Assembly: GCA_035569395.1 (NCBI GenBank)
Contig: DATMNC010000002.1
Span: 75,593-139,592, forward strand
Direction: 5' to 3'
Origin: Thermoanaerobaculia bacterium
Lineage (GTDB): Bacteria; Acidobacteriota; Thermoanaerobaculia; Gp7-AA8
DNA: 64,000 nucleotides
In this document: positions 1-64,000 of the stretch, piece by piece
How the letters are laid out: each line of letters opens with the position of its first letter
Numbering within the stretch: position 1 is the first letter of the stretch
Notes under the pieces: model-generated
The model's input: the letters and a program-made list of their open reading frames with translations, nothing else
Told to the model about the DNA's origin: nothing
Database searches by the model: none
Made by a program: the position numbers and the translations under genes

Positions 1-37
1 GAAACACGCTCAGGATCTTGAGGGGGAGGTTGTTCAT

Positions 38-245
38 GGGGTTGCTGGGTTGCTGGGTTGCTGGGTTGCTGAGTAGGGTCTCGCGGTCTCGGGGTTGCGC
101 GGTCTCGCGGTGGGCGATGGGTGACGACTGTGCGGAAACTCAAAGTCTGGCGACCAACTGAGCCTCGAAGGCGCAGCCCCGCGAGACCGCGAGACCGCGA
201 GACCGCGAGACCAGGTAACCAAGCAACCCAGCAACTCAGCAACCA
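38..245. repeat. Composite inverted-repeat element; arms are tandem octamers GGTTGCTG x4 and GGTCTCGC x4 mirrored by CGCGAGAC x4 and CAGCAACC copies
   Basis: Direct reading: 38-110 is the reverse complement of 170-243 around a ~60-bp unique centre; the six-frame ORFs here (34..249, 121..522) are translations of the repeats. Confidence 0.7.
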
Positions 246-268
246 TCATTTCCTCAACGCAGTAACCA

Positions 269-1042
269 TCACTTCCTCATCGCCCTCAACCTCTCATGCA
301 TCAACCGCAGGAGCTGCTCGCGGTCGAGGTTCTCGTGCAGCACGCCCTCGGTCGCGGCGGCGATCGAGCCATTCTCCTCCGAGATCACCAACACGAGGGC
401 ATCGCTGTCCTCGGAGAGGCCGAGGGCGGCGCGATGGCGCGTGCCGTGAGCCAGCTTCGGATCGGCGGACGTCGTCAGCGGCAGAAAGGCGCCGGCGGCG
501 ACGATGCGGTTGCCGCGGATGATGGCCGCACCGTCGTGGAGCGGTCCGCCGGGGACGAAGATGCTGATCAGCAGCTCCTCCGAGACGATGGCATCGACCG
601 GCTTGGCCGACTCCGCGTACATGCGCAGGCTCTGCGCGCGCTCGATGGCGATCAGCGCACCGATGCGATGCGCCGAAAGCACCGCCGTCGCGCCGGCGAT
701 GGCCTCGAACGGCACCGGTGAGGTGACGTTGGCCACGAGCGACAGCAACGGATTCGATGCCATCCGCGCCAGCGCGCGGCGGATCTCGGCCTGGAACAGC
801 ACGATCACCGCGAACGGCAGGTAGAAGAGGATCTCCCGCGAGATCGCCTCCAGCGCCGGCAGATCGAAGGCCCGGGCCACGAAGAACGAGCTCCCGAGGA
901 CCACCAGCCCGATCGACACCTGCATCGCCCGCGTCCCGCGGATCAGCGCCAGGATGCTGTAGATGACGAAGGCGACGATGGTGACGTCGATCGCATCGCG
1001 CCATGTGAACTGGAGGGAGAGAAGCCGGTCGTACCAGTTCAT
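269..1042 (-). CDS. cdaA: Diadenylate cyclase (c-di-AMP synthase) CdaA, membrane-anchored
   Basis: 257 aa; N-terminal hydrophobic helices; DAC-domain motifs DGAAIIRGNRIVAAGAFLPL and GTRHRAALGLSEDSDALVLVISEENGSI. Confidence 0.8.
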   Translation of the reverse strand: MNWYDRLLSLQFTWRDAIDVTIVAFVIYSILALIRGTRAMQVSIGLVVLGSSFFVARAFDLPALEAISREILFYLPFAVIVLFQAEIRRALARMASNPLLSLVANVTSPVPFEAIAGATAVLSAHRIGALIAIERAQSLRMYAESAKPVDAIVSEELLISIFVPGGPLHDGAAIIRGNRIVAAGAFLPLTTSADPKLAHGTRHRAALGLSEDSDALVLVISEENGSIAAATEGVLHENLDREQLLRLMHERLRAMRK

Positions 1043-1049
1043 ACGGCAC

Positions 1050-1115
1050 CTCCGGCGAGTTGTCTGCGGTTGCGCCGCGTTGTCTGCGCCTGCGGCGCGT
1101 TGTCTGCGGCGTGGC
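1050..1115. repeat. Three tandem copies of an ~18-bp unit (CGCGTTGTCTGCG core) in the cdaA-folP intergenic region
   Basis: gagttgtctgcggttgcgc / cgcgttgtctgcgcctgcggcg / cgttgtctgcggcgtgg read directly. Confidence 0.6.
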
Positions 1116-1236
1116 CGCGTGGCCGGTGGCTTGGCGTTCTCTGTATTACTAACTCTTGGTATCTGGGCGTGACGGGAAGATTTCGCAAAACGAGCCGTCG
1201 CCCCGAAAAGAGCTCGCGCCTTCCTAACGCCGAGAG

Positions 1237-1270
1237 CCCTTCTCCCCCAGCGCTTTTCAGCTGGGGGAGA
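1237..1270. other. Perfect 13-bp stem hairpin CTTCTCCCCCAGC-gcttttca-GCTGGGGGAGAAG
   Basis: Inverted repeat read directly; lies between folP 3' end and cdaA start on the minus strand; no U-tract on either strand. Confidence 0.5.
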
Positions 1271-1337
1271 AGGTGCCGAAGGCGGATGAGGGGGCGGTGC
1301 TTGCCATGTCCTCGACGGTATCCAGGTGCAGGCGCCG

Positions 1338-2120
1338 TCATCGCTTCGCCTCGATCGCCACGAGCACTTTCAGAAAATCGACCGTGGCACGCACATCGTG
1401 TACTCGTACGATCGCCGCACCGGCGCGTTGAGCGGCGGCGACGGCGGCCAGGGAGCCGAGGGCGCGGTCGGGGCCGGAGGGGCGTCCGGTCAGGTGGCCG
1501 ATGAAGGCCTTGCGCGAGGCGCCGATGACGACCGGGCCGAGCGCCGTCAGCTCGTGCGCCCGCGCCAGCAGCTCCAGGTTCTGGTCGAACGTCTTGGCGA
1601 AACCGATCCCGGGATCGATCAGGATCTTCCCTGGATCGACCCCGGCTTCGACGGCATCATCGATCATCGACGACAGCTCTCGGCTGACGTCGGTCACCAC
1701 ATCGTCGTAGACGGCGAATTGCTGCATCGTGGCCGGCTCGCCGCGCATGTGCATCAGGATCACCGGTACGCCGGTTCTGGCGACGACCGCGGCCATCCCC
1801 GCCGAGTAGCGCATCGCGCTCACATCATTGACCAGATCCGCCCCCGCCCCGATGGCCTCCTCGGCCACCTCCGCTTTGCGCGTGTCGATGGAGATCGTGA
1901 CGGCGCTCCGGCGGCGGATCTGTTCGATCACAGGCAGCACGCGGTCGATCTCGATTTGCGCCGCCAGAGGCTCCGCGCCGGGCCGTGTCGATTCCCCGCC
2001 AATGTCGATGATCGCCGCCCCATCCTCCTCCATCTGCAGCGCGGCATGGACGGCTTTCGATTGATCGAAGTGAACGCCGCCGTCGGAGAAGGAGTCGGGC
2101 GTGATGTTGAGGATGCCCAT
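1338..2120 (-). CDS. folP: Dihydropteroate synthase
   Basis: DHPS motifs GILNITPDSFSDGG, IDIGGESTRPGA, DPGIGFAKT; start placed at MGILN (Met30 of the six-frame ORF) because the upstream residues (HSTFNIEHST) are a translation of the TGTTGAA repeat. Confidence 0.85.
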   Translation of the reverse strand: MGILNITPDSFSDGGVHFDQSKAVHAALQMEEDGAAIIDIGGESTRPGAEPLAAQIEIDRVLPVIEQIRRRSAVTISIDTRKAEVAEEAIGAGADLVNDVSAMRYSAGMAAVVARTGVPVILMHMRGEPATMQQFAVYDDVVTDVSRELSSMIDDAVEAGVDPGKILIDPGIGFAKTFDQNLELLARAHELTALGPVVIGASRKAFIGHLTGRPSGPDRALGSLAAVAAAQRAGAAIVRVHDVRATVDFLKVLVAIEAKR

Positions 2121-2145
2121 CACCAATGGAGAGGCGTTCAAACCC

Positions 2146-2246
2146 AATGTTGAATGTTCAATGTTGAATGTTGAATGTTGAATGACCATGGCACACCGCC
2201 TCTTCATTCAACATTGAACATTGAACATTCAACATTCGACATTTCG
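2146..2246. repeat. Hairpin element of tandem TGTTGAA heptamers and their reverse complement (copy 1 of 2)
   Basis: aatgttgaatgttcaatgttgaatgttgaatgttgaatg ... cattcaacattgaacattgaacattcaacattc; same family at 29949-30073. Confidence 0.75.
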
Positions 2247-2261
2247 TCCCCTCTGAATGAT

Positions 2262-2345
2262 CGAGTGATTAGTAGATTAGTAGGTTCGTGGATCGGTGCG
2301 AAGTGCCCACTAATCTACTAATCCACTGATCACTTCCCCCTCACG
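2262..2345. repeat. Inverted-repeat element with GATTAGTA / CCACTGATCAC arms
   Basis: gtgattagtagattagtagg ... ccactaatctactaatccactgatcac; related element at 22290-22385. Confidence 0.55.
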
Positions 2346-3630
2346 AATCCCTCTCTCTCCGTATCCGCGCCCCCAGCGGATTCAGTCGTTCCTCGATCCG
2401 CTCGTACCCCCGGTCGATCTGATGAATGTTATGGATCACGCTCTCGCCTTTGGCACACAACGCCGCCAGCAGCAGCGCCATGCCGGCACGGATGTCGGGG
2501 CTGGAGATCTCGGCGCCGCTGAGCCGGTTGCCGCCGACGATGATGGCCCGGTGCGGATCGCAGAGGATGATGCGCGCTCCCATCTGGATCAGTTTGTCGG
2601 TGAAGAAGAGTCTCGATTCGAACATTTTCTCGAAGATCATCACCGTCCCCTCGGCCTGCGTGGCGATGACGATCATGATCGACAGCAGATCGGCGGGGAA
2701 GAGCGGCCACGGCCCGTCGTCGATCTTCGGCACCGCCGCCCCGATGTCGTAGCGGACGCGCAGTACCTGATCCTTCGGAACGCGGATATCCTGCCCTTCC
2801 ACCTTGATCTCGAGGCCGAGCTTTTCGAGCATGTAGCGCACCGCGTACATGTGATGCGGCACGGCGTCCTCGATCACCAGCTCGCTGCGCGTGACCGCGG
2901 CCAGGCCGATGTAGGAGCCGACTTCGATGTGGTCGCTGGGGATGTGAAACTCGCCGCCGTGCAGCGATTCGACGCCGCGGATGCGCAGCGAGTTCGTGGC
3001 GATCCCTTCGATCTCCGCGCCGAGGAGGTTGAGAAAGCGGCAGAGATCCTGAACGTGCGGCTCGGCGGCGGCGTTGTAAATCACCGTATCCCCCTCGGCG
3101 AGCACCGCGGCCATGATCGCGTTCTCGGTGGCCGTCACCGACGCCTCATCGAGGAACATATTCGTTCCGCGCAGCGCGCGCACCGACATCCGGTACTCCT
3201 GCGCCGAAACCTCGATCTGCGCGCCGAGCGCCTCCAGCGCCAGCAGGTGCGTGTCGACGCGCCGCCGGCCGATGGCGTCGCCGCCCGGCTTGGCGATGTT
3301 GGCCGCCCCGCAGCGCGCCAGAAGCGGCCCTGCCAGCAGGATCGACGCCCGGATCTTGCGCGAAAGATCGGGATCAGGATTGGACTTGCAGTCGCCCTTG
3401 GCGTGAATACGGACGACGTTCGGATCGAGCTTCTCGACCGACGCCCCGATCCCCTCCATGATCTGAAGCATGACCCGGACGTCCTGTATATCCGGCAGGT
3501 TGCGCAGAACGATGGCCTCGTCCGTGAGCAGGCACGCCGCCAGGATCGGCAGCGCCGCGTTCTTGTTCCCCCCCGGCCGGATGCGCCCTTCCAGACGGCG
3601 TCCGCCTTCGACGATGAATCGTTCCATCAT
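2341..3630 (-). CDS. murA: UDP-N-acetylglucosamine 1-carboxyvinyltransferase MurA (Asp at the catalytic Cys position)
   Basis: Colinear with MurA: GGNKNAALPILAA, AKPGGDAIGRRRVDTH (E. coli PGGCTIGARPVDLH), IHQIDRGYERIEERLNPLGARI; start at MMERF, since the first 38 aa of the ORF translate the upstream repeat. Confidence 0.85.
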   Translation of the reverse strand: MMERFIVEGGRRLEGRIRPGGNKNAALPILAACLLTDEAIVLRNLPDIQDVRVMLQIMEGIGASVEKLDPNVVRIHAKGDCKSNPDPDLSRKIRASILLAGPLLARCGAANIAKPGGDAIGRRRVDTHLLALEALGAQIEVSAQEYRMSVRALRGTNMFLDEASVTATENAIMAAVLAEGDTVIYNAAAEPHVQDLCRFLNLLGAEIEGIATNSLRIRGVESLHGGEFHIPSDHIEVGSYIGLAAVTRSELVIEDAVPHHMYAVRYMLEKLGLEIKVEGQDIRVPKDQVLRVRYDIGAAVPKIDDGPWPLFPADLLSIMIVIATQAEGTVMIFEKMFESRLFFTDKLIQMGARIILCDPHRAIIVGGNRLSGAEISSPDIRAGMALLLAALCAKGESVIHNIHQIDRGYERIEERLNPLGARIRRERDS

Positions 3631-3649
3631 GTGGCGGGGGATTGTATCC

Positions 3650-3851
3650 GCGGTTACGCGGTCTCGCGGTTGCGGGGTCGCGCGGTGGGTTGCTGGGTTG
3701 CAGAATTGCGGTTGCGGGGTGGCAAACAACCAGGAGCTGACCAAGTGTTAACAACCGAGCAACCTTGCAACCCAGCAACCACGCAACCCGATCGAACAAA
3801 CACCGCGAGACCGCGCAACCGCGAGACCCCGCGACCTCAATCCGCGCTACC
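3650..3851. repeat. Composite inverted-repeat element of the GGTCTCGC/GGTTGCTG family
   Basis: 3655-3740 is the reverse complement of 3760-3850 (cgcggtctcgcggttgcgg...gggttgctgggttgcag vs ctgcaacccagcaacc...accgcgagaccgcgcaacc). Confidence 0.7.
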
Positions 3852-4697
3852 ATAACCTCCGTGATCGTCGCCCCTCTCTCGTCCGGCAGCGCGGGCAATT
3901 CCTACTACTTCGAGAGCGACGGGACCTCCATCCTGGTCGATGCCGGACTGGGGCCGCGCGAGACGCGCAAACGGCTGGAACAGGTCGGCAAGACCATCGA
4001 GACCGTGCAGGCCATCGTCATCACCCACGAGCATTACGACCACATCCGCGGCGCCAGCGCCATCGGGCGCAAGTACGGGATCCCGATCTACCTGACCCAG
4101 GGGACGCTCGACAACAGCCGCATCGACCGCGAGGTGATCAAGACCGTTGTCTTTCTTAACGATTCGACGTTCACCATCGGTGAGTTGAACGTCCACGCCC
4201 GCCGCACGCTGCACGATGCCGCCGATCCGGCCTGTTTCGTGATCGAGGCCCGCGACGGCACCCGCGTCGGCGTCGCCAGCGACCTCGGGCACGCCGACGC
4301 GCCGGTGATCCGCCACCTCTCCGACTGCGACGGCCTTTTCTTCGAGGCCAACCACGATCTGGACATGCTGCGCCTGGGCAGCTACCCCTGGTCGCTCAAG
4401 CGCCGGATCATGTCCCGCTTCGGCCACCTCTCGAACGACGATTCGATGTCGGCCGTGCAGCGGATGATCGGCGCCGACCTCAAGAACCTCTGTCTGATCC
4501 ACCTCTCCGAGCGCAACAACCACGAGTCGATCGTCCGCGATATGGCCGGCCGCCTGTTGTCGCGCCTCGGCGTGACGAATCAACTCGAGCTATCGATCGC
4601 CAAACAGTTCGAAGCCACCGGCGTCTACGAGATCTCCCGCCGCCGCCCCACCCGCCCCCGCCTCCCGGCGCTGAATACGCAGATGGCGCTGTTTTAG
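3765..4697 (+). CDS. MBL-fold metallo-hydrolase (YycJ/WalJ-like)
   Basis: ILVDAGLG, ITHEHYDHIRG, GHLSNDDS motifs; the first ~30 codons of the ORF lie in the repeat element, so the true start is probably near 3861 (ITSVIVAPLSSGSAGN). Confidence 0.7.
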   Translation: MQPSNHATRSNKHRETAQPRDPATSIRATITSVIVAPLSSGSAGNSYYFESDGTSILVDAGLGPRETRKRLEQVGKTIETVQAIVITHEHYDHIRGASAIGRKYGIPIYLTQGTLDNSRIDREVIKTVVFLNDSTFTIGELNVHARRTLHDAADPACFVIEARDGTRVGVASDLGHADAPVIRHLSDCDGLFFEANHDLDMLRLGSYPWSLKRRIMSRFGHLSNDDSMSAVQRMIGADLKNLCLIHLSERNNHESIVRDMAGRLLSRLGVTNQLELSIAKQFEATGVYEISRRRPTRPRLPALNTQMALF

Positions 4698-5266
4698 GAG
4701 GGCGGTGCCGACGAAGATTTGCCAAGATCGGGAGCAACGGTCCTCAACTGCGTGAGGACGTTCTGCCCCGCATAGAAGAGCGGCCAGAGGGTGTCCCGTT
4801 TCTCGCCGAGATCGTGCTCCCGCCGTTCTGCCACGTAGACCGCCTCGCGCGTCCGAACATAGAAGCGGACGTGCGCGGGCGGCGGATAGGGGAAGTCGGA
4901 CGTCGCAGCCATCTGATTGAGATAACCGGCCGATTCCCGGACGAAGGCAATTGCCGCCCGCCGGACATTCTCGTGACGGATGCCGCCGATGATGCCTCCG
5001 CCGCTGCTGATGTACAGGCTGGCATCTCCCGTCAAGGCGGCCATTACGCTGGCGGTGGCGTTCGGGAACCCGATGTCCATGACCACGACCAGCGGTTCGT
5101 TCGCCTCTCCCGTACCGCCACCTGCGGGAACATCGCACAGCACGCCCCGCCGGAGCTCTTTCATCACGTTCCCATCGCCGCCACTCTTCCGCCGCGTCCG
5201 CGCCAGACCGGCAACGACGATGGCGACGACGCCAAGCGCGACAAGCAGCAAAAGGGACGTGCTCAT
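4694..5266 (-). CDS. Hypothetical membrane-anchored protein
   Basis: 190 aa, N-terminal TM helix (LLLLVALGVVAIVVAGLA), no family recognised. Confidence 0.45.
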   Translation of the reverse strand: MSTSLLLLVALGVVAIVVAGLARTRRKSGGDGNVMKELRRGVLCDVPAGGGTGEANEPLVVVMDIGFPNATASVMAALTGDASLYISSGGGIIGGIRHENVRRAAIAFVRESAGYLNQMAATSDFPYPPPAHVRFYVRTREAVYVAERREHDLGEKRDTLWPLFYAGQNVLTQLRTVAPDLGKSSSAPPS

Positions 5267-5550
5267 CCGCCGATGATACTAGGCCGGCACGGCCGGCAGC
5301 GTTGGTTGCCCAAGGCTCCGCCAGCAGTGGCGCAAGACGCTTCTGCCGCGCAGGCTCCCAGGCGGGGCTGACTTCCTCCTCGGGCTGATGTCTACTCCAC
5401 CGACACAGGCTGTAGGCCCCTCCAGACGGGCTCTCTGGACGTCCGCGGAGTGGAATCCTGCGCGTCATTTTCTGGTGTTCAGGACACGCTGTGGCGGTAA
5501 AGTGAGAATCTGGCAGCTCTGGTGTCTGGTTCGAAGGAGTCGAGGAACTC

Positions 5551-5841
5551 ATGACGGTATCCGACATCGTTCGAGAGAAGCGCGAGGAGGTCCTCGCCAT
5601 CGCACGCAAACATGGAGCGTCCAACGTGCGCGTTTTCGGCTCCGTCGCGCGAGGGGAGGCAGCCGAGCAGAGCGACATTGACCTGCTGGTCGATCTCGCT
5701 GCCGGCCGCAGCCTGTTCGACCTCGGCGCATTGGTGATGGAGCTCAATGAATCGATTGGGCAGCATGTGGACGTCGTTACCGATGGCGGTATCAGGAGCC
5801 GAATTCGCGATCGTATCGTCGCGGAAGCCATCCCGCTGTGA
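5551..5841 (+). CDS. Minimal nucleotidyltransferase (MNT) antitoxin of a HEPN/MNT pair
   Basis: GSVARGEAAEQSDIDLLVD (GS-x10-DxD nucleotidyltransferase motif); 4-bp overlap with the downstream HEPN gene. Confidence 0.8.
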   Translation: MTVSDIVREKREEVLAIARKHGASNVRVFGSVARGEAAEQSDIDLLVDLAAGRSLFDLGALVMELNESIGQHVDVVTDGGIRSRIRDRIVAEAIPL

Positions 5842-6110
5842 GAGATCCGGTCGAACGAATCCGCGACATGGTCGAAGCGATCGATCGCATCGAGCGTTAT
5901 GCCGAGCGGGGGAGGGAGGCGTTCGATCGCGATGAACTTATCCAGAGCTGGTTCATCCGCCATCTCCAGATTCTCGGCGAAGCAGCCCGCGCTCTGCCCG
6001 ATGACATCCGTCAGAAGGCCCCGGATATCGAATGGAAGAAGAGCATGCGGCATGTGCTCGTGCACGACTACTTCGGTATCGATCGAAACGTCGTGTGTGG
6101 GCGACGGTGA
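5838..6110 (+). CDS. HEPN-domain (DUF86, HepT-like) toxin
   Basis: R-x4-HxY motif in RHVLVHDY; 90 aa; ATGA overlap with the MNT gene. Confidence 0.75.
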   Translation: MRDPVERIRDMVEAIDRIERYAERGREAFDRDELIQSWFIRHLQILGEAARALPDDIRQKAPDIEWKKSMRHVLVHDYFGIDRNVVCGRR

Positions 6111-6179
6111 AAAGCGAGTTGGGGCCACTTAAGGCTTCTCTCGCGATTCTTCTCGTGAACCTTTCCGCTGAACCGCCAT

Positions 6180-6206
6180 CTTGAGATCACAAATTGTGAT
6201 CTCAAG
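6180..6206. promoter_or_regulatory. 27-bp perfect palindrome CTTGAGATCACAA-A-TTGTGATCTCAAG, candidate operator
   Basis: Read directly; 62 bp upstream of the dprA-like start codon. Confidence 0.4.
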
Positions 6207-6268
6207 ATCGCAGCCATCGCACGTCGGCGGCAACCACAGCCGGTCCGTTCTACGATCGGTGGATCGCA

Positions 6269-7060
6269 TTGATTCACGACTCCTTGAGTCTTCGCTCAGC
6301 AATCACCGCCTACCTCGAGTCACTCGAGCGTTGTAAACTCTTCCTACGCATGGCGACCGAGAACGCGCGAGTGATCCCGACCGAGATCGTGACACTCGAC
6401 CCTGCCGACGTGATGGGCGGCCTCAACGAATATGAGAGACGCCACGCTCCGGAGCAACTATTCGCTTGCGGCGAAGTTGCGTTGCTACGTGCGTCTGCGC
6501 GCGTCGCGGTCGTCGGATCGCGAAAGGCATCGCTGCCTGGTCGAAAGCGGGTGGCGAGACTCGTCAGCGCATTGGTCGAGCGCGATGTTGTGATCGTCAG
6601 CGGCCTCGCGGCCGGTATCGACACCGTAGCTCACGAAGAAACGCTCAGACGAGGCGGACGCACGATCGCAGTTCTTGGAACCCCGATCGACGAAGGGCAT
6701 CCCGCGGCGAACGCGCCGCTTCAGGCGCGGCTGATGAAGAGTCACCTCGTCGTGACGCAGTTTCCTGTTGGTCACCCCACGCTCCGTTCGAACTTCCCGC
6801 GGCGCAACCGCACCATGGCCCTTCTCTGCCACGCCTCCGTGATCGTCGAAGCTGGTGAATCGAGCGGGACGCTGTCCCAAGGGTGGGAAGCGCTCCGGCT
6901 GAACCGGCCACTGTTTATTCTCAAGTCGGTGTTCGAGAACGAAGAGCTGACCTGGCCCGAAGAGATGCGGGAGTACGGAGCGCAGGTGCTCGAAGATGTG
7001 GAGCAGATCCTCCACGTCCTTCCGATCGGACTTCCACCGCTGGAAGAAGTTGCTTTCTAA
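6269..7060 (+). CDS. dprA: DprA/Smf-family DNA-processing protein (Rossmann-fold core, no obvious C-terminal winged helix)
   Basis: VAVVGSRKAS, VSGLAAGIDTVAHEETL, TIAVLGTPID, FPRRNRTMALL, VIVEAGESSGTL match the DprA signature. Confidence 0.65.
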   Translation: MIHDSLSLRSAITAYLESLERCKLFLRMATENARVIPTEIVTLDPADVMGGLNEYERRHAPEQLFACGEVALLRASARVAVVGSRKASLPGRKRVARLVSALVERDVVIVSGLAAGIDTVAHEETLRRGGRTIAVLGTPIDEGHPAANAPLQARLMKSHLVVTQFPVGHPTLRSNFPRRNRTMALLCHASVIVEAGESSGTLSQGWEALRLNRPLFILKSVFENEELTWPEEMREYGAQVLEDVEQILHVLPIGLPPLEEVAF

Positions 7061-7094
7061 GTACACGTTCCCGGAAGAGGGGTGCCCCGTCGGC

Positions 7095-7325
7095 GGCTGA
7101 CCGATTTGAGCCGGCGAAGCCGGCGTAAGGTCCGTCCCCCGGCTTCAGTCGGGGGAAACGCGGGCATCCATTTTTCCGAGCCCGCTTCAGCGGGCGATAG
7201 AGAGGGACACCGCTCTTCTGTCGCCCGCCCCGGCTCAAAGCCGGGGGCCACGGACCTTAAGCCAGCGTCGCTGGCGCAGGCGGTGCCTCCGAAGTCGCCT
7301 TCAGAAAATGCAGGGGGAAGGCGAC
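7095..7325. other. Cluster of at least 6 GC-rich stem-loops (REP-like cluster or structured RNA candidate)
   Basis: GCCGGC-gaag-CCGGC; CCCCCG-gcttcagt-CGGGGG; GCCCGC-ttca-GCGGGC; CCCCGGC-tcaaa-GCCGGGG; GCCAGC-gtc-GCTGGC; GTCGCCTTC-15nt-GAAGGCGAC. Confidence 0.45.
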
Positions 7326-7339
7326 TAAATGATTTTGGC

Positions 7340-7660
7340 AACATCAGAACACTATATTATTCTGCAAGAGCGAAAAATCATTCCGTCGGAACGAATTTTG
7401 ATTCCGCGGGAGCGTTCCGGCGTTCTGACGGAAACGAATTTCGTTCCGATGGATCAAAATTCGTTTCCGACGGAGCCGCCGAGCGCTCCGCGAGAGTCAA
7501 AATTCGTTCTGACAGAATAATATAATGTTCTTTCAGAATGAATTTTGGTTCTCGCAGAATAGTATAATGCTCTGTCAGAACAGATTTTGGTTCCCGCAGA
7601 ATCGTATGATGCTCTGCAAGAACAGAGTCTGCTTCCTGACGAGGACTGTCCCGCCACGTT
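7340..7660. repeat. AT-rich (~40% GC) array: four ~42-bp tandem units each with a TATAAT-like hexamer, plus four ~21-bp near-palindromic units (CGGAAACGAATTTCGTTCCG-like)
   Basis: Units at 7345-7386, 7518-7559, 7560-7601, 7602-7645 (cagaat.gtataatg.tct.tcagaa.aga.tttggtt.ccg) and at 7387-7408, 7424-7447, 7448-7470, 7494-7515. Confidence 0.7.
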
Positions 7661-7679
7661 AGATACGAAGAGGGCGCCC

Positions 7680-8138
7680 TCAATACGGCCACGCGAGCGC
7701 CGACGCAAACCCGGGGATGACCGTCCCCAGCCACTCCGACTGCGCCGACACCAGATCGCGCAGCTCCGCCGCCAGCACCGCGTCGACGGACTTCCCCTCC
7801 CGCGCCGCCAGCTTTTCCAGCGCCACGACCTCCATCCGCGGAATGCGCACCTCCAGATCGCAGAGCCGGAGCAGTTCCGGAATCGCCTCCGCCACATCGG
7901 TGCCGAGCGCCTCTTCGATCGCCTCCTGCTCCCAGAACCCCATCGCGAACGACACCAGCTCCGCCCACGACAGCACGACGCCGTCCCGCGTCGCCTCCCC
8001 CTCCAACTCCCCAACCTCCATCCACCCCTCGACATCCTCGACACTCATCCCGATCGCTCCCGCCGCCGCGGCGGGCGTGTAGGTGGGGTGGGGGTGGAGG
8101 AAGAGGTCGCGGATCAGGGTGGGGGTGGTTGTCGTCAT
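7680..8138 (-). CDS. Hypothetical acidic protein, divergent from an XRE regulator; its 5' end is duplicated at 9196-9290
   Basis: 152 aa ORF; N-terminus MTTTTPTLIRDLFLHP repeated in a second copy; no family recognised. Confidence 0.5.
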   Translation of the reverse strand: MTTTTPTLIRDLFLHPHPTYTPAAAAGAIGMSVEDVEGWMEVGELEGEATRDGVVLSWAELVSFAMGFWEQEAIEEALGTDVAEAIPELLRLCDLEVRIPRMEVVALEKLAAREGKSVDAVLAAELRDLVSAQSEWLGTVIPGFASALAWPY

Positions 8139-8200
8139 CGCAGACTCCTTTGCGTGGCTTTCGAAGAAAGATTCGACGAGAATGCTGATCCCAACGCTGG

Positions 8201-8494
8201 TTGGAAGACTTTATTCCAACGGCAGTGTGGAATGCAAGGGTGCAGGAAGCCCAGCTCTTCGGCCGCCGTCTCCGCGAGCTCCGCAAGGCAAGCGAGCTGA
8301 CTCAGGAAGCGCTTGCCGAGGCCGCCGACCTCTCGGGCAACTACATCAGCGATCTGGAGCTGGGTCTGAAGGTGCCGAGTCTGACGATCCTTGTCCGTCT
8401 CTCCGAGGCGCTCGACATCGGTACCCCGGAGTTGCTCGCGGACTTCACGCGGAGTGCCGTGAAGAGGTTGAAGGTGCGTCAGCACCGGGTGTGA
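8201..8494 (+). CDS. XRE-family helix-turn-helix transcriptional regulator (paralog 1)
   Basis: LFGRRLRELRKASELTQEALAEAADLSGNYISDLELG HTH signature; paralog of 9301..9585. Confidence 0.75.
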   Translation: MEDFIPTAVWNARVQEAQLFGRRLRELRKASELTQEALAEAADLSGNYISDLELGLKVPSLTILVRLSEALDIGTPELLADFTRSAVKRLKVRQHRV

Positions 8495-8640
8495 CGTGGT
8501 CCTGGAACACCGCCGGACAATCCGGGTGTTATACTTTCGACATCTGCTCCCCGTTGGATCAGCCCTCTGGGCCTCTGGCGGGGTTTTGTATTTTGGGGGA
8601 ATGTTGGACCTTCGCTCACACGGCAGGAAGAGGACAATGC

Positions 8641-9213
8641 ATGCCTGCTGAGCCGGCCAACAAGCGCGCTGTCGCCTTCATCGATGGGCAGAATCTCTTC
8701 TATGCGGTCAAGTATGCGTTTGGCTACTCCTACCCCAACTACGATATCCGGCGCTGACCGCGGCGGTTTTCGGCCGCCGAGGGTGCCTGGTATCCGGGAT
8801 TCGTTTCTACACCGGAATCCCCAAGTGTCGATGACGATCCCTTCTGGAACCACTTCTGGAACGCGAAGCTAGCGGTTATGGGCACGAGGGGCGTCGTCAC
8901 GTTCGCCCGCAATCTCCGATACCGCAATCAGACCGTCCCGCTATCCGACGGCACGAGCACGACCGTTCTGGTAGGCCAGGAAAAGGGCATCGATGTCCGG
9001 TTGGCGCTTGACGTTGTACGGCTCGCCCGTGAAGACGCATATGACGTGGCTGTCCTCTTCAGCCAGGATCAGGATCTTTCCGAGGTCGCCGATGAGGTCA
9101 GGGCCATCTCGATCGCTCAACAGCGATGGATCAAGGTGGCCTGCGCCTATCCAGTCAGCCCTGCCTATACCAATTCGCGAGGGGTGAACAAGACCGATTG
9201 GGCGGGGGTGTAG
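8641..9213 (+). pseudogene. NYN/LabA-like (PIN-like) nuclease gene interrupted by an in-frame TGA at 8755-8757
   Basis: N-terminus KRAVAFIDGQNLFYAVKYAF... then stop, then the same frame continues ...GQEKGIDVRLALDVVRLAREDAYDVAVLFSQDQDL (NYN core); 8083..8757 and 8878..9213 are the same reading frame. Confidence 0.6.
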
Positions 9214-9290
9214 GAAGAGGTCGCGGATCAGGGTGGGGGTGGTTGTCATCGCGTCTCCTTTGCGTGTCTTCTCAGAACGAGCGAATATCA
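9196..9290. repeat. Near-identical duplicate of 8083-8170 (start codon, first 13 codons and upstream region of the 7680..8138 gene)
   Basis: aggaagaggtcgcggatcagggtgggggtggttgtc...cat and tcctttgcgtg shared by both copies; the six-frame ORF 8941..9291 (-) is an artefact carrying the duplicated N-terminus. Confidence 0.7.
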
Positions 9291-9300
9291 ACTATCGACG

Positions 9301-9585
9301 ATGGAGTCTACATCAACGATCGTTGAAGCTCAACCCGACATGGCCGTCGAAGCAGAGATCTTCGGAAAGCGCCTGCGCCAGCTCCGCCTCGCCGCCGGCT
9401 GGACCCAGGAGCAGTTCGCCGAAGCCGCGGGAATCACGACGACGTATACGAGCGATCTCGAACGGGGGACGAAGGTGCCGAGTCTCACGATCGTCTTGCG
9501 GATCAGCAAGGCCTTCAAGATGCCGATCGCTGAGTTGCTCCGCGATTTCACGGTGGAGGGGGTGCGGCGGTTGAGGTTGGACTAG
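9301..9585 (+). CDS. XRE-family helix-turn-helix transcriptional regulator (paralog 2)
   Basis: IFGKRLRQLRLAAGWTQEQFAEAAGITTTYTSDLERG; colinear with the 8201..8494 product. Confidence 0.75.
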   Translation: MESTSTIVEAQPDMAVEAEIFGKRLRQLRLAAGWTQEQFAEAAGITTTYTSDLERGTKVPSLTIVLRISKAFKMPIAELLRDFTVEGVRRLRLD

Positions 9586-9654
9586 TGCCGCCTGCGACAC
9601 CCAGGTATGGGACTGTGACCGCTGTCAATGGTAATCTGACGGAAGGGAGGGAAG

Positions 9655-10845
9655 ATGCGTCTTCTGGACCTTTGGCAGTCAGATCCGTCAATCGAAAATA
9701 AGCGACTTGAACAAATAATCGCCTTTGCGGGTGAGGGCCGCTTCGCTGAAAACAACGATACCTCACGCGAGTTTCGCCAGTACCTCAGCCGTGTCGGCCC
9801 AGAGAGGTTGAAATCCTACTGCGCGGAATGTCTGTCGGGAGATAAATTTGCGGCCGCCGCATTTGCGCTGCAGGATGTAATCAACGAGATCGGTAGGCGC
9901 CTCGGATTCTCGGTACAACCAGGTAGGTATCGCGGAGTAACAGGGGAGATTGGCTACGACGGTCTTTGGACGTTGCAACGCGGACACGTCTTGGTCGTGG
10001 AGGTCAAGACCTCTGACGCTTACCGCGTGTCCCTTAATACTGTCGCAGGCTATCGGAAGCGCCTGATCGAGAACGAATCAATACCGAGGGACGATTCGTC
10101 GTGCCTGATCATTGTCGGAAGACAGGACACCGGTGGCCTCGAGGCAGAGGTGCGCGGATCGCGACACGCCTGGGAGATGAGGCTTCTCAGCATTGACGCG
10201 TTGCTTAAGTTGCTTGACCTTCGGCAGCGGCTTGAAGATCCCGGTGTGGTGCGAAGAGTTGGGGAGATTCTCGTTCCACATGAGTTCACACGCGTTGACG
10301 ACATTGTGGATATTGTCTTCGAAACCGCAGAGGACACATTGGTGGAGCAGCCGACGAATGCATCGGCCGCCGCAGAAATTTTGGATGTCGAAGAAGAGGA
10401 TGATGAATCCCCTGGTCCAAGAATGGACATCATGGCGGTCGGTCGCGACTCTGCAGCCAGAGTGGCGAAAAAGGTCAATGCGCCGCTGATCCAACGGTCA
10501 CGTGGCACGTTCTCTTCGGCGGATGAGTCCTTGAGAGTCGTCTGCGCGTACTCGAGAACATATGGAGCCGCGCCAGAGGGCGGCTTCTGGTTCGCCTTTC
10601 ATCCTTACCAAAAAGACTATCTGGACAAGGCAAAGCAGGGTTTCGTAGCTCTCACGTGCGGTGATGCGGCAACGATTCTCCTGATTCCGATTCTGGACTT
10701 CTCGGATTGGCTAACTGGTATGCACGAGACGATTTCGCCAGATCGCCGCTACTGGCATGTGCGTATCAGAAGGGTCAGCGGTCGGTTCACCATGTATCGC
10801 CGGAAGGGTCAAGAAAGAATCGAGCTGACAAAGTACCTGGTGTGA
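9655..10845 (+). CDS. Predicted PD-(D/E)xK-fold nuclease-like protein with an uncharacterised C-terminal domain (possible restriction/defence enzyme)
   Basis: GYDGLWTLQRGHVLVVEVKTSD gives a D...E-x-K arrangement; 396 aa; local GC clearly lower than the flanks. Confidence 0.5.
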   Translation: MRLLDLWQSDPSIENKRLEQIIAFAGEGRFAENNDTSREFRQYLSRVGPERLKSYCAECLSGDKFAAAAFALQDVINEIGRRLGFSVQPGRYRGVTGEIGYDGLWTLQRGHVLVVEVKTSDAYRVSLNTVAGYRKRLIENESIPRDDSSCLIIVGRQDTGGLEAEVRGSRHAWEMRLLSIDALLKLLDLRQRLEDPGVVRRVGEILVPHEFTRVDDIVDIVFETAEDTLVEQPTNASAAAEILDVEEEDDESPGPRMDIMAVGRDSAARVAKKVNAPLIQRSRGTFSSADESLRVVCAYSRTYGAAPEGGFWFAFHPYQKDYLDKAKQGFVALTCGDAATILLIPILDFSDWLTGMHETISPDRRYWHVRIRRVSGRFTMYRRKGQERIELTKYLV

Positions 10846-10880
10846 TGCCGAGGGTGGAGTGATGCAGCCGTAAAGCTGGA

Positions 10881-11582
10881 CTAGCGCACCATCCGCATCG
10901 GCAGCCCGACTCTGTCCATCGGCGGATCGACCGGCATCGTTTGCGAGTCCCCGTTCACGATCCGTTGCGCCGTCCACAGCGCGGCGAAGGCGTCGGCGAT
11001 GTCGTCGTTTGAGGCGTGTCTCGGTTTTATCTGATTGCGCGCGGTTTCGAACGCCAGCGGGCCGAAGTGGCGGGCGATGAGGTTGCGGCGGATGGCGTGT
11101 CCCTCTGGGGTTTGCTTGGGAGGGATGATCGGGGCTCCGGACCAGGTGCTGAATGTCAGCTCGGGGTGCACCTCGAACACTCGGCCGCGGAGGGCGGTGT
11201 CTGTCTGCAGCGCATCGTCGACTTCGCGGATCTTCGGGTAGATCGCCCACGCCTGTTGCGGGATTCCCTTCTTCTGCGCTGCCATCGACGCCGCGTTCGC
11301 CTCGGCGTACGTCGACGCGGACAACGCGCCCCGGATCGGGGAGGGGAAGACGCTGGTCCCTCGTTTTGGTCCGAGGTGACGGCGGGCGTCGAGATCGCAC
11401 TGCCGAGGACCGTGGTCTGTGAGGCCGATCGGGATGTCGATGGCAATCACAGCGGCGTCGAGGGCGTTCGTCAGGTCGGAGAAGGTGAGGAAGACGTGCG
11501 CTGTGATGTTGTGGTTTTCGGTATGTTCGACGACGGCAATCCAACCGGATGGGCAACCATCCACTCCTGCGATATTGGGCAT
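10881..11582 (-). CDS. DUF429-family protein (predicted RNase H-like fold)
   Basis: N-terminus IAGVDGCPSGWIAVV typical of DUF429; 233 aa. Confidence 0.6.
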   Translation of the reverse strand: MPNIAGVDGCPSGWIAVVEHTENHNITAHVFLTFSDLTNALDAAVIAIDIPIGLTDHGPRQCDLDARRHLGPKRGTSVFPSPIRGALSASTYAEANAASMAAQKKGIPQQAWAIYPKIREVDDALQTDTALRGRVFEVHPELTFSTWSGAPIIPPKQTPEGHAIRRNLIARHFGPLAFETARNQIKPRHASNDDIADAFAALWTAQRIVNGDSQTMPVDPPMDRVGLPMRMVR

Positions 11583-11630
11583 GAAGGGATGATATGCGGT
11601 TAATTCGCCGTTGACTGCGCAACGGACCGG

Positions 11631-11957
11631 GTGTACGAAGGGCTGTACTCACGACTCGAACATCAGATTCAGAACCAGACTGACCGAGGAGCGCTCTTGC
11701 CAACGATCAGTATCTTCTACGGTGTCGTGATTCAGATGTTCGCAGGGGACCATCCACCGCCGCACTTTCATGTCATGTATGCGGAACATGAAGCGCTGAT
11801 TGACCTGCGGCATCTTCGATTGATGCGGGGCTCGCTGCCGCGCCGGGCCATGGCCCTTGTGCTGGAATGGGCTTCGGAGCATCGTGATGAGCTGATGGAG
11901 GATTGGGAGCTATGTCAACGAATGCAGCCGCCCAAGCGGATCGCGCCGCTGAAGTAG
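11631..11957 (+). CDS. DUF4160-family protein
   Basis: ISIFYGVVIQMFAGDHPPPHFHVMYAEHEA matches the DUF4160 signature. Confidence 0.65.
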   Translation: MYEGLYSRLEHQIQNQTDRGALLPTISIFYGVVIQMFAGDHPPPHFHVMYAEHEALIDLRHLRLMRGSLPRRAMALVLEWASEHRDELMEDWELCQRMQPPKRIAPLK

Positions 11958-12247
11958 TGCCCGCGGTCGAGCCGCGCGCGCCCTGGCGCGTGCGGGAGAT
12001 TCGCGTCGTGGAACATGGTGTGTTGAACGTTCGCTTCGTCGACGACACGGAAGGGACGTTGGATATGCGCGCGTTGCTCGACAGCGACAAGGTGATCGGG
12101 ACCGTCTTCGAGCCTTTGCGCGATGCGTCGCGATTCGCCCAGGCGGCGATCCATCTCGGGACCGTGGAATGGCCCGGCGAAATCGATCTTGCTCCTGATG
12201 CCATGTACGACGAGATCCGTGCGCATGGGGCTTGGGTTGTCGGTTGA
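11912..12247 (+). CDS. DUF2442-family protein (partner of DUF4160)
   Basis: PWRVREIRVVEHGVLNVRFVDDTEG; start uncertain (ATG 11912 with a GGGAG just upstream, or GTG 11957 overlapping the upstream TAG). Confidence 0.6.
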   Translation: MSTNAAAQADRAAEVVPAVEPRAPWRVREIRVVEHGVLNVRFVDDTEGTLDMRALLDSDKVIGTVFEPLRDASRFAQAAIHLGTVEWPGEIDLAPDAMYDEIRAHGAWVVG

Positions 12248-12368
12248 GCAGTGCTGGCGGACCTGAACGAGGCAATGCTGGGCAACACTGGGGGTGGCGA
12301 GACCGGAGCGAGACGCCAGCGCTCCGACTGCGCGCCTTCGGCGCGTCTCGACAGCTCGCTGGCGCTCC

Positions 12369-13196
12369 TTACTTCACCGCGTAGCCGGTGGCTATTAGGG
12401 CGTCGCGGATCGGTTCGGGGCGGTCGGTGGTGATCGTGGTGACGCCGAGCCTCGCCATATCGAGCGCGATCGACGGGTCGTCGACGGTCCAGACTACGGG
12501 GCGGAGGTTTTCTTCGTGCAGGCGGGTGACGAGCGACGGCGGCACGGCGAAGCTGGTGTCGATGCCGGTCAGGCCGTATTGCTTGATCAGGGCGATCAGG
12601 TCGTCTTCCACGTATGGTTTTGTAACCGTTCGGAAGCCGGGGCCTTCGTCGTAGAGGACTTTCCAACTGCCGTGGTCGTAGTCGGCCTCGAAGACGACGA
12701 TGAGAAGGCAGTCGTTTTCGGGCATCTCTTGCTTCGCAAGAAGGATGGTGTCGATGTCGAAGCTGATGAAGACGACCTGCGCGGCTTTGCCGGACTGGCG
12801 GACGATCTCGGCGGTCGGGGGGACCACCTGGGGACCGTCCTTGAGTTCGATGAAGAGCTCGCAGCCGTCTGGCATGGCGTCGAGGACGTCTTCGATCAGC
12901 GGAAGGCGCGTGCCGGCGAACTTCTGCGCTTTCCAGCGGCCGGCGTCAAGGGAGCGGAGCTCGGCGGAGAACCGGTCGCGGACGGTCCAACTGGCGTTCG
13001 TGGTCCGGTCGGTGGTGTCGTCGTGGATGACGATGACCTGGCCGTCCTTGGTGAGATGCACGTCGAGCTCGCACGCCCGGCAGATCTTCCATCCCTCGGC
13101 GAACGCGGGGAGGGTGTTCTCGGGAGGCGCGTCCGGCTGCACGAATCCCTGACCCATGCCGCGATGGGCGACGACCTGGATGATTGGTTTACTCAT
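12369..13196 (-). CDS. Glycerophosphodiester phosphodiesterase family protein
   Basis: VAHRG, ENTLPAF, ELDVHLTKDGQVIVIHD motifs. Confidence 0.75.
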   Translation of the reverse strand: MSKPIIQVVAHRGMGQGFVQPDAPPENTLPAFAEGWKICRACELDVHLTKDGQVIVIHDDTTDRTTNASWTVRDRFSAELRSLDAGRWKAQKFAGTRLPLIEDVLDAMPDGCELFIELKDGPQVVPPTAEIVRQSGKAAQVVFISFDIDTILLAKQEMPENDCLLIVVFEADYDHGSWKVLYDEGPGFRTVTKPYVEDDLIALIKQYGLTGIDTSFAVPPSLVTRLHEENLRPVVWTVDDPSIALDMARLGVTTITTDRPEPIRDALIATGYAVK

Positions 13197-13590
13197 TGAC
13201 GAAGACCGTTACCTTTCTCGTGGATCGTGGACCATCGAGCTCGACGAAGTAAATCCCCTGCCACGTGCCGAGGATGAGTTTTCCCGCGCGGTAGGGCCAG
13301 GAGAGCGAGCAGCCGATGAGGAGCGAGAGGAAATGAGCGTCGGAGTTCCCTTCGCCATGTTCGAAGCGGACCTTCGGCACGAGAGCGCGCAGGGCCTTGG
13401 TCAGGTCGGCCGGGACGTCGGGATCGGCGTTTTCGTTGACCGAGATGGCGCAGGTGGTGTGGGGGACGACGATGGTGGCGATGCCGTCTCCGCCGGTGAG
13501 CGATCCGAGCGCCTTCTGCACTTCGGAGGTGATGATGAGGATCTGCTCGCGCGCGGTGGTGCGGAGGGAGAAGGTCTGCTCGCGGAGCAT
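13189..13590 (-). CDS. YjbQ/UPF0047 family (secondary thiamine-phosphate synthase-like)
   Basis: 133 aa; HTTCAISVNENADPDV and GTWQGIYFVELDG resemble YjbQ. Confidence 0.6.
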   Translation of the reverse strand: MLREQTFSLRTTAREQILIITSEVQKALGSLTGGDGIATIVVPHTTCAISVNENADPDVPADLTKALRALVPKVRFEHGEGNSDAHFLSLLIGCSLSWPYRAGKLILGTWQGIYFVELDGPRSTRKVTVFVNE

Positions 13591-13620
13591 GGTGAATGAT
13601 AAGCGCGCTGCGCGCGCGTT

Positions 13621-13721
13621 GTCGGTTGTCGGTTATCGCGGCTATCGGTCACTGACGTGCCAAGAGCCGGCACAGACAAGAGTGTCTGTGCCACATTGCA
13701 ACCAATAACCGACAACCGAAA
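13621..13721. repeat. Hairpin element: 20-bp palindrome CACAGACAAGAGTGTCTGTG (13671-13690) flanked by GTTGTCG heptamer arms
   Basis: Read directly; the same core recurs at 16061-16080 and 22261-22280. Confidence 0.7.
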
Positions 13722-13765
13722 CGCTGAAGGCCGTTAACGCCACAGCAACCTATAATGAGATCCGG

Positions 13766-16003
13766 TTGACCCCTCGTTACTTCACGATCCTCGTCATCCT
13801 CCTCGTCGCCAGTGCGGCGCATGCGGCCGACGTTCCGATCAGCATGCCGGCGTTCGGTCCGGCTACGAACGGCACCGACGCAGGCATGTCCATCGTGCGG
13901 TTGGGCGACGGTTTTCTGGCGATCTGGGGGGAGGGTCCGCCGTGTGGTGATCCGGAGCTGCACGGCATCCGTCTCGATCGCGATGCCCAACCGCGCGATC
14001 AGGCCAGCTTCCTCGTGGCGCCGGCTCTCTACGAGACGAGCCTCATCGCCACCGCGGCGGATGGTGACGATGCGTACGTGGCCTGGCGGTCCTATGGGGT
14101 CAGCGCGCATCTGATGCGCGTCAGTGCCGATGGCACGGTGACGAAACTATCGGATTCCGTTCCCATCGCCCGTGCGGTCAATATGCGAGCCAGCAATGGC
14201 AACGTTCTCTTTCTCGGTTCGCGGAGCAATCTGGGCGACCCGCTGACGGTGACCCTGGTCGACCGCGCGGGGGTGGTTGTGCGAAGCGGTGTGACGATCG
14301 TCGGAGATAACGCGTCGGTGATGGATTTCATCGCTGCCAGTGGCGCGTTCCTGTTCGGTTGGGTCGGCGCCGATGGAATCCACGTCACACGCGTCTCGGC
14401 GGACGCCGTCGCGGCGAACAGCATTCCGAGCACGCCGGCCATCCTGAGTACGTCAAGCGGGACCTTTTTCCGGCTTGCCTCGAACGGGATCCATTCGATG
14501 GCGTCCTGGTTTGACGCGGGTACCCACGAGATCCGCGTGCTTCCTCTCTCGACCTCGGGAGAACCGATGGGAGCACCGATATCGCTCGGAACGTTCTCGC
14601 CGGTCGAGGCGCCAGCCATCATCGGAGTCGGTGACGGATACGAAATCCTCCTTCGCGAGGTGACGATCGGCGCCGGACAGATCGCTGCCCTTCGCGTCTC
14701 GTTCGATGGAGCTCTGCAATCCGTGCATCACAACCCCGCCATCACCTTCCAGCCGGCGGCGGCCCAGAACGGCGATCGGACTGTCGCGATCTGGAGCGAC
14801 AGACGGTTTGCGACGAGTAAGGGAGGCGAGATCATTGCCGAGCCGATTGCCATCGACGGCAGCATCGGTGCGGGAACGATCGTCTCGCTCGAGCCGGTGG
14901 AGCAACACGTGCGCAAGTTCCTGCCGTTCGCCGGTGGCGTGGCAGCGCTTTGGACGGACAGCGCGCCCAACGATCGTCTTTCCGTCGGCCGTGTGACGCC
15001 GGCAGGCGCGCCGATCGACGGAGCCGGGCTGCGCCTTCGCGAATCGATTTACGATCAGAGACACAGCGCAATCGCCACCGACGGCGAGCGGCTTTTTGTT
15101 GCATGGACCGAGGGCGACCCATCGTATGTGCCGCACGTGCTGTACGGAGCGGTGGTCTCGTTCAGCGGATCACCGTCGGTCAGCGTGACGCAACTTGCGA
15201 GTGACGCCGGCGGCGAGAGCGACGTCGCCGTGGCCTGGAACGGCCAGACGTTTACGGTCGTGTATCAGCGTGTCAGAGCTCACAGTACCGACCTGGCAGC
15301 GTTGCGCGTGGACCGCTCCGGCAATGTCGTCGATCCCGACCCGATCCCGCTCACGCCGGCGCGAGTCGGCGATGAGAGTCCCCGCCTTTCATGGAACGGC
15401 AGCGACTATCTGCTGGTCTGGCAGCGCTGGTATGACCCCTTCACGTACATCGGAGAGACGTGCTATCCGCCGCAACCTCCGCTGCCGGCGGAGCTCTTCG
15501 CGCAGCGGTTCAGCGCATCGTTCACTCCCGCCAGCGCGGAAATCAATCTGGCCACCACGACGAACAAAGACGACTACCTGCTCGACGTGCAGGACGACGA
15601 CGTCTCTTTCGCCGGAGGCATCTGGCTCGTAATCTGGCTCGACAAGGCCAAGGGCCTGACCAGATACGCCCGGATCGACACGAGCTCCTCCCGCCTCGAT
15701 CCGCTGAATGGGCAACAACTCCCGGGATTCTACGACAACCCGATTCTCGTACCGGCGTCAGAGGGCTGGACGGTTGCCGGACATGAGGGATACGGCCCGC
15801 ATGGAGCTGGCCGCGGTCTTGCCCTGACTCGGATCGACGCCAATGGCGTGGCGACGTCGGTTCCAACGATTGTCTTTTCCGGGACCAGCGCCGTGGAAGC
15901 CGTTGCCCTGACGCCGATTCCGCTCGTAGCGTACAAGCGGCCCTCGTCAGCCGCGGCGTACATCGCCTCGCTGGCGCAGCGTTCGCGCGCAGCGCGTCAC
16001 TGA
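13766..16003 (+). CDS. Secreted hypothetical protein with ~10 W-containing repeats (beta-propeller-like)
   Basis: TTG start, signal peptide ILVILLVASAAHAADVP; repeated LAIWGEG / VAWRSYG / VAIWSDRR / VAWTEGD / VAVAWNGQ motifs. Confidence 0.55.
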   Translation: MTPRYFTILVILLVASAAHAADVPISMPAFGPATNGTDAGMSIVRLGDGFLAIWGEGPPCGDPELHGIRLDRDAQPRDQASFLVAPALYETSLIATAADGDDAYVAWRSYGVSAHLMRVSADGTVTKLSDSVPIARAVNMRASNGNVLFLGSRSNLGDPLTVTLVDRAGVVVRSGVTIVGDNASVMDFIAASGAFLFGWVGADGIHVTRVSADAVAANSIPSTPAILSTSSGTFFRLASNGIHSMASWFDAGTHEIRVLPLSTSGEPMGAPISLGTFSPVEAPAIIGVGDGYEILLREVTIGAGQIAALRVSFDGALQSVHHNPAITFQPAAAQNGDRTVAIWSDRRFATSKGGEIIAEPIAIDGSIGAGTIVSLEPVEQHVRKFLPFAGGVAALWTDSAPNDRLSVGRVTPAGAPIDGAGLRLRESIYDQRHSAIATDGERLFVAWTEGDPSYVPHVLYGAVVSFSGSPSVSVTQLASDAGGESDVAVAWNGQTFTVVYQRVRAHSTDLAALRVDRSGNVVDPDPIPLTPARVGDESPRLSWNGSDYLLVWQRWYDPFTYIGETCYPPQPPLPAELFAQRFSASFTPASAEINLATTTNKDDYLLDVQDDDVSFAGGIWLVIWLDKAKGLTRYARIDTSSSRLDPLNGQQLPGFYDNPILVPASEGWTVAGHEGYGPHGAGRGLALTRIDANGVATSVPTIVFSGTSAVEAVALTPIPLVAYKRPSSAAAYIASLAQRSRAARH

Positions 16004-16014
16004 GACTGCCTTCG

Positions 16015-16160
16015 GCGTTGGGGTGCTCGGTTACCGATCGCAGCAGCTGCCAAGTACCAGCACAGACAAGAGTGTCTGTGCCACATTGCCGGCGGCCTTC
16101 GGCCACCGACCACCGGCAACGCCGAAGGCAGACAACCGACAACGCGCCGAAGGCGCAGTT
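16015..16160. repeat. Hairpin element with the CACAGACAAGAGTGTCTGTG core (16061-16080) and inverted GCCTTCGGCGTTG arms
   Basis: Read directly. Confidence 0.65.
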
Positions 16161-16185
16161 ATAATCGGCGCACCCGTCTGAACCC

Positions 16186-17778
16186 ATGCCCTTCTTCTGC
16201 ATCCACTGCAGGTCGGAAATCGATTCGAAATTCAAGGCGTGCCCGTATTGCGGGGAGCCGATCACCGATTTCCTCCGAAAACACCTCGAGCAGCCCCTCG
16301 ACGGGAAGTACAAGATCCTTTCGCGTCTCGGCATCGGGGGGATGGGGGAGGTCTACAAGGTCCTCCACCTCCATCTGAACGCGATCCGGGTGATCAAGCT
16401 GATGCGTACCAGCATCGCCGGTGAGGTGGGGGCGGATGACCGCTTCCTGCGCGAGGCGCGGCTGGCCACACGCATCAACCATCCCAACGTGGCCGCGCTC
16501 TACGACTTCTCCACCCTCGAAGACGGCTCGCGTTACATGGTGTGGGAGTACATCGAGGGGACGAACCTTCACGAGCTGATCGAGACGCATGGGCCGCTCT
16601 CGCCGAAGTACGCGGCGCGGCTGGCCATCGAGGCGCTGCACGGGCTCGAGGCCATCCATCGCGCCGGCATCGTCCATCGCGACATCTCCCCCGAGAACAT
16701 CATGATCGCCCGCGATGAGGAGGGGGAGCAGCATGTGAAGCTCATCGACCTCGGCATCGCCAAACAGGGGGATGGCACCGAGGGGAACAAGACCAAGACC
16801 GGGATGTTCGTCGGCAAGTGGAAGTACTGCTCGCCCGAGCACCTGGGCATGCTCGACGCCGGCGAGCGCATCGACGGCCGCGCCGACATCTACTCCTTCG
16901 GCATCGTCCTCTACGAGATGCTGACCGGCGTGCCGCCGTTCCAGGCGGAGACGCCGCACGCCTACCTGATGCTGCATTCGTCGGAGAAGCCGCGCCCTTT
17001 GCGCGAGGTGAATCCGTCGATGCCGGATTCGCCGGAGCTGGAGGCGCTGATCTTCAAGGCGCTGGAGAAGGACCGGAAGAAGCGTTTCGCCTCGGCGCGG
17101 GAGATGGCCCGCGCGCTGGAAGTGCTCGAACCGTCGCTGGACGATCGGATCGGGGCTCCGCCGCCGCTGCCGAAAGCGTACGAGGTGACCGAGGAGCCGA
17201 CGAAGCTGAGCACGCCGACGGTGCCGAGCAGCGGCGTGCCGTTGAAAACACCGGTTGTCGATCCGAACGCATCGACGGTGCTGACGGCGAATGGCGAGCC
17301 GATGGCGCGCGAGCTGCGCAAGGTGTCGACGACGGATGTCGTGCCGGTTCCGGGGCGGTGGCGCTCGGGGATGTGGATCGCCATCGTGCTGGCCCTCGTG
17401 GTCATCGCCGCGGCGGCGGTGATCATGCTACGGAAGCCGGAGCCGGGGGTGAAGAAGACGATCGCGCGGCCGGTTGCCGCGCCGGTGGTTCCGGCCGCCC
17501 AGGGGCGGGTGGCGCTGAACGCGTTTCCCTGGGGTGAGGTGACGAGCATCCGCAACGTCGCCAACGGCGCGACGGTCGATCTGAAGGCGCCGTTCGTCAC
17601 GCCGGCGCCGGTCGATCTGGCGCCGGGGACATACGAGATTACCCTGTCGAACCCGGCCTATCGTTCGTCCATCATCCGCAAGGTGGATGTGAAGGCGGGC
17701 GAGGAGCAGGTCGTCAACGTGCAGTTTGCCGATCCGGCGACGGCCACGCTTCCGCAACTCTCGGGAGGAGCGCCATGA
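16186..17778 (+). CDS. Serine/threonine protein kinase with N-terminal zinc ribbon, TM helix and C-terminal PEGA domain
   Basis: CIHCRSEIDSKFKACPYCG; LGIGGMGEVYKV; HRDISPENIMI; DLGIAK; SPEHL; hydrophobic WIAIVLALVVIAAAAVIM; PEGA-like PGTYEITLSNPAYRSSIIRKVDV. Confidence 0.85.
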   Translation: MPFFCIHCRSEIDSKFKACPYCGEPITDFLRKHLEQPLDGKYKILSRLGIGGMGEVYKVLHLHLNAIRVIKLMRTSIAGEVGADDRFLREARLATRINHPNVAALYDFSTLEDGSRYMVWEYIEGTNLHELIETHGPLSPKYAARLAIEALHGLEAIHRAGIVHRDISPENIMIARDEEGEQHVKLIDLGIAKQGDGTEGNKTKTGMFVGKWKYCSPEHLGMLDAGERIDGRADIYSFGIVLYEMLTGVPPFQAETPHAYLMLHSSEKPRPLREVNPSMPDSPELEALIFKALEKDRKKRFASAREMARALEVLEPSLDDRIGAPPPLPKAYEVTEEPTKLSTPTVPSSGVPLKTPVVDPNASTVLTANGEPMARELRKVSTTDVVPVPGRWRSGMWIAIVLALVVIAAAAVIMLRKPEPGVKKTIARPVAAPVVPAAQGRVALNAFPWGEVTSIRNVANGATVDLKAPFVTPAPVDLAPGTYEITLSNPAYRSSIIRKVDVKAGEEQVVNVQFADPATATLPQLSGGAP

Positions 17779-19121
17779 AGCGCGTGGCCATTGCCCTGCT
17801 GCTCGCGGTGGCTCTGCCGGCGGCGGCCGCGGAGAGGTGGGTGGAGGCGTACAACCGCGGCGTGACGCAGGTGCGGGCCTCGAACTTCCAGGCAGGCGCG
17901 CAGTTGCTGCAGCGCGCCATCGAGGAGATGCCGCAGGAGAATGCGGCGCAACGCGTGCGCGACCAGATCTTCACCTACACGCCCCATTTCTGGCTCGGCA
18001 TCGCCCGTTTGAACCTCGGCGATCCCGACGGGGCGTTGCACGAGTGGAAGGTTTCCGAGGAGCAAGGGGCGATTCAGAACACGCCGTATTTCGCGCAACT
18101 GCGCGATCTGATCGGGAGAGCGAACTCGGAGAAGCAGCGCCGCGCGGAAGCGGCGGCATCGCCGAGCAAGCAGGAGGCGAACAGCGCCATCGGCCGGGCG
18201 CTCTCGGCGCAGATGGATGCCGTGACCGCGGGCGGCGACCGCAGCGAGACCTATCACGCCGCGCAGCGGAGGCTGGCGGAAGCGAAGGACATCAATGCGA
18301 AGGCGGGCATCGATGTGCGCGTATACAAGCGATCGGCCGAGCTGGCTGAGGAAGCGCGCGATCTGTTCGCGAACGCCGCCGATGATGCCAAGAAGCAGCG
18401 GGCATCGCGGCCGGTGAGGCCGAATCCGTTGCCGCAGCGAAAGCCGGCGCCGGGAGAGGTGATCATCCCGTTCGACGACCTGCCGCAGCCGAAGCAGACC
18501 GTGCAACCGCAGCCTCCCCCGCCGGTTCCTGTTCCGGTGCCGGTCACGCAGACGGTTCCGCCGCCGCAGCCGAAGCCGGAGGTGAAGAAACCAGAGCCGC
18601 AGCCGGAGACCGAGAGCGAGGCGATGGTTGCCGCGCGCATGGCGGTGCAGCAGTACCGGCGGCGGCTGGTGACGTTGAATCTGTCGACATCCGAGGCGCA
18701 GCGTCTCGACGGAGAGCTGAAGCCGCAGAGCGATGCCAGGACGATCCAGCGGGTCCTCGATCAGGTTGCGGCGAAGGAGCGCGAGCTCGATGCCCGGAAG
18801 CCGGCCGAAGTCGTGACCGCCCCCGATCCGTCGCGCGAACAGTTGGAGTCGGCATACCGCGCCTTTGCCGCGGGCGATCTGGCGTCATCCGACCGCGCCC
18901 TCACGCAGCTCCTGTCGACGAAGGAGAGCGCGGAGGCGTACCTTCTTCGCGGCTGCTCCCGCTACACGCAGGCGATGCTCTCGCGGAACAGTGCCCCGCT
19001 CCTCGCCAGCGCGACCGCGGATATGACAACCGCACTGCGTTTGAATCCCTCACTGCACCTCGATCCGACGTCATGGTCACCGAAGCTCGTGGCGTTTTTC
19101 GAGAAGGTGAAGGGGCGGTAG
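17775..19121 (+). CDS. Secreted hypothetical protein with a Pro-rich linker, translationally coupled to the kinase
   Basis: ATGA overlap; signal peptide AIALLLAVALPAAAA; PQPPPPVPVPVPVTQTVPPPQPKPEVKKPEPQPE. Confidence 0.55.
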   Translation: MKRVAIALLLAVALPAAAAERWVEAYNRGVTQVRASNFQAGAQLLQRAIEEMPQENAAQRVRDQIFTYTPHFWLGIARLNLGDPDGALHEWKVSEEQGAIQNTPYFAQLRDLIGRANSEKQRRAEAAASPSKQEANSAIGRALSAQMDAVTAGGDRSETYHAAQRRLAEAKDINAKAGIDVRVYKRSAELAEEARDLFANAADDAKKQRASRPVRPNPLPQRKPAPGEVIIPFDDLPQPKQTVQPQPPPPVPVPVPVTQTVPPPQPKPEVKKPEPQPETESEAMVAARMAVQQYRRRLVTLNLSTSEAQRLDGELKPQSDARTIQRVLDQVAAKERELDARKPAEVVTAPDPSREQLESAYRAFAAGDLASSDRALTQLLSTKESAEAYLLRGCSRYTQAMLSRNSAPLLASATADMTTALRLNPSLHLDPTSWSPKLVAFFEKVKGR

Positions 19122-19123
19122 GC

Positions 19124-19470
19124 CTGCGGTTGCGCGGTTGCGCAGTCTCGGGGTTGGGGGCGCAAGGTTGCAATGTACGACGCCGCGATAGCGGCTCAAG
19201 AAGGTAGCCAGGGGTGCGAGCGTTTTTTGCGAGCACCCCTGGAACCCGGTGCGATCTGAAGTCGTGCCGCGTCAGCGGCACTGGACGAAGTCCGATTGCT
19301 CAAGTGCCGCTGACGCGGCACCAAACTATGCATCTCGTTACCAGGGGTGCTCGCAAAAAACGCTCGCACCCCTGGCTACCGTCTTGTCGCCGCTAACGCG
19401 GCAAGAATCCCCAGCAACCCAGCAACCACACACCGCGAGACCGCGCAACCCCGAGACCCCGCAACCCCGT
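19124..19470. repeat. ~350-bp composite of nested inverted repeats: outer GGTTGCGC/GGTCTCG arms enclosing two copies of the CCAGGGGTGC...GCACCCCTGG hairpin and a GCCGCGTCAGCGGCAC palindrome
   Basis: Read directly; fills the space between two convergent gene ends; six-frame ORFs 19214..19396 and 19249..19533 are artefacts. Confidence 0.65.
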
Positions 19471-21329
19471 CACCCCAGCAGCTTCTCCAGCTCCGCAAGC
19501 AGCGCATCCGACTCGTACGGTTTCTGGAGGTAGCCGACGTGTTTTCCGACGACGTGATTCTTCAGAAGGTTCTCGTCGCCGTGGCCCGTGGAGAAGAGGA
19601 CGGGGAGGTTGGGCCAGCGGGAGGCAACCTCGTCGTATAACGTGAGGCCGTCGACGTCGGGCAGGCCGAGGTCGAAGATCACGGCGTCTGGCATTCGGGC
19701 GGCAATCCTGGCGACGGCCTCGGCACCGAGGCGAACCCAGTCGACGGAGATTTCCTCGTAATCGAGGAGCGCGGCCAGGCCGGTTCCGACGGAATCGTCG
19801 TCCTCGATCATCATCACGTGTGTTCCGGCCGGGAGCGTGTGGCCGGGTTGCCGCTCCTCCGGTTGCCGGGGGGGCGTGACCGCGGCCGGCTCGGCAGCGG
19901 GAAGGATGACGTGGAATGTGGTCCCCTCGCCCAGGATGCTCTCCGCGAAGATATGTCCCTCGTGCTGCTGCACGACCTGCGACGCCACGGCCAGACCGAT
20001 GCCAGTTCCTCCGAACTTCTTGGTCGTGAAGAGAGGCTCAAAAATATAGCGCAGCGTGTCTTGCGGCATTCCGATGCCGGTATCAGCGATCGTGAAATGC
20101 ACGGCATCGATGGGACGATCATTGCCGTTGCGCAGGGTATCGGCCACGGCGCGAACCTCCAGCCGGCCGCCGTTCGGCATGGCGTGATGGGCGTTGACGA
20201 CCATGTTCGCAAAGACCTGCCGGAGCTGATGGGCGTCGGCGAGCATGGTCAGCGACGGGTCGGCGTCGACGGTTACGGTAACGGCCGTACCGGCGAGCTG
20301 CTCCAGCTCCGACTGGAATGCCAGCAGCCATTCAGCGACGTTCACGGCCACGCGTGACGGTTCGGCGATGCGCGTGAAGCGTAGGATCTCCTGCGTGATC
20401 CGTTTGCCGCGCGCCACGGCGTCGGCGATGCGCGGGGCGGCCATTTTCACCGTCGGCTCCGATCCGGCTTTTCTGGTCAGGAGGTCGATGAAGGGCTGGA
20501 TTCCCATCAACACGTTGTTGAATTCGTGGGCGACCGATGCGGCCAGGCGTCCCAGGCTGGAAACGCGCTCAGCCTGCAGGAGCCTGTTCTCGAGCCGCCG
20601 CCGCTCGGTTACGTCCTGGACGACGCCGACGATCCGTATTGCGTTTCCGCGCTGATCGAGAACGCGTTGACCGCGCAGATGAAGGATCCGCTCGTTGCCG
20701 CCCGGCGTGCGGAAACGGTGCTCGACATCGAGCGGCAGATCTTCCGCCCGTGCTGTTTCGCAGGCGGCGGCAAAGCGATCCCGGTCGTCGGGGTGGACGT
20801 ACTTCGTCAGCAGCTCCGAGAGCGTAAGGCCACCGACCGGGTCGAGGTCGAGGATCTCCAGCAACTCCGCGGACCCCTCGATGGCGTCGCTGGGGATGTG
20901 CCAGCCCCAACTGGCGATGCGCGCCGTCTGCTGCGCCTGGCGAAGCTGCGCCTCGCGCTGCCGCAGCCGTTCGCTCTCGCCCACCGGGGGCTCAAAACCG
21001 TCGAGCGGCGTTCCGACGATCACGAATCCGGAAACCGCGGTGTTCTGACGTATGGGAGCCGCGGTCAGAAAGACCAGTCCGCCGTGGTGATCCACACGGC
21101 GTGCGCCCGACCACGAGCGCCCGGCGCGCAACTCTTCGAACAGCCGCGACGGCTCGGCGAGAGGGTCGTCCTTTGGCACAACCTCGCCCAGCGGCCGGCC
21201 GATAACCACGGAGGCATTCTTTCCGTACAACTCCTGAGCGCCGTGATTCCAGGACACGATCTTCCCCTCCAGGTCGGTTGCGATGACCGCCTGGGAGATG
21301 GAGTCAATCAAAGTCTCAGCGCCGAACAT
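19470..21329 (-). CDS. Hybrid sensor histidine kinase: PAS sensor domains, HisKA, HATPase and a C-terminal receiver
   Basis: H-box SVAHEFNNVLMGIQ; ATPase G-boxes (DTGIGM, GGTGIGL); C-terminal HVMMIEDDDSVGTGLAALL...PVLFSTGHGDE; start set at MFGAETLIDS. Confidence 0.8.
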   Translation of the reverse strand: MFGAETLIDSISQAVIATDLEGKIVSWNHGAQELYGKNASVVIGRPLGEVVPKDDPLAEPSRLFEELRAGRSWSGARRVDHHGGLVFLTAAPIRQNTAVSGFVIVGTPLDGFEPPVGESERLRQREAQLRQAQQTARIASWGWHIPSDAIEGSAELLEILDLDPVGGLTLSELLTKYVHPDDRDRFAAACETARAEDLPLDVEHRFRTPGGNERILHLRGQRVLDQRGNAIRIVGVVQDVTERRRLENRLLQAERVSSLGRLAASVAHEFNNVLMGIQPFIDLLTRKAGSEPTVKMAAPRIADAVARGKRITQEILRFTRIAEPSRVAVNVAEWLLAFQSELEQLAGTAVTVTVDADPSLTMLADAHQLRQVFANMVVNAHHAMPNGGRLEVRAVADTLRNGNDRPIDAVHFTIADTGIGMPQDTLRYIFEPLFTTKKFGGTGIGLAVASQVVQQHEGHIFAESILGEGTTFHVILPAAEPAAVTPPRQPEERQPGHTLPAGTHVMMIEDDDSVGTGLAALLDYEEISVDWVRLGAEAVARIAARMPDAVIFDLGLPDVDGLTLYDEVASRWPNLPVLFSTGHGDENLLKNHVVGKHVGYLQKPYESDALLAELEKLLG

Positions 21330-22206
21330 CAGACCTGCGCGGTTGCTGCCGGAAGAACCGCGAACCGAATTGTATTGTCTGGAAGAGTTGCAGCATATAC
21401 TTACAGCCGTAGTGAAGCAAGAACGCGTACTCATCGTCGAAGACGATCGCGCCGCCGAGTTGATCCTGCGAATCCCGCTGGAACGGGAAGGGTTCGTGGT
21501 CGACTTCGTCGAAGAAGGCTATGCGGCCATCGAGAAGTTGCGCTCGCATGAGTACTCCGCGGCCATCCTCGATCTCATCATCCATCACGGGCTGAACGGA
21601 TTCGGTGTCCTCAATTTCATCGAGATGGAGCAGCCGGAGCTGCTGGACCGCGTCTTTCTCATGACCGGGATGTCGGAGCAGACGGTGATGAACACCGCCC
21701 CGCAACTGGTGTCGCGCCTGTTCCGGAAACCGTTCAGCTACCGCAAGCTCGTCCTGGCCGTCGTTGCGGCGGTGCGGCCGGACAACGGTCTGGATGAGGC
21801 CATGCAGAGGCGGCTGCTGATCGTCGACGATGACCGGATGTCCGCCGAGCTGGTGGCCGCGCTCGGCCGTCGTCTGGAAATGCAGGTCGAGCTCGCGGAG
21901 AACGGGCGCGAGGCCATCGAGAAGCTTGCCACCACGCGTTTCGACGCCATCGTCCTCGATCTGCTGATGCCCGGCATCGACGGCTTCGGCGTGCTCGAGT
22001 ATCTCGATCGCTGCCAGCCTGAGGTGTTGTCTCATACGATCATTTCCAGTGGGTTGCCACAGAAGTACCAGGAGCGGGTGGCGGAATACGGCATCTACGG
22101 CGTCCTGCCAAAGCCGGTCAATCATGAGGCACTGCTGGCGATGATCGTGCGTTGCATCCAGCAGCAGAGCGCCGAGGTCGATCCCAGGCGCGCGAACGGG
22201 TCGTGA
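21283..22206 (+). CDS. Response regulator with two tandem receiver (REC) domains and no output domain
   Basis: ERVLIVEDDRAAELI...ILDL and RRLLIVDDDRMSAELV...IVLDLLMPGIDG; start uncertain (GTG 21412 avoids the 5' overlap with the divergent kinase). Confidence 0.7.
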   Translation: MTAWEMESIKVSAPNIRPARLLPEEPRTELYCLEELQHILTAVVKQERVLIVEDDRAAELILRIPLEREGFVVDFVEEGYAAIEKLRSHEYSAAILDLIIHHGLNGFGVLNFIEMEQPELLDRVFLMTGMSEQTVMNTAPQLVSRLFRKPFSYRKLVLAVVAAVRPDNGLDEAMQRRLLIVDDDRMSAELVAALGRRLEMQVELAENGREAIEKLATTRFDAIVLDLLMPGIDGFGVLEYLDRCQPEVLSHTIISSGLPQKYQERVAEYGIYGVLPKPVNHEALLAMIVRCIQQQSAEVDPRRANGS

Positions 22207-22214
22207 ATCCGCGG

Positions 22215-22378
22215 CTTCGCCGCGTTGTCGGTTGTCGGTTGGTTGCGCTGCGGCGCGGGGCACAGACAAGAGTGTCTGTGTCACATTGGTTCTCTACTTA
22301 ATCCACGATCCACTAGTCGACTATCCACAGGATAGGTGGATCAGGACCGCACTGCGTCCTGATCCACTGATCACCGGA

Positions 22379-22385
<7 letters not shown>
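22215..22385. repeat. Composite hairpin region: GTTGTCGGTTGTCGG arm, CACAGACAAGAGTGTCTGTG core (22261-22280), then ATCCAC...GTGGAT and CAGGAC...GTCCTG hairpins
   Basis: Read directly. Confidence 0.6.
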
Positions 22386-24901
<2,516 letters not shown>

Positions 24902-25032
24902 AGGGTCCTCCAAAGATTTGTATGCGGTGAGTTCCGCGAACCCGGGGGTTCGGGTAAGGGCGCGGATTGTAACAGACGGAGGTGATGGGGGTGGGGGCAA
25001 CGGAGCGCCGGCGTCCCGCCGCCGAGGCGCCA

Positions 25033-25090
25033 CAGAAACCAGAAACCAGAAATGGCGGCTGAGCGGAGCATTTCTGGTTTCTGGTTTCCA
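25033..25090. repeat. Hairpin of tandem CCAGAAA heptamers (CAGAAACCAGAAACCAGAAATG ... CATTTCTGGTTTCTGGTTTC)
   Basis: Perfect 20-22-bp arms around a 14-nt loop; upstream of hppA. Confidence 0.75.
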
Positions 25091-25148
25091 GCGGAAATGG
25101 TGGAGTCTCGCGGTTTCTGGGGGGAGGCGTGTGGGAGAATCAGGAGTC

Positions 25149-25319
25149 ATGAGCGCAGACCCTCTCGACAGTCTCGACGACCTCTCGGAGGAAGAGAGCG
25201 ATCGGCTCTGGGCGGAAGAGGCGGAGCGTAGGTTCGCGGACTATAAGGCGGGCAATGTCGAGGCGATACCTGCGGATGAGGTTTTCGCACACCTGAGAGC
25301 TCGTCTCCGGGCTAGATAA
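25149..25319 (+). CDS. Putative addiction-module antitoxin-like small protein (orphan)
   Basis: 56 aa MSADPLDSLDDLSEEESDRLWAEEAERRFADYKAGNVEAIPADEVFAHLRARL resembles the putative addiction module component family; no toxin ORF follows. Confidence 0.5.
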   Translation: MSADPLDSLDDLSEEESDRLWAEEAERRFADYKAGNVEAIPADEVFAHLRARLRAR

Positions 25320-25442
25320 GTCGAGGCGGCCGAACAAATGTCAAGCCGAGGAGCGGCGATATCTACGTAGCCCGCGGCGTGAACGGGCTGTTGAATAAGT
25401 AACACTGGGGAGCGCTAAGTGCTGCCGGTGTAGGATGCCCCG

Positions 25443-26543
25443 ATGCCCGGCGAGCGATCGCTGTCCGACGTTCTGCGCAACTCGCTGAATTATAGTGACT
25501 TGCCGTTTCGAGACTTCGTCGAGCTCGCTCTCTACCACCCCGAGTTCGGCTACTACGCGCGGCCGGAATCGCCGGTCGGACGGGAAGGGGACTTCATCAC
25601 GTCCCCTCTGCTCAGCCCGGTGTTTTCGTTCGCTCTCGGCAAGCTCGTCGATGAATTCATGAGCCGCGCTGGCGACGCCGTGTCGCAGGTCGTGGACATC
25701 GGATGCGGAGATGGCACGCTAATCGGTGCCTTGGCCCAGGGGGCCGGGGGGCGGTGCGATTTCTTCGGTGTCGACCGCAACCTCGGCCGCGCCCAACCGC
25801 ATCCGGGCGTCACCTACGCCATCTCTCTCAGCGATATCCCTCCAGCCGAGGCCCGCCTCATCATTAATAATGAGCTGTTCGATGCGTTGCCCTTCGCCCG
25901 GCTGGTTCAGCGGGGGGAGGAGCTGCACGAACTGTGGGTGACGGAGCGGGACGGTGCTCTCGACTGGACCGAGCATGAGGCGGATGCGCGGTATGACGAA
26001 TACTTCGCGGAGCGCGGCATCGAGCTGGACGATGGTCAGTTTGCCGATGTCTCGCTCGAATGGCCAGCGCTTTACGACGACCTTTGCCGCTTCGTGCAGC
26101 GGGGGCTGATCGTCACCTTTGACTATGGGCTGCCGCAGACGAAGCTCTTTCGCGGGCGGATGCGGCGTTTCGGAACGGCGGCGGCGTATTCGCGGCACCG
26201 CGTCAGCCGCGACCTTCTCGTCAATCCCGGCGAACAGGATCTGACGGCGCACATCAACTTCGACGATCTCCGGCTTACCGGCGAGAGGCAGGGATTCGCC
26301 ACGCGTTTCTTCGATATCCAGGCGAAGTTCCTCCTGGCGCTCGGCGCGGCGGAGCACGAGTTGCTGAAACCGGTCGGAGAGGTTACCGTCGACAACGCGG
26401 AGGACGGCGTGGCGTTGCTCGAAGCCCGCGACGATGCCCGGAGGCTCATCCTTCCGGATGGGATCGGAGCCGACATCCGCGTGCTCGCGCAGGAGCGGGG
26501 GATGGGGCGCGAGGAGTGGGTTTTTCAAACGAAACTGTTCTGA
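25443..26543 (+). CDS. MidA/NDUFAF7-like class I SAM-dependent methyltransferase (DUF185)
   Basis: [47 protein letters not shown]; immediately upstream of the nuo operon. Confidence 0.7.
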
Positions 26544-26566
26544 CTCGCGGGCACCTCAACGAATGG

Positions 26567-26594
26567 TTGACTCCTGTCAGTCGGCGTTTACAAT
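26567..26594 (+). promoter_or_regulatory. Sigma70-like promoter candidate for the nuo operon (TTGACT-N16-TACAAT)
   Basis: TTGACT at 26567-26572, TACAAT at 26589-26594, 27 bp upstream of the nuoA ATG. Confidence 0.4.
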
Positions 26595-26621
26595 ACCGGC
26601 GGTCTTTCGGACGGGCGAAAA

Positions 26622-26981
26622 ATGGCGAACTATTCAGTGCTCCTGGTGGCCGCGGCCATCGTTATCTCTCTCCCCGTACTGACGTTGTTCATCATTACCC
26701 CGCTCGTCCGCGCCTCACGGGGTGGCAAGGTCAAGCTGGAGCCGTACGAGTGCGGCATTCCGGCCAGCTCGCTGGCCATCGATCACCGGTTTTCGGTCCG
26801 CTACTTTCTGATCGCCGTCCTCTTCATCGTCTTCGACGTCGAGACGGTCTTCCTCTTCCCCTGGGCGATCCGCTTCAAACAGCTCGGCTGGTTTGGCGCG
26901 GTCGAGATGGGGGTCTTCCTGGCGATCCTGCTCGTCGGGTATGTGTACGCGTGGAAGAGGAAGGTTCTTTCATGGGTCTGA
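26622..26981 (+). CDS. nuoA: NADH-quinone oxidoreductase subunit A
   Basis: 119 aa, 3 TM helices, KLEPYECG and [12 protein letters not shown] motifs. Confidence 0.9.
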
Positions 26982-27694
26982 TCGAAAACCGCTTCGATCC
27001 AAACGTCCTCACCACTTCCGTCGACAAGTTTTTCAACTGGGCACGTAAGTCGTCCCTCTGGCCGATGCAGTTCGGGCTGGCTTGTTGCGCCATCGAGATG
27101 ATGGCCGTTCTCGACCCGCGTCACGACATGGCCCGCTTCGGCGCCGAGGTCTTTCGCGCCACGCCGCGGCAGTCCGACTTGATGATCGTCTCCGGCACAG
27201 TGACGGAAAAGATGGCGCCGATCGTCCGCCGGCTGTGGGACCAGATGCCCGATCCGAAGTGGGTCATCGCCATGGGCTCCTGCGCGACGTGCGGCGGTCC
27301 GTATGACACCTACGCCGTGACGCAGGGGGTCGACCGGCTGATCCCGGTCGATGTCTACATCCCCGGCTGCCCGCCGCGCCCCGAGGCGTTGATCTGGGGA
27401 CTGATGGAGCTGCAGAAGAAGATCGAGAAGATGCACGTCATCCGCAAGGGAGGGGAGTCGTACGACTTTGCCCGTGCGGCCGTGCGCGATTCGCTCCGGC
27501 CGGTGCATGAAGGACCGGCGCTTCGCGCGGAGCAGGCCAAGGCGCAGCTCAAGCAGGCTCCGATCTCGGGCATCAAGCGGACACCGATCGTCGAAGAGAA
27601 GAAGGCGAAGCCGGCGCCCGTTGCTGCCGCGGCCGTGCCGGTTGCCGAGGCAGTCGCCCCCGAAACGCCCGAAACAGAGGAAGAGATCAACTAG
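26972..27694 (+). CDS. nuoB: NADH-quinone oxidoreductase subunit B with a Lys/Ala/Pro-rich C-terminal tail
   Basis: [38 protein letters not shown]; ATG at 26972 preceded by GGAAGAGGAAGG; about 55-aa low-complexity tail. Confidence 0.9.
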
Positions 27695-27726
27695 CTGGCC
27701 GCTGACCTCGGCCACCGACCATCACC

Positions 27727-28716
27727 ATGACTGAAGTTCCCGAACAGCCCAAGCCAATTGCGCCCGCCGCTCCGGCGGCACGGAGCATCGACGAGATCAA
27801 GCGCGATCCGCTCGTTGCGCGCGCCTGCGAGCGCGCGGGCGACGCGATCATTGGGGCGAAAGAGTTCGTTGGTGAGATCTCGCTGACGGTCGATCGCGAT
27901 CGCATTGCCGAGGTGGCGCAGGTGTTCAAGGACGACGGGTTCAACTACCTCGTCGATCTCTCCGGAGTCGATTACTCGAACTATCCGTCCTGGACCGGCG
28001 ATCGCTTCGGCGTGTCGTACACGCTCTATTCCTTCTCGAAGAACAACCGCGTCCGGCTCAAGGTCACGACCGACGAGAACACGCCGATCCCTTCAGTGAC
28101 CTCGGTGTGGAAGACGGCGAACTGGCACGAGCGTGAGACCTTCGACATGCTCGGTATCGTGTTCGAAGGTCACCCGAACCTCGAGCGCATCCTGATGTGG
28201 GAGGGCTTCAACGGCCACCCTCTACGCAAAGACTTTCCGATTCGCGGCATCGACACCGGCGCGCGCATCTATCCCGAGGTCTTCCCCGAGGGTGGAGGAC
28301 CTAGGGCGGGATCGACCGGCAAGGATGTCAAAGACGTCAACATCTACAAGGGCGAATGGACGCATTACGGCACGTGGCCGGTTGCCGAGATCGCCGCTCG
28401 TGCAGCGGAGGGCGGACAAGCCCCGGCGCCGGAGCTTGCCGGCGTCGTCGCCGACACGGCCCAGCCAACCGAGGACGCGCCGTGGCACGATCCGGAAAAG
28501 GCGCTTCCGGAACGGATGGAGCTGGCCAAAGAAGGCAGCCTGAAAGACAAGCTGTTCGCCGCCATGGCCCAGACCGACTGCACCGCCTGCGGCTGGGACT
28601 GCGAGGGCTACGCCGCCGCGCTGGCAAGCGGCGAAACCAACGACATCACGCTCTGCGTCCCCGGCGAAGACGAGACCGAGTCGATGCTGAAGCAGTTGAT
28701 GGCGGGGAAACCGTGA
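27727..28716 (+). CDS. nuoC: NADH-quinone oxidoreductase subunit C fused to a C-terminal RnfB/CODH-delta-type 4-Cys Fe-S domain
   Basis: NuoC core FNYLVDLSGVDY...WHERETFDMLGIVFEGHPNLERIL; C-terminal ~145-aa extension with DCTACGWDCEGYAAALASGETNDITLCVPGE (compare RnfB N-terminus QCGQCGYPGCRPYAEAI...CAPGGE). Confidence 0.85.
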   Translation: MTEVPEQPKPIAPAAPAARSIDEIKRDPLVARACERAGDAIIGAKEFVGEISLTVDRDRIAEVAQVFKDDGFNYLVDLSGVDYSNYPSWTGDRFGVSYTLYSFSKNNRVRLKVTTDENTPIPSVTSVWKTANWHERETFDMLGIVFEGHPNLERILMWEGFNGHPLRKDFPIRGIDTGARIYPEVFPEGGGPRAGSTGKDVKDVNIYKGEWTHYGTWPVAEIAARAAEGGQAPAPELAGVVADTAQPTEDAPWHDPEKALPERMELAKEGSLKDKLFAAMAQTDCTACGWDCEGYAAALASGETNDITLCVPGEDETESMLKQLMAGKP

Positions 28717-28720
28717 TGAG

Positions 28721-28815
28721 CGCGGTTGCGAAGTCTCGAGGTTGCGCGGTCTCGCGGTGCTGCGCCGAGCGGCAAACCGCGCGACTGCGCGACCCCGAGA
28801 CCGCGCAACCGGGGG
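28721..28815. repeat. Inverted-repeat element of the GGTCTCGC/GGTTGCGC family inside the nuo operon (nuoC|nuoD junction)
   Basis: gcggttgcgaagtctcgaggttgcgcggtctcgcggtg mirrored by caaaccgcgcgactgcgcgaccccgagaccgcgcaaccg. Confidence 0.65.
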
Positions 28816-28827
28816 GAGGTCGGCGGC

Positions 28828-29943
28828 GTGTTTGACGTTCACGAAATGGAGGTCAACTTCGGTCCCCAGCATCCGTCGACGCACGGGGTGCTGCGGGTGA
28901 TTCTGAAGATTGACGGCGAACGCATCATCGACGCCAAGCCGATCATCGGCTACCTCCATCGCGGTACCGAAAAGCTGTTCGAGGCCATGTCCTATCCGAT
29001 GTGCATCCCGCATACGGACCGGATGGATTACGTCGCCTCGGCCACAAACAACCTCGGCTTCGTGGAGACGGTCGAGAAGCTGATGGGGATCACCAAGCAG
29101 ATTCCGAAGCGCGCGCAGCTCATGCGCGTGATGCTCAGCGAGCTGCAGCGGATCTCATCGCATCTTCTCTGGCTGGCCACGCACGCCATCGATATCGGCG
29201 CGATGACGCCGTTCTTCTACTGCTTCCGCGAGCGCGAGCAGGTCCTCGATCTTTTCGAGGAGTACTGCGGGGCGCGCCTGACGCTGAACTGCATGCGCAT
29301 CGGCGGCATGCCGGACGATCTTCCTCCGGACTGGCTCGATGGCGTCGAGAAGTTCGTCGACAAGTTCGAGGATGCCGTCGACGAGTACGAGTCGCTGCTG
29401 ACGAATAACCGCATCTGGAAAAAGCGCACCGTCGGCATCGGTGTCATCTCACCGGAGGATGCAATCGATTGGGGCATCACCGGCCCGCCACTGCGCGGCT
29501 CGGGCGTCGAATGGGATCTTCGGCGGGCGCAGCCTTACGAGTGCTATCCGGAGCTGAAGTTCGAGATCCCGATCGGCAAGAACGGCGATACCTACGACCG
29601 CTACCTGGTCCGGATGGAAGAGATGCGGCAGTCGAACTGGATCCTCAAACAGTGCATTCCGCTGGTGAAGGCGACGCCGGCAGGCGACATCAAGGCGAAA
29701 ATCTCGCGTGTGGTGCGGCCACCCGAGGGCGAGGTCTATCACTCCATCGAATCGCCGAAAGGGGAGCTGGGCTACTACATCGTCTCCGACGGCAAATCGC
29801 AAAGCGCCTATCGCTGCCACGTGCGCCCGCCGTCATTCGTCAACCTGCAGGCGCTGCCGGCGATGGCGAAGGGACACCTTGTTTCCGATTTGGTGGCTCT
29901 GATTGGGACCATTGATATCGTCTTGGGCGAGGTGGATCGGTGA
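28828..29943 (+). CDS. nuoD: NADH-quinone oxidoreductase subunit D
   Basis: NFGPQHPSTHGVLRV, RIGGM; start at GTG 28828 (GGAGGT 7 nt upstream) or ATG 28846; earlier part of the six-frame ORF translates the repeat. Confidence 0.9.
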   Translation: MFDVHEMEVNFGPQHPSTHGVLRVILKIDGERIIDAKPIIGYLHRGTEKLFEAMSYPMCIPHTDRMDYVASATNNLGFVETVEKLMGITKQIPKRAQLMRVMLSELQRISSHLLWLATHAIDIGAMTPFFYCFREREQVLDLFEEYCGARLTLNCMRIGGMPDDLPPDWLDGVEKFVDKFEDAVDEYESLLTNNRIWKKRTVGIGVISPEDAIDWGITGPPLRGSGVEWDLRRAQPYECYPELKFEIPIGKNGDTYDRYLVRMEEMRQSNWILKQCIPLVKATPAGDIKAKISRVVRPPEGEVYHSIESPKGELGYYIVSDGKSQSAYRCHVRPPSFVNLQALPAMAKGHLVSDLVALIGTIDIVLGEVDR

Positions 29944-29948
29944 TTCAG

Positions 29949-30073
29949 AAAAGCGAAATGTTGAATGTTGAATGTTCAATGTTGAATGTTGAATGGAACC
30001 GCTGGAACCACCGCGTGGCGAAGCCCTCATTCAACATTGAACATTCAACGTTGAACATTCAACATTCGCTTTT
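29949..30073. repeat. TGTTGAA heptamer hairpin element (copy 2), filling the nuoD|nuoH junction where nuoEFG normally lie
   Basis: aaaagcgaaatgttgaatgttgaatgttcaatgttgaatgttgaatg ... cattcaacattgaacattcaacgttgaacattcaacattcgcttttg. Confidence 0.75.
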
Positions 30074-30091
30074 GACTCTGGAGGTACGCCA

Positions 30092-31264
30092 ATGACGCTC
30101 GACCTCCTCATGCGCTACCTCATTTGGCCTCTGGTCAAGTTCCTGGTGGCGTTCATCATCGTGCAGGTCATCGTCGCGGCGATGAACTGGGTGGAGCGCC
30201 GGCTCCTTGGACTGATGCAGGCCCGGCTCGGACCGAACCGCGTCGGACGTGAATTCGGGATTCCGTGGGGACTGGCGCAGATCGTGGCCGACCCGATCAA
30301 GTTCATCCTGAAGGAAGACATCGTTCCCTCGAGCTCCGAGAAGGTTGCCTACTTCCTCGGGCCGATGCTGCCGCTGATTCCGGCCTTCCTGGTCTTCTGC
30401 CTGATCCCGTACGGTCCGCCGCCGACGTTCGTGGTGACGCATGTGAACGTCGGTCTGCTGCTGATCCTGGCGCTGACGTCGACCGGCGTCTACGGCATCA
30501 TCCTCGGCGGCTGGGCATCGAACAACAAGTACTCGCTCATGGGCGGCCTGCGAAGCGCCGCGCAGATGGTGTCGTACCAGGTGCCGTTCGGCCTGTCGAT
30601 CGTCGGCGTGCTGATGCTCTGCGGCAGCTTCGACCTGGTGCACATCATCAATTACCAGGCGGACCACATCTGGAATCTCTTCCCGCAGCTCATCGCCGCG
30701 TTCATCTTCCTGGTGGCCATGAACGCGGAGAACAACCGCACGCCGTTCGACTTACCGGAAGCGGAGTCGGAGCTCGTGGCCGGCTATCACACCGAGTACT
30801 CGGCGATGAAGTTCGCCTTCTTCATGCTGGCTGAATATTCGTCGATGATCGTCAACTGCTGTCTCATGGTCAGCCTCTTCTTCGGCGGCTGGACCATGGC
30901 CATCAATGGGTACGGCCTGACCACCGGCGTGCTGCGGGGCATGGGACTGGCCGGCGGCATCCTCGGTGCGCTGATCTTCATCACCAAGGTGATGGTCTTC
31001 ATGCTGATGTACATCTGGTTCCGGGCCACCTTCCCGCGCTTCCGCTTCGATCAGCTCATGGATCTGGGTTGGAAGTGGATGATTCCGCTGGCACTGGCGA
31101 ACATCGCCGTCACCGCCATCGTGGTGCTCCTCGGGCAGGAGCTCAATTTCCAAGGAGAGGTCGTGCTGTCGATCGCCGGGGCGGCGATCATCGCATTCAC
31201 GTTATTTCTGTTGCTCCGGCCGCGCGCAAAGGTGACCCATGCACGTCGAGTATCCGAAGCCTAG
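30092..31264 (+). CDS. nuoH: NADH-quinone oxidoreductase subunit H (with extra C-terminal hydrophobic segment)
   Basis: MQARLGPNRVG, GWASNNKYSLMGGLRSAAQMVSYQVP; GGAGGT 6 nt upstream of the ATG. Confidence 0.9.
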   Translation: MTLDLLMRYLIWPLVKFLVAFIIVQVIVAAMNWVERRLLGLMQARLGPNRVGREFGIPWGLAQIVADPIKFILKEDIVPSSSEKVAYFLGPMLPLIPAFLVFCLIPYGPPPTFVVTHVNVGLLLILALTSTGVYGIILGGWASNNKYSLMGGLRSAAQMVSYQVPFGLSIVGVLMLCGSFDLVHIINYQADHIWNLFPQLIAAFIFLVAMNAENNRTPFDLPEAESELVAGYHTEYSAMKFAFFMLAEYSSMIVNCCLMVSLFFGGWTMAINGYGLTTGVLRGMGLAGGILGALIFITKVMVFMLMYIWFRATFPRFRFDQLMDLGWKWMIPLALANIAVTAIVVLLGQELNFQGEVVLSIAGAAIIAFTLFLLLRPRAKVTHARRVSEA

Positions 31265-31769
31265 GTGGACCGACAAGTTTCTTCTCCTCGACATGCTCGA
31301 GGGGTTGAAGACTACCTTTCGGGAGCTGTTCAAACCGAAGGTGACGATCCGCTATCCGGAAGAGCGGCTCGAGCCGGCCAACCGCTTCCGCGGCATGTTC
31401 AAGTTTTCCTTCGACCGCTGTATCGCCTGTAAGCTCTGCGCGCTGGCCTGCCCGATCGACATCATCTACATCGACGTCCACGACGAGCAGCGCGAAGTCG
31501 ACGGCAAGATGAGGAAGCTGAAGGTTCTGGACCGCTACGACATCGACGTGAAGCGCTGCATGTTCTGCTCGCTCTGCGAAGAGGCCTGCCCGACCAAGCC
31601 GAAGTCGATCTGGCTGACGACGAAGACCTACGAGCTGGCCACGTACGACCGCAGCGATCTCTACTTCAACATGCAGCAACTCGAGTATTGGGAAGGGCGG
31701 CCGGAGTATGCCGGACTCCCGGCCGATGAGTCGCTGGAGAAGAAGAAGATCGAGGGAGGGACGGCATGA
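31239..31769 (+). CDS. nuoI: NADH-quinone oxidoreductase subunit I (2x[4Fe-4S])
   Basis: CIACKLCALACP and CMFCSLCEEACP ferredoxin motifs. Confidence 0.9.
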   Translation: MHVEYPKPRWTDKFLLLDMLEGLKTTFRELFKPKVTIRYPEERLEPANRFRGMFKFSFDRCIACKLCALACPIDIIYIDVHDEQREVDGKMRKLKVLDRYDIDVKRCMFCSLCEEACPTKPKSIWLTTKTYELATYDRSDLYFNMQQLEYWEGRPEYAGLPADESLEKKKIEGGTA

Positions 31770-32434
31770 GTCCAGCCCTGCTCGTCTTCGCGCTCGTCGG
31801 AACCGTGGCGGTTGCGGCTTCGATCCTCGTCGTGGCCATGAGGAACCCGGTGCACTCCGCGCTCTTTCTGCTCCTGACGTTTCTCTGCGTGGCTGTGCTC
31901 TTCGTGATGAAGGACGCGGAATTCGTCGGCGCGGTGCAGGTGCTGGTCTACGCCGGCGGCATCATGGTGCTCTTTCTCTTCGTGGTGATGCTGATCAACG
32001 TCCGCCATCTGCCCGACGAGCGGGTCCTCTCGAATTTCTGGAAGGGTGGCTTCGCCGTCGGCCTGGCGGTGTTCATCCTCTTCTTCACGCTGGTGAGGCC
32101 CGGCGTTTACCACGATCCTGTTTCGAGCGATAAGGCGCTGCGCTCGACGTACACGTATCGCCATCGCAAGGTGAAGCAACCGGACGGCACCGTGGTCCGG
32201 AAGCTGATCCGCCGCGGCAAGGTGGTCGGCAACTCCGAGGCCGTGGGGATGGCGCTGTATACCGACTACCTGGTCCCGTTCGAAGTGGCCTCGCTTTTCC
32301 TGCTCGTGGCGATGATCGGCGCGATCGTCATCGGCAAGCGCGAGCTGTCGGCGATCGAAGAGGAGAACGTGCCGGCGTACATGCTCGAGCGCGTCGAGAC
32401 GGAGCACGCGGTGAAGGGGGGCATGGGTGCCTGA
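31766..32434 (+). CDS. nuoJ: NADH-quinone oxidoreductase subunit J
   Basis: Hydrophobic 222 aa, VQVLVYAGGIMVLFLFVVML; ATGA overlap with nuoI. Confidence 0.85.
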   Translation: MSPALLVFALVGTVAVAASILVVAMRNPVHSALFLLLTFLCVAVLFVMKDAEFVGAVQVLVYAGGIMVLFLFVVMLINVRHLPDERVLSNFWKGGFAVGLAVFILFFTLVRPGVYHDPVSSDKALRSTYTYRHRKVKQPDGTVVRKLIRRGKVVGNSEAVGMALYTDYLVPFEVASLFLLVAMIGAIVIGKRELSAIEEENVPAYMLERVETEHAVKGGMGA

Positions 32435-32741
32435 CGCCATTCCAAGTACCGAGGCCTATCTGATGCTCTCGGGGACACTCTTCGCCGTCGGCCTGGTCGG
32501 CGTGATCATCCGCCGCAACATGATCACCGTCCTGATGGCGGTCGAGCTGATGATGAACGCGGTCAACATCAACCTCGTGGCCTTCTCGCATCGTTTCGCA
32601 TCGCTGGAAGGACAGATCTTCACGATCTTCATCATCACCGTCGCGGCGGGGGAAGCCGCTGTCGGCCTGGCCATCATCATCCAGTTGTATCGTCTCAAGA
32701 GCTCGATCAATGTCGATGACGCGAGGTCGCTGAATGGTTAG
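32427..32741 (+). CDS. nuoK: NADH-quinone oxidoreductase subunit K
   Basis: 104 aa, LMAVELMMNAVNINLVAFS, AAGEAAVGLAI. Confidence 0.9.
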   Translation: MPDAIPSTEAYLMLSGTLFAVGLVGVIIRRNMITVLMAVELMMNAVNINLVAFSHRFASLEGQIFTIFIITVAAGEAAVGLAIIIQLYRLKSSINVDDARSLNG

Positions 32742-32885
32742 GAATTTCATCCTGACGGAGCGCGAAGCGATCCGTCAGGATCTCCGGCGGCGCCGCGCAG
32801 TCGGTGGTTCCAGCGCAGGTCTCGCGGTGCCACCGGAGATGCTGACGATGCGCTGCGCGCATCGCAGCATGGGGGGGAAACAGGC

Positions 32886-35054
<2,169 letters not shown>

Positions 35055-35069
35055 GGGGAACGACGGAAG

Positions 35070-36668
35070 ATGGGCATTATTCTCAACCTTGTCACCTACA
35101 TCCCGCTGATCGGCGCGATCGTCATCCTCTTCTTCGTTCGAAAAGAGAATGGCAAGGCCATTCGCTATACGGCCACGATCTTCGCCGTCGTCGACTTCAT
35201 CGCCTCCCTCTATCTCTGGTTCAACTTCGATCCGCACGGCACCGGCGCGCACCTCTTCCAGTTCCGCGAAACGTACACCTGGATTCCCTCACTCGGCGTG
35301 CAGTACGACTTCGGCATCGACGGCATCTCGCTTCTGCTCATCCTGCTGACGACGTTCATGGGCATCATCGCCGTCGTCTCGTCGTATTCGGCCATCAATC
35401 ACCGGCAGAAGGAGTACTACACCCTCCTGCTGCTTCTACAGACAGGCATGATCGGCACGTTCTGCGCGCTCGACTTCTTCCTCTTCTACGTCTTCTGGGA
35501 AATCATGCTCGTGCCGATGTACTTCATCATCGGCATCTGGGGCGGGCCGCGGAAGCTGTACGCGGCGATCAAGTTCTTCCTCTACACGCTGACCGGATCG
35601 GTGGTCATGCTGCTGTCGATCCTGGCCCTCTACTTCTTCAACGACGGCGGCATTCCGTTCCTCAACATCAAAGGTCTCGGCAACGCGGCGACGTTCTCGG
35701 TCCTGCAGTACCACAACATCGGACACCTGATCCCGCCGACGCTGCAGTTCTGGATCTTCCTCGGCTTCTTCCTCGGCTTCGCCATCAAAGTGCCGATGTT
35801 CCCGTTCCACACCTGGTTGCCCGACGCCCACGTCGAAGCGCCCACGGCCGGCTCGATCATCCTGGCCGCGGTCCTGCTGAAGATGGGCACCTACGGCTTC
35901 GTGCGTTTCGCGTTGCCGATCCTGCCGGACGCCACGAAGCAGCTCATCGTGCCGATCGTGGTCCTGTCGATCATCGGCATCATCTACGGCGCGCTCGTGT
36001 CGCTGGTGCAGAAGGACATGAAGAAGCTGGTGGCGTACTCATCGGTTTCGCACCTCGGCTTCGTCATGCTGGGGATGTTCGCGCTCAATCCGATGGGGCT
36101 CAAAGGCTCCGTCCTGCAGATGATCAACCATGGCATCTCGACGGGCGCGCTCTTCCTTCTGGTCGGCATCATCTACGAGCGGCGGCATACGCGCATGATC
36201 GCGGACTACGGCGGGCTGGCCAAGCAGATGCCGGTGTACGCGACGCTGTTCCTCATCGCCGCACTTTCGTCGATGGGACTTCCAGCGCTCAACGGGTTCA
36301 TCGGCGAGTTCACCATCCTCCTCGGCGCAGCGAACAAGTCGATCGTCTGGGCATCGTTCGCCGCCGTCGGCATCGTCCTCGGCGCTGCCTACTTGTTGTG
36401 GCTCTACCAGCGCGTATTCTGGGGACCGCTCGACAACCCCGCGAACAAAAACGTTCCGGACGTCAACCGCCGCGAGCTCGGTATGCTCCTGGCGCTCGTC
36501 TTCCTGATGGTCTGGATCGGCATCAAGCCGGCCGTCTTCTTCGACGTCATCGAGGAGCCGGTCAACTACATCGTCCGCAAGGTCGATCCGACATACTTTG
36601 ACAGACAGCCGCTGACGTATCCGCCGGCCGCGCCGGTCGTCGTCACCGCGGTCGAGACCACGCGATGA
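35070..36668 (+). CDS. nuoM: NADH-quinone oxidoreductase subunit M
   Basis: 532 aa, HTWLPDAHVEAPTAGSIILAAVLLKMGTYG. Confidence 0.9.
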   Translation: MGIILNLVTYIPLIGAIVILFFVRKENGKAIRYTATIFAVVDFIASLYLWFNFDPHGTGAHLFQFRETYTWIPSLGVQYDFGIDGISLLLILLTTFMGIIAVVSSYSAINHRQKEYYTLLLLLQTGMIGTFCALDFFLFYVFWEIMLVPMYFIIGIWGGPRKLYAAIKFFLYTLTGSVVMLLSILALYFFNDGGIPFLNIKGLGNAATFSVLQYHNIGHLIPPTLQFWIFLGFFLGFAIKVPMFPFHTWLPDAHVEAPTAGSIILAAVLLKMGTYGFVRFALPILPDATKQLIVPIVVLSIIGIIYGALVSLVQKDMKKLVAYSSVSHLGFVMLGMFALNPMGLKGSVLQMINHGISTGALFLLVGIIYERRHTRMIADYGGLAKQMPVYATLFLIAALSSMGLPALNGFIGEFTILLGAANKSIVWASFAAVGIVLGAAYLLWLYQRVFWGPLDNPANKNVPDVNRRELGMLLALVFLMVWIGIKPAVFFDVIEEPVNYIVRKVDPTYFDRQPLTYPPAAPVVVTAVETTR

Positions 36669-38143
36669 CCTGGAACGACATGATTTATCTCCTGCCGGAG
36701 ATCATTCTCACGGCAGGTGCCTCGGCACTCCTGCTCGTGCCGGTCATTGGCGCGCGCGGCGCGAAGCTCTCCGCGAAATGGATGATGCTCGTCCTGCTCG
36801 CCATCACCGCGGGATCGCTCATCATCTGTTCCCACGCCGTCGAGACCATCGATCAGTCGCGGCAACTGCAGGCGATGTTCGCCCTCGACGCCTTCTCGAT
36901 CTTCTTCAAGCTGCTCTTCATCGCCGCCATCGCCATGCTGGTGATGATGTCCGACGACTTTCTCGCGGAATCGCGCTATTCGCCGTGGGAGTACTACTCC
37001 CTGCTCGGGTTCGCCCTCTGCGGCATGATGTTCATGGCCTCGGGCGTCCACCTCATCACCATCTACATCGGCCTGGAGCTGCTGTCGCTTTCGAGCTACA
37101 TCCTGGCGGGCTTCTACAAGAGCGAGCTGAAGTCCACCGAGGCCGCGATGAAGTACTTCATCCTTGGGGCGGTCAGCTCGGCCATCCTGCTGTACGGAAT
37201 CTCGCTCATCTACGGTGTCTGCGGCTCGCTCAACCTGCTCGACATCGCCGCGGCCATGTCGACGATCGTCACCAACGACGCGCTGATGTTCGGGATCATG
37301 CTGCTCGGCGCGGGGCTTTGTTTCAAGATCGCCGCGGTGCCGTTCCACGTCTGGACGCCCGACGTTTACGAAGGCGCGCCGACGCCGATCGCCGCGTTTC
37401 TCTCCACCGGCTCCAAAGCGGCGGCCTTTGCCATCTTCGCGCGCATCTTCTACGTCGGCCTGCACGACTTTCATCTCGAGTGGAACTACGTTCTGGCCAC
37501 GATTTCCGCTCTCTCGATGATCCTCGGCAACTTCGCCGCGCTCACGCAGGACAACGTCAAGCGGATGCTCGGCTACTCATCGATCGCGCACGCCGGCTAT
37601 GTCCTGCTCGGAATCATCTCGCTCAACACGCTCGGCCTTCGCGGAATCCTGGTCTACTCGATCGTCTACATCTTCGCGAACCTCGGCATCTGGTCGACGG
37701 TGCTGATGCTCCGCCGCCATCAGTACGCCGGCGAGCGGGTCGATGACTTCGAAGGACTCAGCCGCCGCGCGCCGCTCTGGGCGTTCGCCATGGTCATCTT
37801 CCTGCTTTCCCTCGGCGGCATCCCGCCCACGGCAGGATTCATCGGCAAATACTTTCTCTTCGCGGCCGCGGTGCAGGCCGGCTTCGGCTGGCTGGCCGTC
37901 ATCGCCGTGCTGATGTCGGCCGTGTCGATGTTCTACTACCTCCGCCTCGTTGTGGCGATGTACCTGCGCGAAGGGGTCGAGGCGGAATTCGCGATCACGA
38001 CGCCGCTCAAGATCGTCGCCGGCCTCTGTCTCATCGTCACGCTGGCGCTGGGCATCCTTCCCGCGCCGATGATCGATCAGGTCATCGCTTCTTCAAGCAA
38101 CGTCGCAGCCCGCGCCGCGCTCACGCCCCATGCCGGACGATAA
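36665..38143 (+). CDS. nuoN: NADH-quinone oxidoreductase subunit N
   Basis: 492 aa, FHVWTPDVYEGAPTPIAAFLSTGSKAAAF. Confidence 0.9.
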   Translation: MTWNDMIYLLPEIILTAGASALLLVPVIGARGAKLSAKWMMLVLLAITAGSLIICSHAVETIDQSRQLQAMFALDAFSIFFKLLFIAAIAMLVMMSDDFLAESRYSPWEYYSLLGFALCGMMFMASGVHLITIYIGLELLSLSSYILAGFYKSELKSTEAAMKYFILGAVSSAILLYGISLIYGVCGSLNLLDIAAAMSTIVTNDALMFGIMLLGAGLCFKIAAVPFHVWTPDVYEGAPTPIAAFLSTGSKAAAFAIFARIFYVGLHDFHLEWNYVLATISALSMILGNFAALTQDNVKRMLGYSSIAHAGYVLLGIISLNTLGLRGILVYSIVYIFANLGIWSTVLMLRRHQYAGERVDDFEGLSRRAPLWAFAMVIFLLSLGGIPPTAGFIGKYFLFAAAVQAGFGWLAVIAVLMSAVSMFYYLRLVVAMYLREGVEAEFAITTPLKIVAGLCLIVTLALGILPAPMIDQVIASSSNVAARAALTPHAGR

Positions 38144-38363
38144 CGACAGCGGTCCCGGCAAGAAGCTCCGCCAGAACGAACAGCTCCTGGAGGCGTCCTC
38201 GATCGGACTCATGTTCCCGATCGCCATGGGCATCGGCTATGCCTGGGGGTGGGGGATGGACAAGCTCTTTCACACCAAGCCGTGGCTGACGTGGATCTTC
38301 ACCGGATTCGGCATCATTGCCGCGTTCATCAACCTATTCCGGATCGGCTTACGAAAAGAATGA
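38130..38363 (+). CDS. atpZ: AtpZ-like small membrane protein (ATP synthase gene 1 family)
   Basis: 77 aa, LMFPIAMGIGYAWGWGMDKLFHTKPWLTWIFTGFGIIAAFINLFR; overlaps the nuoN stop. Confidence 0.55.
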   Translation: MPDDNDSGPGKKLRQNEQLLEASSIGLMFPIAMGIGYAWGWGMDKLFHTKPWLTWIFTGFGIIAAFINLFRIGLRKE

Positions 38364-38366
38364 CGA

Positions 38367-38768
38367 ATGACGACGGCAGCTCAGGATGAGCCCCCCGAGG
38401 TCGTCCTGCGACGCATCCGGCGCATTGCCGTAGGCGCATGGGTCGCCTTTGTGGTGCCTGTCCTGATGACCGGCGGATGGCGCGGATTGATCGGATTGAC
38501 TTGCAGTGGCCTCGTCACTATGATCAACTTCCTTTGGTTGGAGGAGATTGTCCAGGCACTGCTCCAACCGACGCGCCGGCACCTCGGGAGACTGACAGTA
38601 CGTACTCTGTCGCGATACGCTCTCCTCGGTGCGGCGCTTTCGGTCACAATCTTCGTAGCTCGTATCAATGCCGCAAGTGTGTTGCTGGGGTTCTCGGTTG
38701 TGGTGGTGGGAATCATGGGTGAAGCTGTGTATTCGACGTTCCGAAGCTTCGCCGATCAAAGAGACTGA
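38367..38768 (+). CDS. atpI: ATP synthase protein I-like membrane protein
   Basis: 133 aa, 4 hydrophobic segments, directly upstream of atpB. Confidence 0.5.
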   Translation: MTTAAQDEPPEVVLRRIRRIAVGAWVAFVVPVLMTGGWRGLIGLTCSGLVTMINFLWLEEIVQALLQPTRRHLGRLTVRTLSRYALLGAALSVTIFVARINAASVLLGFSVVVVGIMGEAVYSTFRSFADQRD

Positions 38769-39475
38769 TGGAACACGAACGCTCGATTCTTTACGGACCG
38801 GTCAACGCGCTGTGGCACAGCGTACAGCACCGCTTTGTCTGGGACATCCCCGATCACGTCGTCATGGCGCTGCTGGTCCTGCTGATCAGCATGGTCGTTT
38901 TTCCGCTCATGGCGCGGAAGATAAGCCGCGACAATCCCGGCAACTTTCAGCAGATTCTGGAGCTCGTCGTCAGCGGCCTAAAAGGCCTGCTCCACGACAT
39001 CATCGGCCACGATGGTGATCGCTTCCTGTACATCATCGGGGGCTTCGCCGCGTTCATCTTCGTCTCGAACATCTTCGGGATCTTCTTTTTTCTGCAGCCG
39101 CCCACGAGCAATCCGAATACGACCTTCGCTCTCGCCCTCACCGCGTTTCTCTACTACAACTGGCAGGGTTTCCGGACGCAGGGCGTGGTGCACTACCTCA
39201 AGCACTTCATGGGGCCACTGCCCATTTTGGCGCCGCTGATGATTCCCATCGAGATCATCGGGCACTTGGCACGCATCCTGTCTCTGGGGATGCGCTTGTT
39301 CGGCAATATTTTCGGCGAGCATTCCGCCACCGGCATCTTCATGGGGATACTTCCCTTTGTCATTCCCTGGCCGATGATGGGGCTTGGCATCTTCGGTGCC
39401 TTTCTTCAGACCTTCGTCTTCATCATGCTGACGATGGTCTACCTCGCCGGGGCCACCGTGGTGGAAGAACACTGA
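38768..39475 (+). CDS. atpB: F0F1 ATP synthase subunit a
   Basis: GHLARILSLGMRLFGNIFGEH (conserved Arg region), MVYLAGATVVEEH C-terminus. Confidence 0.85.
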   Translation: MEHERSILYGPVNALWHSVQHRFVWDIPDHVVMALLVLLISMVVFPLMARKISRDNPGNFQQILELVVSGLKGLLHDIIGHDGDRFLYIIGGFAAFIFVSNIFGIFFFLQPPTSNPNTTFALALTAFLYYNWQGFRTQGVVHYLKHFMGPLPILAPLMIPIEIIGHLARILSLGMRLFGNIFGEHSATGIFMGILPFVIPWPMMGLGIFGAFLQTFVFIMLTMVYLAGATVVEEH

Positions 39476-39523
39476 TTTTCGCAATTGATGACTTCACAAG
39501 ATTTCAGGAAAGGAGGATAGGTA

Positions 39524-39859
39524 ATGAGCAAGTTCAAACTCGTCTTGTTCGCTCTGTTCATCGTGATGATGGCCAGCGCGGTGTTAGCGCAAAGCACGCC
39601 GCAGGATCCGATCACCCAGGCAACGGCCGCGAAGTCGGGAGTTCGGTGGGGCGTGATTGCCGCTGCATTCGTTCTCGGCATTGCCGCCGCCGCGGGCGCC
39701 ATCGGTCAGGGCCGCGCCATCGCCGCATCGGTCGAGGGCATCGCCCGCAACCCGGGCGCGGCAGGCGCGATCCGCCTCTCGATGATCATCGGTCTCGCTC
39801 TCATCGAGTCGCTGGTCATCTACGCGCTTCTGATCGCGTTCACCGTCTACAAGCTGTAA
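39524..39859 (+). CDS. atpE: F0F1 ATP synthase subunit c with a ~40-aa N-terminal signal-like presequence
   Basis: Mature part [55 protein letters not shown] (GxGxGxG, ARNP loop, ion-binding E); N-terminus [24 protein letters not shown]. Confidence 0.85.
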
Positions 39860-39882
39860 CTCTCACGCACGGCGCGACACGG

Positions 39883-39921
39883 CGGCCCGGCGGATCAGAT
39901 CCGCCGGGCCGTTTGTGTTTT
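39883..39921 (+). terminator. Rho-independent terminator after atpE
   Basis: GGCGGCCCGGCGGATCAGATCCGCCGGGCCG hairpin followed by TTTGTGTTTT. Confidence 0.75.
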
Positions 39922-39927
39922 CGTGCG

Positions 39928-40095
39928 TCAGATACGCGGCTTCGACTTTGCCACCGACGAGATAATGCCGATGCCGAGCAACGCCAGCGTGGCGATAGCG
40001 ATCCAGAGCGTCGGCACATGCAGCATGTACGCGGCGATAGCGAGCGCGATGATGAGAATGACCCAGCCGAGTACCGAGAGATTGAACCAGTTCAC
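39928..40095 (-). CDS. Candidate 55-aa hydrophobic small membrane protein (not in the supplied ORF track because of the GTG start)
   Basis: GTG start with GGAGGT 5 nt upstream; VNWFNLSVLGWVILIIALAIAAYMLHVPTLWIAIATLALLGIGIISSVAKSKPRI; convergent with atpE. Confidence 0.35.
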   Translation of the reverse strand: MNWFNLSVLGWVILIIALAIAAYMLHVPTLWIAIATLALLGIGIISSVAKSKPRI

Positions 40096-40290
40096 GGAGT
40101 ACCTCCGTCTCGGGACTCAGCAATGGCGGTGCCTGACCTCAGTCTGAATGCTGTGCGAAATGAAGCGCTCCAACTCAGCGCGCCTCGGACGACGGCCTTG
40201 GCGGGAGGCCGGTTCGTTCGGCTGTTTCGCAAAACAGGAAGAGCCGGCGAACATCGCCGGCTCTTCGAGTCAGGTTGCGTGTGGGGTTTG

Positions 40291-41325
40291 CTACTGCGTG
40301 CTCAACATCTTGTCGATCGCTGCCAGGGCTGCTTCGGCTGGGAACCGGCTGTCGATGGCGATCGACTTCACGGACGTCCATGCTCCATTCGCGTACGTGA
40401 TGTAGCTGAGTGAGGTCTCGCTGGCATTGGCGAAGACGAGCCGGTCGGCTCGCTCGATGACGGTGATTGACCCCTTCCAGTCGGCGCTGAAGGTTGGCGG
40501 AGCGGCCAAGCTCCGCGGTTTGGGACCGCCATTTCCACCGCCGATTCCGACAGGGATATGCACGCGCGCGTCCGCGATCGGACGAAGCGTTACGGTGTGA
40601 ATCGTGTTCGACTTCGTATCGCCGAAAACCACATCCACGCCGCTCTGCATCGGCGGGCTGACGATGGCGGGATGACGCAGGAGTTCTTTGTTGAAGGTCG
40701 GATCGACCGCGTTGTAGGCCTCATCGGCGGGTGCTATGAACTCCTCGAGCGAGTGAATCTCGATCGAGGAGAGAGCGCCCTTCTCGGTTGTCAGCAGGGC
40801 ATAGTGCGCCGCTTCACTCTTCCCTGACTCTTCCCACCACACTGCATGAAGCAGGAGCGCCGGAACATCGGCAAAGGTGCCATCGGTCTGAAGCTGGGAA
40901 ACGCGGCGGGTGATGCCGAGGCGAAGATTACTGCGGCGGCGGTACGGATCGTTGTCGATGGAAACCGCCGGCTCCCACTTGCCGCCATGGAACGACGTGA
41001 GCAGAAGCTCGGTTGAGTATCCGTCATCCGTGTGGATCCAGAGAACGAAAAGCGTACTGGAGTCGGAGTCATAGGCCAGGGCACCGCCGAAATGGAAGCC
41101 CGAGGTCATCGAGTCAGGTACGTAGAGATGACTCACATCCTTGCCGTTCTGGATGGTGAGCGCGAGCGTCTGCATGGCAACCATCGAACTGTCGGCCGGC
41201 GGGGTCTGGGCTTCGACGGTGTAGACGGTTCCATCCGGCGTCACGACCACATCGCGGTCGGCTGCCTGACCGAAGGCGGCTGCGGCGGTGAGTACAAAGG
41301 CGAACGAGACCAGAAGACGTTTCAT
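40291..41325 (-). CDS. Secreted hypothetical protein
   Basis: Signal peptide MKRLLVSFAFVLTAAAAFGQA; 344 aa; last gene of the XRE-TPR operon. Confidence 0.55.
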   Translation of the reverse strand: MKRLLVSFAFVLTAAAAFGQAADRDVVVTPDGTVYTVEAQTPPADSSMVAMQTLALTIQNGKDVSHLYVPDSMTSGFHFGGALAYDSDSSTLFVLWIHTDDGYSTELLLTSFHGGKWEPAVSIDNDPYRRRSNLRLGITRRVSQLQTDGTFADVPALLLHAVWWEESGKSEAAHYALLTTEKGALSSIEIHSLEEFIAPADEAYNAVDPTFNKELLRHPAIVSPPMQSGVDVVFGDTKSNTIHTVTLRPIADARVHIPVGIGGGNGGPKPRSLAAPPTFSADWKGSITVIERADRLVFANASETSLSYITYANGAWTSVKSIAIDSRFPAEAALAAIDKMLSTQ

Positions 41326-42203
41326 AGTTTCAGGTTGATCATCGACCGAAGATCGATCGCAAACAGAAGACTCTTCAGATGGCGGAACTGCGGGTAGAAG
41401 CGTGCCAGCTCTTCAAAGTGTTGCTCAGCGGCCTCGACGTCGCCAAGCTTGTACGCGGCTTCACCGAGGAGATAGTGCGCATTTCTCACTTGCCGCGAAT
41501 CGGCGGCGCACTCGAGGCTCTTCTCGCCGTATTGGCGCGCCCGCTCGTAATCTTCCAGATCGAGATAGCCGTAGCAGAGATCGATGTAGGAATCCGAGAG
41601 CGAACTTGGCACCTGAATCTGATCGAGGATCTTTTCGATCATCCGAATGCCTTTTACCGTCTCGCCGACGTGAAGAAGAGACTCACCGAGGTTCTGGTAA
41701 ATCGCGACGCGCGAGAAATCCTGCTGCGACGCGTCGTCAAGGGTGGCGATGGACTCCAGCGCCGCCTCGTAGGACTCGATTGCCTTCGGGAACTGCGAAT
41801 CCATCGCGTAGACGATTCCGAGCTCGTTGAGTGCGGCCAGCTTCCAGAACGTTTGCTCGGCCTGCGTCGCCGCTTCCAGCGCGATCTGACCGTAGAAGAT
41901 CGCACGCTTCGTTTCGCTGGTCAGGCGATGCGTGTACATCAGCGCGTACGACGAGAGGAACGTGTGATGGGGGTTGCGGCGCCGCATCAGGATCATCGGA
42001 AGCGCCTTCACTTCCGGGCCTGTGCGCTCGGCCGCGATCAGGGCATGCCCCTTGTTGATCGTGATCAGCTCCCGGACTTCTTCGTCCGTGGCCAGCGTCA
42101 GCGCCTCGTCGTACACGGCGAGCGCATCATCGAATTCTTCTGCACGGACCTTCGCCAGAGCATTCTGGCGCAGCTCCTCGATGCGGCTGTTCAGCTCAGA
42201 CAT
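41322..42203 (-). CDS. Tetratricopeptide-repeat protein
   Basis: Repeated A..Y...L and YLLGEAAYKLGDVEAAEQHFEELARFYP TPR-like helices; ATG overlaps the XRE stop (ATGTCTGA). Confidence 0.65.
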   Translation of the reverse strand: MSELNSRIEELRQNALAKVRAEEFDDALAVYDEALTLATDEEVRELITINKGHALIAAERTGPEVKALPMILMRRRNPHHTFLSSYALMYTHRLTSETKRAIFYGQIALEAATQAEQTFWKLAALNELGIVYAMDSQFPKAIESYEAALESIATLDDASQQDFSRVAIYQNLGESLLHVGETVKGIRMIEKILDQIQVPSSLSDSYIDLCYGYLDLEDYERARQYGEKSLECAADSRQVRNAHYLLGEAAYKLGDVEAAEQHFEELARFYPQFRHLKSLLFAIDLRSMINLKL

Positions 42204-42561
42204 CGTCACCCTCGCTCTCCCCACTGTCTGAATCCCACGAGCCATCCTCTTCCTGGGCGCGCTTGAATTCGATGAAACTTTCCACTTCCTTCTGCGCTGT
42301 CGGGCTGAGGCTGCGGTACTTCTGCACCACCGTCTCGGTACGGTTCCCTTCGTCGAAGAAGTCGCCGATGCTCATGTCGAACGTCCCCAGGATTTTCAGC
42401 AGTGTGTCGAGACCGACTTTGTACTCACCCTGTTCCATCCGGGAGAGGTCGGACTGATGCACGCCGATACGATCGGCGAGCTCCACCTGGGTCAGCTTGC
42501 GCTGCCGGCGAAGCTGGCGGATCTTTCGTCCGACGAGCTCGAGCTGTGCTGGCTTATTCAT
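42196..42561 (-). CDS. XRE-family helix-turn-helix transcriptional regulator
   Basis: GRKIRQLRRQRKLTQVELADRIGVHQSDLSRMEQGEYKVGLDTLLKIL; acidic C-terminal tail. Confidence 0.8.
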   Translation of the reverse strand: MNKPAQLELVGRKIRQLRRQRKLTQVELADRIGVHQSDLSRMEQGEYKVGLDTLLKILGTFDMSIGDFFDEGNRTETVVQKYRSLSPTAQKEVESFIEFKRAQEEDGSWDSDSGESEGDDV

Positions 42562-42619
42562 GAGGGGTTTCGTTGACTTTTATGCTGCGGGAACCATAAA
42601 CTCAGGCCAATCTACGGTC

Positions 42620-43411
42620 TTGCAGCGTCGCTGTCAAGTCCAGAGGGTCCCGAAAACGTACAAAAATGTCCACCTCCTCCGGGAACTCGTCAAAAGAGAC
42701 TTCCACGCGCGCTTCACCGGCTCCGCCCTTGGCGTTTTCTGGGCGGTGCTGCAGCCGCTGAGTCTCGTCATCCTCTATTGGTTTGTCTTCACGTACATGT
42801 TCACCCGCGGTCCGGCGGTGGAGGGCAAGAGCTATATCGACTTTCTGATCGCCGGCCTGCTGCCGTGGCTCGGGTTGAACGAGGGGATCATCCGGTCGAC
42901 GACGAGCATCGTCGACAACGCGCCGATGGTCCGCCGCCTGGCGTTCCGCAGCGAATTGCTTGTTCTCGTCCCGCATGCGTCGGCGCTGATCTTCGAATCG
43001 ATCGCCCTCGGTCTTTTCGGCGGCTTCCTTCTGATCCGCGGTCTGTCGCTTCGCAGCCTGTGGTTGCTTCCCCTCGCGCTCGCGCTGCAGTTCGCGATGC
43101 AGGTGGGACTGGGCTGGTTTCTTGCCGCGAGCTACGTTTTCTTCCGCGACCTGATGCCGATTCTCGGATTCGTGCTCTCGGTCCTTTTCTATCTCAGCCC
43201 GATTCTCTATCCCGTCGCCGGCCGCTTCGAGCGGTTCTTCGCGTGGAATCCGATGACACCCCTCGTCGGTTTGTTCCGGAGCGCCATGCTGTCCGCGGCG
43301 TTACCTGCGGCCGGTTCGATCGTATTCCTTCTGATCGTCGCCGCGGGGCTCTTCACCGGTGGTTTGCTTTTCTTTCGCCGGGCGCAAGCGACGCTGGCTG
43401 ATCTCATTTGA
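42620..43411 (+). CDS. wzm: ABC-2 type polysaccharide export permease (Wzm-like)
   Basis: LLRELVKRDFHARFTGSALGVFWAVLQP and 6 TM helices; start uncertain (in-frame TTG ~42620; the six-frame ORF begins at 42497 inside the divergent XRE gene). Confidence 0.7.
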   Translation: MQRRCQVQRVPKTYKNVHLLRELVKRDFHARFTGSALGVFWAVLQPLSLVILYWFVFTYMFTRGPAVEGKSYIDFLIAGLLPWLGLNEGIIRSTTSIVDNAPMVRRLAFRSELLVLVPHASALIFESIALGLFGGFLLIRGLSLRSLWLLPLALALQFAMQVGLGWFLAASYVFFRDLMPILGFVLSVLFYLSPILYPVAGRFERFFAWNPMTPLVGLFRSAMLSAALPAAGSIVFLLIVAAGLFTGGLLFFRRAQATLADLI

Positions 43412-43443
43412 CGTTATCCGACAATCCGAAGCAGGAGAGATGA

Positions 43444-45222
43444 ATGTTCGACAGGAAGTTGATTCTCGCAATGTGTGTGGCCGTCGTCGCGCTGATGCCG
43501 TGTGCATTCGCCCAGGTTTCTTCTCCATCGGCCGCGGGCCAGCCGCAACCGGCAACCGCCACCGCCGGTACTGACCAGATTCCCGAGGGCGGCGTTCCGA
43601 CCTGGATCCATCCCGAGACGCCGCAACACAGGCGAGACCGGCTGGCCGGTGAAGATCCCGGTCCGAATCCCGATCTGAACAAACACTTCTGGCGGTTCGG
43701 GAAGTCGTACCACATTGAACGCTACGAGCGCCGGCTCGCTGCCTACGATCGCGAAGAGGGAACGGTTCGTCCGCTGGCGATGGTGAACTTCGCGTTCGAG
43801 ATCTACCAGCAGAACGAAAAGTACGTATGGGTCTGGATTGCCGATCCTGAGGAGCCGGCGCAGGCAGGGACAACGGGAACCAGCTCCACGCCGGTGGCGA
43901 AGAGCCGATACAACGATCTGGAGGTCAAGTTCTTCGAGAAGAGCAGGCCGCAGTTCAGCGCTCTCGAACCGCCGATGAGTGACAAGACGATCCTTTTCGA
44001 GGAGGCCTCAGACGGCCTGCCGAAGCAGGGATCGTGGCGAAACTCGCTGGCCGTAGGCGATATGAACGAAGACGGCTGTCCCGATCTCATCGCGCCGCCG
44101 CAGCGTGGTACCGCGAACTACCCGGCCATCTTCCTCGGCGACTGCAAGGGTCACTGGAAGATCTGGGACAAGACGAACTTTCCTCATGCATTCGACTACG
44201 GCAGCGCCGTCGTCGCCGACTTCAACAAAGACGGTCATCTCGACGTCGCCTTCGCCGTTCACCTCACCGGCGTGTTCGTTTACCTCGGCGACGGCAAGGG
44301 CAATTTCCGTGAATCGAGCGAAGGCCTCCCGAAGGACTTCGGCACGCGCCGCATCGCCGTCACGGATGCAAACAACGATGGCTACCCGGACATCGTCGCC
44401 ATCTCCGAAGGCCCGAGCGTGCAGGGGATGGAGAATCCGCGGTACGGCAAGGTGCGTCTTTACCTGAACAAAAAGAAGGGGACCGAGTGGCAGGGCATCG
44501 ACGTCGTCCAGCCCGGCGTAAAGACCGGCGCCGACTGGATCTCCGTCGGGAACTTCAACGGCGACCCCTATCCGGACTTCGTCTTCGGCAGCATCTTCCA
44601 GGGAAGCTGGGACATCGTCTACCTCAGCAAAGGACCGAACGAGTGGAAGGTGGTAGAAAACGATGGTGACCTGATCCCGTCGCTCGCCTACTACTTCGCC
44701 AGCACGACCGGCAAGTTCTCATCAAAAACTCACGACGATGCGATTCTGTCGTACGTGCGTTACTGGCCGACCGATCTCGAAGCGGCCGTCGTGCCGAAAC
44801 CGTCGATCATGGAACTGACAGGCGTTGATCGTCTCTCCTTCACCAAGGATGGTGTGAAGCGGACGCCGATCGCGCACTGGAGCGGTCACGAGGGCGTCGC
44901 CGGCCTGGCGTCGGGTGATTTCGACGGAGACGGCAATCTCGATATCATCTACACGCGGTACAACCCGCGAGAAGCCGTGATCGAGCTCGGAGACGGTAAG
45001 GGTGGCTTCACCCGTGCGAAGACCGAGGGGCTGACGATCGCCCCGAACCGGAACTACGACCTCACGGTCGCGGACGTCAACGGCGACGGAAGACCGGACG
45101 TAATCGTGATGTACGAGACGTCGGGCACGTCGTCGCTGAGTGTCAACGACGGTTCGATTCACGTCTTTCTGAACCGGGGACCAATCCCGAAGACGAAGGC
45201 CTCGTCCCCTGAAAAGAAGTAA
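43444..45222 (+). CDS. Secreted FG-GAP-repeat (integrin-alpha-like beta-propeller) protein
   Basis: Signal peptide; six repeats (VGDMNEDGCPDLIAP, VADFNKDGHLDVAFA, VTDANNDGYPDIVAI, VGNFNGDPYPDFVFG, SGDFDGDGNLDIIYT, VADVNGDGRPDVIVM). Confidence 0.75.
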   Translation: MFDRKLILAMCVAVVALMPCAFAQVSSPSAAGQPQPATATAGTDQIPEGGVPTWIHPETPQHRRDRLAGEDPGPNPDLNKHFWRFGKSYHIERYERRLAAYDREEGTVRPLAMVNFAFEIYQQNEKYVWVWIADPEEPAQAGTTGTSSTPVAKSRYNDLEVKFFEKSRPQFSALEPPMSDKTILFEEASDGLPKQGSWRNSLAVGDMNEDGCPDLIAPPQRGTANYPAIFLGDCKGHWKIWDKTNFPHAFDYGSAVVADFNKDGHLDVAFAVHLTGVFVYLGDGKGNFRESSEGLPKDFGTRRIAVTDANNDGYPDIVAISEGPSVQGMENPRYGKVRLYLNKKKGTEWQGIDVVQPGVKTGADWISVGNFNGDPYPDFVFGSIFQGSWDIVYLSKGPNEWKVVENDGDLIPSLAYYFASTTGKFSSKTHDDAILSYVRYWPTDLEAAVVPKPSIMELTGVDRLSFTKDGVKRTPIAHWSGHEGVAGLASGDFDGDGNLDIIYTRYNPREAVIELGDGKGGFTRAKTEGLTIAPNRNYDLTVADVNGDGRPDVIVMYETSGTSSLSVNDGSIHVFLNRGPIPKTKASSPEKK

Positions 45223-45608
45223 GGTTCGATTCACGGCCGGACGGGCGGACCGTCCGCCCGGCCGTGCCCGCGAATCCTTCTCGGCGTTTCGTTGGGGCAT
45301 CATTCGCGCATCGCGGCCCCCGCGAGCGGGAAGCCCCGCCCGAGGGGCCGCCAGACAGGATTGGTGCTTGTGCCGAAGTGCTGTTTCGGTATAATCCACG
45401 CGATCTTGTCCCATCAACCTATGTCGTAACCACATAAAAATGCGCTCAAGGCATTGACTTCTGAGTTCAGAGGCAATACTGTTACTCAAAACTGGAATAG
45501 GTAGACAAGTTTTCAAATTCGGCGCGGGAGGTGATCGTATCGTCGAGAGAGGGTGACCACAATCCGAACAATCAGATTCAAACAATCATCGATGTGTAGG
45601 AGAACAGC

Positions 45609-47249
45609 ATGAAAAAATTAATGGTTCTGGCCATGATGGCCACCCTCCTGATGGCGGGCTCCGCCTTCGCGATCCAGCGTACGAGCAGCAATCATCTGAC
45701 GCCGGTCCCGAACGCGACCTTCGCATTTGGAGCGCCCGGTATCGCCGCCGGCCCGACGACGACGAACAACGACGACTCGTGCGATATCGGTACCGCACCT
45801 GCCGCGACGTTGCTTCTGCCGTACTTCGAGGTCGACCCGAATCCGACGGTTCAGGGTCAGACGACTCTGTTCACGATCACGAACGTCAGCCGCGCGCCGC
45901 AGATCGCCCACGTGACGATCTGGACCGACTGGTCGTTCCCGGTCCTCGACTTCAACATCTTCCTGACCGGCTATGACGTTCAGCCGATCAACCTCTATGA
46001 CGTCATCGTTCGTGGCGTGGTTGCTCCTCCGAGCGGCACGACCCCGGCGACGACTCCTGGAGCTCTGTCGCTGTCGAACACCACCGGCAACAACAACCTT
46101 CTGGTTGCCAACGCTCCCTGCACGAACCTGCCGGGCGCACTGCCGGGCACCCTCGTCACGGCGGTTAGAACTGCTCTGACCACGGGCGTCTTCAACCCGG
46201 GCAGCGGTTTCCCGTCATGCTCCACCGCGGGTGGTGTGCATGCGAACGCCATCGGTTATGTGACCGTTGACGTCGCGGCCGACTGCTCCACCAAGTTCCC
46301 CAGCGACCCGACCTACTACAACGTGGGTACTGGTGAAATCCTGTTTGACAACGTCCTCATCGGCGACTACGAGCAGCTCGGACCGGCCGCGGCCGGCACT
46401 GGCGCTGCGTCCAGCTTCGACGGTGGTGGCAACCCGATGGTTCACATCCGCGCCGTACCCGAGGGTGGTGGCGCAGGTATCGGCGGCGGAGTACAGCCGG
46501 GAACGAACCTGCCTTACACCTTCTATGATCGTTACACCCCGGCTGCCAACCGCACGATCGATCGTCGCCAGCCGCTGCCGTCGACGTTTGCTGCCCGTTA
46601 CATCCAGGGTGGCACCGGCGCGTTTGCGACGAACTACAAGATCTGGCGTGAAGGTGTCACCGGCGCCGGCGCATCCTGCGCGTCGTACATCAACAACAGC
46701 GCGATCAACATCGCGGAAATCATCCGCTTCGACGAGCACGAGACCCCGTTCAGCCTCGGCACGGGTCCGGTCTGCTCGCCTTGCGGCACGACCCTCCCGA
46801 CGCTGCCCGAGACGTCTGCGACGAACACCGCGAATACGACTCAGTATCCGGCCCTCGGCGGCAGCGACGTTGGCGGTTGGATGTATCTCAACCTCAACAA
46901 CGGCGGCGCTCCTGTGTACTCCGTCACGGGTCATCCGAGCGGAACGATCACCTCGGCTCCGACCGTCTTTGGCACGCCACGCGCGAGCCAGAACTGGGTC
47001 ATCATCGAGATGTTCGGTAACGTTGGCGCCAACCGTCTGACGGTCGACTTCGACGCCGCATGGCTTGGCAACGGCTGCTCGGCTGCTGCTGCCCTGAATG
47101 GCGGCGTGGCTTCCGGCCCGGCGATCGGACCTGCTGGCGGCATCTTTGTCTGCCCGCCGGGACCGGCTGGTGTTCCTGCTCAGGTCCCGATGACCAACGG
47201 CACGACCACTCAGTGCACCGGCACCAACACGACCCCGAACGTTCCGTAA
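45609..47249 (+). CDS. Secreted hypothetical Gly/Thr-rich protein
   Basis: Signal peptide MKKLMVLAMMATLLMAGSAFA; 546 aa; preceded by a 386-bp AT-richer leader. Confidence 0.55.
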   Translation: MKKLMVLAMMATLLMAGSAFAIQRTSSNHLTPVPNATFAFGAPGIAAGPTTTNNDDSCDIGTAPAATLLLPYFEVDPNPTVQGQTTLFTITNVSRAPQIAHVTIWTDWSFPVLDFNIFLTGYDVQPINLYDVIVRGVVAPPSGTTPATTPGALSLSNTTGNNNLLVANAPCTNLPGALPGTLVTAVRTALTTGVFNPGSGFPSCSTAGGVHANAIGYVTVDVAADCSTKFPSDPTYYNVGTGEILFDNVLIGDYEQLGPAAAGTGAASSFDGGGNPMVHIRAVPEGGGAGIGGGVQPGTNLPYTFYDRYTPAANRTIDRRQPLPSTFAARYIQGGTGAFATNYKIWREGVTGAGASCASYINNSAINIAEIIRFDEHETPFSLGTGPVCSPCGTTLPTLPETSATNTANTTQYPALGGSDVGGWMYLNLNNGGAPVYSVTGHPSGTITSAPTVFGTPRASQNWVIIEMFGNVGANRLTVDFDAAWLGNGCSAAAALNGGVASGPAIGPAGGIFVCPPGPAGVPAQVPMTNGTTTQCTGTNTTPNVP

Positions 47250-47277
47250 CTCATACCCCAATTGCAGTTGCCGTAGA

Positions 47278-47311
47278 GGCGGGCCGGTTATCCGGCCCGC
47301 CTTTTTCTTTT
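47278..47311 (+). terminator. Rho-independent terminator
   Basis: GGCGGGCCGG-ttat-CCGGCCCGCC followed by TTTTTCTTTT. Confidence 0.75.
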
Positions 47312-47431
47312 GCCCAACATTTGGACGTAGACAGATCGTGGCTGTTTGAGTAAAATAACAATCCCGCGTATGGTGGTTCTCTGCCCGCGCGGTTGCCGAT
47401 CGTCCCGTTTCATCGCCACGGAGGAGAGAAA

Positions 47432-50400
47432 GTGAACTCGATTCATCGCAGGTGGTTTTTAGTGTGTTCTCTGGCGTTGACCCTGATGGCCGCGTCGGCA
47501 TTTGCGCAGGATTGGCCGCTGCCGTCTGCGACGTTCAATACCGACGTGCCTTGCACGGGTTGCCTCAACGGCAAGGACGGCCTCAAGACCATCGGCTATC
47601 CTCCGACGCTCAGATTCGTCGGGCGATTCGTCGATTCGGAAACTACGAAGGAAATTCAGTTTAATTTTCGGACCGTTCGCGCCCGTGGCGTTGGCTTTCT
47701 GGAGTCCGCGGATCCTGCGAAGAGCCGCATCTACATGATGCTGGGAAGCGCTCCTGCCGCGTACAACACGGACACGTTCTTTTCCCGAGAGGCCGCTCAC
47801 GAGACGTTGTTTCCGGCTACCTCCATCCCCACTCGCCCTTCCAACAGCCGCTCAGGTGCAAACGGCCCGAACAATGAGCTGTTTCTGGAGTGGGATCGGT
47901 TTTTTTACGCGGAAAACGGGGGCGGATGGGCACTCGGAGGTGGTGACGGACAGGACCGCCTCTACGGAGTCGATTTTGACGATCGCGGGAACGTCTATCT
48001 GGCGTATTCGGCCTACGGTTGGGGAATCGTCAAGGACGACTTCGGCACCGGTGGAGACTGGATGCCGAGCATCTACCAGCATGTTGGTGATGCGACCGAC
48101 GTCACCCCGATCTCGATCGTTCTCGTGAAGGTGAACGGTGATTACTACGTCGTCGTCACCTCGGGAAACGACAAGGCGCAAGTCTGGAAAGTTACCAACC
48201 CGGCCAGTCCTGAAAAACAGAGCGATCTGCCGGGCCGCGCCTTCAATTCCTATGCAAAAGATGCAACCGCCGCTCGCGTGGGCACCGTCGACGGCAATGG
48301 ACAACTGCAGATTCTTACCGCCAGTGCATTCGTGACCGGAGGCACGCCGATCATCTCCCGCCTTCTCAGCGGTGGTCAGTACAAGTCCATTGCGTCGGAC
48401 GGCACCAACTTCTACGCCCTATCCTCCATCGCCGGCTCCTCGTATGTCAGCGTCATCGACGGGAACACGTACGCGGAAACCGATGTGCCGATCCTCAATT
48501 CCAACAGTGGTGGTCATACTACGTTCAGCACGCCCGGCGGCATTCGTGCCGGCGGTGGCTATCTGGCCGCGTGGGGAATCGAAGACGCCGTCGGTGGATG
48601 GAACCTCCATCTTTACAAGATCGGCAATGGCGGTTCGCTGACGGAGGTTCCCCTCAATAATTACTTCGCACAGTACTATTCAGGCGGCGCTCCTCCCGGG
48701 TATGCGCATCCGACCTTCAGTGCCTTTATGGACATTGCGCCGTACAAGAGGGGCGGGAAGAGCTATCTCATCGTCGAATCGTTCGGACTCGGTGACGTCT
48801 ATGAAATCAGGGCCGGCGATTCCTTGACCGCCCACCTCTCCAGCACACCGACTCCGTTCTACGGAGACCGGCAGACGTTCACCAGTTCCACAGCATCCAA
48901 CAATCCGATGGCGGTGACGTGGGACTTCGGCGACGGAACCCAGGGCTCGACGCTTGCCGGATCACCCACGATCACACACCAATTCGGAGGCGCTACCGCG
49001 GCCGACCTTCCGTTGACACGGCGGGTCACGGTCACGAGCCAGACTGATTCCACGCTGACCGATTCGCTTACCGTCACCCTGGCCAAGCCGTCCGCTGGTT
49101 TCAAGGTCGCTGCAACAGGCTATTTGTTCCGGTTGCCTGACGCCAGTTCGGTGGCGCAGATCGTAACAAGCGACTCATTTGCCGACATCTCTGACGGAAA
49201 CATCGAAGGGCACTACACACAATGGACCCTCGATCAGGCCACCACCAAGACCCAGCCGTCAGCAACGACGCCTGTCGGCGGCTGTGGGCCGCACACTCTC
49301 AAATTCGTCGCCCATTACGGGCCGTATGACCCATCGACATTCGCCGCGAACTCTGACGCGCAATTCGCGATCGACTCGGTGACGTATACCGCGAGACCGT
49401 TCACCGTTAGTGTCCAGGTGCCTCCAGCGACCACGCCTCCACCCGCAACAGTCACGTTTTCAGCTTCGGTGCGTGCATCGTCGCTCCCGGCAGATCTGCC
49501 GAATGGAGCGAATACGGCATGTACCTACGAGTGGGCTTTGGTCGACGCGTCGAATGCGAATAAACAGGTGCTGGTGGGAGGGTCGGGCTCCAGCACGCTC
49601 GGCAGCATTCCGCAGAGTCCCGCAGTCAGTACCAGCGTGTTCGCTCCTCTTGGCAGGAAAATCCTTCTTACCGTTACAGTAAACGCGAACGCCGTCAGTT
49701 CAACATGCAACAGTGGTGGATTCGCAGCGCAATCAGCCGCGACGGATCTCTTGAGGGGTCCGGATCCGACGATCGTCGTGACGGGGTGTGCGCACATTGG
49801 TGATCCCTGCAAGCTCACAGTGACCTCGGCCGGCTCCCAAAGCGGCTGGACGTATGACTGGAGCACAGCCGGCCCTGCCTCGTGCCCGCACTGTGGTGCG
49901 CTGGCCGATTTTTCTCCGGTCTTCACACAGATCGGAACCTATACGGCAACTCTCGTCGCCACCAACGCAATCACCTCAGCCACCGCCCTATCGGCGCCGA
50001 TCTCCGTCGGGGCGGCCCTTTGCGGGGTGCCTGACGCAAACACCTCCGCGATCGGCTTCAGTGGTGCCACATCGGGCTGTTTCAGCTCCCTGGATACGTG
50101 TTCTGCAGGCGAAACACTGACATTCCGTGTCTTCGGCGGCGGTCTTGGCGACTGCAATACGTACCAGTGGGACTTCGGCGACGGAGCGAGATCGACCGCC
50201 GCGCAGCCGACCCATGCATACAGCACCAATGGTCAATACACCGTGACGTTGAATCTTACCGGGGGCCTCACCACGATTCCGCTCACAACTACGGTCAAGA
50301 TTGGCAGTGTCATCCAGCCGCCACCCCCACCGCCGCCGCCACCGCCACCCGGCTCATGCGCCACACTGACGGCAGATGCCGCCTACGTCGGCTTTGTCGG

Positions 50401-51337
50401 CAGCACCTCGGGGTGCACCAGCAACTTCGGCACCTGCAATCCGGCGGAGAGCATTCTCTTTACGCTCTTTCCATTCAGTACATACAACTTCGCCTGCCCG
50501 TCGTCGAACTTCCAGTGGAGCTTCAGCGACGGTGGCGGCGGGACCGGACAGAGCATGAACCATACATTCGGCAGCCCTGGCACCTATACCGCGTCGTGCA
50601 CGGTCAGTAACAGTGGTGGGGTCCAGACCTACACGGTAACGGTACAGGCTGGAAGTTCTGTACCGCGCACTTGCGGAACGATGACGCAGGCAAACGCGGC
50701 CGTTACTTACAGTGGGATCAACTGCAGTGATGCCGGTGGCGATTGCCAGGCGACGAAGAACGTCGTGTTCGCTGTCGTCGGGAAGGGCTCTACCCCGTAC
50801 GACTTCACCTGCGCGACGCACAACTATTCGTGGACGTTTGGCGACGGAGGAAGCGGCGCGGGCGCCACCCCGACGCACGTGTACCAATCCGCCGGTACCT
50901 ATACGGCAACGGTCACCATTACGCAGGGGAGCCAGAACATCCAGTACTCGCACGCGGTGTCTGTCGGTGGGAGTGTTGGTGGTACCGGCAGCTGCCCGAC
51001 AATGTATCCGGACTCCAACGTGTATGTGACCTTTAATGGGGCGACAAGCCAGTGCCCCTTCGGAGCCAGCGGATCGTGTAATGTTGGCGAGTCCATATCC
51101 TTTACAGTTGCCACGTTGGGGTATGACCCTGGATGCGACACCCATACATATTCATGGGATTTCGGTGACGGTAGCCACTCTACGAACCAGAACCCGACGC
51201 ACGTCTACGAAGGGAACGGGACATACAAGGTAACTCTGCATCTGGCGAATCGGACACAGGCGGTCGATCTCGGGGCAACCGTGAAGGTCGGCACCGGCGT
51301 CTCCGTGCCACCCCGGCACCGTCCCGCCAGGCACTAA
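47432..51337 (+). CDS. Giant secreted protein: N-terminal beta-propeller-like region, at least 5 PKD domains and a poly-Pro stretch
   Basis: GTG 47432 with GGAGGAG upstream; signal peptide; repeated WDFGDG...PTH.Y...G.YTVTL PKD signatures; PPPPPPPPPPPG. Confidence 0.75.
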   Translation: MNSIHRRWFLVCSLALTLMAASAFAQDWPLPSATFNTDVPCTGCLNGKDGLKTIGYPPTLRFVGRFVDSETTKEIQFNFRTVRARGVGFLESADPAKSRIYMMLGSAPAAYNTDTFFSREAAHETLFPATSIPTRPSNSRSGANGPNNELFLEWDRFFYAENGGGWALGGGDGQDRLYGVDFDDRGNVYLAYSAYGWGIVKDDFGTGGDWMPSIYQHVGDATDVTPISIVLVKVNGDYYVVVTSGNDKAQVWKVTNPASPEKQSDLPGRAFNSYAKDATAARVGTVDGNGQLQILTASAFVTGGTPIISRLLSGGQYKSIASDGTNFYALSSIAGSSYVSVIDGNTYAETDVPILNSNSGGHTTFSTPGGIRAGGGYLAAWGIEDAVGGWNLHLYKIGNGGSLTEVPLNNYFAQYYSGGAPPGYAHPTFSAFMDIAPYKRGGKSYLIVESFGLGDVYEIRAGDSLTAHLSSTPTPFYGDRQTFTSSTASNNPMAVTWDFGDGTQGSTLAGSPTITHQFGGATAADLPLTRRVTVTSQTDSTLTDSLTVTLAKPSAGFKVAATGYLFRLPDASSVAQIVTSDSFADISDGNIEGHYTQWTLDQATTKTQPSATTPVGGCGPHTLKFVAHYGPYDPSTFAANSDAQFAIDSVTYTARPFTVSVQVPPATTPPPATVTFSASVRASSLPADLPNGANTACTYEWALVDASNANKQVLVGGSGSSTLGSIPQSPAVSTSVFAPLGRKILLTVTVNANAVSSTCNSGGFAAQSAATDLLRGPDPTIVVTGCAHIGDPCKLTVTSAGSQSGWTYDWSTAGPASCPHCGALADFSPVFTQIGTYTATLVATNAITSATALSAPISVGAALCGVPDANTSAIGFSGATSGCFSSLDTCSAGETLTFRVFGGGLGDCNTYQWDFGDGARSTAAQPTHAYSTNGQYTVTLNLTGGLTTIPLTTTVKIGSVIQPPPPPPPPPPPGSCATLTADAAYVGFVGSTSGCTSNFGTCNPAESILFTLFPFSTYNFACPSSNFQWSFSDGGGGTGQSMNHTFGSPGTYTASCTVSNSGGVQTYTVTVQAGSSVPRTCGTMTQANAAVTYSGINCSDAGGDCQATKNVVFAVVGKGSTPYDFTCATHNYSWTFGDGGSGAGATPTHVYQSAGTYTATVTITQGSQNIQYSHAVSVGGSVGGTGSCPTMYPDSNVYVTFNGATSQCPFGASGSCNVGESISFTVATLGYDPGCDTHTYSWDFGDGSHSTNQNPTHVYEGNGTYKVTLHLANRTQAVDLGATVKVGTGVSVPPRHRPARH

Positions 51338-51364
51338 GCTGGCGGAATTCAACGCAACGCAACC

Positions 51365-51402
51365 GAGGGTGGCGGGCTCCGGCCCGCCGCCCTCGTTTTT
51401 TG
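51365..51402 (+). terminator. Rho-independent terminator
   Basis: GAGGGTGGCGGGC-tcc-GGCCCGCCGCCCTC followed by GTTTTTTG. Confidence 0.75.
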
Positions 51403-51432
51403 CGGTGATGGTTTCCCGCTCCGGTCCGTACA

Positions 51433-52667
<1,235 letters not shown>

Positions 52668-52671
<4 letters not shown>

Positions 52672-53717
52672 CGTCGATCTCGCTGCTGGTCATCAACTAC
52701 CACTCGGCCTCCCTTGCCGCTGACGCTATCCGCACGGCGCGCGCTGCGTCTTCCGGGCCGCTGCAAACGGTTGTCGTTGACAACAGTGACGATCGCGCGG
52801 AAGTGGAGGCGTTGCGCGGCATCGCGGACGTGGTGATCGCGGCGCCGCGCAATCTGGGTTACGCCGGCGGTATCAATGCCGGCCGCCGGTCGTGCGGTGG
52901 CGAGGTCATCGTCGTCTCCAATTCCGACGTCCAATTCGGCGAACATGCGATCGATCGGCTTGCCGATGCAGGTGCCGCCGTCGCCGGGCCTGCTCTTTTC
53001 TGGGATGAGGCGCACCAGTGGATGCTGCCCCCGGCCGATCTGCAGACGAGGAGTGAGGTCATCGACCGCGCGTTCGCCAGCCGTTCGCGCACCTGGGCAG
53101 GAAGGCGCGACCGGCGGCGCTTCGCCGCGCGCGTGGCCTTCTGGTCGCTCGATGAGCCGGCTCGTGTCCGTGCGCTCTCCGGTGCGGTGATGGCGGTCCG
53201 CGCAGCCGCGCTCGATGCCGCCGGTGGCTTCGACGAACGCTTCGCCCTCTACTTCGAAGAGAACGACTTTCTTCGCAGGGTTCGCGGCGATGTCGTGTAC
53301 GTGCCCGCCGCGCGCTGCCGGCATTTATACAACCAGAGCGCCGCCGGCCCGAGCGAATCGGCGGCGTTGTATGCGCAGTCGGAGGAGCGGTACCTTCGGA
53401 AGTGGGGCGGGCATTTCGTGAAGAGGTTCGAGCAACATCGACCCGACTCCCCGATCCAATCCTACGCAAATGGCCGGATTGGAGAGTCCGCCCTGCCATT
53501 CGCCCGCGACAGCGTCGTCATCGAGGCATCGCCGCTTGCGAGCTTTGAGACCGCCGCGGGTTACTTCGGTAATGACGTTGTGGGCGTTCCTGAGGACATC
53601 TGGAGCACGTACCGCGGAGAGATCCTCTACCTCCGCGCGGTGGACCGGCACAGCGGACGCGTACTCCATTCGTGGGCTAAAGATAGGAGTCTGCGCAGTA
53701 GAACGTTGGAGCGATGA
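52668..53717 (+). CDS. Glycosyltransferase family 2
   Basis: SLLVINYHSA, VVVDNSDD, SNSDVQF; ATGA overlap with wzt. Confidence 0.75.
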
Positions 53718-53774
53718 TGGTGGCCGAGCCTTGGGCAACCAGCGCAGCCGGCCGTGCCGGCCTAGAATACCGGT

Positions 53775-55271
53775 ATGAGCTCGACGAGCGTTTCGGTCCT
53801 GGTCCCGCTGATGGGACCGTCGGCTGAGCTGCCATCGACGATTGAAGTGGTTGAGCGTTACCTGCAAACCACCGGTTTCGCGTTCGATATCCGCGTGCTC
53901 GACCGGCGCGACGGTGCCGACTACGGTTCGATGATCCGGCGTGGTGCGGCGGACGCCGGCGGCAGTGTCATCATCGTCGTCGATCAGGATCTGCCGTACC
54001 CGGTCAGCGCGATTGGGGACGCTGTCGCGTTGATCGAGTCGGGTGCGGCGGATGTGGTTTTCGGTCGGAGAGCCGGCTGTCGGGACAGCATAGTCCTTCG
54101 CTCCCTTCTCGTGGCTATCCTCCCTGATCCATCGCTGCATCTGAAAGCATTCTCTGCCGAGGCGGCCAGGTTGCTGATTCCCGAGTCGAAGCTGCGTGGT
54201 GGCGGGTTTGACCTGGAAACAGCCTACCTTGCCAACAAGTATGGCTTCCGAGTCGAGCGCCTGAAGGTGCTTACGGAGGCGGCGCCGGCGAAGAGGACGT
54301 TCAACTTCTGGCGAGGCATCGGGGCCGCCGTTTCGATCCGAATGACGGATCGGAGGAATGGCTACCGCGCGCCGCGTCGCTGTCCGGTCTGTTTTTCCAA
54401 TGAGGTGTGGAACTTCGATCAAATCCCCGGCAACGTGGTTCGTGCGTGCAGCCGCTGCAAGTGCCGCTACCTCGGCCGTTTCGATGTCGACGACGACAGG
54501 CGTCCCGTGCGCCGCGTTCTGCGGGCGCAGCCGGCGCCGGTGGAGATCGGTGAGGAGACCTTGCACCGAGGGGTGGCGCGGGTGAAGACCAGCCAGCGCC
54601 GCCTTGCCGCGCTCCGGCGTCACGTAACCTCGCGCGCGCGAGTCCTCGAGATCGGTGTAGGGGATGGCAGCTTTGGCGATGCTGCCGCGCGCGAGTTTGA
54701 ATACGTCGGTATCGACCGGGCCGCGGCAGCGGCGCGAGCGGCGCGTGCGCGCGGGCTCGACGTCTATTGCTCCACCGTACCGAACTTCGTTAATACCGGA
54801 CCGGCTTTCGAGGCCATCGTCCTCTTTCACGTTTTCGAGAACATGGCCGACCCACACGATGCGCTGGCGCGCATGAAGGATCTTCTCAAGCCCGGCGGGG
54901 TGCTGTTGTTGTCGACCTTTGATACGGAAGGGCTGGTCTACCTCGTCACCGAGCGGAGGTGGATGACGCAGAACTTCCGCACGCACCTCATCCTCTACTC
55001 GCGCTCCGCGCTCATCGAGTTGCTCGAGCACTCCGGATTCGAGATCGTCAGCATTGGTGCGGAGTTGGCCTATCGCGATCACCGTTTTCTGCGGCACTCC
55101 GTTGCCATGCGTTGGCCAGGGCTGACGCCGTTCGTCCGGATGCTGCTGCAGGCCCTGCCGGACCCGCTCCTGGTTTCCTCGGGGTCGATCCGTATCGTGG
55201 CCAAGCGCCGCGCCGGATCTCCGATCAACTTCCGCGCGATCCGCTCCGTCGAGCCGACGCATGCCCGCTGA
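53775..55271 (+). CDS. Bifunctional GT2 glycosyltransferase / Cys4 zinc-ribbon / class I SAM-methyltransferase fusion
   Basis: N-terminal VSVLVPLMGP...IIVVDQD GT2-like; CPVCFSNEVW...CSRCKC; C-terminal VLEIGVGDGSFG...GGVLLLSTFD methyltransferase motifs I and post-I. Confidence 0.65.
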   Translation: MSSTSVSVLVPLMGPSAELPSTIEVVERYLQTTGFAFDIRVLDRRDGADYGSMIRRGAADAGGSVIIVVDQDLPYPVSAIGDAVALIESGAADVVFGRRAGCRDSIVLRSLLVAILPDPSLHLKAFSAEAARLLIPESKLRGGGFDLETAYLANKYGFRVERLKVLTEAAPAKRTFNFWRGIGAAVSIRMTDRRNGYRAPRRCPVCFSNEVWNFDQIPGNVVRACSRCKCRYLGRFDVDDDRRPVRRVLRAQPAPVEIGEETLHRGVARVKTSQRRLAALRRHVTSRARVLEIGVGDGSFGDAAAREFEYVGIDRAAAAARAARARGLDVYCSTVPNFVNTGPAFEAIVLFHVFENMADPHDALARMKDLLKPGGVLLLSTFDTEGLVYLVTERRWMTQNFRTHLILYSRSALIELLEHSGFEIVSIGAELAYRDHRFLRHSVAMRWPGLTPFVRMLLQALPDPLLVSSGSIRIVAKRRAGSPINFRAIRSVEPTHAR

Positions 55272-56262
55272 CGCGCGTTTTACCAGCCGCCCCTTTCACG
55301 CCGGGGACGAAGCTCAGATCCTGACCCTTTTCGCGCGCGCCTTTCCGCACGCCGCGCGGGGAATCGATCACTTTCGGTGGGAGTATCAGCGCAATCCGCT
55401 TGATAACGAGCACATCTCCCTGACGTTCGATGATGCCGGCCGGCTCGTGGCGCAATATGCGGGCTATCCGGTGCGGATGACCGACGATGGCCGCGACCTC
55501 GTTGCGCATCAGATTGGCGACATCATGACCGATCGATCCGTGCGTCAGGTCGGCCGAGGCCCCACCAGCATCCTGGCGCGAACGGCGCAGCACTTCTACG
55601 ACGCGTTCTGCCGCGGAAAGATAGCCTTCAACTACGGGTTTACGACTGCCAGTCATCGTGAGCTTTCCGTCCGTTTTCTCGGAAGCGATGCGGTCGAGCC
55701 GGCCGCGTATCGCGTTCGTGAGCTCGGGCGCAATCCCTTCCCGCAGATCACCCGCAGCGAACGGTGGCCGGGCGGGTGGCAACTGGAGTTGGTCAATCAC
55801 ATCGGTATTGAATTCGATCGTTTCTTCGAACGCGTTGCGCCGGCCTATTGCTTCCTGGTGCGACGTGATGCGCGGTATCTCCGGTGGCGATATCTGGAGT
55901 GTCCCGACGTCCCGTACTTCCTGGTCGCCATTCGCAAATGGCGGCGTCTCGTGGGCTGGAGCGTCTTCGGCGTGCGTGATGCACGGCTGGCGTGGGGAGA
56001 CGCGCTCTTCGACCCGAGGTATCCCGAGGCGGTGGGGGTGCTCTTGCGTCATGTAGTGCCCAGCTACCCGGTCGACCGCATCGACGGCTGGTTTTCGAGG
56101 AGGCCGGCCTGGTTCGATACGATTTTGCGTGAGCTGCAATTCGAATCGCGGCCTGATCCGCAGGATCTGTCGCTCATGTGCGTGCCGTTCGAGTTGCCGG
56201 ACGCCAGTGCGCGCATCCTCGATCGGCTCTACTACACGTACGGCGACAGCGATCTTTTCTAG
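55261..56262 (+). CDS. GNAT-like acetyltransferase family protein (FemAB/BioF2-like)
   Basis: 333 aa, FHAGDEAQILTLFARAF N-terminus; weak family assignment. Confidence 0.45.
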   Translation: MPADARFTSRPFHAGDEAQILTLFARAFPHAARGIDHFRWEYQRNPLDNEHISLTFDDAGRLVAQYAGYPVRMTDDGRDLVAHQIGDIMTDRSVRQVGRGPTSILARTAQHFYDAFCRGKIAFNYGFTTASHRELSVRFLGSDAVEPAAYRVRELGRNPFPQITRSERWPGGWQLELVNHIGIEFDRFFERVAPAYCFLVRRDARYLRWRYLECPDVPYFLVAIRKWRRLVGWSVFGVRDARLAWGDALFDPRYPEAVGVLLRHVVPSYPVDRIDGWFSRRPAWFDTILRELQFESRPDPQDLSLMCVPFELPDASARILDRLYYTYGDSDLF

Positions 56263-56271
56263 AGGCTGGGC

Positions 56272-56769
56272 ATGGCCAGCGTCATGCATGTCACTTCCGG
56301 TCGGTCGGCAGCCGCCCGGCAATCGATAGAATGGAGCACTCGTGAGCCTGGCATGAGCAATCTTCAGCCTCAGAACGCCAACGGCGGGAAGCGGGTGGCG
56401 GATGTCGACCGGAAGCGGATCCTCGTGATCGACGATGATCTGCCTCTGCGGGGCATGCTTGCCGCCGCGCTTCGTCAGGCCGGCTTCCAGGTGCTGCTGG
56501 CCAGTGATGGCGGGGAAGGGCAGCGTGCGCTGGCCCTACATCACCCCGATGTCATCCTGCTGGATCTGGCGATGCCCGGCGTCAACGGCTGGGACTTTTT
56601 GCAGCGGCTGAAAGAGACCGGGCATCTCGGTATGATTCCGATCATCGTTCTTTCCGCGCATCTGCATGTCGAACCGCAGGCGATCCTGCAGCTCGGCGTC
56701 TCCGCGATTCTGCCGAAGCCGTTCAATCTCCCGGAGCTGATCGATCTCGTCGAGCACCTCTCGCCGTGA
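56272..56769 (+). CDS. Stand-alone response-regulator receiver (CheY-like) protein
   Basis: KRILVIDDDLPLRGML...PDVILLDLAMPGVNG...IIVLSAH...LPKPF; no output domain. Confidence 0.75.
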   Translation: MASVMHVTSGRSAAARQSIEWSTREPGMSNLQPQNANGGKRVADVDRKRILVIDDDLPLRGMLAAALRQAGFQVLLASDGGEGQRALALHHPDVILLDLAMPGVNGWDFLQRLKETGHLGMIPIIVLSAHLHVEPQAILQLGVSAILPKPFNLPELIDLVEHLSP

Positions 56770-57413
56770 CGATGGACGATTTGGCTGGCCGGATCGCCGC
56801 GCGCTATCCGACGCGCTTTCTCCGCATCTATGTTCGATCCAAAATTCGGGTCGATCCGGTTTATGCGGCGGTCTTCGAGCGGATTGGCGAGGGAAGCGAG
56901 CCGTTGCTCGACATCGGATGCGGGATCGGCATTCTCGCGCTCTACCTGCGCGCGCGGGGTTTCCGCGCGCCGATCCGCGGGGTCGATAACGACGGCCGGA
57001 AGGTCGCCATCGCCAGAAGCGTCATGCCCGAGGCGACGACGTTCAGCGTTGGGGACGCGCGGGCGACGGTCGACTGCGGCGGCACGATCGTGCTGCTCGA
57101 TCTACTGCATTACTTTCGCGGAGACGAACAGGCGCAGATCCTCGCGTCGGCGGCCAGGAGCGCGACGACCGTGATCATTCGGGATGCCATTCGCGACGGG
57201 AGCTGGCGTTATCGCTTCACGTACCTGCAGGAGGTGTTCTCGCGCGTGATTCGTTGGCTGCGCGCGGAGCGGCTTCATTTCCCGACGCGCGATGACGTGA
57301 TACGTCCCTTCGACGGTTTTGACGCAGAGGTTGCGCCGCTGTACGGGCGAACACCGTTCAACAACTATCTCTTCGTCTTCAGGCGCTCAACGGCCGGGAC
57401 CACGAAGGAGTAG
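56766..57413 (+). CDS. Class I SAM-dependent methyltransferase
   Basis: LLDIGCGIGILALYL (motif I), VLLDLLHYF. Confidence 0.65.
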   Translation: MTMDDLAGRIAARYPTRFLRIYVRSKIRVDPVYAAVFERIGEGSEPLLDIGCGIGILALYLRARGFRAPIRGVDNDGRKVAIARSVMPEATTFSVGDARATVDCGGTIVLLDLLHYFRGDEQAQILASAARSATTVIIRDAIRDGSWRYRFTYLQEVFSRVIRWLRAERLHFPTRDDVIRPFDGFDAEVAPLYGRTPFNNYLFVFRRSTAGTTKE

Positions 57414-58120
57414 CCTCGGCCTTGCAACTCGTCGACGATGCGGTTGACACAGGCGACGGAGAAGGCCCGCCCCTGGTGCATGACCACGATCGACCCCGCG
57501 CCGGTGCGCGGCACGATGCGGCGAGCGACGCGCTCGACGTCATCACCGAACGAATCGAATCCCCGCACGCTCCAGCCGATCAGCGTCAGACCGCGGCTAG
57601 CCAGGATCGGATGGACGAATGGGTTTTTCATCCCGACAGGCGCGCGAAAAAGGGCCGCACGCCCGCCGGTGATCGACTCCAGCACCGCCGAGCACTCGTC
57701 GACCTGCCAGGCAATGGCCGAGGGGAACAGGCGCCAGAACGAGCCGGAGGGGTGCGTCTGTGAATGATTGGCAACCGCGTGACCCCGCGCCAGCATCAAC
57801 CGGATGAGATCGGGCCGCCGCGCGGCCAGCGATCCCTTCACGAAGAATGTCGCCTTCACACCGCGGTCGTCGAGCGAGTCGAGGAGGGGTTGGGTGTCGT
57901 CGGTCGGGCCGTCGTCGATCGTGAGCCACACCTCGTTCGATGAGGATTCAAAACTGGTGATGACGGGCCCCAGCCACTGCGAGTTCGGCCGGAGGGTCGG
58001 CCAGAGCACGAGCGCATGCGAAAGAGCGAGCACGCCGATTGCTGCGAGCCATGAATACGGCCACAGCACGAGCAGGATGAGCGGTGCCATGCAGGCGAAG
58101 CCGAGGATCAGCGCGCGCAT
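57365..58120 (-). CDS. Polysaccharide deacetylase (NodB/CE4 family)
   Basis: LTIDDGPTDDT, KATFFV, HSQTHP; start set at MRALILGF. Confidence 0.7.
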   Translation of the reverse strand: MRALILGFACMAPLILLVLWPYSWLAAIGVLALSHALVLWPTLRPNSQWLGPVITSFESSSNEVWLTIDDGPTDDTQPLLDSLDDRGVKATFFVKGSLAARRPDLIRLMLARGHAVANHSQTHPSGSFWRLFPSAIAWQVDECSAVLESITGGRAALFRAPVGMKNPFVHPILASRGLTLIGWSVRGFDSFGDDVERVARRIVPRTGAGSIVVMHQGRAFSVACVNRIVDELQGRGYSFVVPAVERLKTKR

Positions 58121-58647
58121 CGTTCTTCCGCTTCTTGGATGGCGCCGCGTAGCAGCCAGAGGATGATCGCGGCAACGCCATTGAGGAGGAGGATGGCGAA
58201 GAAGAGCCACGCGGCGTAACGGGCCCAGCTCCGGGTTGTGGCAACGTATGACGACGCAATCAGCAACAGCGTCATCATCATCACGGAAACGAGCTTGATG
58301 TGATCGCCGTCGCCGGTGAGGGCCCGCAGAGTCAATCCGGCAAGCACGACCGGAAGATGGATGGCGATCGCGGCCAGCGGAACCGAGAGTACGATCGAGA
58401 GCGGCAGAGCGAAGGGGAGCGACGCGGCGATATAGCACGCCACCGTTGCGATGACCCAGAACGCGGCGAGGTGCATCTCCCCGGCCGTCTGATCGCGATC
58501 GATCGAAAGGATCAGATGTTCCGGACGTTCCACCGCCGACCGGGCCCGGCCCAAACGGGTGTATCCGATCAACCGGGCCACGGCGAACCGATGCCGCGAA
58601 GGGAGCCAGCGGGCGTCGGGGCGGTCGATGGCAACGTTCAGCATCAT
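58108..58647 (-). CDS. Hypothetical integral membrane protein
   Basis: 179 aa, 4-5 TM helices; ATGATG overlaps the upstream gene stop. Confidence 0.45.
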   Translation of the reverse strand: MMLNVAIDRPDARWLPSRHRFAVARLIGYTRLGRARSAVERPEHLILSIDRDQTAGEMHLAAFWVIATVACYIAASLPFALPLSIVLSVPLAAIAIHLPVVLAGLTLRALTGDGDHIKLVSVMMMTLLLIASSYVATTRSWARYAAWLFFAILLLNGVAAIILWLLRGAIQEAEERCAR

Positions 58648-59540
58648 GGCGCCTGCTCCTGCCAGTAGGGCTCGAACGTGAACCATTGGAACCAGCATTC
58701 CTGAACGACGCGTTCCAGCTCCGCCATCCACTGCTCGATCGCGCGGGCGAAATCGTCGTCGCGGTTCCGGCTGCGCGTGATCTCGATCGGCCGCGACGTC
58801 ATCAGCCGGTATCGGCGCCGGCCCAGTCGTACGACGAAGACCGGATAGATCGGTACGCGTGCGGCGAGGGCGAGTGCGAAGGGACCGGCCGGTACGGTCG
58901 TCGGTTTGCCGAAAAGTCTGGCGGGCAACGAACTGATCGAGCCGGTTACGCGGTCGCCCTGAATGGCCACGATGCCACCCTCGCGGATGGTCTCCAGCAG
59001 ATCGAGCGCCAGTTCCGTCGCTCTGGTGTTGAACGCGATGCGAAGACTGTCTGTGCTGTGGTGCTCTTCGTATTCGCGCGTCTGCGGATCGGCTTCCGGC
59101 GCGCGCACCATCACGATCCGCCTTGTCGACGTCTCGGAGAAGAGATGCGCGCCGAGGTCATAGCTGCCCATGTGCGCGGTCAGCAGGATCGCCCCCTGGC
59201 GCGTCTGCATCTCCTCGAAATACTCCCTGCCGGTGAACTCCCAGTCGGGAATGGTTCGCAGCTCCTTGAAGCGCACGTTGTCCGCGATCGTCCAGGCATA
59301 GTTCCAGAAGACGCGATAGCAGCGAAACACGTTTGTGATCGCCAGCGAGCCGGGCTTGATCACCTTCAGGTTGCGCATCACGCCGCGCCGGCCCGGTCCC
59401 CACACCAGGAAGAACGTTGACCAGAAAGCCATGACGATCGGCTCGATCCATGGCGGCACATTCAGCACGGCGAAGCGAAGCAGCTGTCGCCAGAAGACAC
59501 CGCGCACGAAAAAACGACGCCACCAGACCGACCGCGTCAC
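58644..59540 (-). CDS. Lysophospholipid/lipid A-type acyltransferase (LpxL/HtrB-like)
   Basis: H-x4-D acyltransferase motif in LLTAHMGSYDLGA; NLKVIKPGS; GTG start overlapping the upstream stop (GTGA). Confidence 0.6.
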   Translation of the reverse strand: MTRSVWWRRFFVRGVFWRQLLRFAVLNVPPWIEPIVMAFWSTFFLVWGPGRRGVMRNLKVIKPGSLAITNVFRCYRVFWNYAWTIADNVRFKELRTIPDWEFTGREYFEEMQTRQGAILLTAHMGSYDLGAHLFSETSTRRIVMVRAPEADPQTREYEEHHSTDSLRIAFNTRATELALDLLETIREGGIVAIQGDRVTGSISSLPARLFGKPTTVPAGPFALALAARVPIYPVFVVRLGRRRYRLMTSRPIEITRSRNRDDDFARAIEQWMAELERVVQECWFQWFTFEPYWQEQAP

Positions 59541-60712
59541 GGCCGCATGATATCGGAGAGCGTCCGCTCGACCGCCGGCAATGACGGACGCAGAAGATCG
59601 AAGAGCGCACCGTTCATGAGTGCCAGGTCGCCGGGATAGGTGGCCACGATCTGAAGCGGAAAACGCTCGAAGATCTCGGCGTCGCATCGGCGCCGCAGCC
59701 GTTGCACGATCGTTCGCTTGGCCGCGATGCGGTCGCCGTGCGCGATGATCCATTCGAAGGCGCGGAACTGCATCGTCGTCAGCGGATCATCGATCGCCGC
59801 CAGCGGTTTGGCGCCGAAGAGCTTTCGCCGTGCACGGGCGAAGATGCCGCGAGACGACTTCGACGTCTTCGAGAACGGCTCACGCGTCAGTTCGGCAGCA
59901 TTGGCGTTGCGGGTAGTGGCGTAATGGTGGAGGCGCGCCAGGAAGGTGAAGAAAAGCGCGCCCGAGACGTCGTGAAGCGATTCGTAGTTTTTCAGCGCGG
60001 TCTGCAGGGCATTGCGCTCGAAGAGAACGCCGCGTTCGAAGTCGCCCAGCCTCTGGCTCGTCGCGCTCGACTTGTGGCGGACGACGGCGCGCGGCTCGTA
60101 CAGAACGCGGAAGCCGGCCAGCCAGGATCGCCAGCCGAAGTCGACGTCCTCGAGGTAGGCGAAATAGTCGTCGTCGAATCCGCCCAGCGCGAGGAGCGGC
60201 TCGCGGCGGGAAATCATGTTGCCGCCGCAAGCAAAGAGGATCTCCGCCCCGGCGGCCGGCTCCTCGCGCGATGTCAGCGGGTAGCGGAAGCCGTTCTGGA
60301 AGGCGTGTCCGTCGAACGTCAGCGCGCCGCCGATGAAATCGATCAGCTCTCCGGACGGATCGACGATCTTTCCGCCGACGGAGACGACATCCTCCGGAGA
60401 GTGCTCGATGGCGTCGACCAGCGATGCCAGCCAGCCTTGCTGTGGAACGGCATCGTTGTTGAGGAAGACCACATTGCGCGCGGGTGAGCGGACCAGCGCC
60501 GCCGCAAGGCCGCCGGTGAAGCCATGGTTCGCGCCGAGCGGGAGCAGGCGAACGGCCGGGTAGCGGCCGGCGATTGCGCCGATGCTTCCGTCCGTCGATC
60601 CGTTGTCGACGACCGTGATCATGGCGCCGTCGAAACGCTGCGACGACACTGCCTCGAGGCAGGCCAGCGTGTCCTCGCGGCTGTTCCAGTTGACGACGAT
60701 GACGTCGACCAC
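59537..60712 (-). CDS. Glycosyltransferase family 2
   Basis: DVIVVNWNSREDTLACLEAV, TVVDNGSTDGS, FLNNDAV; start set at an in-frame GTG just downstream of the upstream gene stop. Confidence 0.7.
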   Translation of the reverse strand: MVDVIVVNWNSREDTLACLEAVSSQRFDGAMITVVDNGSTDGSIGAIAGRYPAVRLLPLGANHGFTGGLAAALVRSPARNVVFLNNDAVPQQGWLASLVDAIEHSPEDVVSVGGKIVDPSGELIDFIGGALTFDGHAFQNGFRYPLTSREEPAAGAEILFACGGNMISRREPLLALGGFDDDYFAYLEDVDFGWRSWLAGFRVLYEPRAVVRHKSSATSQRLGDFERGVLFERNALQTALKNYESLHDVSGALFFTFLARLHHYATTRNANAAELTREPFSKTSKSSRGIFARARRKLFGAKPLAAIDDPLTTMQFRAFEWIIAHGDRIAAKRTIVQRLRRRCDAEIFERFPLQIVATYPGDLALMNGALFDLLRPSLPAVERTLSDIMRP

Positions 60713-60720
60713 CGGCGCGT

Positions 60721-61941
60721 TCAGGACGATCCTCCCATGCGGCGTTTGATGCGATCGAGGAACGAGCGTGAGCGATCCGGCACATGCATGCTCGCCGCAA
60801 ACGCATCCTTCCGCGGATCGGCGCACGGGTGGCGGACGAAATCGACCAGCGGCTGCAGCGTATGCGGCCACTGATGCTCGTCGACGAAGCGCCGTGCTCC
60901 CTCGCGCATCCGCTCATTGCCCAGCACGCGTACCAGCGCCTTCGCGAAATCCTCCGGTGACGCGGAATGAACGATCTCTCCCGCGCCGTAGCGGATCAGC
61001 AGCTCATCGGTGCCGCGCGCGCTGCTGGTTACGATCGGCAGTTGACCCCACAGGTAGTCGTAGATCCTGGTCCGCATCGACAGGTCCGTCTCGATCGATT
61101 GCGGGAACGTCAGCAAAGCCGCGCCGAATCGGCCGTAAAACGCGGCGCGCTGTTCGTAAGCGACCCACGGCTCGAAGCGGACGAAGTCGTATCCCTTTCG
61201 TTTGGTGTGCTCGATCGCCTCGGCGAGTTTTCCCTGTGGCGTCAGCGACGGGTTCGGATGCGTCGTAAACGTCAGTGTCACATCCGGCAACGATGCCCGC
61301 GCGATGGCGACAGCATCGATGGCCAGTATCGGGTCATACCAGTCATAGATCCCACCGAAGAGAACGCCTGGGACCGCGGGCGTCTCGCCCGCGCTCGATG
61401 GAGGAGGTACCCCAAACGGCGCGATGCGGATCAACTTGTCGAAATGCGGATCGTTCCCGAAGGCGATCGGATTCACGCGGCCGGCGGCCAGCAACGCGCC
61501 GAGGTAGAAAAGGCGCTGCGCTTCAGACGCGCAGAGGAACAGATCGCCGCGCAGCAGCGACTGCATCAACGTCGCATGATCGTGCGTGAAGACCTCGGCG
61601 CCGTGTGCCGGGTAGTAGTGCAGATTCTCGATGATGAACGGGTCGTACAGATCGACGACCGTCGGGATCGGCGATTCATGGGCAAATCCATGTCCGAAAA
61701 AGTCATTCGCGGCGTGCCCCTGCACCACGGCCACCTCCGCCTCGCTCGTGTGTCGATGCAGACTCTCCGGCGTGATCTCGCCGGCGCGGCAGCCAGCCAC
61801 TGATCCGGCGTCGGGCGAGAGGAGCATCACCTCGTGACCGTCGGCCAGAAGGACGTTCGCCATCTCCAGGAAACGGATGCCGATCCCGGCCGGCTGGTGA
61901 TGGCCAAGCGGTTCCGGGCACACGAGCAGCGCACGCGTCAT
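60721..61941 (-). CDS. Glycosyltransferase family 4 (GT-B, group 1)
   Basis: MTRALLVCPEPLGHHQPAGIGIRFLEMANVLLADGHEV N-terminal GT-B domain; ATGA overlap with the upstream gene. Confidence 0.65.
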   Translation of the reverse strand: MTRALLVCPEPLGHHQPAGIGIRFLEMANVLLADGHEVMLLSPDAGSVAGCRAGEITPESLHRHTSEAEVAVVQGHAANDFFGHGFAHESPIPTVVDLYDPFIIENLHYYPAHGAEVFTHDHATLMQSLLRGDLFLCASEAQRLFYLGALLAAGRVNPIAFGNDPHFDKLIRIAPFGVPPPSSAGETPAVPGVLFGGIYDWYDPILAIDAVAIARASLPDVTLTFTTHPNPSLTPQGKLAEAIEHTKRKGYDFVRFEPWVAYEQRAAFYGRFGAALLTFPQSIETDLSMRTRIYDYLWGQLPIVTSSARGTDELLIRYGAGEIVHSASPEDFAKALVRVLGNERMREGARRFVDEHQWPHTLQPLVDFVRHPCADPRKDAFAASMHVPDRSRSFLDRIKRRMGGSS

Positions 61942-63803
61942 CCGCGCCCTTTCACCCGCTCGACGATCGTGTGAAGCTTCCACGTCCGCGACCGGAAGAT
62001 GGTGTCGAGCAGGTTCTGCAGGCGTGCCACCTCGGCGTACAGAGCGCCGTTCGTGCGGTGCATCTCGGCCACGACCGTTTGACTCGCGGCAAAGGCAGGC
62101 TCGAGCTCCGCCACGCGCGCGACGGCGACATAACGCTCGCTGTTCGACTGGCTCAAGGCGCCGCGGATCTCCACATTCGCTCCTTCGAGATGGCTGATGC
62201 GCATCATGGTCTCGTTGATCCGCTCGCTGAGCGCGCCAATCTGGGCGATGAGCGATTGTTTGTCGCGTTCCAGGCGCGCCACCTCCTGCTCCATGCGACC
62301 GCGCGCGCCGCGCGCTTCGACCAGCTCGCCCTCGACCGCGGCCGTGCGTCGTTTCTCACGTTCGAATACGTTCGCCAGGAGGTTCTCGCCCATGAGCGCG
62401 GCGTGTTTGCGCCAGACCTGCAGCTTCGCATTCCGGAAGACCGGGGAGCCCTCGGGATTGGCCATCACGACTGACCCGCCCCCTTTGATGTGCCGGATCT
62501 CGCAGGTGATGCGCGGCACGCGGACGAAATCGCCGCGCTGGGCCAGACGAATCAGGAAGTCCCAGTCCTCGAACAGATCGAAGGCCGGATCGAACCCGCC
62601 GAGGTCGAGGAAGTCGGCGCGGCGGAAGAGAAGCGTCGGAAGCGGGATGTAGTTGTCGATGAGGAGCAGTTCGCGATCGAAGTCGCGCGCGTAGATTCGC
62701 ATCGTCTCGCGGTTCGAACCGTCGATGAACGCGGAGACGGCATCGCTGTACCACCCGCAAGCATCTGATCCATTAGCTGCATCCGACAACGTCGGTAGAT
62801 GCTCGGAGTAGTGAAGGTCATCGTCGTCGAGAAAGGCGATGTAGCCACTTGAGGCGGCGCGCACGCCGGCATTCGCGGCCTCGGAGCGTCCGCGCGACGT
62901 CTCATGCTCGACCATGGTTACGCCTTCGAATTCAGGCCGCGCACCTCCGTCGTTGACGATGACGATTTCCGCCGGATATCCCGAGGCCCGGATCGATGCC
63001 ACCGCCTCGGCGAGGAGCGCCGGCCGGTCCTTCGTCCGGACGATCACGCTGATCGGCAACGGCTCGCGAACGATCTCGATGCGCTGGGGTCCCATCGATT
63101 CACGCAACGCGCTGAACGGCGTCGTGCGCAGCGACGGAAGTGCGGTCGTCCAATACGCCTCGGCGAACTTGACGTGCGCCGGGAGCGTCATCGATCGCCA
63201 GGCATTGAATCCGCGCGCGTACGACGTGTAATCGCGGATTGCCGTCTGCGATGCATGCGCCTGAATGGCCGCGTACTTCGTGTCGGCGACCGCTGTGATG
63301 TCAACCAGCGCGTTCGGCCGCAACGGCGCGCTGACCTCATAAAACGCAACGCGCGCCACCCCCAGATCCGCGAAGAGCGCCGGGTCACGCGCGATGAGGT
63401 TGCAGAACGCGCGCGAAAGAGCGACGTGATCGGGATGGATCTCGAGCGGGCTGGGGACGGCGATCAGGTCCGGCTTCCAGCCGGCGAGGATCGCGGCCAG
63501 CCGGTCTTCGAGGTCGCGTGCGCTCTCGAGCGCGCGGTCGGGAAACCCCAGGAACTCGATCGTGGCCTCGCCGAGGAGCGCCAGGGCCGCGCGCGACTCC
63601 GCCTCGCGTTGCGCACCGTCGCCGGCTTGTGCGCCATCGGTCGCTACCACCACGTGCACGGGGCGGCCATCGCGCAGATGCAGCGCCACCAGTCCGCCGC
63701 AACCGATGACTTCGTCGTCCGGATGCGGCGACAGGACCAGGAGGCGCTCGCCGCGTAAGTCCTGCGGCTCGAATGGAATCGCCTCCGCTTCGGGCATGAT
63801 CAT
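61938..63803 (-). CDS. Fusion of PIG-L/LmbE-family deacetylase, GT2 glycosyltransferase and a C-terminal coiled coil
   Basis: LVLSPHPDDEVIGCGGL (LmbE motif) then ISVIVRTKDRPALL...IVIVNDGG...FLDDDD (GT2), then heptad-like ELVEARGARGRMEQEVARLERDKQSLIAQIGALSERI. Confidence 0.7.
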   Translation of the reverse strand: MIMPEAEAIPFEPQDLRGERLLVLSPHPDDEVIGCGGLVALHLRDGRPVHVVVATDGAQAGDGAQREAESRAALALLGEATIEFLGFPDRALESARDLEDRLAAILAGWKPDLIAVPSPLEIHPDHVALSRAFCNLIARDPALFADLGVARVAFYEVSAPLRPNALVDITAVADTKYAAIQAHASQTAIRDYTSYARGFNAWRSMTLPAHVKFAEAYWTTALPSLRTTPFSALRESMGPQRIEIVREPLPISVIVRTKDRPALLAEAVASIRASGYPAEIVIVNDGGARPEFEGVTMVEHETSRGRSEAANAGVRAASSGYIAFLDDDDLHYSEHLPTLSDAANGSDACGWYSDAVSAFIDGSNRETMRIYARDFDRELLLIDNYIPLPTLLFRRADFLDLGGFDPAFDLFEDWDFLIRLAQRGDFVRVPRITCEIRHIKGGGSVVMANPEGSPVFRNAKLQVWRKHAALMGENLLANVFEREKRRTAAVEGELVEARGARGRMEQEVARLERDKQSLIAQIGALSERINETMMRISHLEGANVEIRGALSQSNSERYVAVARVAELEPAFAASQTVVAEMHRTNGALYAEVARLQNLLDTIFRSRTWKLHTIVERVKGRG

Positions 63804-64000
63804 GGCATCGGATTATAGGTGGTCCGTATAATTCAGCCATCCGTGAGACATGACGAGCATCAAACGATCGCCGGCGTTCTATCGCTGATCCGCGCCCTTA
63901 CCGGCCCAGCGACGCGCGCGGACAACATCGGCGACCTCTTCGTCTCGTCGTTCCGCGCGCTCGACCACGCCATCGATTTCGACCTCGCCGCCGCGGTGAT

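Follow-up and report, generated by a model that had tools for sequence, protein, structure and literature searches.

Two distinct hairpin repeats, a REP element and a commoner mirrored-array hairpin, in the intergenic gaps of a soil acidobacterium

The intergenic gaps of this DNA are repeatedly filled by hairpins, which raises the question of what kind of element they are and how they came to lie there. The window (the whole stretch analysed, 64,000 nt) is part of a metagenome contig from a soil acidobacterium of the class Thermoanaerobaculia (Acidobacteriota). Two distinct hairpin repeats occupy its gaps: a REP element and a separate, commoner array hairpin. The first-pass annotation had described one shared design, (unit)n-loop-(reverse-complement unit)n, and the TRF and inverted-repeat scan of the window by which mirrored sites were located recovers it at ten of the listed sites. 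It fails at 22215-22290, where only a left GTTGTCG array (x2.6, 22224..22241, + strand; TRF) and a fixed palindrome are present, the mirrored arm is absent and the fold is weak (z = -1.9). The site at 16015-16160 folds into a good hairpin whose arms, however, fall short of clean arrays, and 22290-22385, listed as a GATTAGTA array, holds an ordinary 14-bp hairpin instead.

The first array hairpin (39..245; TRF, inverted repeats) is a composite in the cdaA-to-cdaR spacer, both genes lying on the - strand. Outer arms of GGTTGCTG x4 (39-71 / 217-245) enclose inner arms of GGTCTCGC x4.4 (77-111 / 179-212), and the region 30-255 folds at -133.8 kcal/mol (z = -11.7 against shuffles). On the identical contig cdaR is called downstream of this hairpin. 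A second composite (3649..3836; TRF, inverted-repeat scan) separates the divergent murA and MBL-fold genes and shows the reverse nesting order, with CGCGGTCT-type outer arms (3649-3686 / 3802-3836) and GGTTGC-type inner arms (3686-3701 / 3752-3788). Two mirror-array hairpins carry AATGTTG x5.6 per arm. One (2146..2243) precedes the folP start (- strand) by about 25 nt, its arms are 90% complementary in the inverted-repeat scan (fold z = -6.5), and its family recurs in L005, L039, L076, L083 and L089. The other (29949..30073, arms ~29957-30067, with an AAAGCG/CGCTTT foot; TRF, inverted repeats; -61.5 kcal/mol, z = -8.8) fills the spacer from the nuoD stop (29943) to the nuoH Shine-Dalgarno/start (30092). 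The spacer between the nuoC stop (28716) and the nuoD start (28828) is filled likewise by a GGTTGCG/GGTCTCG mirror-array hairpin (28724..28811; TRF; -73.6 kcal/mol, z = -7.6). A GATTAGTA hairpin (2258..2332; TRF, inverted repeat; z = -9.0) lies 9 nt past the murA stop codon (- strand), and a CAGAAAC x2.9 mirror-array hairpin (25033..25088; TRF; z = -8.1) precedes the hppA start (24901, - strand) by 132 nt; the CAGAAAC family is also found at the nuoD/nuoH slot of L109. Between convergent genes, GGTTGCGC/GGTCTCGG array arms (19124..19478; 19124-19156 / 19446-19478; inverted repeats) of 33 nt and 82% complementarity enclose a palindromic MITE-like element of ~230 nt (19176-19404), which is also copied in L036, L013, L003 and L021. 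Two hairpins hold a REP copy in the loop, namely the GTTGTCG x3 mirror-array hairpin at 13618..13719 (TRF; -59.6 kcal/mol, z = -6.5) and the imperfect long hairpin at 16010..16127 (TRF row 16108-16154), which is followed at 16128-16156 by GACAACC units and a GCGCC-GAAG-GCGC mini-hairpin; the region 16010-16158 folds at -72.4 kcal/mol (z = -5.3 against shuffles).

The mirrored arrangement is not reproduced by simulation: the window contains 10 mirrored pairs, against 0 in 100 second-order Markov simulations, which still yielded 2352 short arrays, none paired as a mirror. Single hairpins fold at energies far lower than their shuffles (z -6.5 to -9.0). Short-read assemblers can go wrong at palindromes and short repeats, but the chance that the array hairpins are collapsed or chimeric assembly products is negligible: the same architecture occurs in dozens of independent assemblies, including the complete chromosomes OY970284.1 and OY970380.1, and a second sample (JGI 3300050821) with the same proteins has nearly all gene-call coordinates equal across the hairpin slots. 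The hairpins inflate six-frame ORFs, as had been suspected, in nuoD, hppA, folP and murA. By gene calls on the identical contig, nuoD starts at 28828 and not 28726, and hppA at 24901 and not 25150. The folP start is at ~2121 rather than 2207, and that of murA, its position read off the sequence, is near 3630 rather than 3744; the Pfam EPSP_synthase match opens at residue 45 of the long murA ORF.

The fixed palindrome has exact matches at 13670, 16060 and 22260, and it agrees with a REP in every feature tested. On the opposite strand the 29-nt element reads CAAT-GTGG-CACAGACA-CTCT-TGTCTGTG-C, a GTRG-type tag followed by a palindrome. The three exact copies (13670..13698, 16060..16088 and 22260..22288, the last a variant with T at the Y position) all lie on the - strand. 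More than 100 exact matches occur in Thermoanaerobaculia MAGs, and 203 copies were counted in the 790 kb of DNA examined, mostly as inverted doublets with a spacer of 38-45 nt. In the relative L095, a REP-associated tyrosine transposase (RAYT) gene has REP doublets on both flanks. The first repeat layer is a 29-nt GTGG-tagged REP, usually in REPIN-like inverted doublets, and its cognate RAYT is encoded in a related genome.

The array hairpins differ from this layer. A total of 134 mirrored pairs was counted in 1.6 Mb (window and related loci). Units are 7 nt long in 78% of the hairpins, the rest including 8-nt units, and each arm has ~4.4 units, for 7-mers and 8-mers alike, with a peak at four. 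The stem is ~32 bp and the loop, which varies freely, ~20 nt; palindromic cassettes span 85-110 nt. The G-rich arm is the 5' arm in 117/128 hairpins, and a complementary partner lies ≤350 nt away for 80-100% of all 7/8-mer arrays. Their classification as REP/BIME or MITE-like, apt for the fixed palindrome, is not supported for the array hairpins: neither a conserved flank or terminal tag nor a target-site duplication was found around them, the arms are not palindromes by themselves, the distinct units number at least 73, and the single RAYT encountered has 29-mers, not arrays, on its flanks.

The typical slot is the spacer from a stop codon to the next ribosome-binding site, including spacers inside the nuo operon. 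Occupancy is 3/106 for convergent spacers versus 41/383 for spacers preceding a gene start, and divergent promoter regions also contain array hairpins. Strong GC-containing stems past stop codons would suit intrinsic, possibly bidirectional, transcription terminators. This reading is extremely unlikely, as no T-run or U-tract follows the array stems on the 3' side (T frequency ~0.2 at +1 to +12), the terminator scan recovered no array hairpin whole while returning a canonical terminator-like hairpin at 39881-39913, the hairpins lie inside the nuo and cdaA-cdaR operons, and convergent spacers are the least occupied. G-quadruplex or i-motif formation, with four units giving four G-tracts, has been proposed for the Xanthomonas GGGAATC arrays (PMC4692102) and would agree with the peak at four units per arm and with the G-runs of the GGGNGTC family. 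Most units here are without G-runs, so the Xanthomonas explanation does not carry over. The window families GGTTGCTG, GGTCTCGC, AATGTTG, GTTGTCG, CAGAAAC and GATTAGTA all lack them, yet most of these arrays still have ~four or more units per arm, and the duplex stem formed with the complementary partner would compete with a quadruplex. The reading is already contradicted for the non-G unit families, and as a general account it is very unlikely.

The idea of a dispersed family is borne out for the array hairpins, since a given family recurs from one unrelated locus to another and across genomes; beyond the window, 19.5 kb of its contig holds four more elements. The AATGTTG family retains the internal variant unit AATGTTC at no fewer than five unrelated contexts in five genomes, with unalignable loops, and the CACAGAG 3x8 family retains its structure among genomes at only 62% NuoD identity. 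The unit repertoire differs genome by genome: OY970284 and the window use GGTTGCTG, GGTCTCGC, GGTTRTC and AATGTTG, JADGNY and JAXDIO mostly GGGNGTC. One family may fill two slots of a genome (GCAGAAC in L112, AATGTTG in L113 and in the window). Array hairpins nest inside one another's loops, with composites in both orders, and loops also contain REPs, the 230-nt MITE and, in L106, an IS3-type insertion sequence; one in L124 encloses a 23S_rRNA_IVP gene.

Among relatives, the nuoD/nuoH slot is occupied in 20/23, the occupants belonging to 14 different unit families; where it is empty, in three relatives, the stop and start codons overlap (ATGA/GTGA). The nuoC/nuoD slot holds a mirrored array in 14/23. 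L104 and L105 share 93-94% DNA identity (~6% divergence), yet their slots differ: empty versus TTAGCTG at nuoC/nuoD and CACAGAG versus GAAGGAT at nuoD/nuoH, the spacers differing whole, Shine-Dalgarno region included. In the L061 ortholog the cdaA-folP-murA slots hold other unit families. At the nuo slots the 3' foot of the hairpin lies 11-22 nt (mostly 15-22) before the start codon, with only the Shine-Dalgarno between. Unit variants at one slot are often a single substitution apart (GCAGAAT/C/G/A; CACAGAG/CACAAAG), the latter change being present in all six L103 units. One-arm expansions (e.g., 9.6 vs 4.0 units) are a trace of slippage, and the L130 arms are homogenised arm by arm.

These data bear on the possibility that the array hairpins function as RNA stem-loops and evolve in place. 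A stable stem between cistrons would be selected for blocking exonucleases, for cleavage by RNase III or for holding the stop codon and next ribosome-binding site together, its sequence renewed by slippage and compensatory change. Structure is kept while sequence is turned over in each slot, the distance from foot to start is steady, the folds are very stable, same-slot units are near neighbours, and convergent spacers are poorly filled, all of which such selection would explain. The wobble signature is absent, however: G:U-compatible arm mismatches number 55 in sense versus 89 in antisense, without enrichment on the sense strand, and transversion mismatches (175, same contexts) exceed them. 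Genome-specific repertoires, the identical complex variant pattern at unrelated loci and in other genomes, and the hairpins of divergent promoter regions also argue against it, as does the conservation of arm sequence across species, which RNA pairing alone would not require. This account, compatible with a mobile origin, is possible though doubtful. It is improbable that the arrays are sites for DNA- or RNA-binding proteins reading unspaced 7- or 8-bp units cooperatively, as ribbon-helix-helix proteins do on heptad arrays or on met-box arrays of 8 bp, the four units per arm then matching an oligomer. The unit is a conserved core with one free position, arm mismatches concentrate at one unit phase (138/236; null 94.5 +/- 4.1), the unit number is constant for both lengths, and the direct-then-inverted layout recalls the omega and MetJ operators; but a candidate protein is lacking, units are too many and are swapped freely at one slot, sites number hundreds per genome, and arrays lie in coding-strand spacers of housekeeping operons.

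The reading we favour, with a probability of about 0.5, is that the window is a BIME-like mosaic in which the REP layer is joined by mirror-array hairpins that propagate at the DNA level and are reshaped by slippage. The architecture, dispersal, turnover and nesting of the array hairpins are matters of observation. The second layer would consist of families of non-autonomous repeats, inserting into stop codon-Shine-Dalgarno spacers and into loops of pre-existing hairpins, and probably lost and replaced quickly. They may then be reshaped as replication slips and as the units of an arm are homogenised. Copying may proceed through a single-strand hairpin and a HUH/RAYT-like enzyme, or through replication template switching. 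Operons probably tolerate the hairpins because the upstream stop and the downstream ribosome-binding site stay side by side across a tight hairpin. Several observations weigh against this mosaic reading. No enzyme is linked to the arrays (the sole RAYT seen adjoins 29-mers only), the unit families are far above a plausible number of sequence-specific transposases, and terminal tag and target duplication are absent. Recombination of old alleles could mimic insertion in the whole-spacer differences of L104 and L105, the two nuo slots, so often filled, could instead be under selection for a hairpin, and one-phase clustering of mismatches is unpredicted by simple copy-and-decay.

Compared with known systems, the 29-mer is a full type match to REP/REPIN and RAYT systems (tag, palindrome, doublets, REP-flanked RAYT; PMC2817692, PMC3116915, PMC3733652). 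The array hairpins resemble REPINs in being intergenic and hairpin-shaped, with conserved arms and a free spacer, lineage-specific populations, no target duplication and operon-internal copies (PMC2817692, PMC3116915, PMC3733652). They are unlike REPs in their non-palindromic arms, tandem units and lack of a GTAG/GTGG tag; their families far outnumber RAYTs, and no RAYT was seen adjoining arrays. As in BIMEs, several hairpin modules of alternating orientation form intergenic mosaics, here the REP 29-mer, the 230-nt palindrome, GCGCC-TTCG-GGCGC mini-hairpins, a 20-mer tandem and array arms; the modules differ from those of enterobacterial BIMEs, where array hairpins have no counterpart. Cyanobacterial genomes reportedly each contain several unrelated tandem intergenic heptanucleotide families (STRRs), and small dispersed repeats are said to be embedded in STRR contexts. 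STRRs reportedly occur for the most part as lone direct arrays whose length varies. The likeness lies in the several unrelated heptamer families and in the small mobile repeats within such contexts, the difference in the mirror form with ~four units, which is the rule here.

The direct heptamer TAACTGA occurs in Beggiatoaceae, cyanobacteria and Bacteroidetes (MacGregor 2015, PMC4679880), in arrays of 2-6 units that closely precede start codons, so that distant phyla share one heptamer. AATGTTG arrays, which occur in viral contigs of 40-56% GC, recall this reach across phyla, whereas TAACTGA is a single unit sequence and almost all direct (169 direct sets, one indirect; PMC4679880). The closest precedent is the inverted GGGAATC heptamer arrays of Xanthomonas (PMC4692102); arms made of tandem arrays had been called unusual, but inverted heptamer-array pairs preferring four units were already described there. 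GGGAATC / GGGGA(C/T)T heptamers are tandem, non-coding and genome-wide in Xanthomonas and Nostoc (Rehm et al. 2015, PMC4692102). Each Xanthomonas genome has 70-75 convergent two-array cases, G-rich array first and capable of a stem-loop, and arrays lie on the coding strand near stop codons and on the non-coding strand near start codons (PMC4692102). The array hairpins share the tandem, non-coding, dispersed heptamers, the G-rich-first convergent pairs and the positions adjacent to stops and starts. They differ from the Xanthomonas and Nostoc arrays (PMC4692102) in that each lineage has dozens of unit families and not a single one, mirrored arrays make up 80-100% of the total and not a minority (Xanthomonas) or 'only a few' (Nostoc), 8-nt units occur too, divergent spacers are not avoided, and whole families are swapped at one slot.

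The gene content of the window was taken from the gene calls of the ENA metagenome contig ERZ27253680 k141_729102, part of which is identical to the window, together with Pfam searches. The genes murA, folP, cdaA and cdaR are all located on the minus strand, and the gene for an MBL-fold protein is divergent. Genes for a UPF0047 protein, a Ser/Thr kinase, a histidine kinase, a response regulator and HppA were also identified. An 11-gene nuo operon (nuoABCDHIJKLMN, without nuoEFG) extends from 26622 to 38143, and its NuoC carries a PF04060 Fe-S domain at the C-terminus. A second sample with identical proteins has nearly all gene calls at the same coordinates. No Rfam family matched the whole window at the gathering threshold, and ARAGORN found neither tRNA nor tmRNA genes in it.

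The first-pass annotation described intergenic hairpins whose arms are themselves tandem arrays of a 7- or 8-nt unit, mirrored across a loop by an array of the reverse-complement unit. TRF and an inverted-repeat scan agree on this architecture at 39-245, 2146-2243, 2258-2332, 3649-3836, 13618-13719, 19124-19478, 25033-25088, 28724-28811 and 29957-30067. The hairpin at 16010-16158 is long but less regular, and its arms (16015-16160) are not clean arrays. Two further sites are also weaker than described: 22215-22290 contains the left array alone, and 22290-22385 is an ordinary hairpin. The real window contains 10 mirrored pairs and 100 simulated windows contain none. The predicted folds are much more stable than those of shuffled sequences (z of -5.3 to -9.0), the composite fold at 30-255 reaching -133.8 kcal/mol (z = -11.7). 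It is unlikely that the hairpins are artefacts. They do inflate the ORF calls of folP, murA, nuoD and hppA, as had been noted, and they are not confined to the window: four more were detected outside it, in 19.5 kb of its contig.

In the window and 180 related loci (1.6 Mb), a TRF-based scan detected 134 mirrored pairs. The array hairpins are a class distinct from the fixed REP palindrome, and a commoner one; their density in the lineage is approximately 1 per 6-12 kb. The unit period is 7 in 104 of the 134 pairs and 8 in 26. Arms most often have 4 units (median 4.3), alike for 7-mers and 8-mers. Median values are 32 bp for the stem, 20 nt for the loop and 90% for arm complementarity. For 80-100% of the 7/8-mer arrays, a complementary partner lies no more than 350 nt away (all 10 arrays of the window, 79 of 99 in the genome loci and 69 of 79 in the close nuoD relatives). 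Handedness is fixed, the 5' arm having more G than C in 117 pairs and less in 11; counted by distinct unit, the ratio is 52 to 7 (p = 1e-9). Tandem 7-nt units in non-coding DNA, four to an array and in convergent pairs, characterize the heptameric SSRs of the Xanthomonas/Nostoc type, and the array hairpins share these features. They do not resemble CRISPR arrays, which consist of direct repeats of 23-50 nt with unique spacers; the units here are 7-8 nt long, contiguous and mirrored.

The array hairpins fill the spacers in which they lie. They begin 0-10 nt past the stop codon and end some 11-22 nt, in most cases 15-22 nt, short of the following start codon, leaving room there for a Shine-Dalgarno sequence only. 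Many are located inside operons, between cdaA and cdaR, murA and folP, nuoC and nuoD, and nuoD and nuoH. In the genome loci, as judged from crude gene calls, they occupy 29 of 291 co-directional spacers, 12 of 92 divergent spacers and 3 of 106 convergent spacers. The low convergent occupancy is the opposite of what is expected of terminators. An origin as intrinsic terminators is also unlikely in view of the T fraction at +1 to +12, which is 0.16-0.29, and of the terminator scan, which reports no array hairpin. At 39881-39913, a canonical terminator-like hairpin has a 15-bp stem with a T-rich tail behind it, so the genome also uses ordinary intrinsic terminators.

Promoter-like sequences were observed close to the hairpins. 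Nearly all relatives share with the window the conserved sequence TTGACT-16-TACAAT upstream of nuoA (26567-26594); any array hairpins there are located on the stretch from the preceding stop codon to this nuo promoter. In arms of the GTTGTCG family, CCGACA is spaced 18 nt from TATCAT or TATAAT, at 13596-13625 (minus strand) and 16136-16165 (plus strand), immediately upstream of the UPF0047 and Ser/Thr kinase genes; hexamers resembling a -35 box may thus be provided by the arms. Beside the CAGAAAC hairpin, at 25149-25319, is a small gene of the Unstab_antitox family (PF09720), divergent from hppA.

The same spacers were compared across relatives. The nuoD-nuoH spacer is filled in 20 of 23 relatives (84-98% NuoD identity) by 14 different unit families; in the other three it is empty, with overlapping stop and start codons (ATGA/GTGA). 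The nuoC-nuoD spacer of the 23 relatives contains a mirrored pair in 14, a solitary array in two and another type of hairpin in one, and is empty in six. The spacer between the methyltransferase gene and the nuo promoter is filled in some relatives and empty in others. The loci L104 and L105 are 93-94% identical in DNA, yet both of their nuo spacers (nuoC-nuoD and nuoD-nuoH) are unlike. The window and the related loci L103 and L104 share the left flank TGAttcaRaaaagcg, which is followed by AATGTTG in the window and by CACAGAG/CACAAAG in the other two, and the ortholog L061 has other families in three of four spacers. These data already show that cassette replacement is faster than 6% sequence divergence, while architecture and handedness stay constant. 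Unit-family repertoires are specific to the genome, and one family may recur in several spacers of one genome, as in the window and in L112 and L113. Families also recur at unrelated sites and from one genome to another. AATGTTG hairpins carry the same internal variant unit, AATGTTC, in at least five contexts with unalignable loops. The 3x8 structure of the CACAGAG family is maintained even in contigs whose NuoD identity is as low as 62%. Arrays of protein-binding sites are an unlikely explanation of the hairpins.

The best-supported reading, to which we give about an even chance, is that the array hairpins are families of non-autonomous hairpin repeats which spread at the DNA level, are quickly replaced and are then reshaped by slippage. 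Such repeats would settle in the spacers between stop codon and Shine-Dalgarno sequence and in the loops of existing hairpins. The main rival is in-place evolution of a hairpin kept by selection at these junctions, which is favoured by the high occupancy of the two nuo spacers and by the steady distance to the start codon; we regard it as rather unlikely, and selection in place and spread at the DNA level can both be partly true.

The arms were compared with each other in co-directional contexts, where the sense strand is known. G:U-compatible mismatches number 55 on the sense and 89 on the antisense strand, and transversion mismatches are the largest class (175). There is no wobble signature of selection at the RNA level, because G:U-compatible mismatches are fewer on the sense strand and transversions are the most numerous. 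Mismatches are concentrated at one phase of the unit (138/236, against 94.5 ± 4.1 in the null; none of 2000 permutations reached the observed value), which indicates that the units of each family have a conserved core plus a single unconstrained position, GGGNGTC being an example. Expansions of one arm were also found, with 9.6 versus 4.0 units and 10.4 versus 4.1 units, and in the related locus L130 each arm is uniform within itself, yet mismatched to the other arm in every unit. The arms thus change independently, and slippage and homogenisation act within each arm. The one-arm expansions and the arm-wise mismatch in L130 count against template-switch quasi-palindrome correction as the force that mirrors the arms, and descent from a founder that was already symmetric accounts better for the mirrored form than ongoing copying from arm to arm.

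The fixed palindrome, a 29-mer with window copies at 13670, 16060 and 22260, is a REP. Its minus-strand sequence, CAAT-GTGG-CACAGACA-CTCT-TGTCTGTG-C, comprises a GTGG tag, an 8-bp stem and a 4-nt loop. It corresponds to the defining form of a REP, a short imperfect palindrome (20-40 nt) that carries, on its 5' side and not as part of the stem, a GT[A/G]G tag, and the GTGG variant of the GTAG-type tag is on record (PMC3733652). Exact matches were found in more than 100 stretches among the matches listed, nearly all from Thermoanaerobaculia and the rest from Acidobacteriota/Acidobacteria or Candidatus Angelobacter, with two complete chromosomes included; these repeats place the window in the Thermoanaerobaculia (Acidobacteriota). 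A total of 203 copies (up to 4 mismatches) are present in 790 kb of loci that were chosen by the 29-mer itself and hence give no density per genome. Of these copies, 70 are plus/minus neighbours, mostly spaced 38-45 nt apart, in REPIN-like inverted doublets; the 29-mer is high-copy, extragenic and mostly arranged in inverted doublets, as REP/REPIN elements often are.

A RAYT gene was found in the related MAG Chersky.9_17, outside the contig of the window (L095, 5003-5509 on the minus strand, 168 aa). It matches NCBIfam NF047646 REP_Tyr_transpos with 84.1 bits (cut-off 80) and Pfam Y1_Tnp with 30.7 bits (cut-off 23), and has a 29-mer doublet on each side, as expected of a flanked RAYT. The gene was detected with a loose regular expression; a stricter motif expression gave none. 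When the window and L001-L181 (~1.6 Mb) were searched by tblastn with its product, no further copy was detected, in the window or elsewhere, and the sole RAYT in these sequences is thus the one flanked by 29-mers. MAG Chersky.9_17 also contains an ortholog of the cdaA-folP-murA region with 81-86% DNA identity. The REP/RAYT interpretation put forward in the first-pass annotation is right for the 29-mer, by its tag, palindrome, doublets and flanked RAYT, and extends to the arrays only by analogy. No paper on REPs in Thermoanaerobaculia was found in the literature collection searched. The 29-mer appears to be a new example of the known GTAG-REP type, since Acidobacteria are absent from the phyla with such repeats in the GTAG-REP survey (PMC3733652).

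The array hairpins lack a comparable signature. Among the flanks of 133 stems (12 nt on each side), no base exceeds 47% at any position and no GTAG-type tag is present. Comparison of filled with empty sites (nuoC-nuoD of L104 and L105; methyltransferase-nuoA of L117 and L113) revealed no direct repeat and hence no target-site duplication. A classification as MITEs was rejected for the absence of target duplication, flank signal and an identified parent insertion sequence. HUH/RAYT-like systems leave no target duplication, and an enzyme of this kind acting on single-stranded hairpins is for that reason an attractive candidate for the copying agent. The large number of unit families and the missing tag, however, count against recognition of a specific sequence.

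Hairpins are nested in both orders: at 39-245 GGTTGCTG surrounds GGTCTCGC, and at 3649-3836 GGTCTCGC surrounds GGTTGCTG. Nesting also involves unrelated families, for example GGGNGTC around GGTTGCTG and GTGGGGA around GAATGTT. The REP copies at 13670 and 16060 lie in hairpin loops, as does a MITE-like palindrome of ~230 nt at 19176-19404, which is composed of three hairpin modules, namely the TTGCCGCGTTAGCGGCAA ends, GGTAGCCAGGGGTGCGAGCGTTTTTTGCGAGCACCCCTGG and GTGCCGCGTCAGCGGCAC. Copies of this element with 81-92% identity are present in the related loci L036, L013, L003 and L021, and the copy in L036 sits between two REP 29-mers. In the nuoD-nuoH spacer of L106, an IS3-type insertion sequence (~1667-3005; OrfA matches HTH_Tnp_1 with 42 bits) is located between two AATGTTG arms, and that of L124 contains a 23S_rRNA_IVP four-helix-bundle gene (~6060-6560; 120 bits) after GAGTTGT arrays. 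The elements inside loops suggest that insertion occurs preferentially at hairpin apexes and hence that a hairpin or cruciform forms in DNA.

Other small repeats were also recorded. A tandem 20-mer, GTTGTCTGCGGCTGCGCCGC, is present in three copies at 1059-1120, between the start of cdaA and the end of folP, and adjoins the 230-nt element in L003. The hairpin CCTTCTCCCCCAGC...GCTGGGGGAGAAGG at 1236-1275 is a small dispersed repeat with ~90% identical copies in the related loci L018 and L019. The nuoK-nuoL spacer (32749-32870) contains three hairpins in succession (z = -6.4), of which the first is CATCCTGACGGAGCGCGAAGCGATCCGTCAGGATC. Its family has arms of the form GTCATCCTGAGCG...GAAGGATC and is also found upstream of nuoD in L124 and in nuoJ-nuoK of L112, L115 and L117. 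The 80-nt segment at 53684-53765 has two ~90% identical copies in L015 and folds no better than shuffled sequences (z = -0.6), and may therefore represent a coding or regulatory segment that is repeated.

Arrays of the AATGTTG unit also occur in 17 contig stretches of IMG/VR (L182-L198) with 40-56% GC, compositionally far from the lineage, and the phenomenon thus extends beyond it. About half of all 7/8-mer arrays in these viral contigs are mirrored, with a length of ~4.4-4.7 units, and several of the AATGTTG arrays belong to a single family whose loop, TTAGGCTAGCGCC...GGCAA, is conserved. A broader reading, which we hold to be quite unlikely, is that mirror-array hairpins are a distinct and widespread class of self-propagating prokaryotic DNA, copied by structure and not by sequence, and that the same process underlies STRRs, the GGGAATC arrays and those of the viral contigs. 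The cassette would then be a palindrome with four tandem 7/8-nt units per arm, copied by hairpin-primed or template-switch synthesis or by a hairpin-specific HUH enzyme, and neither the four-unit rule nor the G-richness of the 5' arm would depend on G-quadruplexes.

If a dedicated copying mechanism exists, the hairpins would be a new kind of mobile DNA; if they are selected, they would be a general device for spacing cistrons in operons. In practical terms, they inflate ORF calls and provide sites at which REPs, MITEs, insertion sequences and IVP genes land. The lineage is an unusually clean study system, with near-universal mirroring, many families and orthologous operon spacers in dozens of relatives. 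The combination of four units without quadruplexes, strict handedness and rapid cassette exchange in a core operon would surprise a specialist, and makes an old question testable.

To our knowledge, the heptamer arrays of cyanobacteria, Xanthomonas and Beggiatoaceae have been noted for decades and have no accepted origin or function. The cyanobacterial STRRs are related solitary forms, as are the TAACTGA repeats (PMC4679880). The GGGAATC arrays of Xanthomonas prefer four units, form 70-75 convergent inverted pairs per genome and vary among related species; their function is not known, and G-quadruplexes were proposed (Rehm et al. 2015, PMC4692102). For the hairpins described here G-quadruplexes are unlikely: the window units contain no GGG run, and in relatives only families such as GGGNGTC do, so that the four-unit rule applies to units incapable of quadruplexes. 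The likeness to the GGGAATC arrays (PMC4692102) lies in the architecture and in the placement relative to stop and start codons. In contrast to them, the arrays of this lineage comprise many unit families, mostly without G-runs, and are almost wholly mirrored, 8-mers included. The basic phenomenon has precedent, and the mirrored, multi-family form found here is a variant of these known yet unexplained arrays.

Follow-up and report, generated by a model that had tools for sequence, protein, structure and literature searches.

In the 64,000-nucleotide stretch analysed here (the window), synteny with related Thermoanaerobaculia genomes identified positions ~4705-12321 as a hypervariable chromosomal slot of a soil bacterium from this class (Acidobacteriota). 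The slot lies between two core blocks and is probably a mosaic of independent addiction and defence modules, not one system. These modules are a MntA-HepT pair, a ShosTA-like module, two h152/XRE heads, a DUF429 gene and a DhiT/DhiA-like pair (Table 1). The region as a whole is accessory and fast-changing, with toxin-antitoxin and nuclease modules beside a lineage-specific regulator pair and a helically phased array. Its unexpected part is the h152 gene (7680-8138), with its divergent XRE pairing and the 21-bp-phase arrays often found at its 3' end.

Table 1. Features of the variable region (window coordinates)
Feature	Position	Strand	Remarks
190-aa hypothetical protein	4694..5266	-	GC3 0.77; part of the variable region, outside the conserved flank
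MntA-like nucleotidyltransferase (antitoxin, type VII MNT/HepT), intact	5551..5841	+	Pfam NTP_transf_2 1.6e-11
HepT (HEPN RNase toxin) pseudogene	5838..6184	+	Pfam HepT-like 2.3e-17, profile 2-103 of 120
Perfect 31-bp palindrome	6178..6208		ATCTTGAGATCACAA-A-TTGTGATCTCAAGAT; 15-bp arms 6178-6192, 6194-6208
ShosA-like DprA-fold (Rossmann/SLOG) protein, 239 aa	6341..7060	+	Pfam DNA_processg_A 2.3e-50
GC-rich hairpin cluster, 245 bp	7071..7315		Sits in the place of the ShosT gene
AT-rich tandem array	7316..7679		~14 units x 21 bp, 42-bp super-unit
h152, 152-aa acidic protein	7680..8138	-	Predicted BldC/Xis-fold N-domain and RHH-like C-domain; conserved 'anchor' gene of the hotspot
XRE1, Cro/C1-type HTH regulator, divergent from h152	8201..8494	+	HTH_31 1.2e-14; PADLOC Control_protein 9.4e-12
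NYN-domain nuclease pseudogene	8640..9213	+	NYN 9.9e-08 on 8878-9213 piece
Second h152 gene, 5'-end remnant	9103..9250	-	51-nt direct repeat 8086-8136 vs 9200-9250, 94%
XRE2, second Cro/C1-type regulator	9301..9585	+	HTH_31 2.5e-15; Control_protein 8.9e-12
396-aa PD-(D/E)xK nuclease-fold protein, intact	9655..10845	+	C-terminal beta-rich domain; XRE2 cargo
DUF429 protein, RNase H-like fold family, intact	10881..11582	-	Pfam DUF429 2.6e-57, profile 1-212 of 214
DUF4160/DUF2442 pair	11631..12247	+	DhiT-like toxin 11631-11957, DhiA-like partner 11903-12247

Borders, composition and content of the slot

The conserved left flank consists of folP-murA-MBL hydrolase, the right one of GDPD-yjbQ. In related loci L001-L027, homology to window positions 270-4700 is kept and ends at the MBL stop codon, a break found in more than 17 relatives. 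L081, with ~92% nucleotide identity to the window, loses homology at 4704 and regains it at 12322, while homology to L137 ends at 4697. GDPD/yjbQ and MBL/murA are common to L094, L089 and L137, and the MBL-GDPD interval holds five different contents in five close relatives. This clear lack of conserved synteny agrees with a previous sequence-only reading, in which the segment was regarded as an accessory island, and shows that it was reshuffled recently. The borders proposed there (5300-11600) were too narrow: as the variable region spans ~4705-12321, the genes taken as its limits (the 190-aa 'membrane protein' and the DUF4160/DUF2442 pair) fall inside it. As that reading also held, the region contains neither an integrase nor a tRNA, and we found no flanking direct repeats of at least 10 bp at its borders. 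Viral-contig and plasmid collections yielded no homologue.

The GC content of the whole window is 62.5% (SD of 1-kb windows, 2.5%) instead of the ~67% assumed as background. Positions 5300-11600 do have a lower GC content than the rest of the window (59.8% versus 62.8%), although this difference amounts to only ~1 SD, and the 35-50 kb part of the window is equally low. GC at third codon positions (GC3) sets the region apart far better, ranging from 0.61 to 0.81 for island genes compared to 0.84-0.90 for the core flanks; the exception is h152 with 0.90. The 9655-10845 gene is indeed the lowest coding stretch (GC 55.1%, with the lowest GC3 of 0.61). For 7340-7660, estimated at ~40%, we computed 45.8%.

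All features listed in the sequence-only reading exist, although several of its numbers and labels required correction. Matches in Pfam, PADLOC and NCBIfam are in line with its description of the content as defence- or addiction-type. While it recognised no named system in the combination of parts, most of the parts match named families: ShosA, MntA/HepT, DhiT and controller-protein-like XRE regulators.

Toxin-antitoxin modules and their decay

The HEPN/MNT pair was recognised correctly. Its MntA-like protein matches PADLOC PDC-S09 (5.9e-36) and, with 36.4 bits, stays under the NCBIfam MntA_antitoxin cut-off of 60. HepT is nevertheless frameshifted: it retains the RHVLVH (Rx4H) motif, but its frame is broken near 6093 and the original C-terminus runs on in another frame to 6184. 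Alignment to the intact copy in L152 revealed a 6-nt deletion and a 2-nt insertion (gtcgtgTGtggg), and the resulting frameshift removes the last ~27 residues. L137 has an MNT gene without HepT.

The palindrome behind this pair is perfect, as previously described, and 100% conserved in L081. Its 23-nt core is identical or near-identical in 15 of 82 h152 loci, and in 12 of those 15 it lies 61-80 bp past the h152 stop, where a DprA gene is absent. Since it follows h152 without DprA at these loci, and overlaps the (original) HepT stop codon in both the window and L152, we rejected its earlier designation as the operator of the DprA-like gene. The palindrome appears to behave as a conserved hairpin that closes the 3' ends of genes and may serve both directions.

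The short DprA-like protein assigned from sequence matches ShosA (PADLOC 1.2e-69, profile 95-289 of 303); for TIGR00732 (dprA) it scores 154 bits, below the cut-off of 191. It has no partner toxin in the window genome, whereas in L081-L084 and L085-L088 a PRTase_2 gene (PADLOC ShosT 2e-17 and 8e-17) comes directly after the ShosA-like homologue. Homology to L081 is interrupted between 7070 and 7316, where L081 carries ShosT and an h152 3' fragment. The window instead contains the stem-loop cluster noted earlier, with a fold energy of -163 kcal/mol and z-scores of -7.8 (+ strand) and -6.8 (- strand). A search of the window for a ShosT remnant found none. L152 shares the ShosT-loss junction, with an 84%-identical copy of the cluster joined to the same array as in the window; no further copy was present in the window or 172 loci, nor was there an Rfam match. 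These comparisons suggest that a ShosTA-like pair lost its PRTase toxin here and left the DprA-fold antitoxin alone.

Together with the NYN nuclease described below, three toxins have decayed: HepT by frameshift, ShosT by replacement with the hairpin cluster and NYN as a pseudogene. The pseudogene calls derive from a single metagenome-assembled sequence, although the ShosT-loss junction was also seen in L152.

The other modules vary among relatives as well. The DUF429 gene, whose family assignment was confirmed, is kept in L094 and missing in L081 and L089. The DhiT-like gene matches NCBIfam toxin_DhiT (2.1e-20; 73 bits, below the cut-off of 100), and PHROG matches were found for the DUF4160/DUF2442 pair. 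Orthologues of both genes (PF13711 and PF10387) directly follow XRE2 in L089, and the pair is missing in L081. The 190-aa protein had no match in Pfam, NCBIfam or PADLOC; its gene is missing in L081 and L137 and partial in L094 (homology to 5065).

The h152/XRE heads, their cargo and the arrays

The h152 protein has 608 homologues and no Pfam domain, with weak Pfam matches to RHH_1 (0.045), HTH_17 and MerR. All named matches among the 120 listed are annotated as Thermoanaerobaculia or Acidobacteriota. Its AF2 model (mean pLDDT 77.5) resembles BldC (6ama; TMt 0.75, probability 1.0), RdfS, RacA and Pukovnik Xis in Foldseek, and its net charge is about -16 to -17 (pI 4.2-4.3). The protein thus represents an unannotated and very acidic family, predicted to combine a BldC/Xis-like fold with an RHH-like segment. 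In all contexts examined, the family occurs with a divergent XRE gene and variable cargo past it, including Mrr_cat, HNH_2, DUF1016/PDC-S02, OLD-like AAA_21, PIN, AlkZ and AbiU2. Among 40 surveyed cargo ORFs, Mrr_cat, HNH and PD-(D/E)xK enzymes predominated. There are at least four discrete XRE/operator types, and h152/XRE modules occupy many different chromosomal sites.

Two cassettes of an XRE regulator and a nuclease had been proposed. Both XRE genes were recovered (1e-14 to 1e-15), but the first nuclease is a pseudogene. XRE1 and XRE2 share 54.5% identity (blastp). XRE1 has a type-A intergenic region (8139-8200) with the inverted repeat CCAAC-N4-GTTGG, a type seen in seven other loci; the XRE2 region (9251-9300) is of type B. 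Three-frame translation of the NYN gene showed an in-frame TGA (8755-8757) and a locally shifted frame (~8755-8826), and at its 3' end the gene overlaps the h152 remnant (tblastn match to residues 3-53, 43%). No intact NYN homologue was present among the fetched loci. The 396-aa protein has 933 homologues without a Pfam domain, and all of 30 sequences compared retain D102, E116 and K118. The best Foldseek matches of its AF2 model (pTM 0.73) were Nt.BspD6I (5.9e-3, probability 1.0), PspGI, VRR_NUC, EcoO109I and NucS.

We propose that the window carries two copies of a lineage-specific head, h152 divergent from an XRE repressor, each driving a different nuclease: XRE1 the NYN protein before its decay, XRE2 the intact PD-(D/E)xK enzyme. 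Much like the controller protein of a restriction system, each XRE would bind a type-specific operator within the divergent promoter and thereby repress the cargo of its own head. In L094, L089, L104 and L137, the sequence on the XRE2 side continues into a full h152 gene, and 16 loci contain h152 fragments on the same strand. The positions of these fragments suggest that recombination between repeated heads, homologous or illegitimate, may exchange the cargo. Such recombination would leave truncated h152 copies at module junctions and would need no integrase.

The relatives differ in content. L081 carries PIN_10/DUF433, a DUF1016 fragment, ShosA and ShosT, the array, h162, another XRE and DUF1016. 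L094 has the array and h152/XRE2, with an HTH+M78 protein as cargo, and lacks MNT/HepT, ShosA, XRE1/NYN and the 396-aa nuclease, the last of which is also missing in L089 and L081. Several nested slots inside the region vary independently.

The AT-rich repeat array was confirmed as the only one in the 64-kb window (TRF period 21/42; period 42 with 83% matches, score 147; autocorrelation 0.69 at lag 42). Its unit is a TTC-N5-GAA-type palindrome with an A/T spacer, AATTTTG alternating with TATAAT. Identity is 96% to L081, 93.5% to L152 and 78% to L094; plasmid and phage collections and Rfam gave no match. Strong periodicity was found in 20 of 77 h152-downstream regions compared to 10 of 349 control tiles, in all 20 at lag 21, 22, 42, 43 or 64. 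The array appears to be one of a class found 3' of h152 that has a 21-bp period (two helical turns) and sequences unrelated between loci. Most likely, it marks the module edge as an element of curved DNA or of phased protein binding. Several observations speak against this reading. The h152 protein is very acidic, and its putative DNA-contact residues are invariant while the arrays have no common motif above shuffled controls. XRE type does not predict array family, and in this lineage 21-bp-phase arrays are also found at a distance from h152, one of them a coding heptad repeat.

It is possible, if doubtful, that the array and its class have no function here and represent a fast-evolving, lineage-typical intergenic minisatellite that accumulates in recombination-prone regions. 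Besides the missing common motif, this would fit the variation in copy number between close relatives (7.5-15 copies of one unit in L090, L105, L108 and L109; 7.6 to 12.6 in L093-L156), the lack of unit copies in promoters and the h152-free 21-bp-phase arrays of the same lineage (L004, L023, L129 and L162). Against a minisatellite speak the strong enrichment of arrays directly 3' of h152 ends, full or truncated (26% of downstream regions versus 1-3% of control tiles), and the absence of lag-21, -22, -42 and -43 arrays from 828 tiles of other phyla. The period moreover stays strikingly close to 21-22 bp or multiples although the sequences are unrelated, which speaks for a helix-level constraint.

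We consider it unlikely that the slot is a decayed prophage, ICE or IME that lost its integrase. Here h152 would be a relic excisionase (recombination directionality factor, RDF), the arrays relic arm-type, iteron or centromere repeats, and the duplicated h152 3' ends att-like scars. RDFs do bind helically phased direct repeats (PMC7498355; PMC5859096), the modelled h152 N-domain has a Xis/RdfS/BldC fold, h152 3' fragments flank the arrays in L081 and L094, and cargo genes have a lower GC3. Yet integrase, transposase, tRNA and border repeats are lacking both here and in related loci, and h152 family members were not found in viral-contig or plasmid collections. The host-like GC3 and acidity of h152, the independently varying nested slots and the many chromosomal sites also disagree with such an origin.

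Far less probable is the suggestion that the DprA-like protein, repeats and XRE-gated nucleases act together as one novel defence system, for example with the DprA-fold protein handling repeat-derived nucleic acid that the nucleases cut. The parts are adjacent, the array and hairpin cluster adjoin the DprA-like gene at a junction common to L152, and proteins of the ShosA type bind ssDNA and stimulate recombination (PMC11961720). However, the parts occur independently: L094 has the array and h152/XRE2 without the DprA-like gene or the 396-aa nuclease, in L081 DprA has its normal ShosT partner, and in L085-L088 DprA and PRTase lie among unrelated housekeeping genes, with neither arrays nor h152 or XRE nearby. 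Three putative effectors are also inactivated. This missing co-occurrence largely refutes a single system. That the segment is ordinary chromosome with chance variation in composition is scarcely credible: bulk GC would allow it, but the synteny break exactly at the flanking genes, the five alternative contents, the GC3 drop and the toxin-antitoxin/defence-type genes speak against it, and the synteny comparison refutes it.

Comparison with known systems

ShosTA is a type IV toxin-antitoxin/anti-phage system of a PRTase toxin (ShosT) and a DprA-like antitoxin (ShosA). The 239-aa protein matches the Rossmann/DprA domain of ShosA, and its orthologue adjoins a ShosT-matching PRTase_2 gene in the closest relative and other lineages. 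The window differs in lacking a ShosT gene, and its protein has no counterpart of the SAM domain that forms the N-terminus of ShosA in E. coli (residues 1-94; PMC11961720). In the complete pairs here the antitoxin gene precedes the toxin gene. MntA-HepT (type VII) is represented by overlapping genes with above-threshold Pfam matches and the Rx4H motif, although HepT is truncated and both proteins fall under NCBIfam equivalog cut-offs.

In type III toxin-antitoxin (ToxIN-like) systems, a tandem repeat RNA antitoxin is encoded next to the toxin gene. A locus-specific tandem array also adjoins toxin/defence genes here, but a ToxN/AbiQ-like toxin is absent, the arrays lie past the h152 3' end and not upstream of a toxin, their period of 21-22 bp is constant across unrelated sequences, and Rfam gave no match.

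Winged-helix proteins of the BldC, Xis and RdfS type, and RHH proteins that bind centromeres or operators (such as Arc, ParR and omega), form polymers along direct repeats in helical phase. By eye, the C-terminal segment of h152 resembles the Arc RHH (VRIPR...GKSVD), in addition to its weak RHH_1 match, and the N-domain model superposes on BldC, RdfS, RacA and Xis. Conversely to such proteins, h152 is strongly acidic and lacks a partner NTPase or recombinase. The residues that are candidates for DNA contact do not vary, although the arrays are unrelated in sequence. RDF sites have one-turn spacing (PMC7498355) and the BldC site of 22 bp binds two protomers (PMC5859096), compared to an array period of two helical turns.

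With restriction endonucleases under C-protein control, and with further defence genes regulated by an XRE, the heads share a small Cro/C1-type HTH gene directly upstream of a nuclease gene, PADLOC 'Control_protein' matches (~9e-12) and the predominance of Mrr_cat, HNH and PD-(D/E)xK cargo. They differ in the absence of a methyltransferase, in the divergent pairing with the unannotated acidic h152 and in the unrelated cargo carried by the same head in different genomes.

Defence-island hotspots, such as the P2/P4-type in enterobacteria, combine conserved flanks with variable cargo. The slot resembles them in its fixed borders, the rapid replacement of defence and toxin-antitoxin cargo between close relatives and the placement of systems side by side. 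In contrast to P2/P4-type hotspots, it lies outside a recognisable prophage or satellite and without an integrase, and its conserved inner element is the h152/XRE pair instead of phage genes.

Synteny and composition of the variable slot

The folP-murA-MBL block (window 270-4700), which ends in an MBL hydrolase gene, is kept in 27 related loci, where homology stops at the MBL stop codon. Locus L081 (GCA_037024985.1), the closest relative found, is ~92% identical to the window up to 4704 and then again from 12322, where GDPD and yjbQ are located. Between these positions L081 holds a different gene set: PIN_10 and DUF433/HTH_66, a DUF1016 fragment and the same palindrome as the window; a DprA-like gene followed by a PRTase_2 gene (PADLOC ShosT 2e-17); a degenerate 3'-end copy of h152, the gene for a 152-aa acidic protein, and an AT-rich array 96% identical to that of the window; and finally an h152 orthologue, a different XRE regulator, an HsdM_N fragment and a DUF1016/YhcG nuclease. 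As homology with L081 breaks there and four more relatives hold four more versions, we place the variable slot at about 4705-12321, wider than the 5300-11600 of the sequence-only reading, whose interpretation as an accessory island is borne out by these five relatives. The slot of L094 has the array, h152 and XRE2, followed by an HTH plus M78 peptidase protein, and lacks MNT/HepT, the DprA-like gene, XRE1/NYN and the 396-aa nuclease. DhiT/DhiA directly follow XRE2 in L089, and MNT occurs without HepT in L137. In L152, HepT is intact, h152 is found as three copies or fragments, and array and hairpin cluster are joined. The source organism belongs to the Thermoanaerobaculia (Acidobacteriota) and is known from metagenome assemblies.

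The compositional shift had been essentially correctly observed but mis-measured. Background GC, previously given as ~67%, is 62.5% over the whole window (SD 2.5% among 1-kb windows), and the repeat segment at 7340-7660 has 45.8% rather than ~40%; the 396-aa gene does lie below background, at 55.1%. With a mean of 59.8% in 5300-11600 against 62.8% in the remaining window, and given the SD among 1-kb windows, bulk GC is a weak island signal. The codon check that had been proposed marks the island far more clearly: third-codon-position GC is 0.84-0.90 in the conserved flank genes (folP-like, murA, MBL hydrolase, GDPD, yjbQ) and 0.61-0.81 in island genes, with the minimum in the 396-aa gene, while h152 is host-like at 0.90.

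The absence of an integrase and tRNA, as first read, was confirmed: a scan of the 64-kb window found no tRNA or tmRNA, and an ORF and Pfam scan found no recombinase domain among the island ORFs. Rfam at gathering score returned zero families in 64 kb. The direct repeats that had been suggested to flank the island were not found at the slot borders (≥10 bp). The slot does not match a genomic island formed by site-specific recombination, as there is no integrase, tRNA/tmRNA target or flanking direct repeat.

Two other repeat families occur in the window. An AT-rich intergenic element downstream of murA consists of inverted heptamer arrays (TGTTGAA/TGTTCAA, about six copies per arm) and explains a 51% GC dip at 2001-2400; its second copy, 28 kb away, is about 80% identical. 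A GC-rich short interspersed repeat family (GCGGTTGCGGGGTCGCG.../...CAACCCAGCAACCACGCAACC) forms a big inverted repeat in the murA-MBL intergenic region, with copies also in relatives such as L081.

Features of the window and of related loci (L-numbers), annotated by Pfam, NCBIfam, PADLOC and PHROGs profile scans
Feature	Locus	Position	Strand	Evidence
190-aa protein	window	4694-5266		zero profile matches (Pfam, NCBIfam, PADLOC, PHROGs)
MNT nucleotidyltransferase	window	5551-5841		NTP_transf_2 44.9 bits (cut-off 21)
HepT HEPN RNase	window	from 5838		HepT-like 63.3 bits (cut-off 23.5); RHVLVH motif
Palindrome	window	6178-6208		
Short DprA-fold (ShosA-like) protein, 239 aa	window	6341-7060	+	PADLOC ShosA PDLC03961 1.2e-69; Pfam DNA_processg_A 2.3e-50
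Hairpin cluster	window	7071-7315		
AT-rich array	window	7316-7679		
h152, 152-aa protein	window	7680-8138	-	zero profile matches
XRE1, Cro/C1-type regulator	window	8201-8494	+	profile scan
NYN-domain gene	window	8640-9213		profile scan; broken frame
XRE2, Cro/C1-type regulator	window	9301-9585	+	profile scan
396-aa protein	window	9655-10845	+	
DUF429	window	10881-11582		profile scan
DUF4160/DUF2442 pair	window	11631-12247		resembles DhiT/DhiA toxin-antitoxin pair
Third XRE-type ORF	window	42349-42561	-	
Heptamer element	window	2146-2243; 29937-30072		
GCGGTTGCGGGGTCGCG/CAACCCAGCAACCACGCAACC repeat family	window	3640-3860; 30-220; 19410-19469; 28724-28814		
Inverted 10-bp repeats CGCAGATGTA / TACATCTGCG	L092	6490-6560		
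Inverted 10-bp repeats CGCAGATGTA / TACATCTGCG	L112, L126	just past h152 stop		
h152 pile-up	L159	189-5438		
h152 pile-up	L152	1-2563		
GACTCGTGGAGGCCACCTGGTGATGTTTTAGCGTGCATGAGTC array	L094	5629-6081		
GACTCGTGGAGGCCACCTGGTGATGTTTTAGCGTGCATGAGTC array	L093	4211-4746		
GACTCGTGGAGGCCACCTGGTGATGTTTTAGCGTGCATGAGTC array	L101, L156			
Array without nearby h152	L004	14289-14703		
Array without nearby h152	L023	122-315		
Array without nearby h152	L129	7313-7889		
Array without nearby h152	L162	3163-3461		
Array without nearby h152	L132	3722-3897		

Broken toxins and an orphan ShosA-like gene

The MNT and HepT genes share a 4-nt overlap. Relative to the intact copy in L152, the window HepT lacks 6 nt, which leaves the frame unchanged, and has 2 extra nt, which shift it, so that the original C-terminus (VWATVKSELGPLKASL...) is readable in another frame. 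The NYN gene contains a TGA in frame and, across about 70 bp, a local frame shift, and its 3' end merges into the remnant of a second h152 gene. In the putative DhiT/DhiA (type II) pair, the DUF4160 protein matches NCBIfam toxin_DhiT (2.1e-20) with 73.1 bits, under the cut-off of 100; PF13711 and PF10387 are found in the L089 orthologues.

The DprA-like protein aligned to the ShosA profile at positions 95-289 of 303 only, which is the Rossmann domain. A DprA transformation mediator was rejected on scores below cut-off (TIGR00732, 154.4 bits against 191.15; PRK10736, 122.8 against 495), as was the full SAM-Rossmann-(DML1) architecture of DprA, since the window protein is the Rossmann domain alone. 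ShosTA has been described as a type IV toxin-antitoxin and anti-phage system. Its ShosA component, composed of a SAM and a Rossmann domain, is an ssDNA binder that acts indirectly against the PRTase toxin (PMC11961720). Neither a PRTase ORF nor a remnant was found in the window. The DprA-like orthologue adjoins a PRTase gene in L081-L084 and L085-L088 (PADLOC ShosT 2e-17 and 8e-17, respectively); in the latter group the intact pair lies within an unrelated housekeeping neighbourhood, which fits a self-contained ShosTA-like module. In the window, the position of ShosT is taken by the 245-bp GC-rich hairpin cluster (fold z-score -7.8). The identical junction in L152 argues against an assembly artefact. 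Judged by its sequence, the window's ShosA-like gene is a recognisable orphan within a mosaic, and the earlier idea of one single unnamed system is not supported.

The hairpin cluster was also considered as a repeated MITE/REP element, but no second copy occurs in the window or in 172 loci, the orthologous copy in L152 excepted. Rfam searches at gathering and permissive thresholds gave nothing credible for the cluster, the array or the palindrome. A scan for sigma-70 promoters and terminators yielded no information, as its counts were close to shuffled expectation.

The palindrome, which has perfect 15-bp arms and lacks a U-tract, had been taken for an operator of the DprA-like gene, but it is not specific to that gene. 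In 12 loci its 23-nt core is found 61-80 bp past the stop codon of h152. In L081 the palindrome follows the DUF1016 fragment, and in both L152 and the window it overlaps the stop codon of HepT. As it is always located at gene 3' ends, the simplest reading is a bidirectional 3'-end hairpin. Subgroups of h152 without the TTGAGATCACA palindrome have inverted 10-bp repeats (CGCAGATGTA / TACATCTGCG) in the same post-stop position, consistent with such a role. The only exact match in viral contigs, in an unrelated AT-rich contig, was taken as chance.

The h152/XRE head, its cargo and the phased arrays

We identified 608 clusters of h152 homologues, none with a Pfam domain. Every named match among the 120 listed carries the annotation Thermoanaerobaculia or Acidobacteriota; searches of viral contigs and the plasmid collection gave no relatives, and a sequence search against PDB gave nothing significant. 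In every context examined, h152 is divergent from an XRE gene that is followed by variable cargo. Cargo families among the 40 ORFs surveyed include Mrr_cat, NA-iREase1, HNH_2, DUF1016/PDC-S02 and OLD-like AAA_21/AAA_15, as well as PIN, HTH plus M78, AlkZ-like and AbiU2. Among h152-XRE intergenic regions, at least four discrete types can be told apart, and these match the XRE type; type A carries a CCAAC-N4-GTTGG inverted repeat. The window holds two types, and its XRE1 and XRE2 share 54.5% identity. The third XRE-type ORF, far outside the island, has no h152 homologue nearby and is 34% identical over 71 aa to the L081 XRE.

Truncated h152 copies, which share the strand of the full copy in every case, occur in 16 loci. 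Window positions 9200-9250 are a 94% repeat of the first 51 nt of h152, and this sequence runs on into a full h152 in L094, L089, L104 and L137, so that XRE1 and NYN (8160-9200) represent an insertion or duplication relative to these loci. The repeated and truncated heads suggest that cargo may be swapped via recombination between them. Tandem pile-ups in one orientation were seen in L159, with three fragments and one full copy within 5.3 kb, and a further pile-up in L152 comprises three copies or fragments within 2.7 kb; these suggest repeated module replacement at one site.

The predicted N-terminal domain of h152 (pLDDT about 90) superposes on BldC, RdfS, RacA and mycobacteriophage Xis (TM about 0.75), while its C-terminal segment VRIPRMEVVALEKLAAREGKSVD resembles the Arc ribbon-helix-helix (RHH) by eye, with a weak RHH_1 match. 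The protein is very acidic (net charge about -16, pI about 4.3). It could bind DNA via its RHH segment, act as an anti-repressor or inhibit DNA-binding cargo in a generic way.

The 396-aa protein had no sequence-profile match and nothing significant in a PDB sequence search. D102, E116 and K118 are invariant across an alignment of 30 homologues, and the best Foldseek matches of its AlphaFold model (pTM 0.73) were Nt.BspD6I, PspGI, VRR_NUC, EcoO109I and NucS, the E-values being weak (6e-3 at best). These residues and the restriction-endonuclease-fold matches identify a PD-(D/E)xK nuclease-fold protein with an unassigned C-terminal domain; it is probably an active, XRE-controlled nuclease. The β-rich C-terminal domain (residues ~260-396) had low-probability Foldseek matches to YTH (m6A-reader) domains only; this likeness, if real, would suggest a modification-dependent (type IV-like) enzyme.

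In the AT-rich array of the window, a 21-bp unit recurs about 14 times. It combines a TTC-N5-GAA-type palindrome with an A/T spacer, whose alternation gives a 42-bp super-period. TRF detected an array (period ≥9 bp) within 900 bp past the h152 stop in 34 of 82 h152 loci; in about 30 of these the period was 21-22 bp or a multiple thereof. Autocorrelation showed strong periodicity in 20 of 77 h152-downstream regions, all at lag 21, 22, 42, 43 or 64. Periodic control tiles numbered 10/349 in the same loci, 8/340 in other Thermoanaerobaculia loci and 4/828 in other phyla, and none of the last four had one of these lags. Unit sequences are unrelated between loci, array family is independent of XRE type and copy number differs among close relatives. 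The arrays may simply be a lineage-typical minisatellite. That the period stays at two helical turns whatever the sequence points to a DNA-level constraint, for which phased binding and curvature are candidates. BldC/Xis-type proteins are known to polymerise along repeats of this kind (PMC5859096; PMC7498355), as are RHH proteins.

A shared recognition motif in 15 array families was rejected, as the best k-mers (CATCG, six families) did not exceed shuffled controls, and so was a promoter-operator decoy, as the h152-XRE intergenic regions of 20 loci contain zero unit copies. The window array had no match to known plasmids or phages. Some Thermoanaerobaculia loci have arrays of 21-, 42- or 43-bp period without a nearby h152; the one in L132 is part of an ORF, where it specifies a repeat of 7 residues (DKRFDAV), so some such arrays are coding. 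Close relatives have a second, unrelated 43-bp-period array (GACTCGTGGAGGCCACCTGGTGATGTTTTAGCGTGCATGAGTC, 7-13 copies) between the palindrome and an h152 3' fragment. The window-type TTC array comes after it, so arrays can be stacked.

Interpretation and comparison with known systems

The region is a mosaic, partly decayed defence and toxin-antitoxin hotspot of a known general kind, and as such an island it is ordinary. This reading leaves the h152/XRE head and the 21-bp-phase arrays unexplained, but we claim no new mechanism for them on present evidence. An undescribed lineage-specific platform that carries and exchanges defence nucleases is an unlikely reading when all its steps are taken jointly. 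An acidic BldC/Xis-fold plus RHH protein, with 'heteroimmune' XRE/operator types, would form the conserved head; this head would control toxic cargo and act as a recombination handle for integrase-free cargo swaps; and helically phased arrays at the 3' edge would nucleate a protein filament or curved-DNA barrier insulating the module. Alternatively, the arrays would be produced by the exchange process itself.

As a mosaic hotspot, the region documents two aspects of island turnover in a soil phylum that has hardly been studied. Toxins die first, with HepT, ShosT and NYN lost or broken while antitoxins or regulators persist, and cargo appears to be exchanged behind a conserved regulator pair without an integrase. 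Follow-up is merited for the unannotated h152 family (about 600 clusters), given its link to XRE and nuclease cargo, for the 396-aa nuclease family (about 930 clusters, zero Pfam domains) and for the arrays, which combine a fixed period of two helical turns with free sequence. If they turn out to act as protein-binding insulators, or to arise from recombination, the arrays would represent a cis-element of a new type at bacterial immune loci.

Among repeat-based systems, an RHH/ParR-type centromere or iteron array may be compared with the phased arrays, which adjoin a protein with an RHH-like segment; the window and related loci have no partition NTPase or Rep gene, and no motif is common to the arrays. 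A type III (ToxIN-like) toxin-antitoxin system was rejected, with no ToxN/AbiQ-type toxin, no Rfam family and an array between two convergent 3' ends. VIPR repeat-RNA systems have YNNGG pentanucleotide repeats and are not comparable (bioRxiv 10.64898/2026.04.26.720920), and a CRISPR-like reading is ruled out by architecture. C-protein-controlled restriction-modification shares an XRE and a PD-(D/E)xK-fold protein with the window, whereas no methyltransferase ORF occurs in 4705-12321. Compared with ShosTA, the window protein has the DprA-like Rossmann fold of the antitoxin but lacks the N-terminal SAM domain (E. coli ShosA residues 1-94) and an adjacent PRTase toxin (ShosT). As in MntA-HepT type VII systems, an MNT and a HEPN RNase with an Rx4-6H motif are encoded in one operon, although HepT is truncated at 90 aa. 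The predicted structure of the 396-aa protein agrees with the PD-(D/E)xK superfamily in both its REase-like fold and its D...(D/E)xK motif.

Follow-up and report, generated by a model that had tools for sequence, protein, structure and literature searches.

A phased array of 21-bp units downstream of a predicted winged-helix protein gene in Thermoanaerobaculia, and its candidate role as a protein-docking track

What is a run of short AT-rich repeats for, when it lies between two converging gene ends in the chromosome of a soil bacterium? In the window, the 64-kb stretch of DNA analysed here, a first-pass annotation had pointed to such a region, and both its position between convergent gene ends and its composition were confirmed, with 26–48% GC in 50-bp windows compared to ~62% for the window. 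The elements listed there were likewise found, namely TATAAT at 7521–7526 and 7563–7568, TATGAT at 7605–7610, TATATT at 7353–7358 and GGAAACGAATTTCGTTCC at 7430–7447. The division into four 42-bp units with four interleaved 21-bp palindromes, whose elements do exist, turned out to be incomplete: laid out in 21-bp steps, the region forms one array in a single 21-bp register at 7338–7652, without assigned strand, and reading each unit from the middle of one spacer to the middle of the next gives the palindromes. The array comprises 13 full and 2 degenerate units, i.e. about 15, each consisting of a 13-bp dyad box, GTTCYGNCRGAAC, and an 8-bp spacer. Thirteen consecutive boxes start at 7359+21k (k = 0–12; 7359, 7380 … 7611) with a step of exactly 21 bp, and the outer units carry a half box (7338–7350) and a degenerate box (7632–7644). 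The spacers alternate in type between A/T-tract, TATA-like and GC-rich, the latter in the left half. Tandem Repeats Finder detects only the best-preserved, gene-proximal sub-array at 7506–7624 (period 42/21; for period 42, 2.8 copies with 83% matches), where alternating TATAAT-like and ATTTTG spacers give rise to a 42-bp superperiod. The units are contiguous with 8-bp spacers and no cas genes are present, in line with the earlier view that this is not a CRISPR array.

The array is real and not a chance pattern. The two-box pattern TCYNNNRGA-N12-TCYNNNRGA gave 12 matches, all within the array, where shuffles expect 0.09, and a position-weight-matrix scan of the 64 kb yielded 13 in-phase matches in the array and scattered singles at chance level elsewhere. 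No second 21- or 42-bp array was found in the 64-kb window. The dyad score of the whole unit, compared to shuffles, was significant for the window array and for some other arrays, not for all.

The first-pass annotation had allowed that the region might be neutral DNA if it showed no transcription, no protein binding and no architecture kept in relatives. Orthologous arrays (L003, L095, L178 and L187–L191) were observed in at least five other lineages, with a between-lineage identity of 66–77% and flanking genes that are 88–95% identical. Alignment of seven array copies from five distinct lineages revealed unit-by-unit orthology throughout, with indels of 21, 21 and 63 bp, all whole multiples of 21 bp, and no sub-unit indel. 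Within the box, T3, C4 and G10 are conserved between orthologues at 100%, A11 at 95% and R9 at 90%, the other positions at 38–77%, and this pattern is symmetric on both strands and centred on the box. The pair T3–A11 reads TA in 54 of the 55 units and C4–G10 reads CG in all 55, and the paired positions exhibit no base-pair covariation: positions 5–9 are TA in 25 units, CG in 12, CA in 12 and TG in 5, and the mismatches show no bias toward wobble pairs. Taken together, the whole-unit indels, the near-invariant T3, C4, G10 and A11 and the lack of covariation point to contacts spaced along the DNA as the target of selection, and not hairpins, codons or promoters.

To which gene does the array belong? 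A comparison with dprA-like and XRE genes in other genomes had been proposed, and it was decisive: elsewhere the arrays accompany not dprA, but the gene for a 152-residue protein together with its XRE gene. The array thus belongs with this gene (7680–8138, minus strand), whose stop codon lies ~30 bp from it, and not with dprA or either XRE type. The 152-residue protein gene and a divergent XRE gene form a multi-copy chromosomal module in Thermoanaerobaculia, with up to six loci per genome, situated in variable, heavily rearranged defence islands; the gene family as a whole numbers roughly 600 loci. Arrays of the 21/22-bp family were found at 24 of the 56 genome loci, independently of XRE type and of dprA, whereas about half of these loci had no detectable array. 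Almost all lie downstream of the gene and in its orientation: across 780 kb, 15 were located <1 kb downstream, six at 1–3.5 kb downstream, two farther downstream and two upstream. Arrays also follow 3′ fragments of the gene, as well as members of a second gene subfamily (39% identity), including one on another contig of the window's assembly.

The sequence of the array differs from locus to locus, each locus having private units, and most sister arrays are GC-rich. Their periods of 21, 22, 42–44 and 63–66 bp correspond to ~10.5–10.8 bp per turn, and the arrays of the modules contain 10–27 units. A motif common to all arrays could not be demonstrated; TC-Nx-GA was the commonest (16 of 31 arrays), not clearly above other dinucleotide palindromes. 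A k-mer search for unit sequence reused in the module's promoter gave chance-level matches only. A pattern scan of metagenomes returned mostly unrelated 21-bp repeats, L095 being the only orthologous array and L176 the only one with a family gene. Gene and array occur as a pair across one whole group of soil bacteria, a pairing that apparently has no earlier description. As a matter of annotation, gene callers place spurious small ORFs inside the arrays.

The protein itself offers a view of what the array might hold. Its N-terminal part comprises a helix α1 and an HTH_17/MerR-like winged helix resembling BldC, RdfS, Xis and RacA, and its C-terminal part a candidate Arc-like ribbon-helix-helix, LEVRIPRMEVVALEKLAAREGKSVDAVLAAELRDL. 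In the AF2 model (pLDDT 80), the N-terminal domain matched BldC with a Foldseek probability of 1.00, TM scores of 0.72–0.80, 27% identity and an rmsd of 1.7–3.6 Å; Pukovnik Xis, RdfS and RacA were matched as well, the E-values being weak (0.05–0.4). The fold class is thus predicted to be a winged helix of the BldC/RdfS/Xis type without the MerR coiled-coil or effector domain. Matches to Pfam HTH_17, MerR_1 and Rv2175c_wHTH were all below threshold, while in the second subfamily some proteins have a PF12728 entry and some are annotated as excisionase family. The predicted topology, α1-β-α2-α3-wing-α4, agrees with that of RdfS as described (PMC11963761). The predicted N-terminal helix (residues 6–14) displays invariant I9, R10, L12, F13 and L14, followed by invariant P16, which hints at a counterpart of RdfS α1. 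For the C-terminus, the RHH_1 match (E = 0.045) was below the cutoff and the alignment to Arc was not significant (E = 0.4–0.75), with RxPR...A...G(K/R)SV(D/N) falling over the strand, helix A and the GxS turn. The AF2 monomer is of low confidence at 95–102, followed by helices at 101–114 and 118–132. By pattern and order of secondary structure this segment may be an Arc-like ribbon-helix-helix. A profile of the full-length protein, run against PDB sequences, yielded nothing but noise, and PADLOC returned no match for the gene.

We tentatively favour, at a little short of an even chance, the reading that the array is a helically phased row of ~15 two-fold-symmetric protein-docking sites, the cis-linked target or polymerisation track of the 152-residue protein. 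An array of sites for the adjacent regulators had been suggested earlier; the idea of an adjacent DNA-binding protein is the best supported, albeit not with the XRE proteins as binders. We infer binding of the array by the 152-residue protein, and likewise its stoichiometry on the array and its biological role. One docking site would occupy two helix turns. The protein would dimerise via its C-terminal Arc-like ribbon-helix-helix, and the two BldC/RdfS-type winged helices of the dimer would sit on the symmetric half sites (T3C4 and G10A11) of each unit, so that every turn of the DNA would carry one winged-helix domain, as it does in BldC filaments. Neighbouring dimers might be joined head-to-tail by the conserved N-terminal helix (IRxLFLxP), in the manner of RdfS helix α1, and the AT-rich or A-tract spacers might offer the wings narrow, bendable minor grooves. 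The product would be a nucleoprotein filament of ~315 bp.

The recognition helix of the family is nearly constant beside at least four unrelated array sequences, so that an argument from indirect readout has to stand in for direct cognate recognition. Recognition would be achieved mainly by DNA shape and spacing, which would account for a conserved protein family beside arrays that differ in sequence and keep the same 21–22-bp period. The likely consequence would be a local architectural complex acting as roadblock, insulator or silencer as well as a sink for the regulator, and forming part of a divergent XRE/winged-helix switch in variable defence islands. Such a switch would be of the P2 C/Cox type, an arrangement that the 152-residue protein gene and its divergent repressor gene resemble.

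A wider version of this proposal, which we consider doubtful, is that XRE repressor, divergent winged-helix/Arc-like ribbon-helix-helix protein and private satellite of 10–27 units of 21–22 bp make up a three-part element of Thermoanaerobaculia chromosomes, undescribed so far. On the satellite, which adjoins the 3′ end of its gene, the protein would polymerise into a chromatin-like filament, and this would silence or insulate the hypervariable defence islands heritably and in a locus-specific way, or serve as a regulator sink. Such an element, if true, would amount to a bacterial counterpart of heterochromatin nucleated by repeats, set by DNA shape and phase instead of sequence. If the linkage reflects binding, a natural filament-forming winged-helix protein would come supplied with its own long, helically phased track. 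Such a pair would then be a clean model of the choice of DNA by spacing and shape, instead of sequence, among BldC/RdfS/Xis-class proteins, a point left open by the RdfS and BldC papers, and it would add a recurrent, unannotated non-coding component to the defence islands of a large lineage of soil bacteria without cultured members. The rule of whole-unit-only indels is also a simple computational signature for finding similar pairs of protein and track.

Several known systems share parts of this arrangement. Structurally, the N-terminal domain comes closest to BldC of Streptomyces (PDB 6AMA/6AMK; TM 0.75–0.80), a small MerR-like winged helix, which on the direct repeats of whiI and smeA-ssfA forms cooperative head-to-tail filaments over variable repeat numbers with one protomer per turn, using indirect readout of AT-rich narrow minor grooves and tolerating sequence variation (PMC5859096). 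BldC is, however, a 68-residue monomer lacking a C-terminal domain, and its sites are 2–4 head-to-tail 9-bp repeats in promoters, whereas the putative target described here consists of 10–27 dyad units of 21–22 bp downstream of the protein's own gene. The HTH_17 fold is also common to the 152-residue protein and RdfS (PDB 8DGL), Pukovnik and lambda Xis, P2 Cox and 186 Apl. RdfS assembles into filaments, and its binding follows no consensus motif (PMC11963761). The RdfS/Xis/Cox class has no clear consensus motif, and RdfS α1, the driver of head-to-tail superhelical filaments, resembles the predicted extra N-terminal helix of the 152-residue protein. In contrast to excisionases and other recombination directionality factors, the module lacks an integrase or att site, no integrase family being found in any locus listing; Xis and Cox site clusters are far shorter than these arrays, and the RDF, Xis, Cox and Apl proteins have no ribbon-helix-helix-like C-terminal domain as suspected here.

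Plasmid centromeres (sopB-sopC of F, with 12 x 43 bp containing inverted repeats; ParR-parC; ParG-parH; omega-parS) present, as does this locus, a phased symmetric array beside the gene of a coating protein, here a putative one, and their coating proteins are small and often ribbon-helix-helix. The 42–44-bp variants in L006, L178 and L185 come close to the sopC unit in size, and parH likewise consists of short boxes with AT-rich spacers (PMC3130281). Nonetheless, no ParA, ParM or TubZ partner was found in the 57 loci, nor did the Pfam listings show one for another 14 distinct loci; the modules sit in the chromosome in several copies, and nothing indicates segregation. RacA dimers bind a symmetric 14-bp ram site, building a large anchoring complex. 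RacA of Bacillus subtilis (PDB 5I44) also combines an N-terminal MerR-like winged helix with a C-terminal oligomerisation region; this region is, however, a coiled coil and not a ribbon-helix-helix, and ram sites are dispersed single copies of one consensus as opposed to private tandem arrays. Among the Arc/Mnt repressors of phage P22 lies the family to which the C-terminal segment was aligned above. Arc binds a 21-bp operator, the length of the unit here, as a dimer of dimers, but on one operator rather than an array and with another arrangement of half sites.

If not the 152-residue protein, the binder of the phased array might be a nucleoid-associated protein of the host or a regulator whose gene lies at another site, the adjacency of array and 152-residue protein gene then reflecting a common past within a recombination-prone island. 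This alternative, unlikely in our view, gains from the orthologous array at L095, which persists with no 152-residue protein gene within 900 bp, so that any binder there must act in trans. It is also consistent with the single recognition helix beside unrelated arrays and with the modules devoid of an array, and an AT-rich array in a GC-rich genome is a usual target of xenogeneic silencers. The strong 3′-side bias (15 against 2 when the closest downstream and the upstream positions are compared), its recurrence in the 39%-identity subfamily and the arrays following even gene fragments speak for the link to the gene, and a general AT-binding silencer cannot explain a class whose sister arrays are mostly GC-rich.

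The position of the arrays downstream of the gene and in its orientation would also suit a role in RNA, as the 3′ end of the 152-residue protein mRNA, with tandem small hairpins serving as weak stacked terminators or insulator, as a REP/BIME-like block to exonucleases or as a sponge; we regard this as decidedly unlikely. In many units a T-run comes directly after a short palindrome when the sense strand is read, e.g. GAAGCATCGATGCTTC-GTTTT in L005, T-tracts on the gene-sense strand outnumber A-tracts by 152 to 75 overall (T-rich in 11 arrays compared to 2), and one terminator-like site was called within the window array. The window array itself, however, shows no T/A-tract strand bias. The missing covariation, with C:A as common as C:G at positions 5–9, and the symmetry of the conservation on both strands do not fit hairpins, and independent hairpins would need neither a strict 21-bp register with whole-unit indels nor periods of 21, 22, 43 or 64 bp. 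Furthermore, a GC palindrome GAGGGCGCCCTC followed by the T-rich TTCGTATCT on the gene strand (7670–7681, minus strand) overlaps the stop codon and already separates it from the array; its sequence makes it a possible terminator hairpin for the gene. Rfam gave no match at gathering scores, and only hairpin-like noise in E-value mode. The likeness to REP/BIME elements extends to extragenic palindromic units at gene 3′ ends, arranged in tandem with alternating linkers, but these belong to one family dispersed genome-wide with RAYT transposases, whereas the arrays here are private and the rest of the 64 kb has no more box matches than chance would give.

Tandem units of 21–22 bp are the classical spacing of iterons (R6K, RK2, pPS10, F, P1). 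The exact 21-bp spacing agrees with the tandem direct repeats of 17–22 bp, spaced ~22 bp, that mark an iteron origin, and the AT-rich window array adjoining a small DNA-binding gene, the private sequence of each locus, reminiscent of incompatibility groups, and the defence-island setting could likewise suggest that a small replicon, now integrated, has its origin or incompatibility locus here, or that the array is a decoy in the chromosome titrating the initiator of an invader. This reading, raised in its origin form already by the first-pass annotation, is improbable. No Rep (WH1-WH2), helicase-loader or partition gene is present, the 152-residue protein matches no Rep family, and the XRE gene is the sole conserved neighbour, no third conserved gene being found in 57 loci. 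There is no cluster of DnaA boxes in L001, the window region, and a DnaA-box match in L050 was discarded as a by-product of the unit sequence there. The loci reside on Mb-scale chromosomes, in up to six copies per genome, and the window contig itself is chromosomal (182 kb, carrying aroA, folP, cdaA and glmM). In the proposed comparison with plasmid and phage origins, no match was obtained in plasmid, phage or viral collections. Moreover, 10–27 units exceed typical origins, and the units are dyad-symmetric instead of directional.

A functionless minisatellite, born at a hotspot of slippage or unequal recombination, is likewise hardly probable. Recent expansion is apparent in some sister arrays, which are 93–98% uniform, and among samples the copy number of the 42/43-bp array at L178-type loci ranges between 7.6 and 12.6, in islands that are heavily rearranged. 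Neutral slippage does not account for unit-by-unit orthology in five lineages at 66–77% identity without sub-unit indels, for four near-invariant positions, for a period confined to about two helical turns or for the strong bias to sites downstream of the gene.

Least probable of all are two suggestions of the first-pass annotation, that the array supplies the neighbouring XRE regulators with operators or that it is a tandem set of sigma-70 promoters from which small RNAs are made. XRE genes always adjoin the module, TATAAT, TATAAT and TATGAT do occupy alternate spacers, and the GTTCT half site of the array resembles SinR-type XRE sites. The palindromes of the divergent XRE promoters, GTTGGAA-N7-TTCCAAC for type A and TCAACGATCGTTGA for type B, are nevertheless both unlike the array box, and neither XRE recognition helix nor subtype is related to the array sequence: the window-type array adjoins type-A XREs in the window and L189 and type-B XREs in L003 and L178. 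No -35/-10 pair accompanies the TATAAT boxes, the only promoter site being a weak one at 7335–7363, and the hexamers have decayed to TATCCT or TATCCG in orthologous arrays and are absent from the GC-rich sister arrays.

Coding heptad repeats were considered too, as ORFs cross the array on both strands (63 residues from 7329, with 'xxVLTEx' repeats), and rejected because of the symmetric conservation, the most conserved bases falling at third-codon positions, the lack of an ATG in L003 and the inability of 22-bp arrays to code. An apparent 762-residue ORF in L024 is an aminopeptidase gene whose reading frame stays open upstream. RNA repeats of a type III toxin-antitoxin system (ToxI-like, ~36 nt, upstream of an endoribonuclease toxin) do not correspond to 21-bp units downstream of a DNA-binding-type gene.

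The divergent partner of the 152-residue protein gene is a type-A XRE-family HTH regulator at 8201–8494 (plus strand; the collection's gene call starts at 8225). The palindrome GTTGGAAGACTTTATTCCAAC at 8200–8220, likely the XRE operator, is kept in all type-A modules. A single box-like site, ATTCGACGAGAAT (TTC-N5-GAA; 8171–8183), precedes the start codon of the 152-residue protein by ~43 bp, within the divergent promoter region, and is conserved as ATTCTCNNNGAAT in several type-A modules. With a position-weight-matrix score of ~7.7 (hand estimate), just under the scan threshold of 8, its likeness to the array box is suggestive only. At L005 and L015 the winged helix and the wing are almost the same in sequence and the array core, GCATCGATGC, is common to both, with different XRE types. 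Finally, a partial second module is located at 9204–9585, comprising a 5′ fragment of the 152-residue protein gene (9204–9270, minus strand) and a type-B XRE gene (9301–9585, plus strand), which in the syntenic loci L003 and L178 directly partners a gene of the 152-residue type.

Laid out in 21-bp steps, positions 7338–7652 form one AT-rich array with a GC content of 26–48% in 50-bp windows compared with ~62% for the window. It comprises 13 boxes of 13 bp (starting at 7359, 7380 and so on to 7611; symmetrised consensus GTTCTGACAGAAC), a half box (7338) and a degenerate one (7632), with an 8-bp spacer after each box. In the right half TATAAT-like spacers alternate with an ATTTTG type, giving rise to the 42-bp superperiod reported by Tandem Repeats Finder (7506–7624), and in the left half A/T-tracts alternate with GC-rich 8-mers. 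The array noted in the first-pass annotation is a real and conserved feature, although its description as 42-bp units was imprecise, as there is a single 21-bp register. The separate 21-bp near-palindromes described there correspond to these units when each is read from the middle of one spacer to the middle of the next, since a palindromic tandem array carries two dyad axes per period. The motif TCYNNNRGA-N12-TCYNNNRGA yielded 12 matches in the window, all within the array, against 0.09 expected, and the 64-kb window contained no other 21/42-bp arrays.

The array adjoins a 152-aa gene without family assignment (7680–8138, minus strand). Matches to its family (608) were all from Thermoanaerobaculia or Acidobacteriota where the source was named, a HMMER search of 1.84 billion proteins gave 604 cluster representatives, and Pfam, NCBIfam, PHROG and PADLOC contained no model for it. 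The sole conserved neighbour of the family gene is a divergent XRE gene, and homology between such modules stops at both stop codons. One scan of species-representative genomes yielded 56 loci, with a maximum of six per genome, of which 24 showed tandem arrays by autocorrelation and TRF; their period was 21 or 22 bp, or 42–44 and 63–66 bp. These arrays lay <1 kb (15), 1–3.5 kb (6) or further (2) downstream of the family gene, or upstream of it (2); arrays of similar strength but other periods numbered only four in the same 780 kb, and about half of the modules had no detectable array. The unit sequences are wholly different from locus to locus, many containing a dyad core (e.g., GCCATCGATGGC, ATGCCTC-N2-GAGGCAT, GGCTTC-N3-GAAGCC). 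Among the loci compared from related genomes and metagenomes (L numbers), the gene and array architecture is repeated in loci recovered via close homologues (L178, L183, L187–L192) and in a second subfamily of 39% identity (L176, L184, L185), where L184, another contig of the window's assembly, has its array beginning 34 bp past the stop codon. The window array belongs with the 152-aa gene. An association with dprA-like or XRE genes had been raised earlier; window-type arrays were found with or without dprA, and beside either of the two XRE subtypes partnering family genes, type A (window, L189) and type B (L003, L178). Of the previous suggestion of binding sites for the adjacent XRE regulators, the idea of binding sites is the best-supported part and the XRE assignment does not hold: the array is best read as a phased array of putative binding sites for an oligomerising DNA-binding protein.

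The AlphaFold2 model of the 152-aa protein (19 sequences, pLDDT 80) predicted an N-terminal order of helix 6–14, a strand, helices 22–29 and 33–41, a beta wing (48–57) and helix 58–66, followed by a C-terminal half that is helical, with low confidence at 95–102. In a Foldseek comparison with the PDB, at E-values of only 0.05–0.4, the N-terminal domain matched BldC (TM 0.72–0.80, 26–27% identity), Pukovnik Xis (TM 0.75), the RdfS excisionase (TM 0.64–0.66) and RacA (TM 0.61–0.62), as well as MerR DNA-binding domains. Sub-threshold Pfam matches were HTH_17, MerR and Rv2175c_wHTH, and RHH_1 at residues 95–118; within the second subfamily, PF12728 and the label 'excisionase family' are attached to some members. 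The C-terminal 68-residue profile gave a non-significant alignment with the strand, helix A and turn of Arc (RxPR...G(K/R)SV), and the LEVRIPR segment is invariant throughout the family. BldC forms head-to-tail filaments on variable repeat numbers with one contact per turn, its wing sitting in AT-rich narrow minor grooves and sequence divergence being tolerated (PMC5859096). RdfS forms superhelical filaments via an extra N-terminal helix, and a consensus motif could not be defined (PMC11963761). The 152-aa protein has the same predicted topology as RdfS, including a conserved N-terminal helix (IRxLFLxP).

We propose that the array is a putative cis-linked polymerisation track of the 152-aa protein, where one dimer would occupy each 21-bp unit with one winged helix per DNA turn, and where unrelated array sequences with a constant two-turn period would reflect a readout of shape and phase. 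At the sequence level, a pairing of protein and array would find partial support in L005 and L015, which are nearly identical in the sequence of winged helix and wing and have the core GCATCGATGC in common, with differing XRE types, and likewise in a lone box-like site (ATTCGACGAGAAT, 8171–8183) in the window's divergent promoter. On the gene-sense strand, arrays of ~30 loci contained 152 TTT versus 75 AAA, with a T-excess in 11 arrays versus 2, indicating a polarity of the arrays with respect to the gene; the window's own array is symmetric (8 T- versus 9 A-tracts). This polarity is compatible with head-to-tail filaments, and the sense-strand T-tract excess in many arrays also fits arrays acting as RNA or terminator. 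Conjecturally, the array might act as a roadblock or insulator, might silence genes of the island, or might serve as a sink in a switch resembling P2 C/Cox.

Orthologues of the window-type array (L003, L095, L178/179, L187/188, L189, L190, L191) have a common register and a common distal boundary (...TGATGTTGCCAA...AGTCGCC). In the MAFFT alignment they were 66–77% identical between lineages, with neighbouring genes at 88–95% identity, and their internal length differences were 21, 21 or 63 bp without exception. Box conservation was mirror-symmetric and amounted to 100% for T3, C4 and G10, 95% for A11 and 90% for R9, compared to 38–77% for the remaining positions. In 55 units T3-A11 was TA in 54 and C4-G10 was CG in 55, whereas positions 5-9 were TA in 25, CG in 12, CA in 12 and TG in 5, showing no pairing covariation, and wobble pairs were not enriched among box mismatches on either strand. 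The window array is old and constrained. Its phase-keeping indels and symmetric near-invariant bases, together with the lack of covariation, argue for what would be phased symmetric contacts on double-stranded DNA. The absent covariation and wobble enrichment and the mirror symmetry speak against hairpins, the whole-unit length differences and near-invariant box bases against a neutral satellite, and the position of the best-kept bases at third-codon positions of open frames against coding sequence. L095 contains an orphan window-type array with no 152-aa gene within 900 bp, and in L178-type loci the window-type array comes after a second 152-aa gene present as a 3' fragment. L178 also carries a 42/43-bp array (4674–5126; equivalents in L187, L189, L190 and L191) that separates the intact 152-aa gene from this duplicated fragment; its copy number varies among closely related samples (7.6, 10.6, 10.7 and 12.6), and the window-type array beside it is stable.

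By mechanism, the closest systems are the filaments that BldC/RdfS/Xis proteins form on phased sites, together with plasmid centromeres adjoining the gene of their binding protein, as in sopB-sopC, ParR-parC and ParG-parH. The array module has no NTPase and therefore falls outside the partition systems; a role of the 152-aa protein as RDF was rejected as there is no integrase. The replicon or mobile-element origin considered in the first-pass annotation is contradicted by the absence of Rep and DnaA boxes and by the chromosomal site. The array is not of the REP/BIME or type III TA kind, nor does it represent the tandem promoters suggested earlier, and its exclusion from CRISPR arrays was confirmed. 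We found no description of the gene-plus-array module in the literature searched.

The array resides on the chromosome of a Thermoanaerobaculia (Acidobacteriota) MAG, inside a low-GC3 island (about 4.7–12 kb) with conserved genes on both sides. On its plus strand the island contains an MNT/HepT pair (5551–6110) and a DprA-like gene (6269–7060), scored by PADLOC as ShosA of the Shosta defence system (E=1e-69), falling under the NCBIfam DprA cutoff and with no ShosT-like partner seen beside it. Beyond the 152-aa gene follow the XRE regulator (8201–8494, plus), a broken NYN gene (about 8640–9213, plus; two frames at about 8640–8757 and 8878–9213), another 152-aa gene present as a 5' fragment (9204–9270, minus) and, behind it, a second XRE gene (9301–9585, plus). 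The stretch 8500–9300, with the split NYN gene and the 152-aa 5' fragment, represents a partial duplication in the module or an insertion into it; L003 and L178, which are syntenic, lack it. The module XRE is often directly upstream of, and co-oriented with, DNA methylase or type I R-M genes (L181 2012–3894, L183 2420–4017, L192 1420–2948, L189 200–2899) and was scored by PADLOC as an R-M 'control protein'; it may double as C-protein of neighbouring restriction systems.

Between dprA and the array we observed a GC-rich imperfect hairpin of ~200 nt with side branches (7095–7290; RNA-fold z −8.9 on the plus and −6.9 on the minus strand) and a further hairpin at 7293–7326. The larger element has no Rfam match, has no counterpart in the L003, L178 and L095 orthologous loci, and shows partial similarity to L056 8498–8737 and L026 12089–12188; it resembles an inserted palindromic element of the MITE/REP type. 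A hairpin motif, GCGCCTTCGGCGCGTTGTC, occurs in 5 copies in the window versus 0.14 expected, at gene ends (1086, 16138, 22211 and others); in L003 and L178 it also stands just 3' of the 152-aa gene. It represents a REP-like or terminator-like family in these genomes. The heptamer AATGTTG is repeated 5.6 times at two distant window sites (2146–2184 and 29957–29995), and near the second of these CATTCAACATTGAA is repeated 2.8 times (30028–30066).
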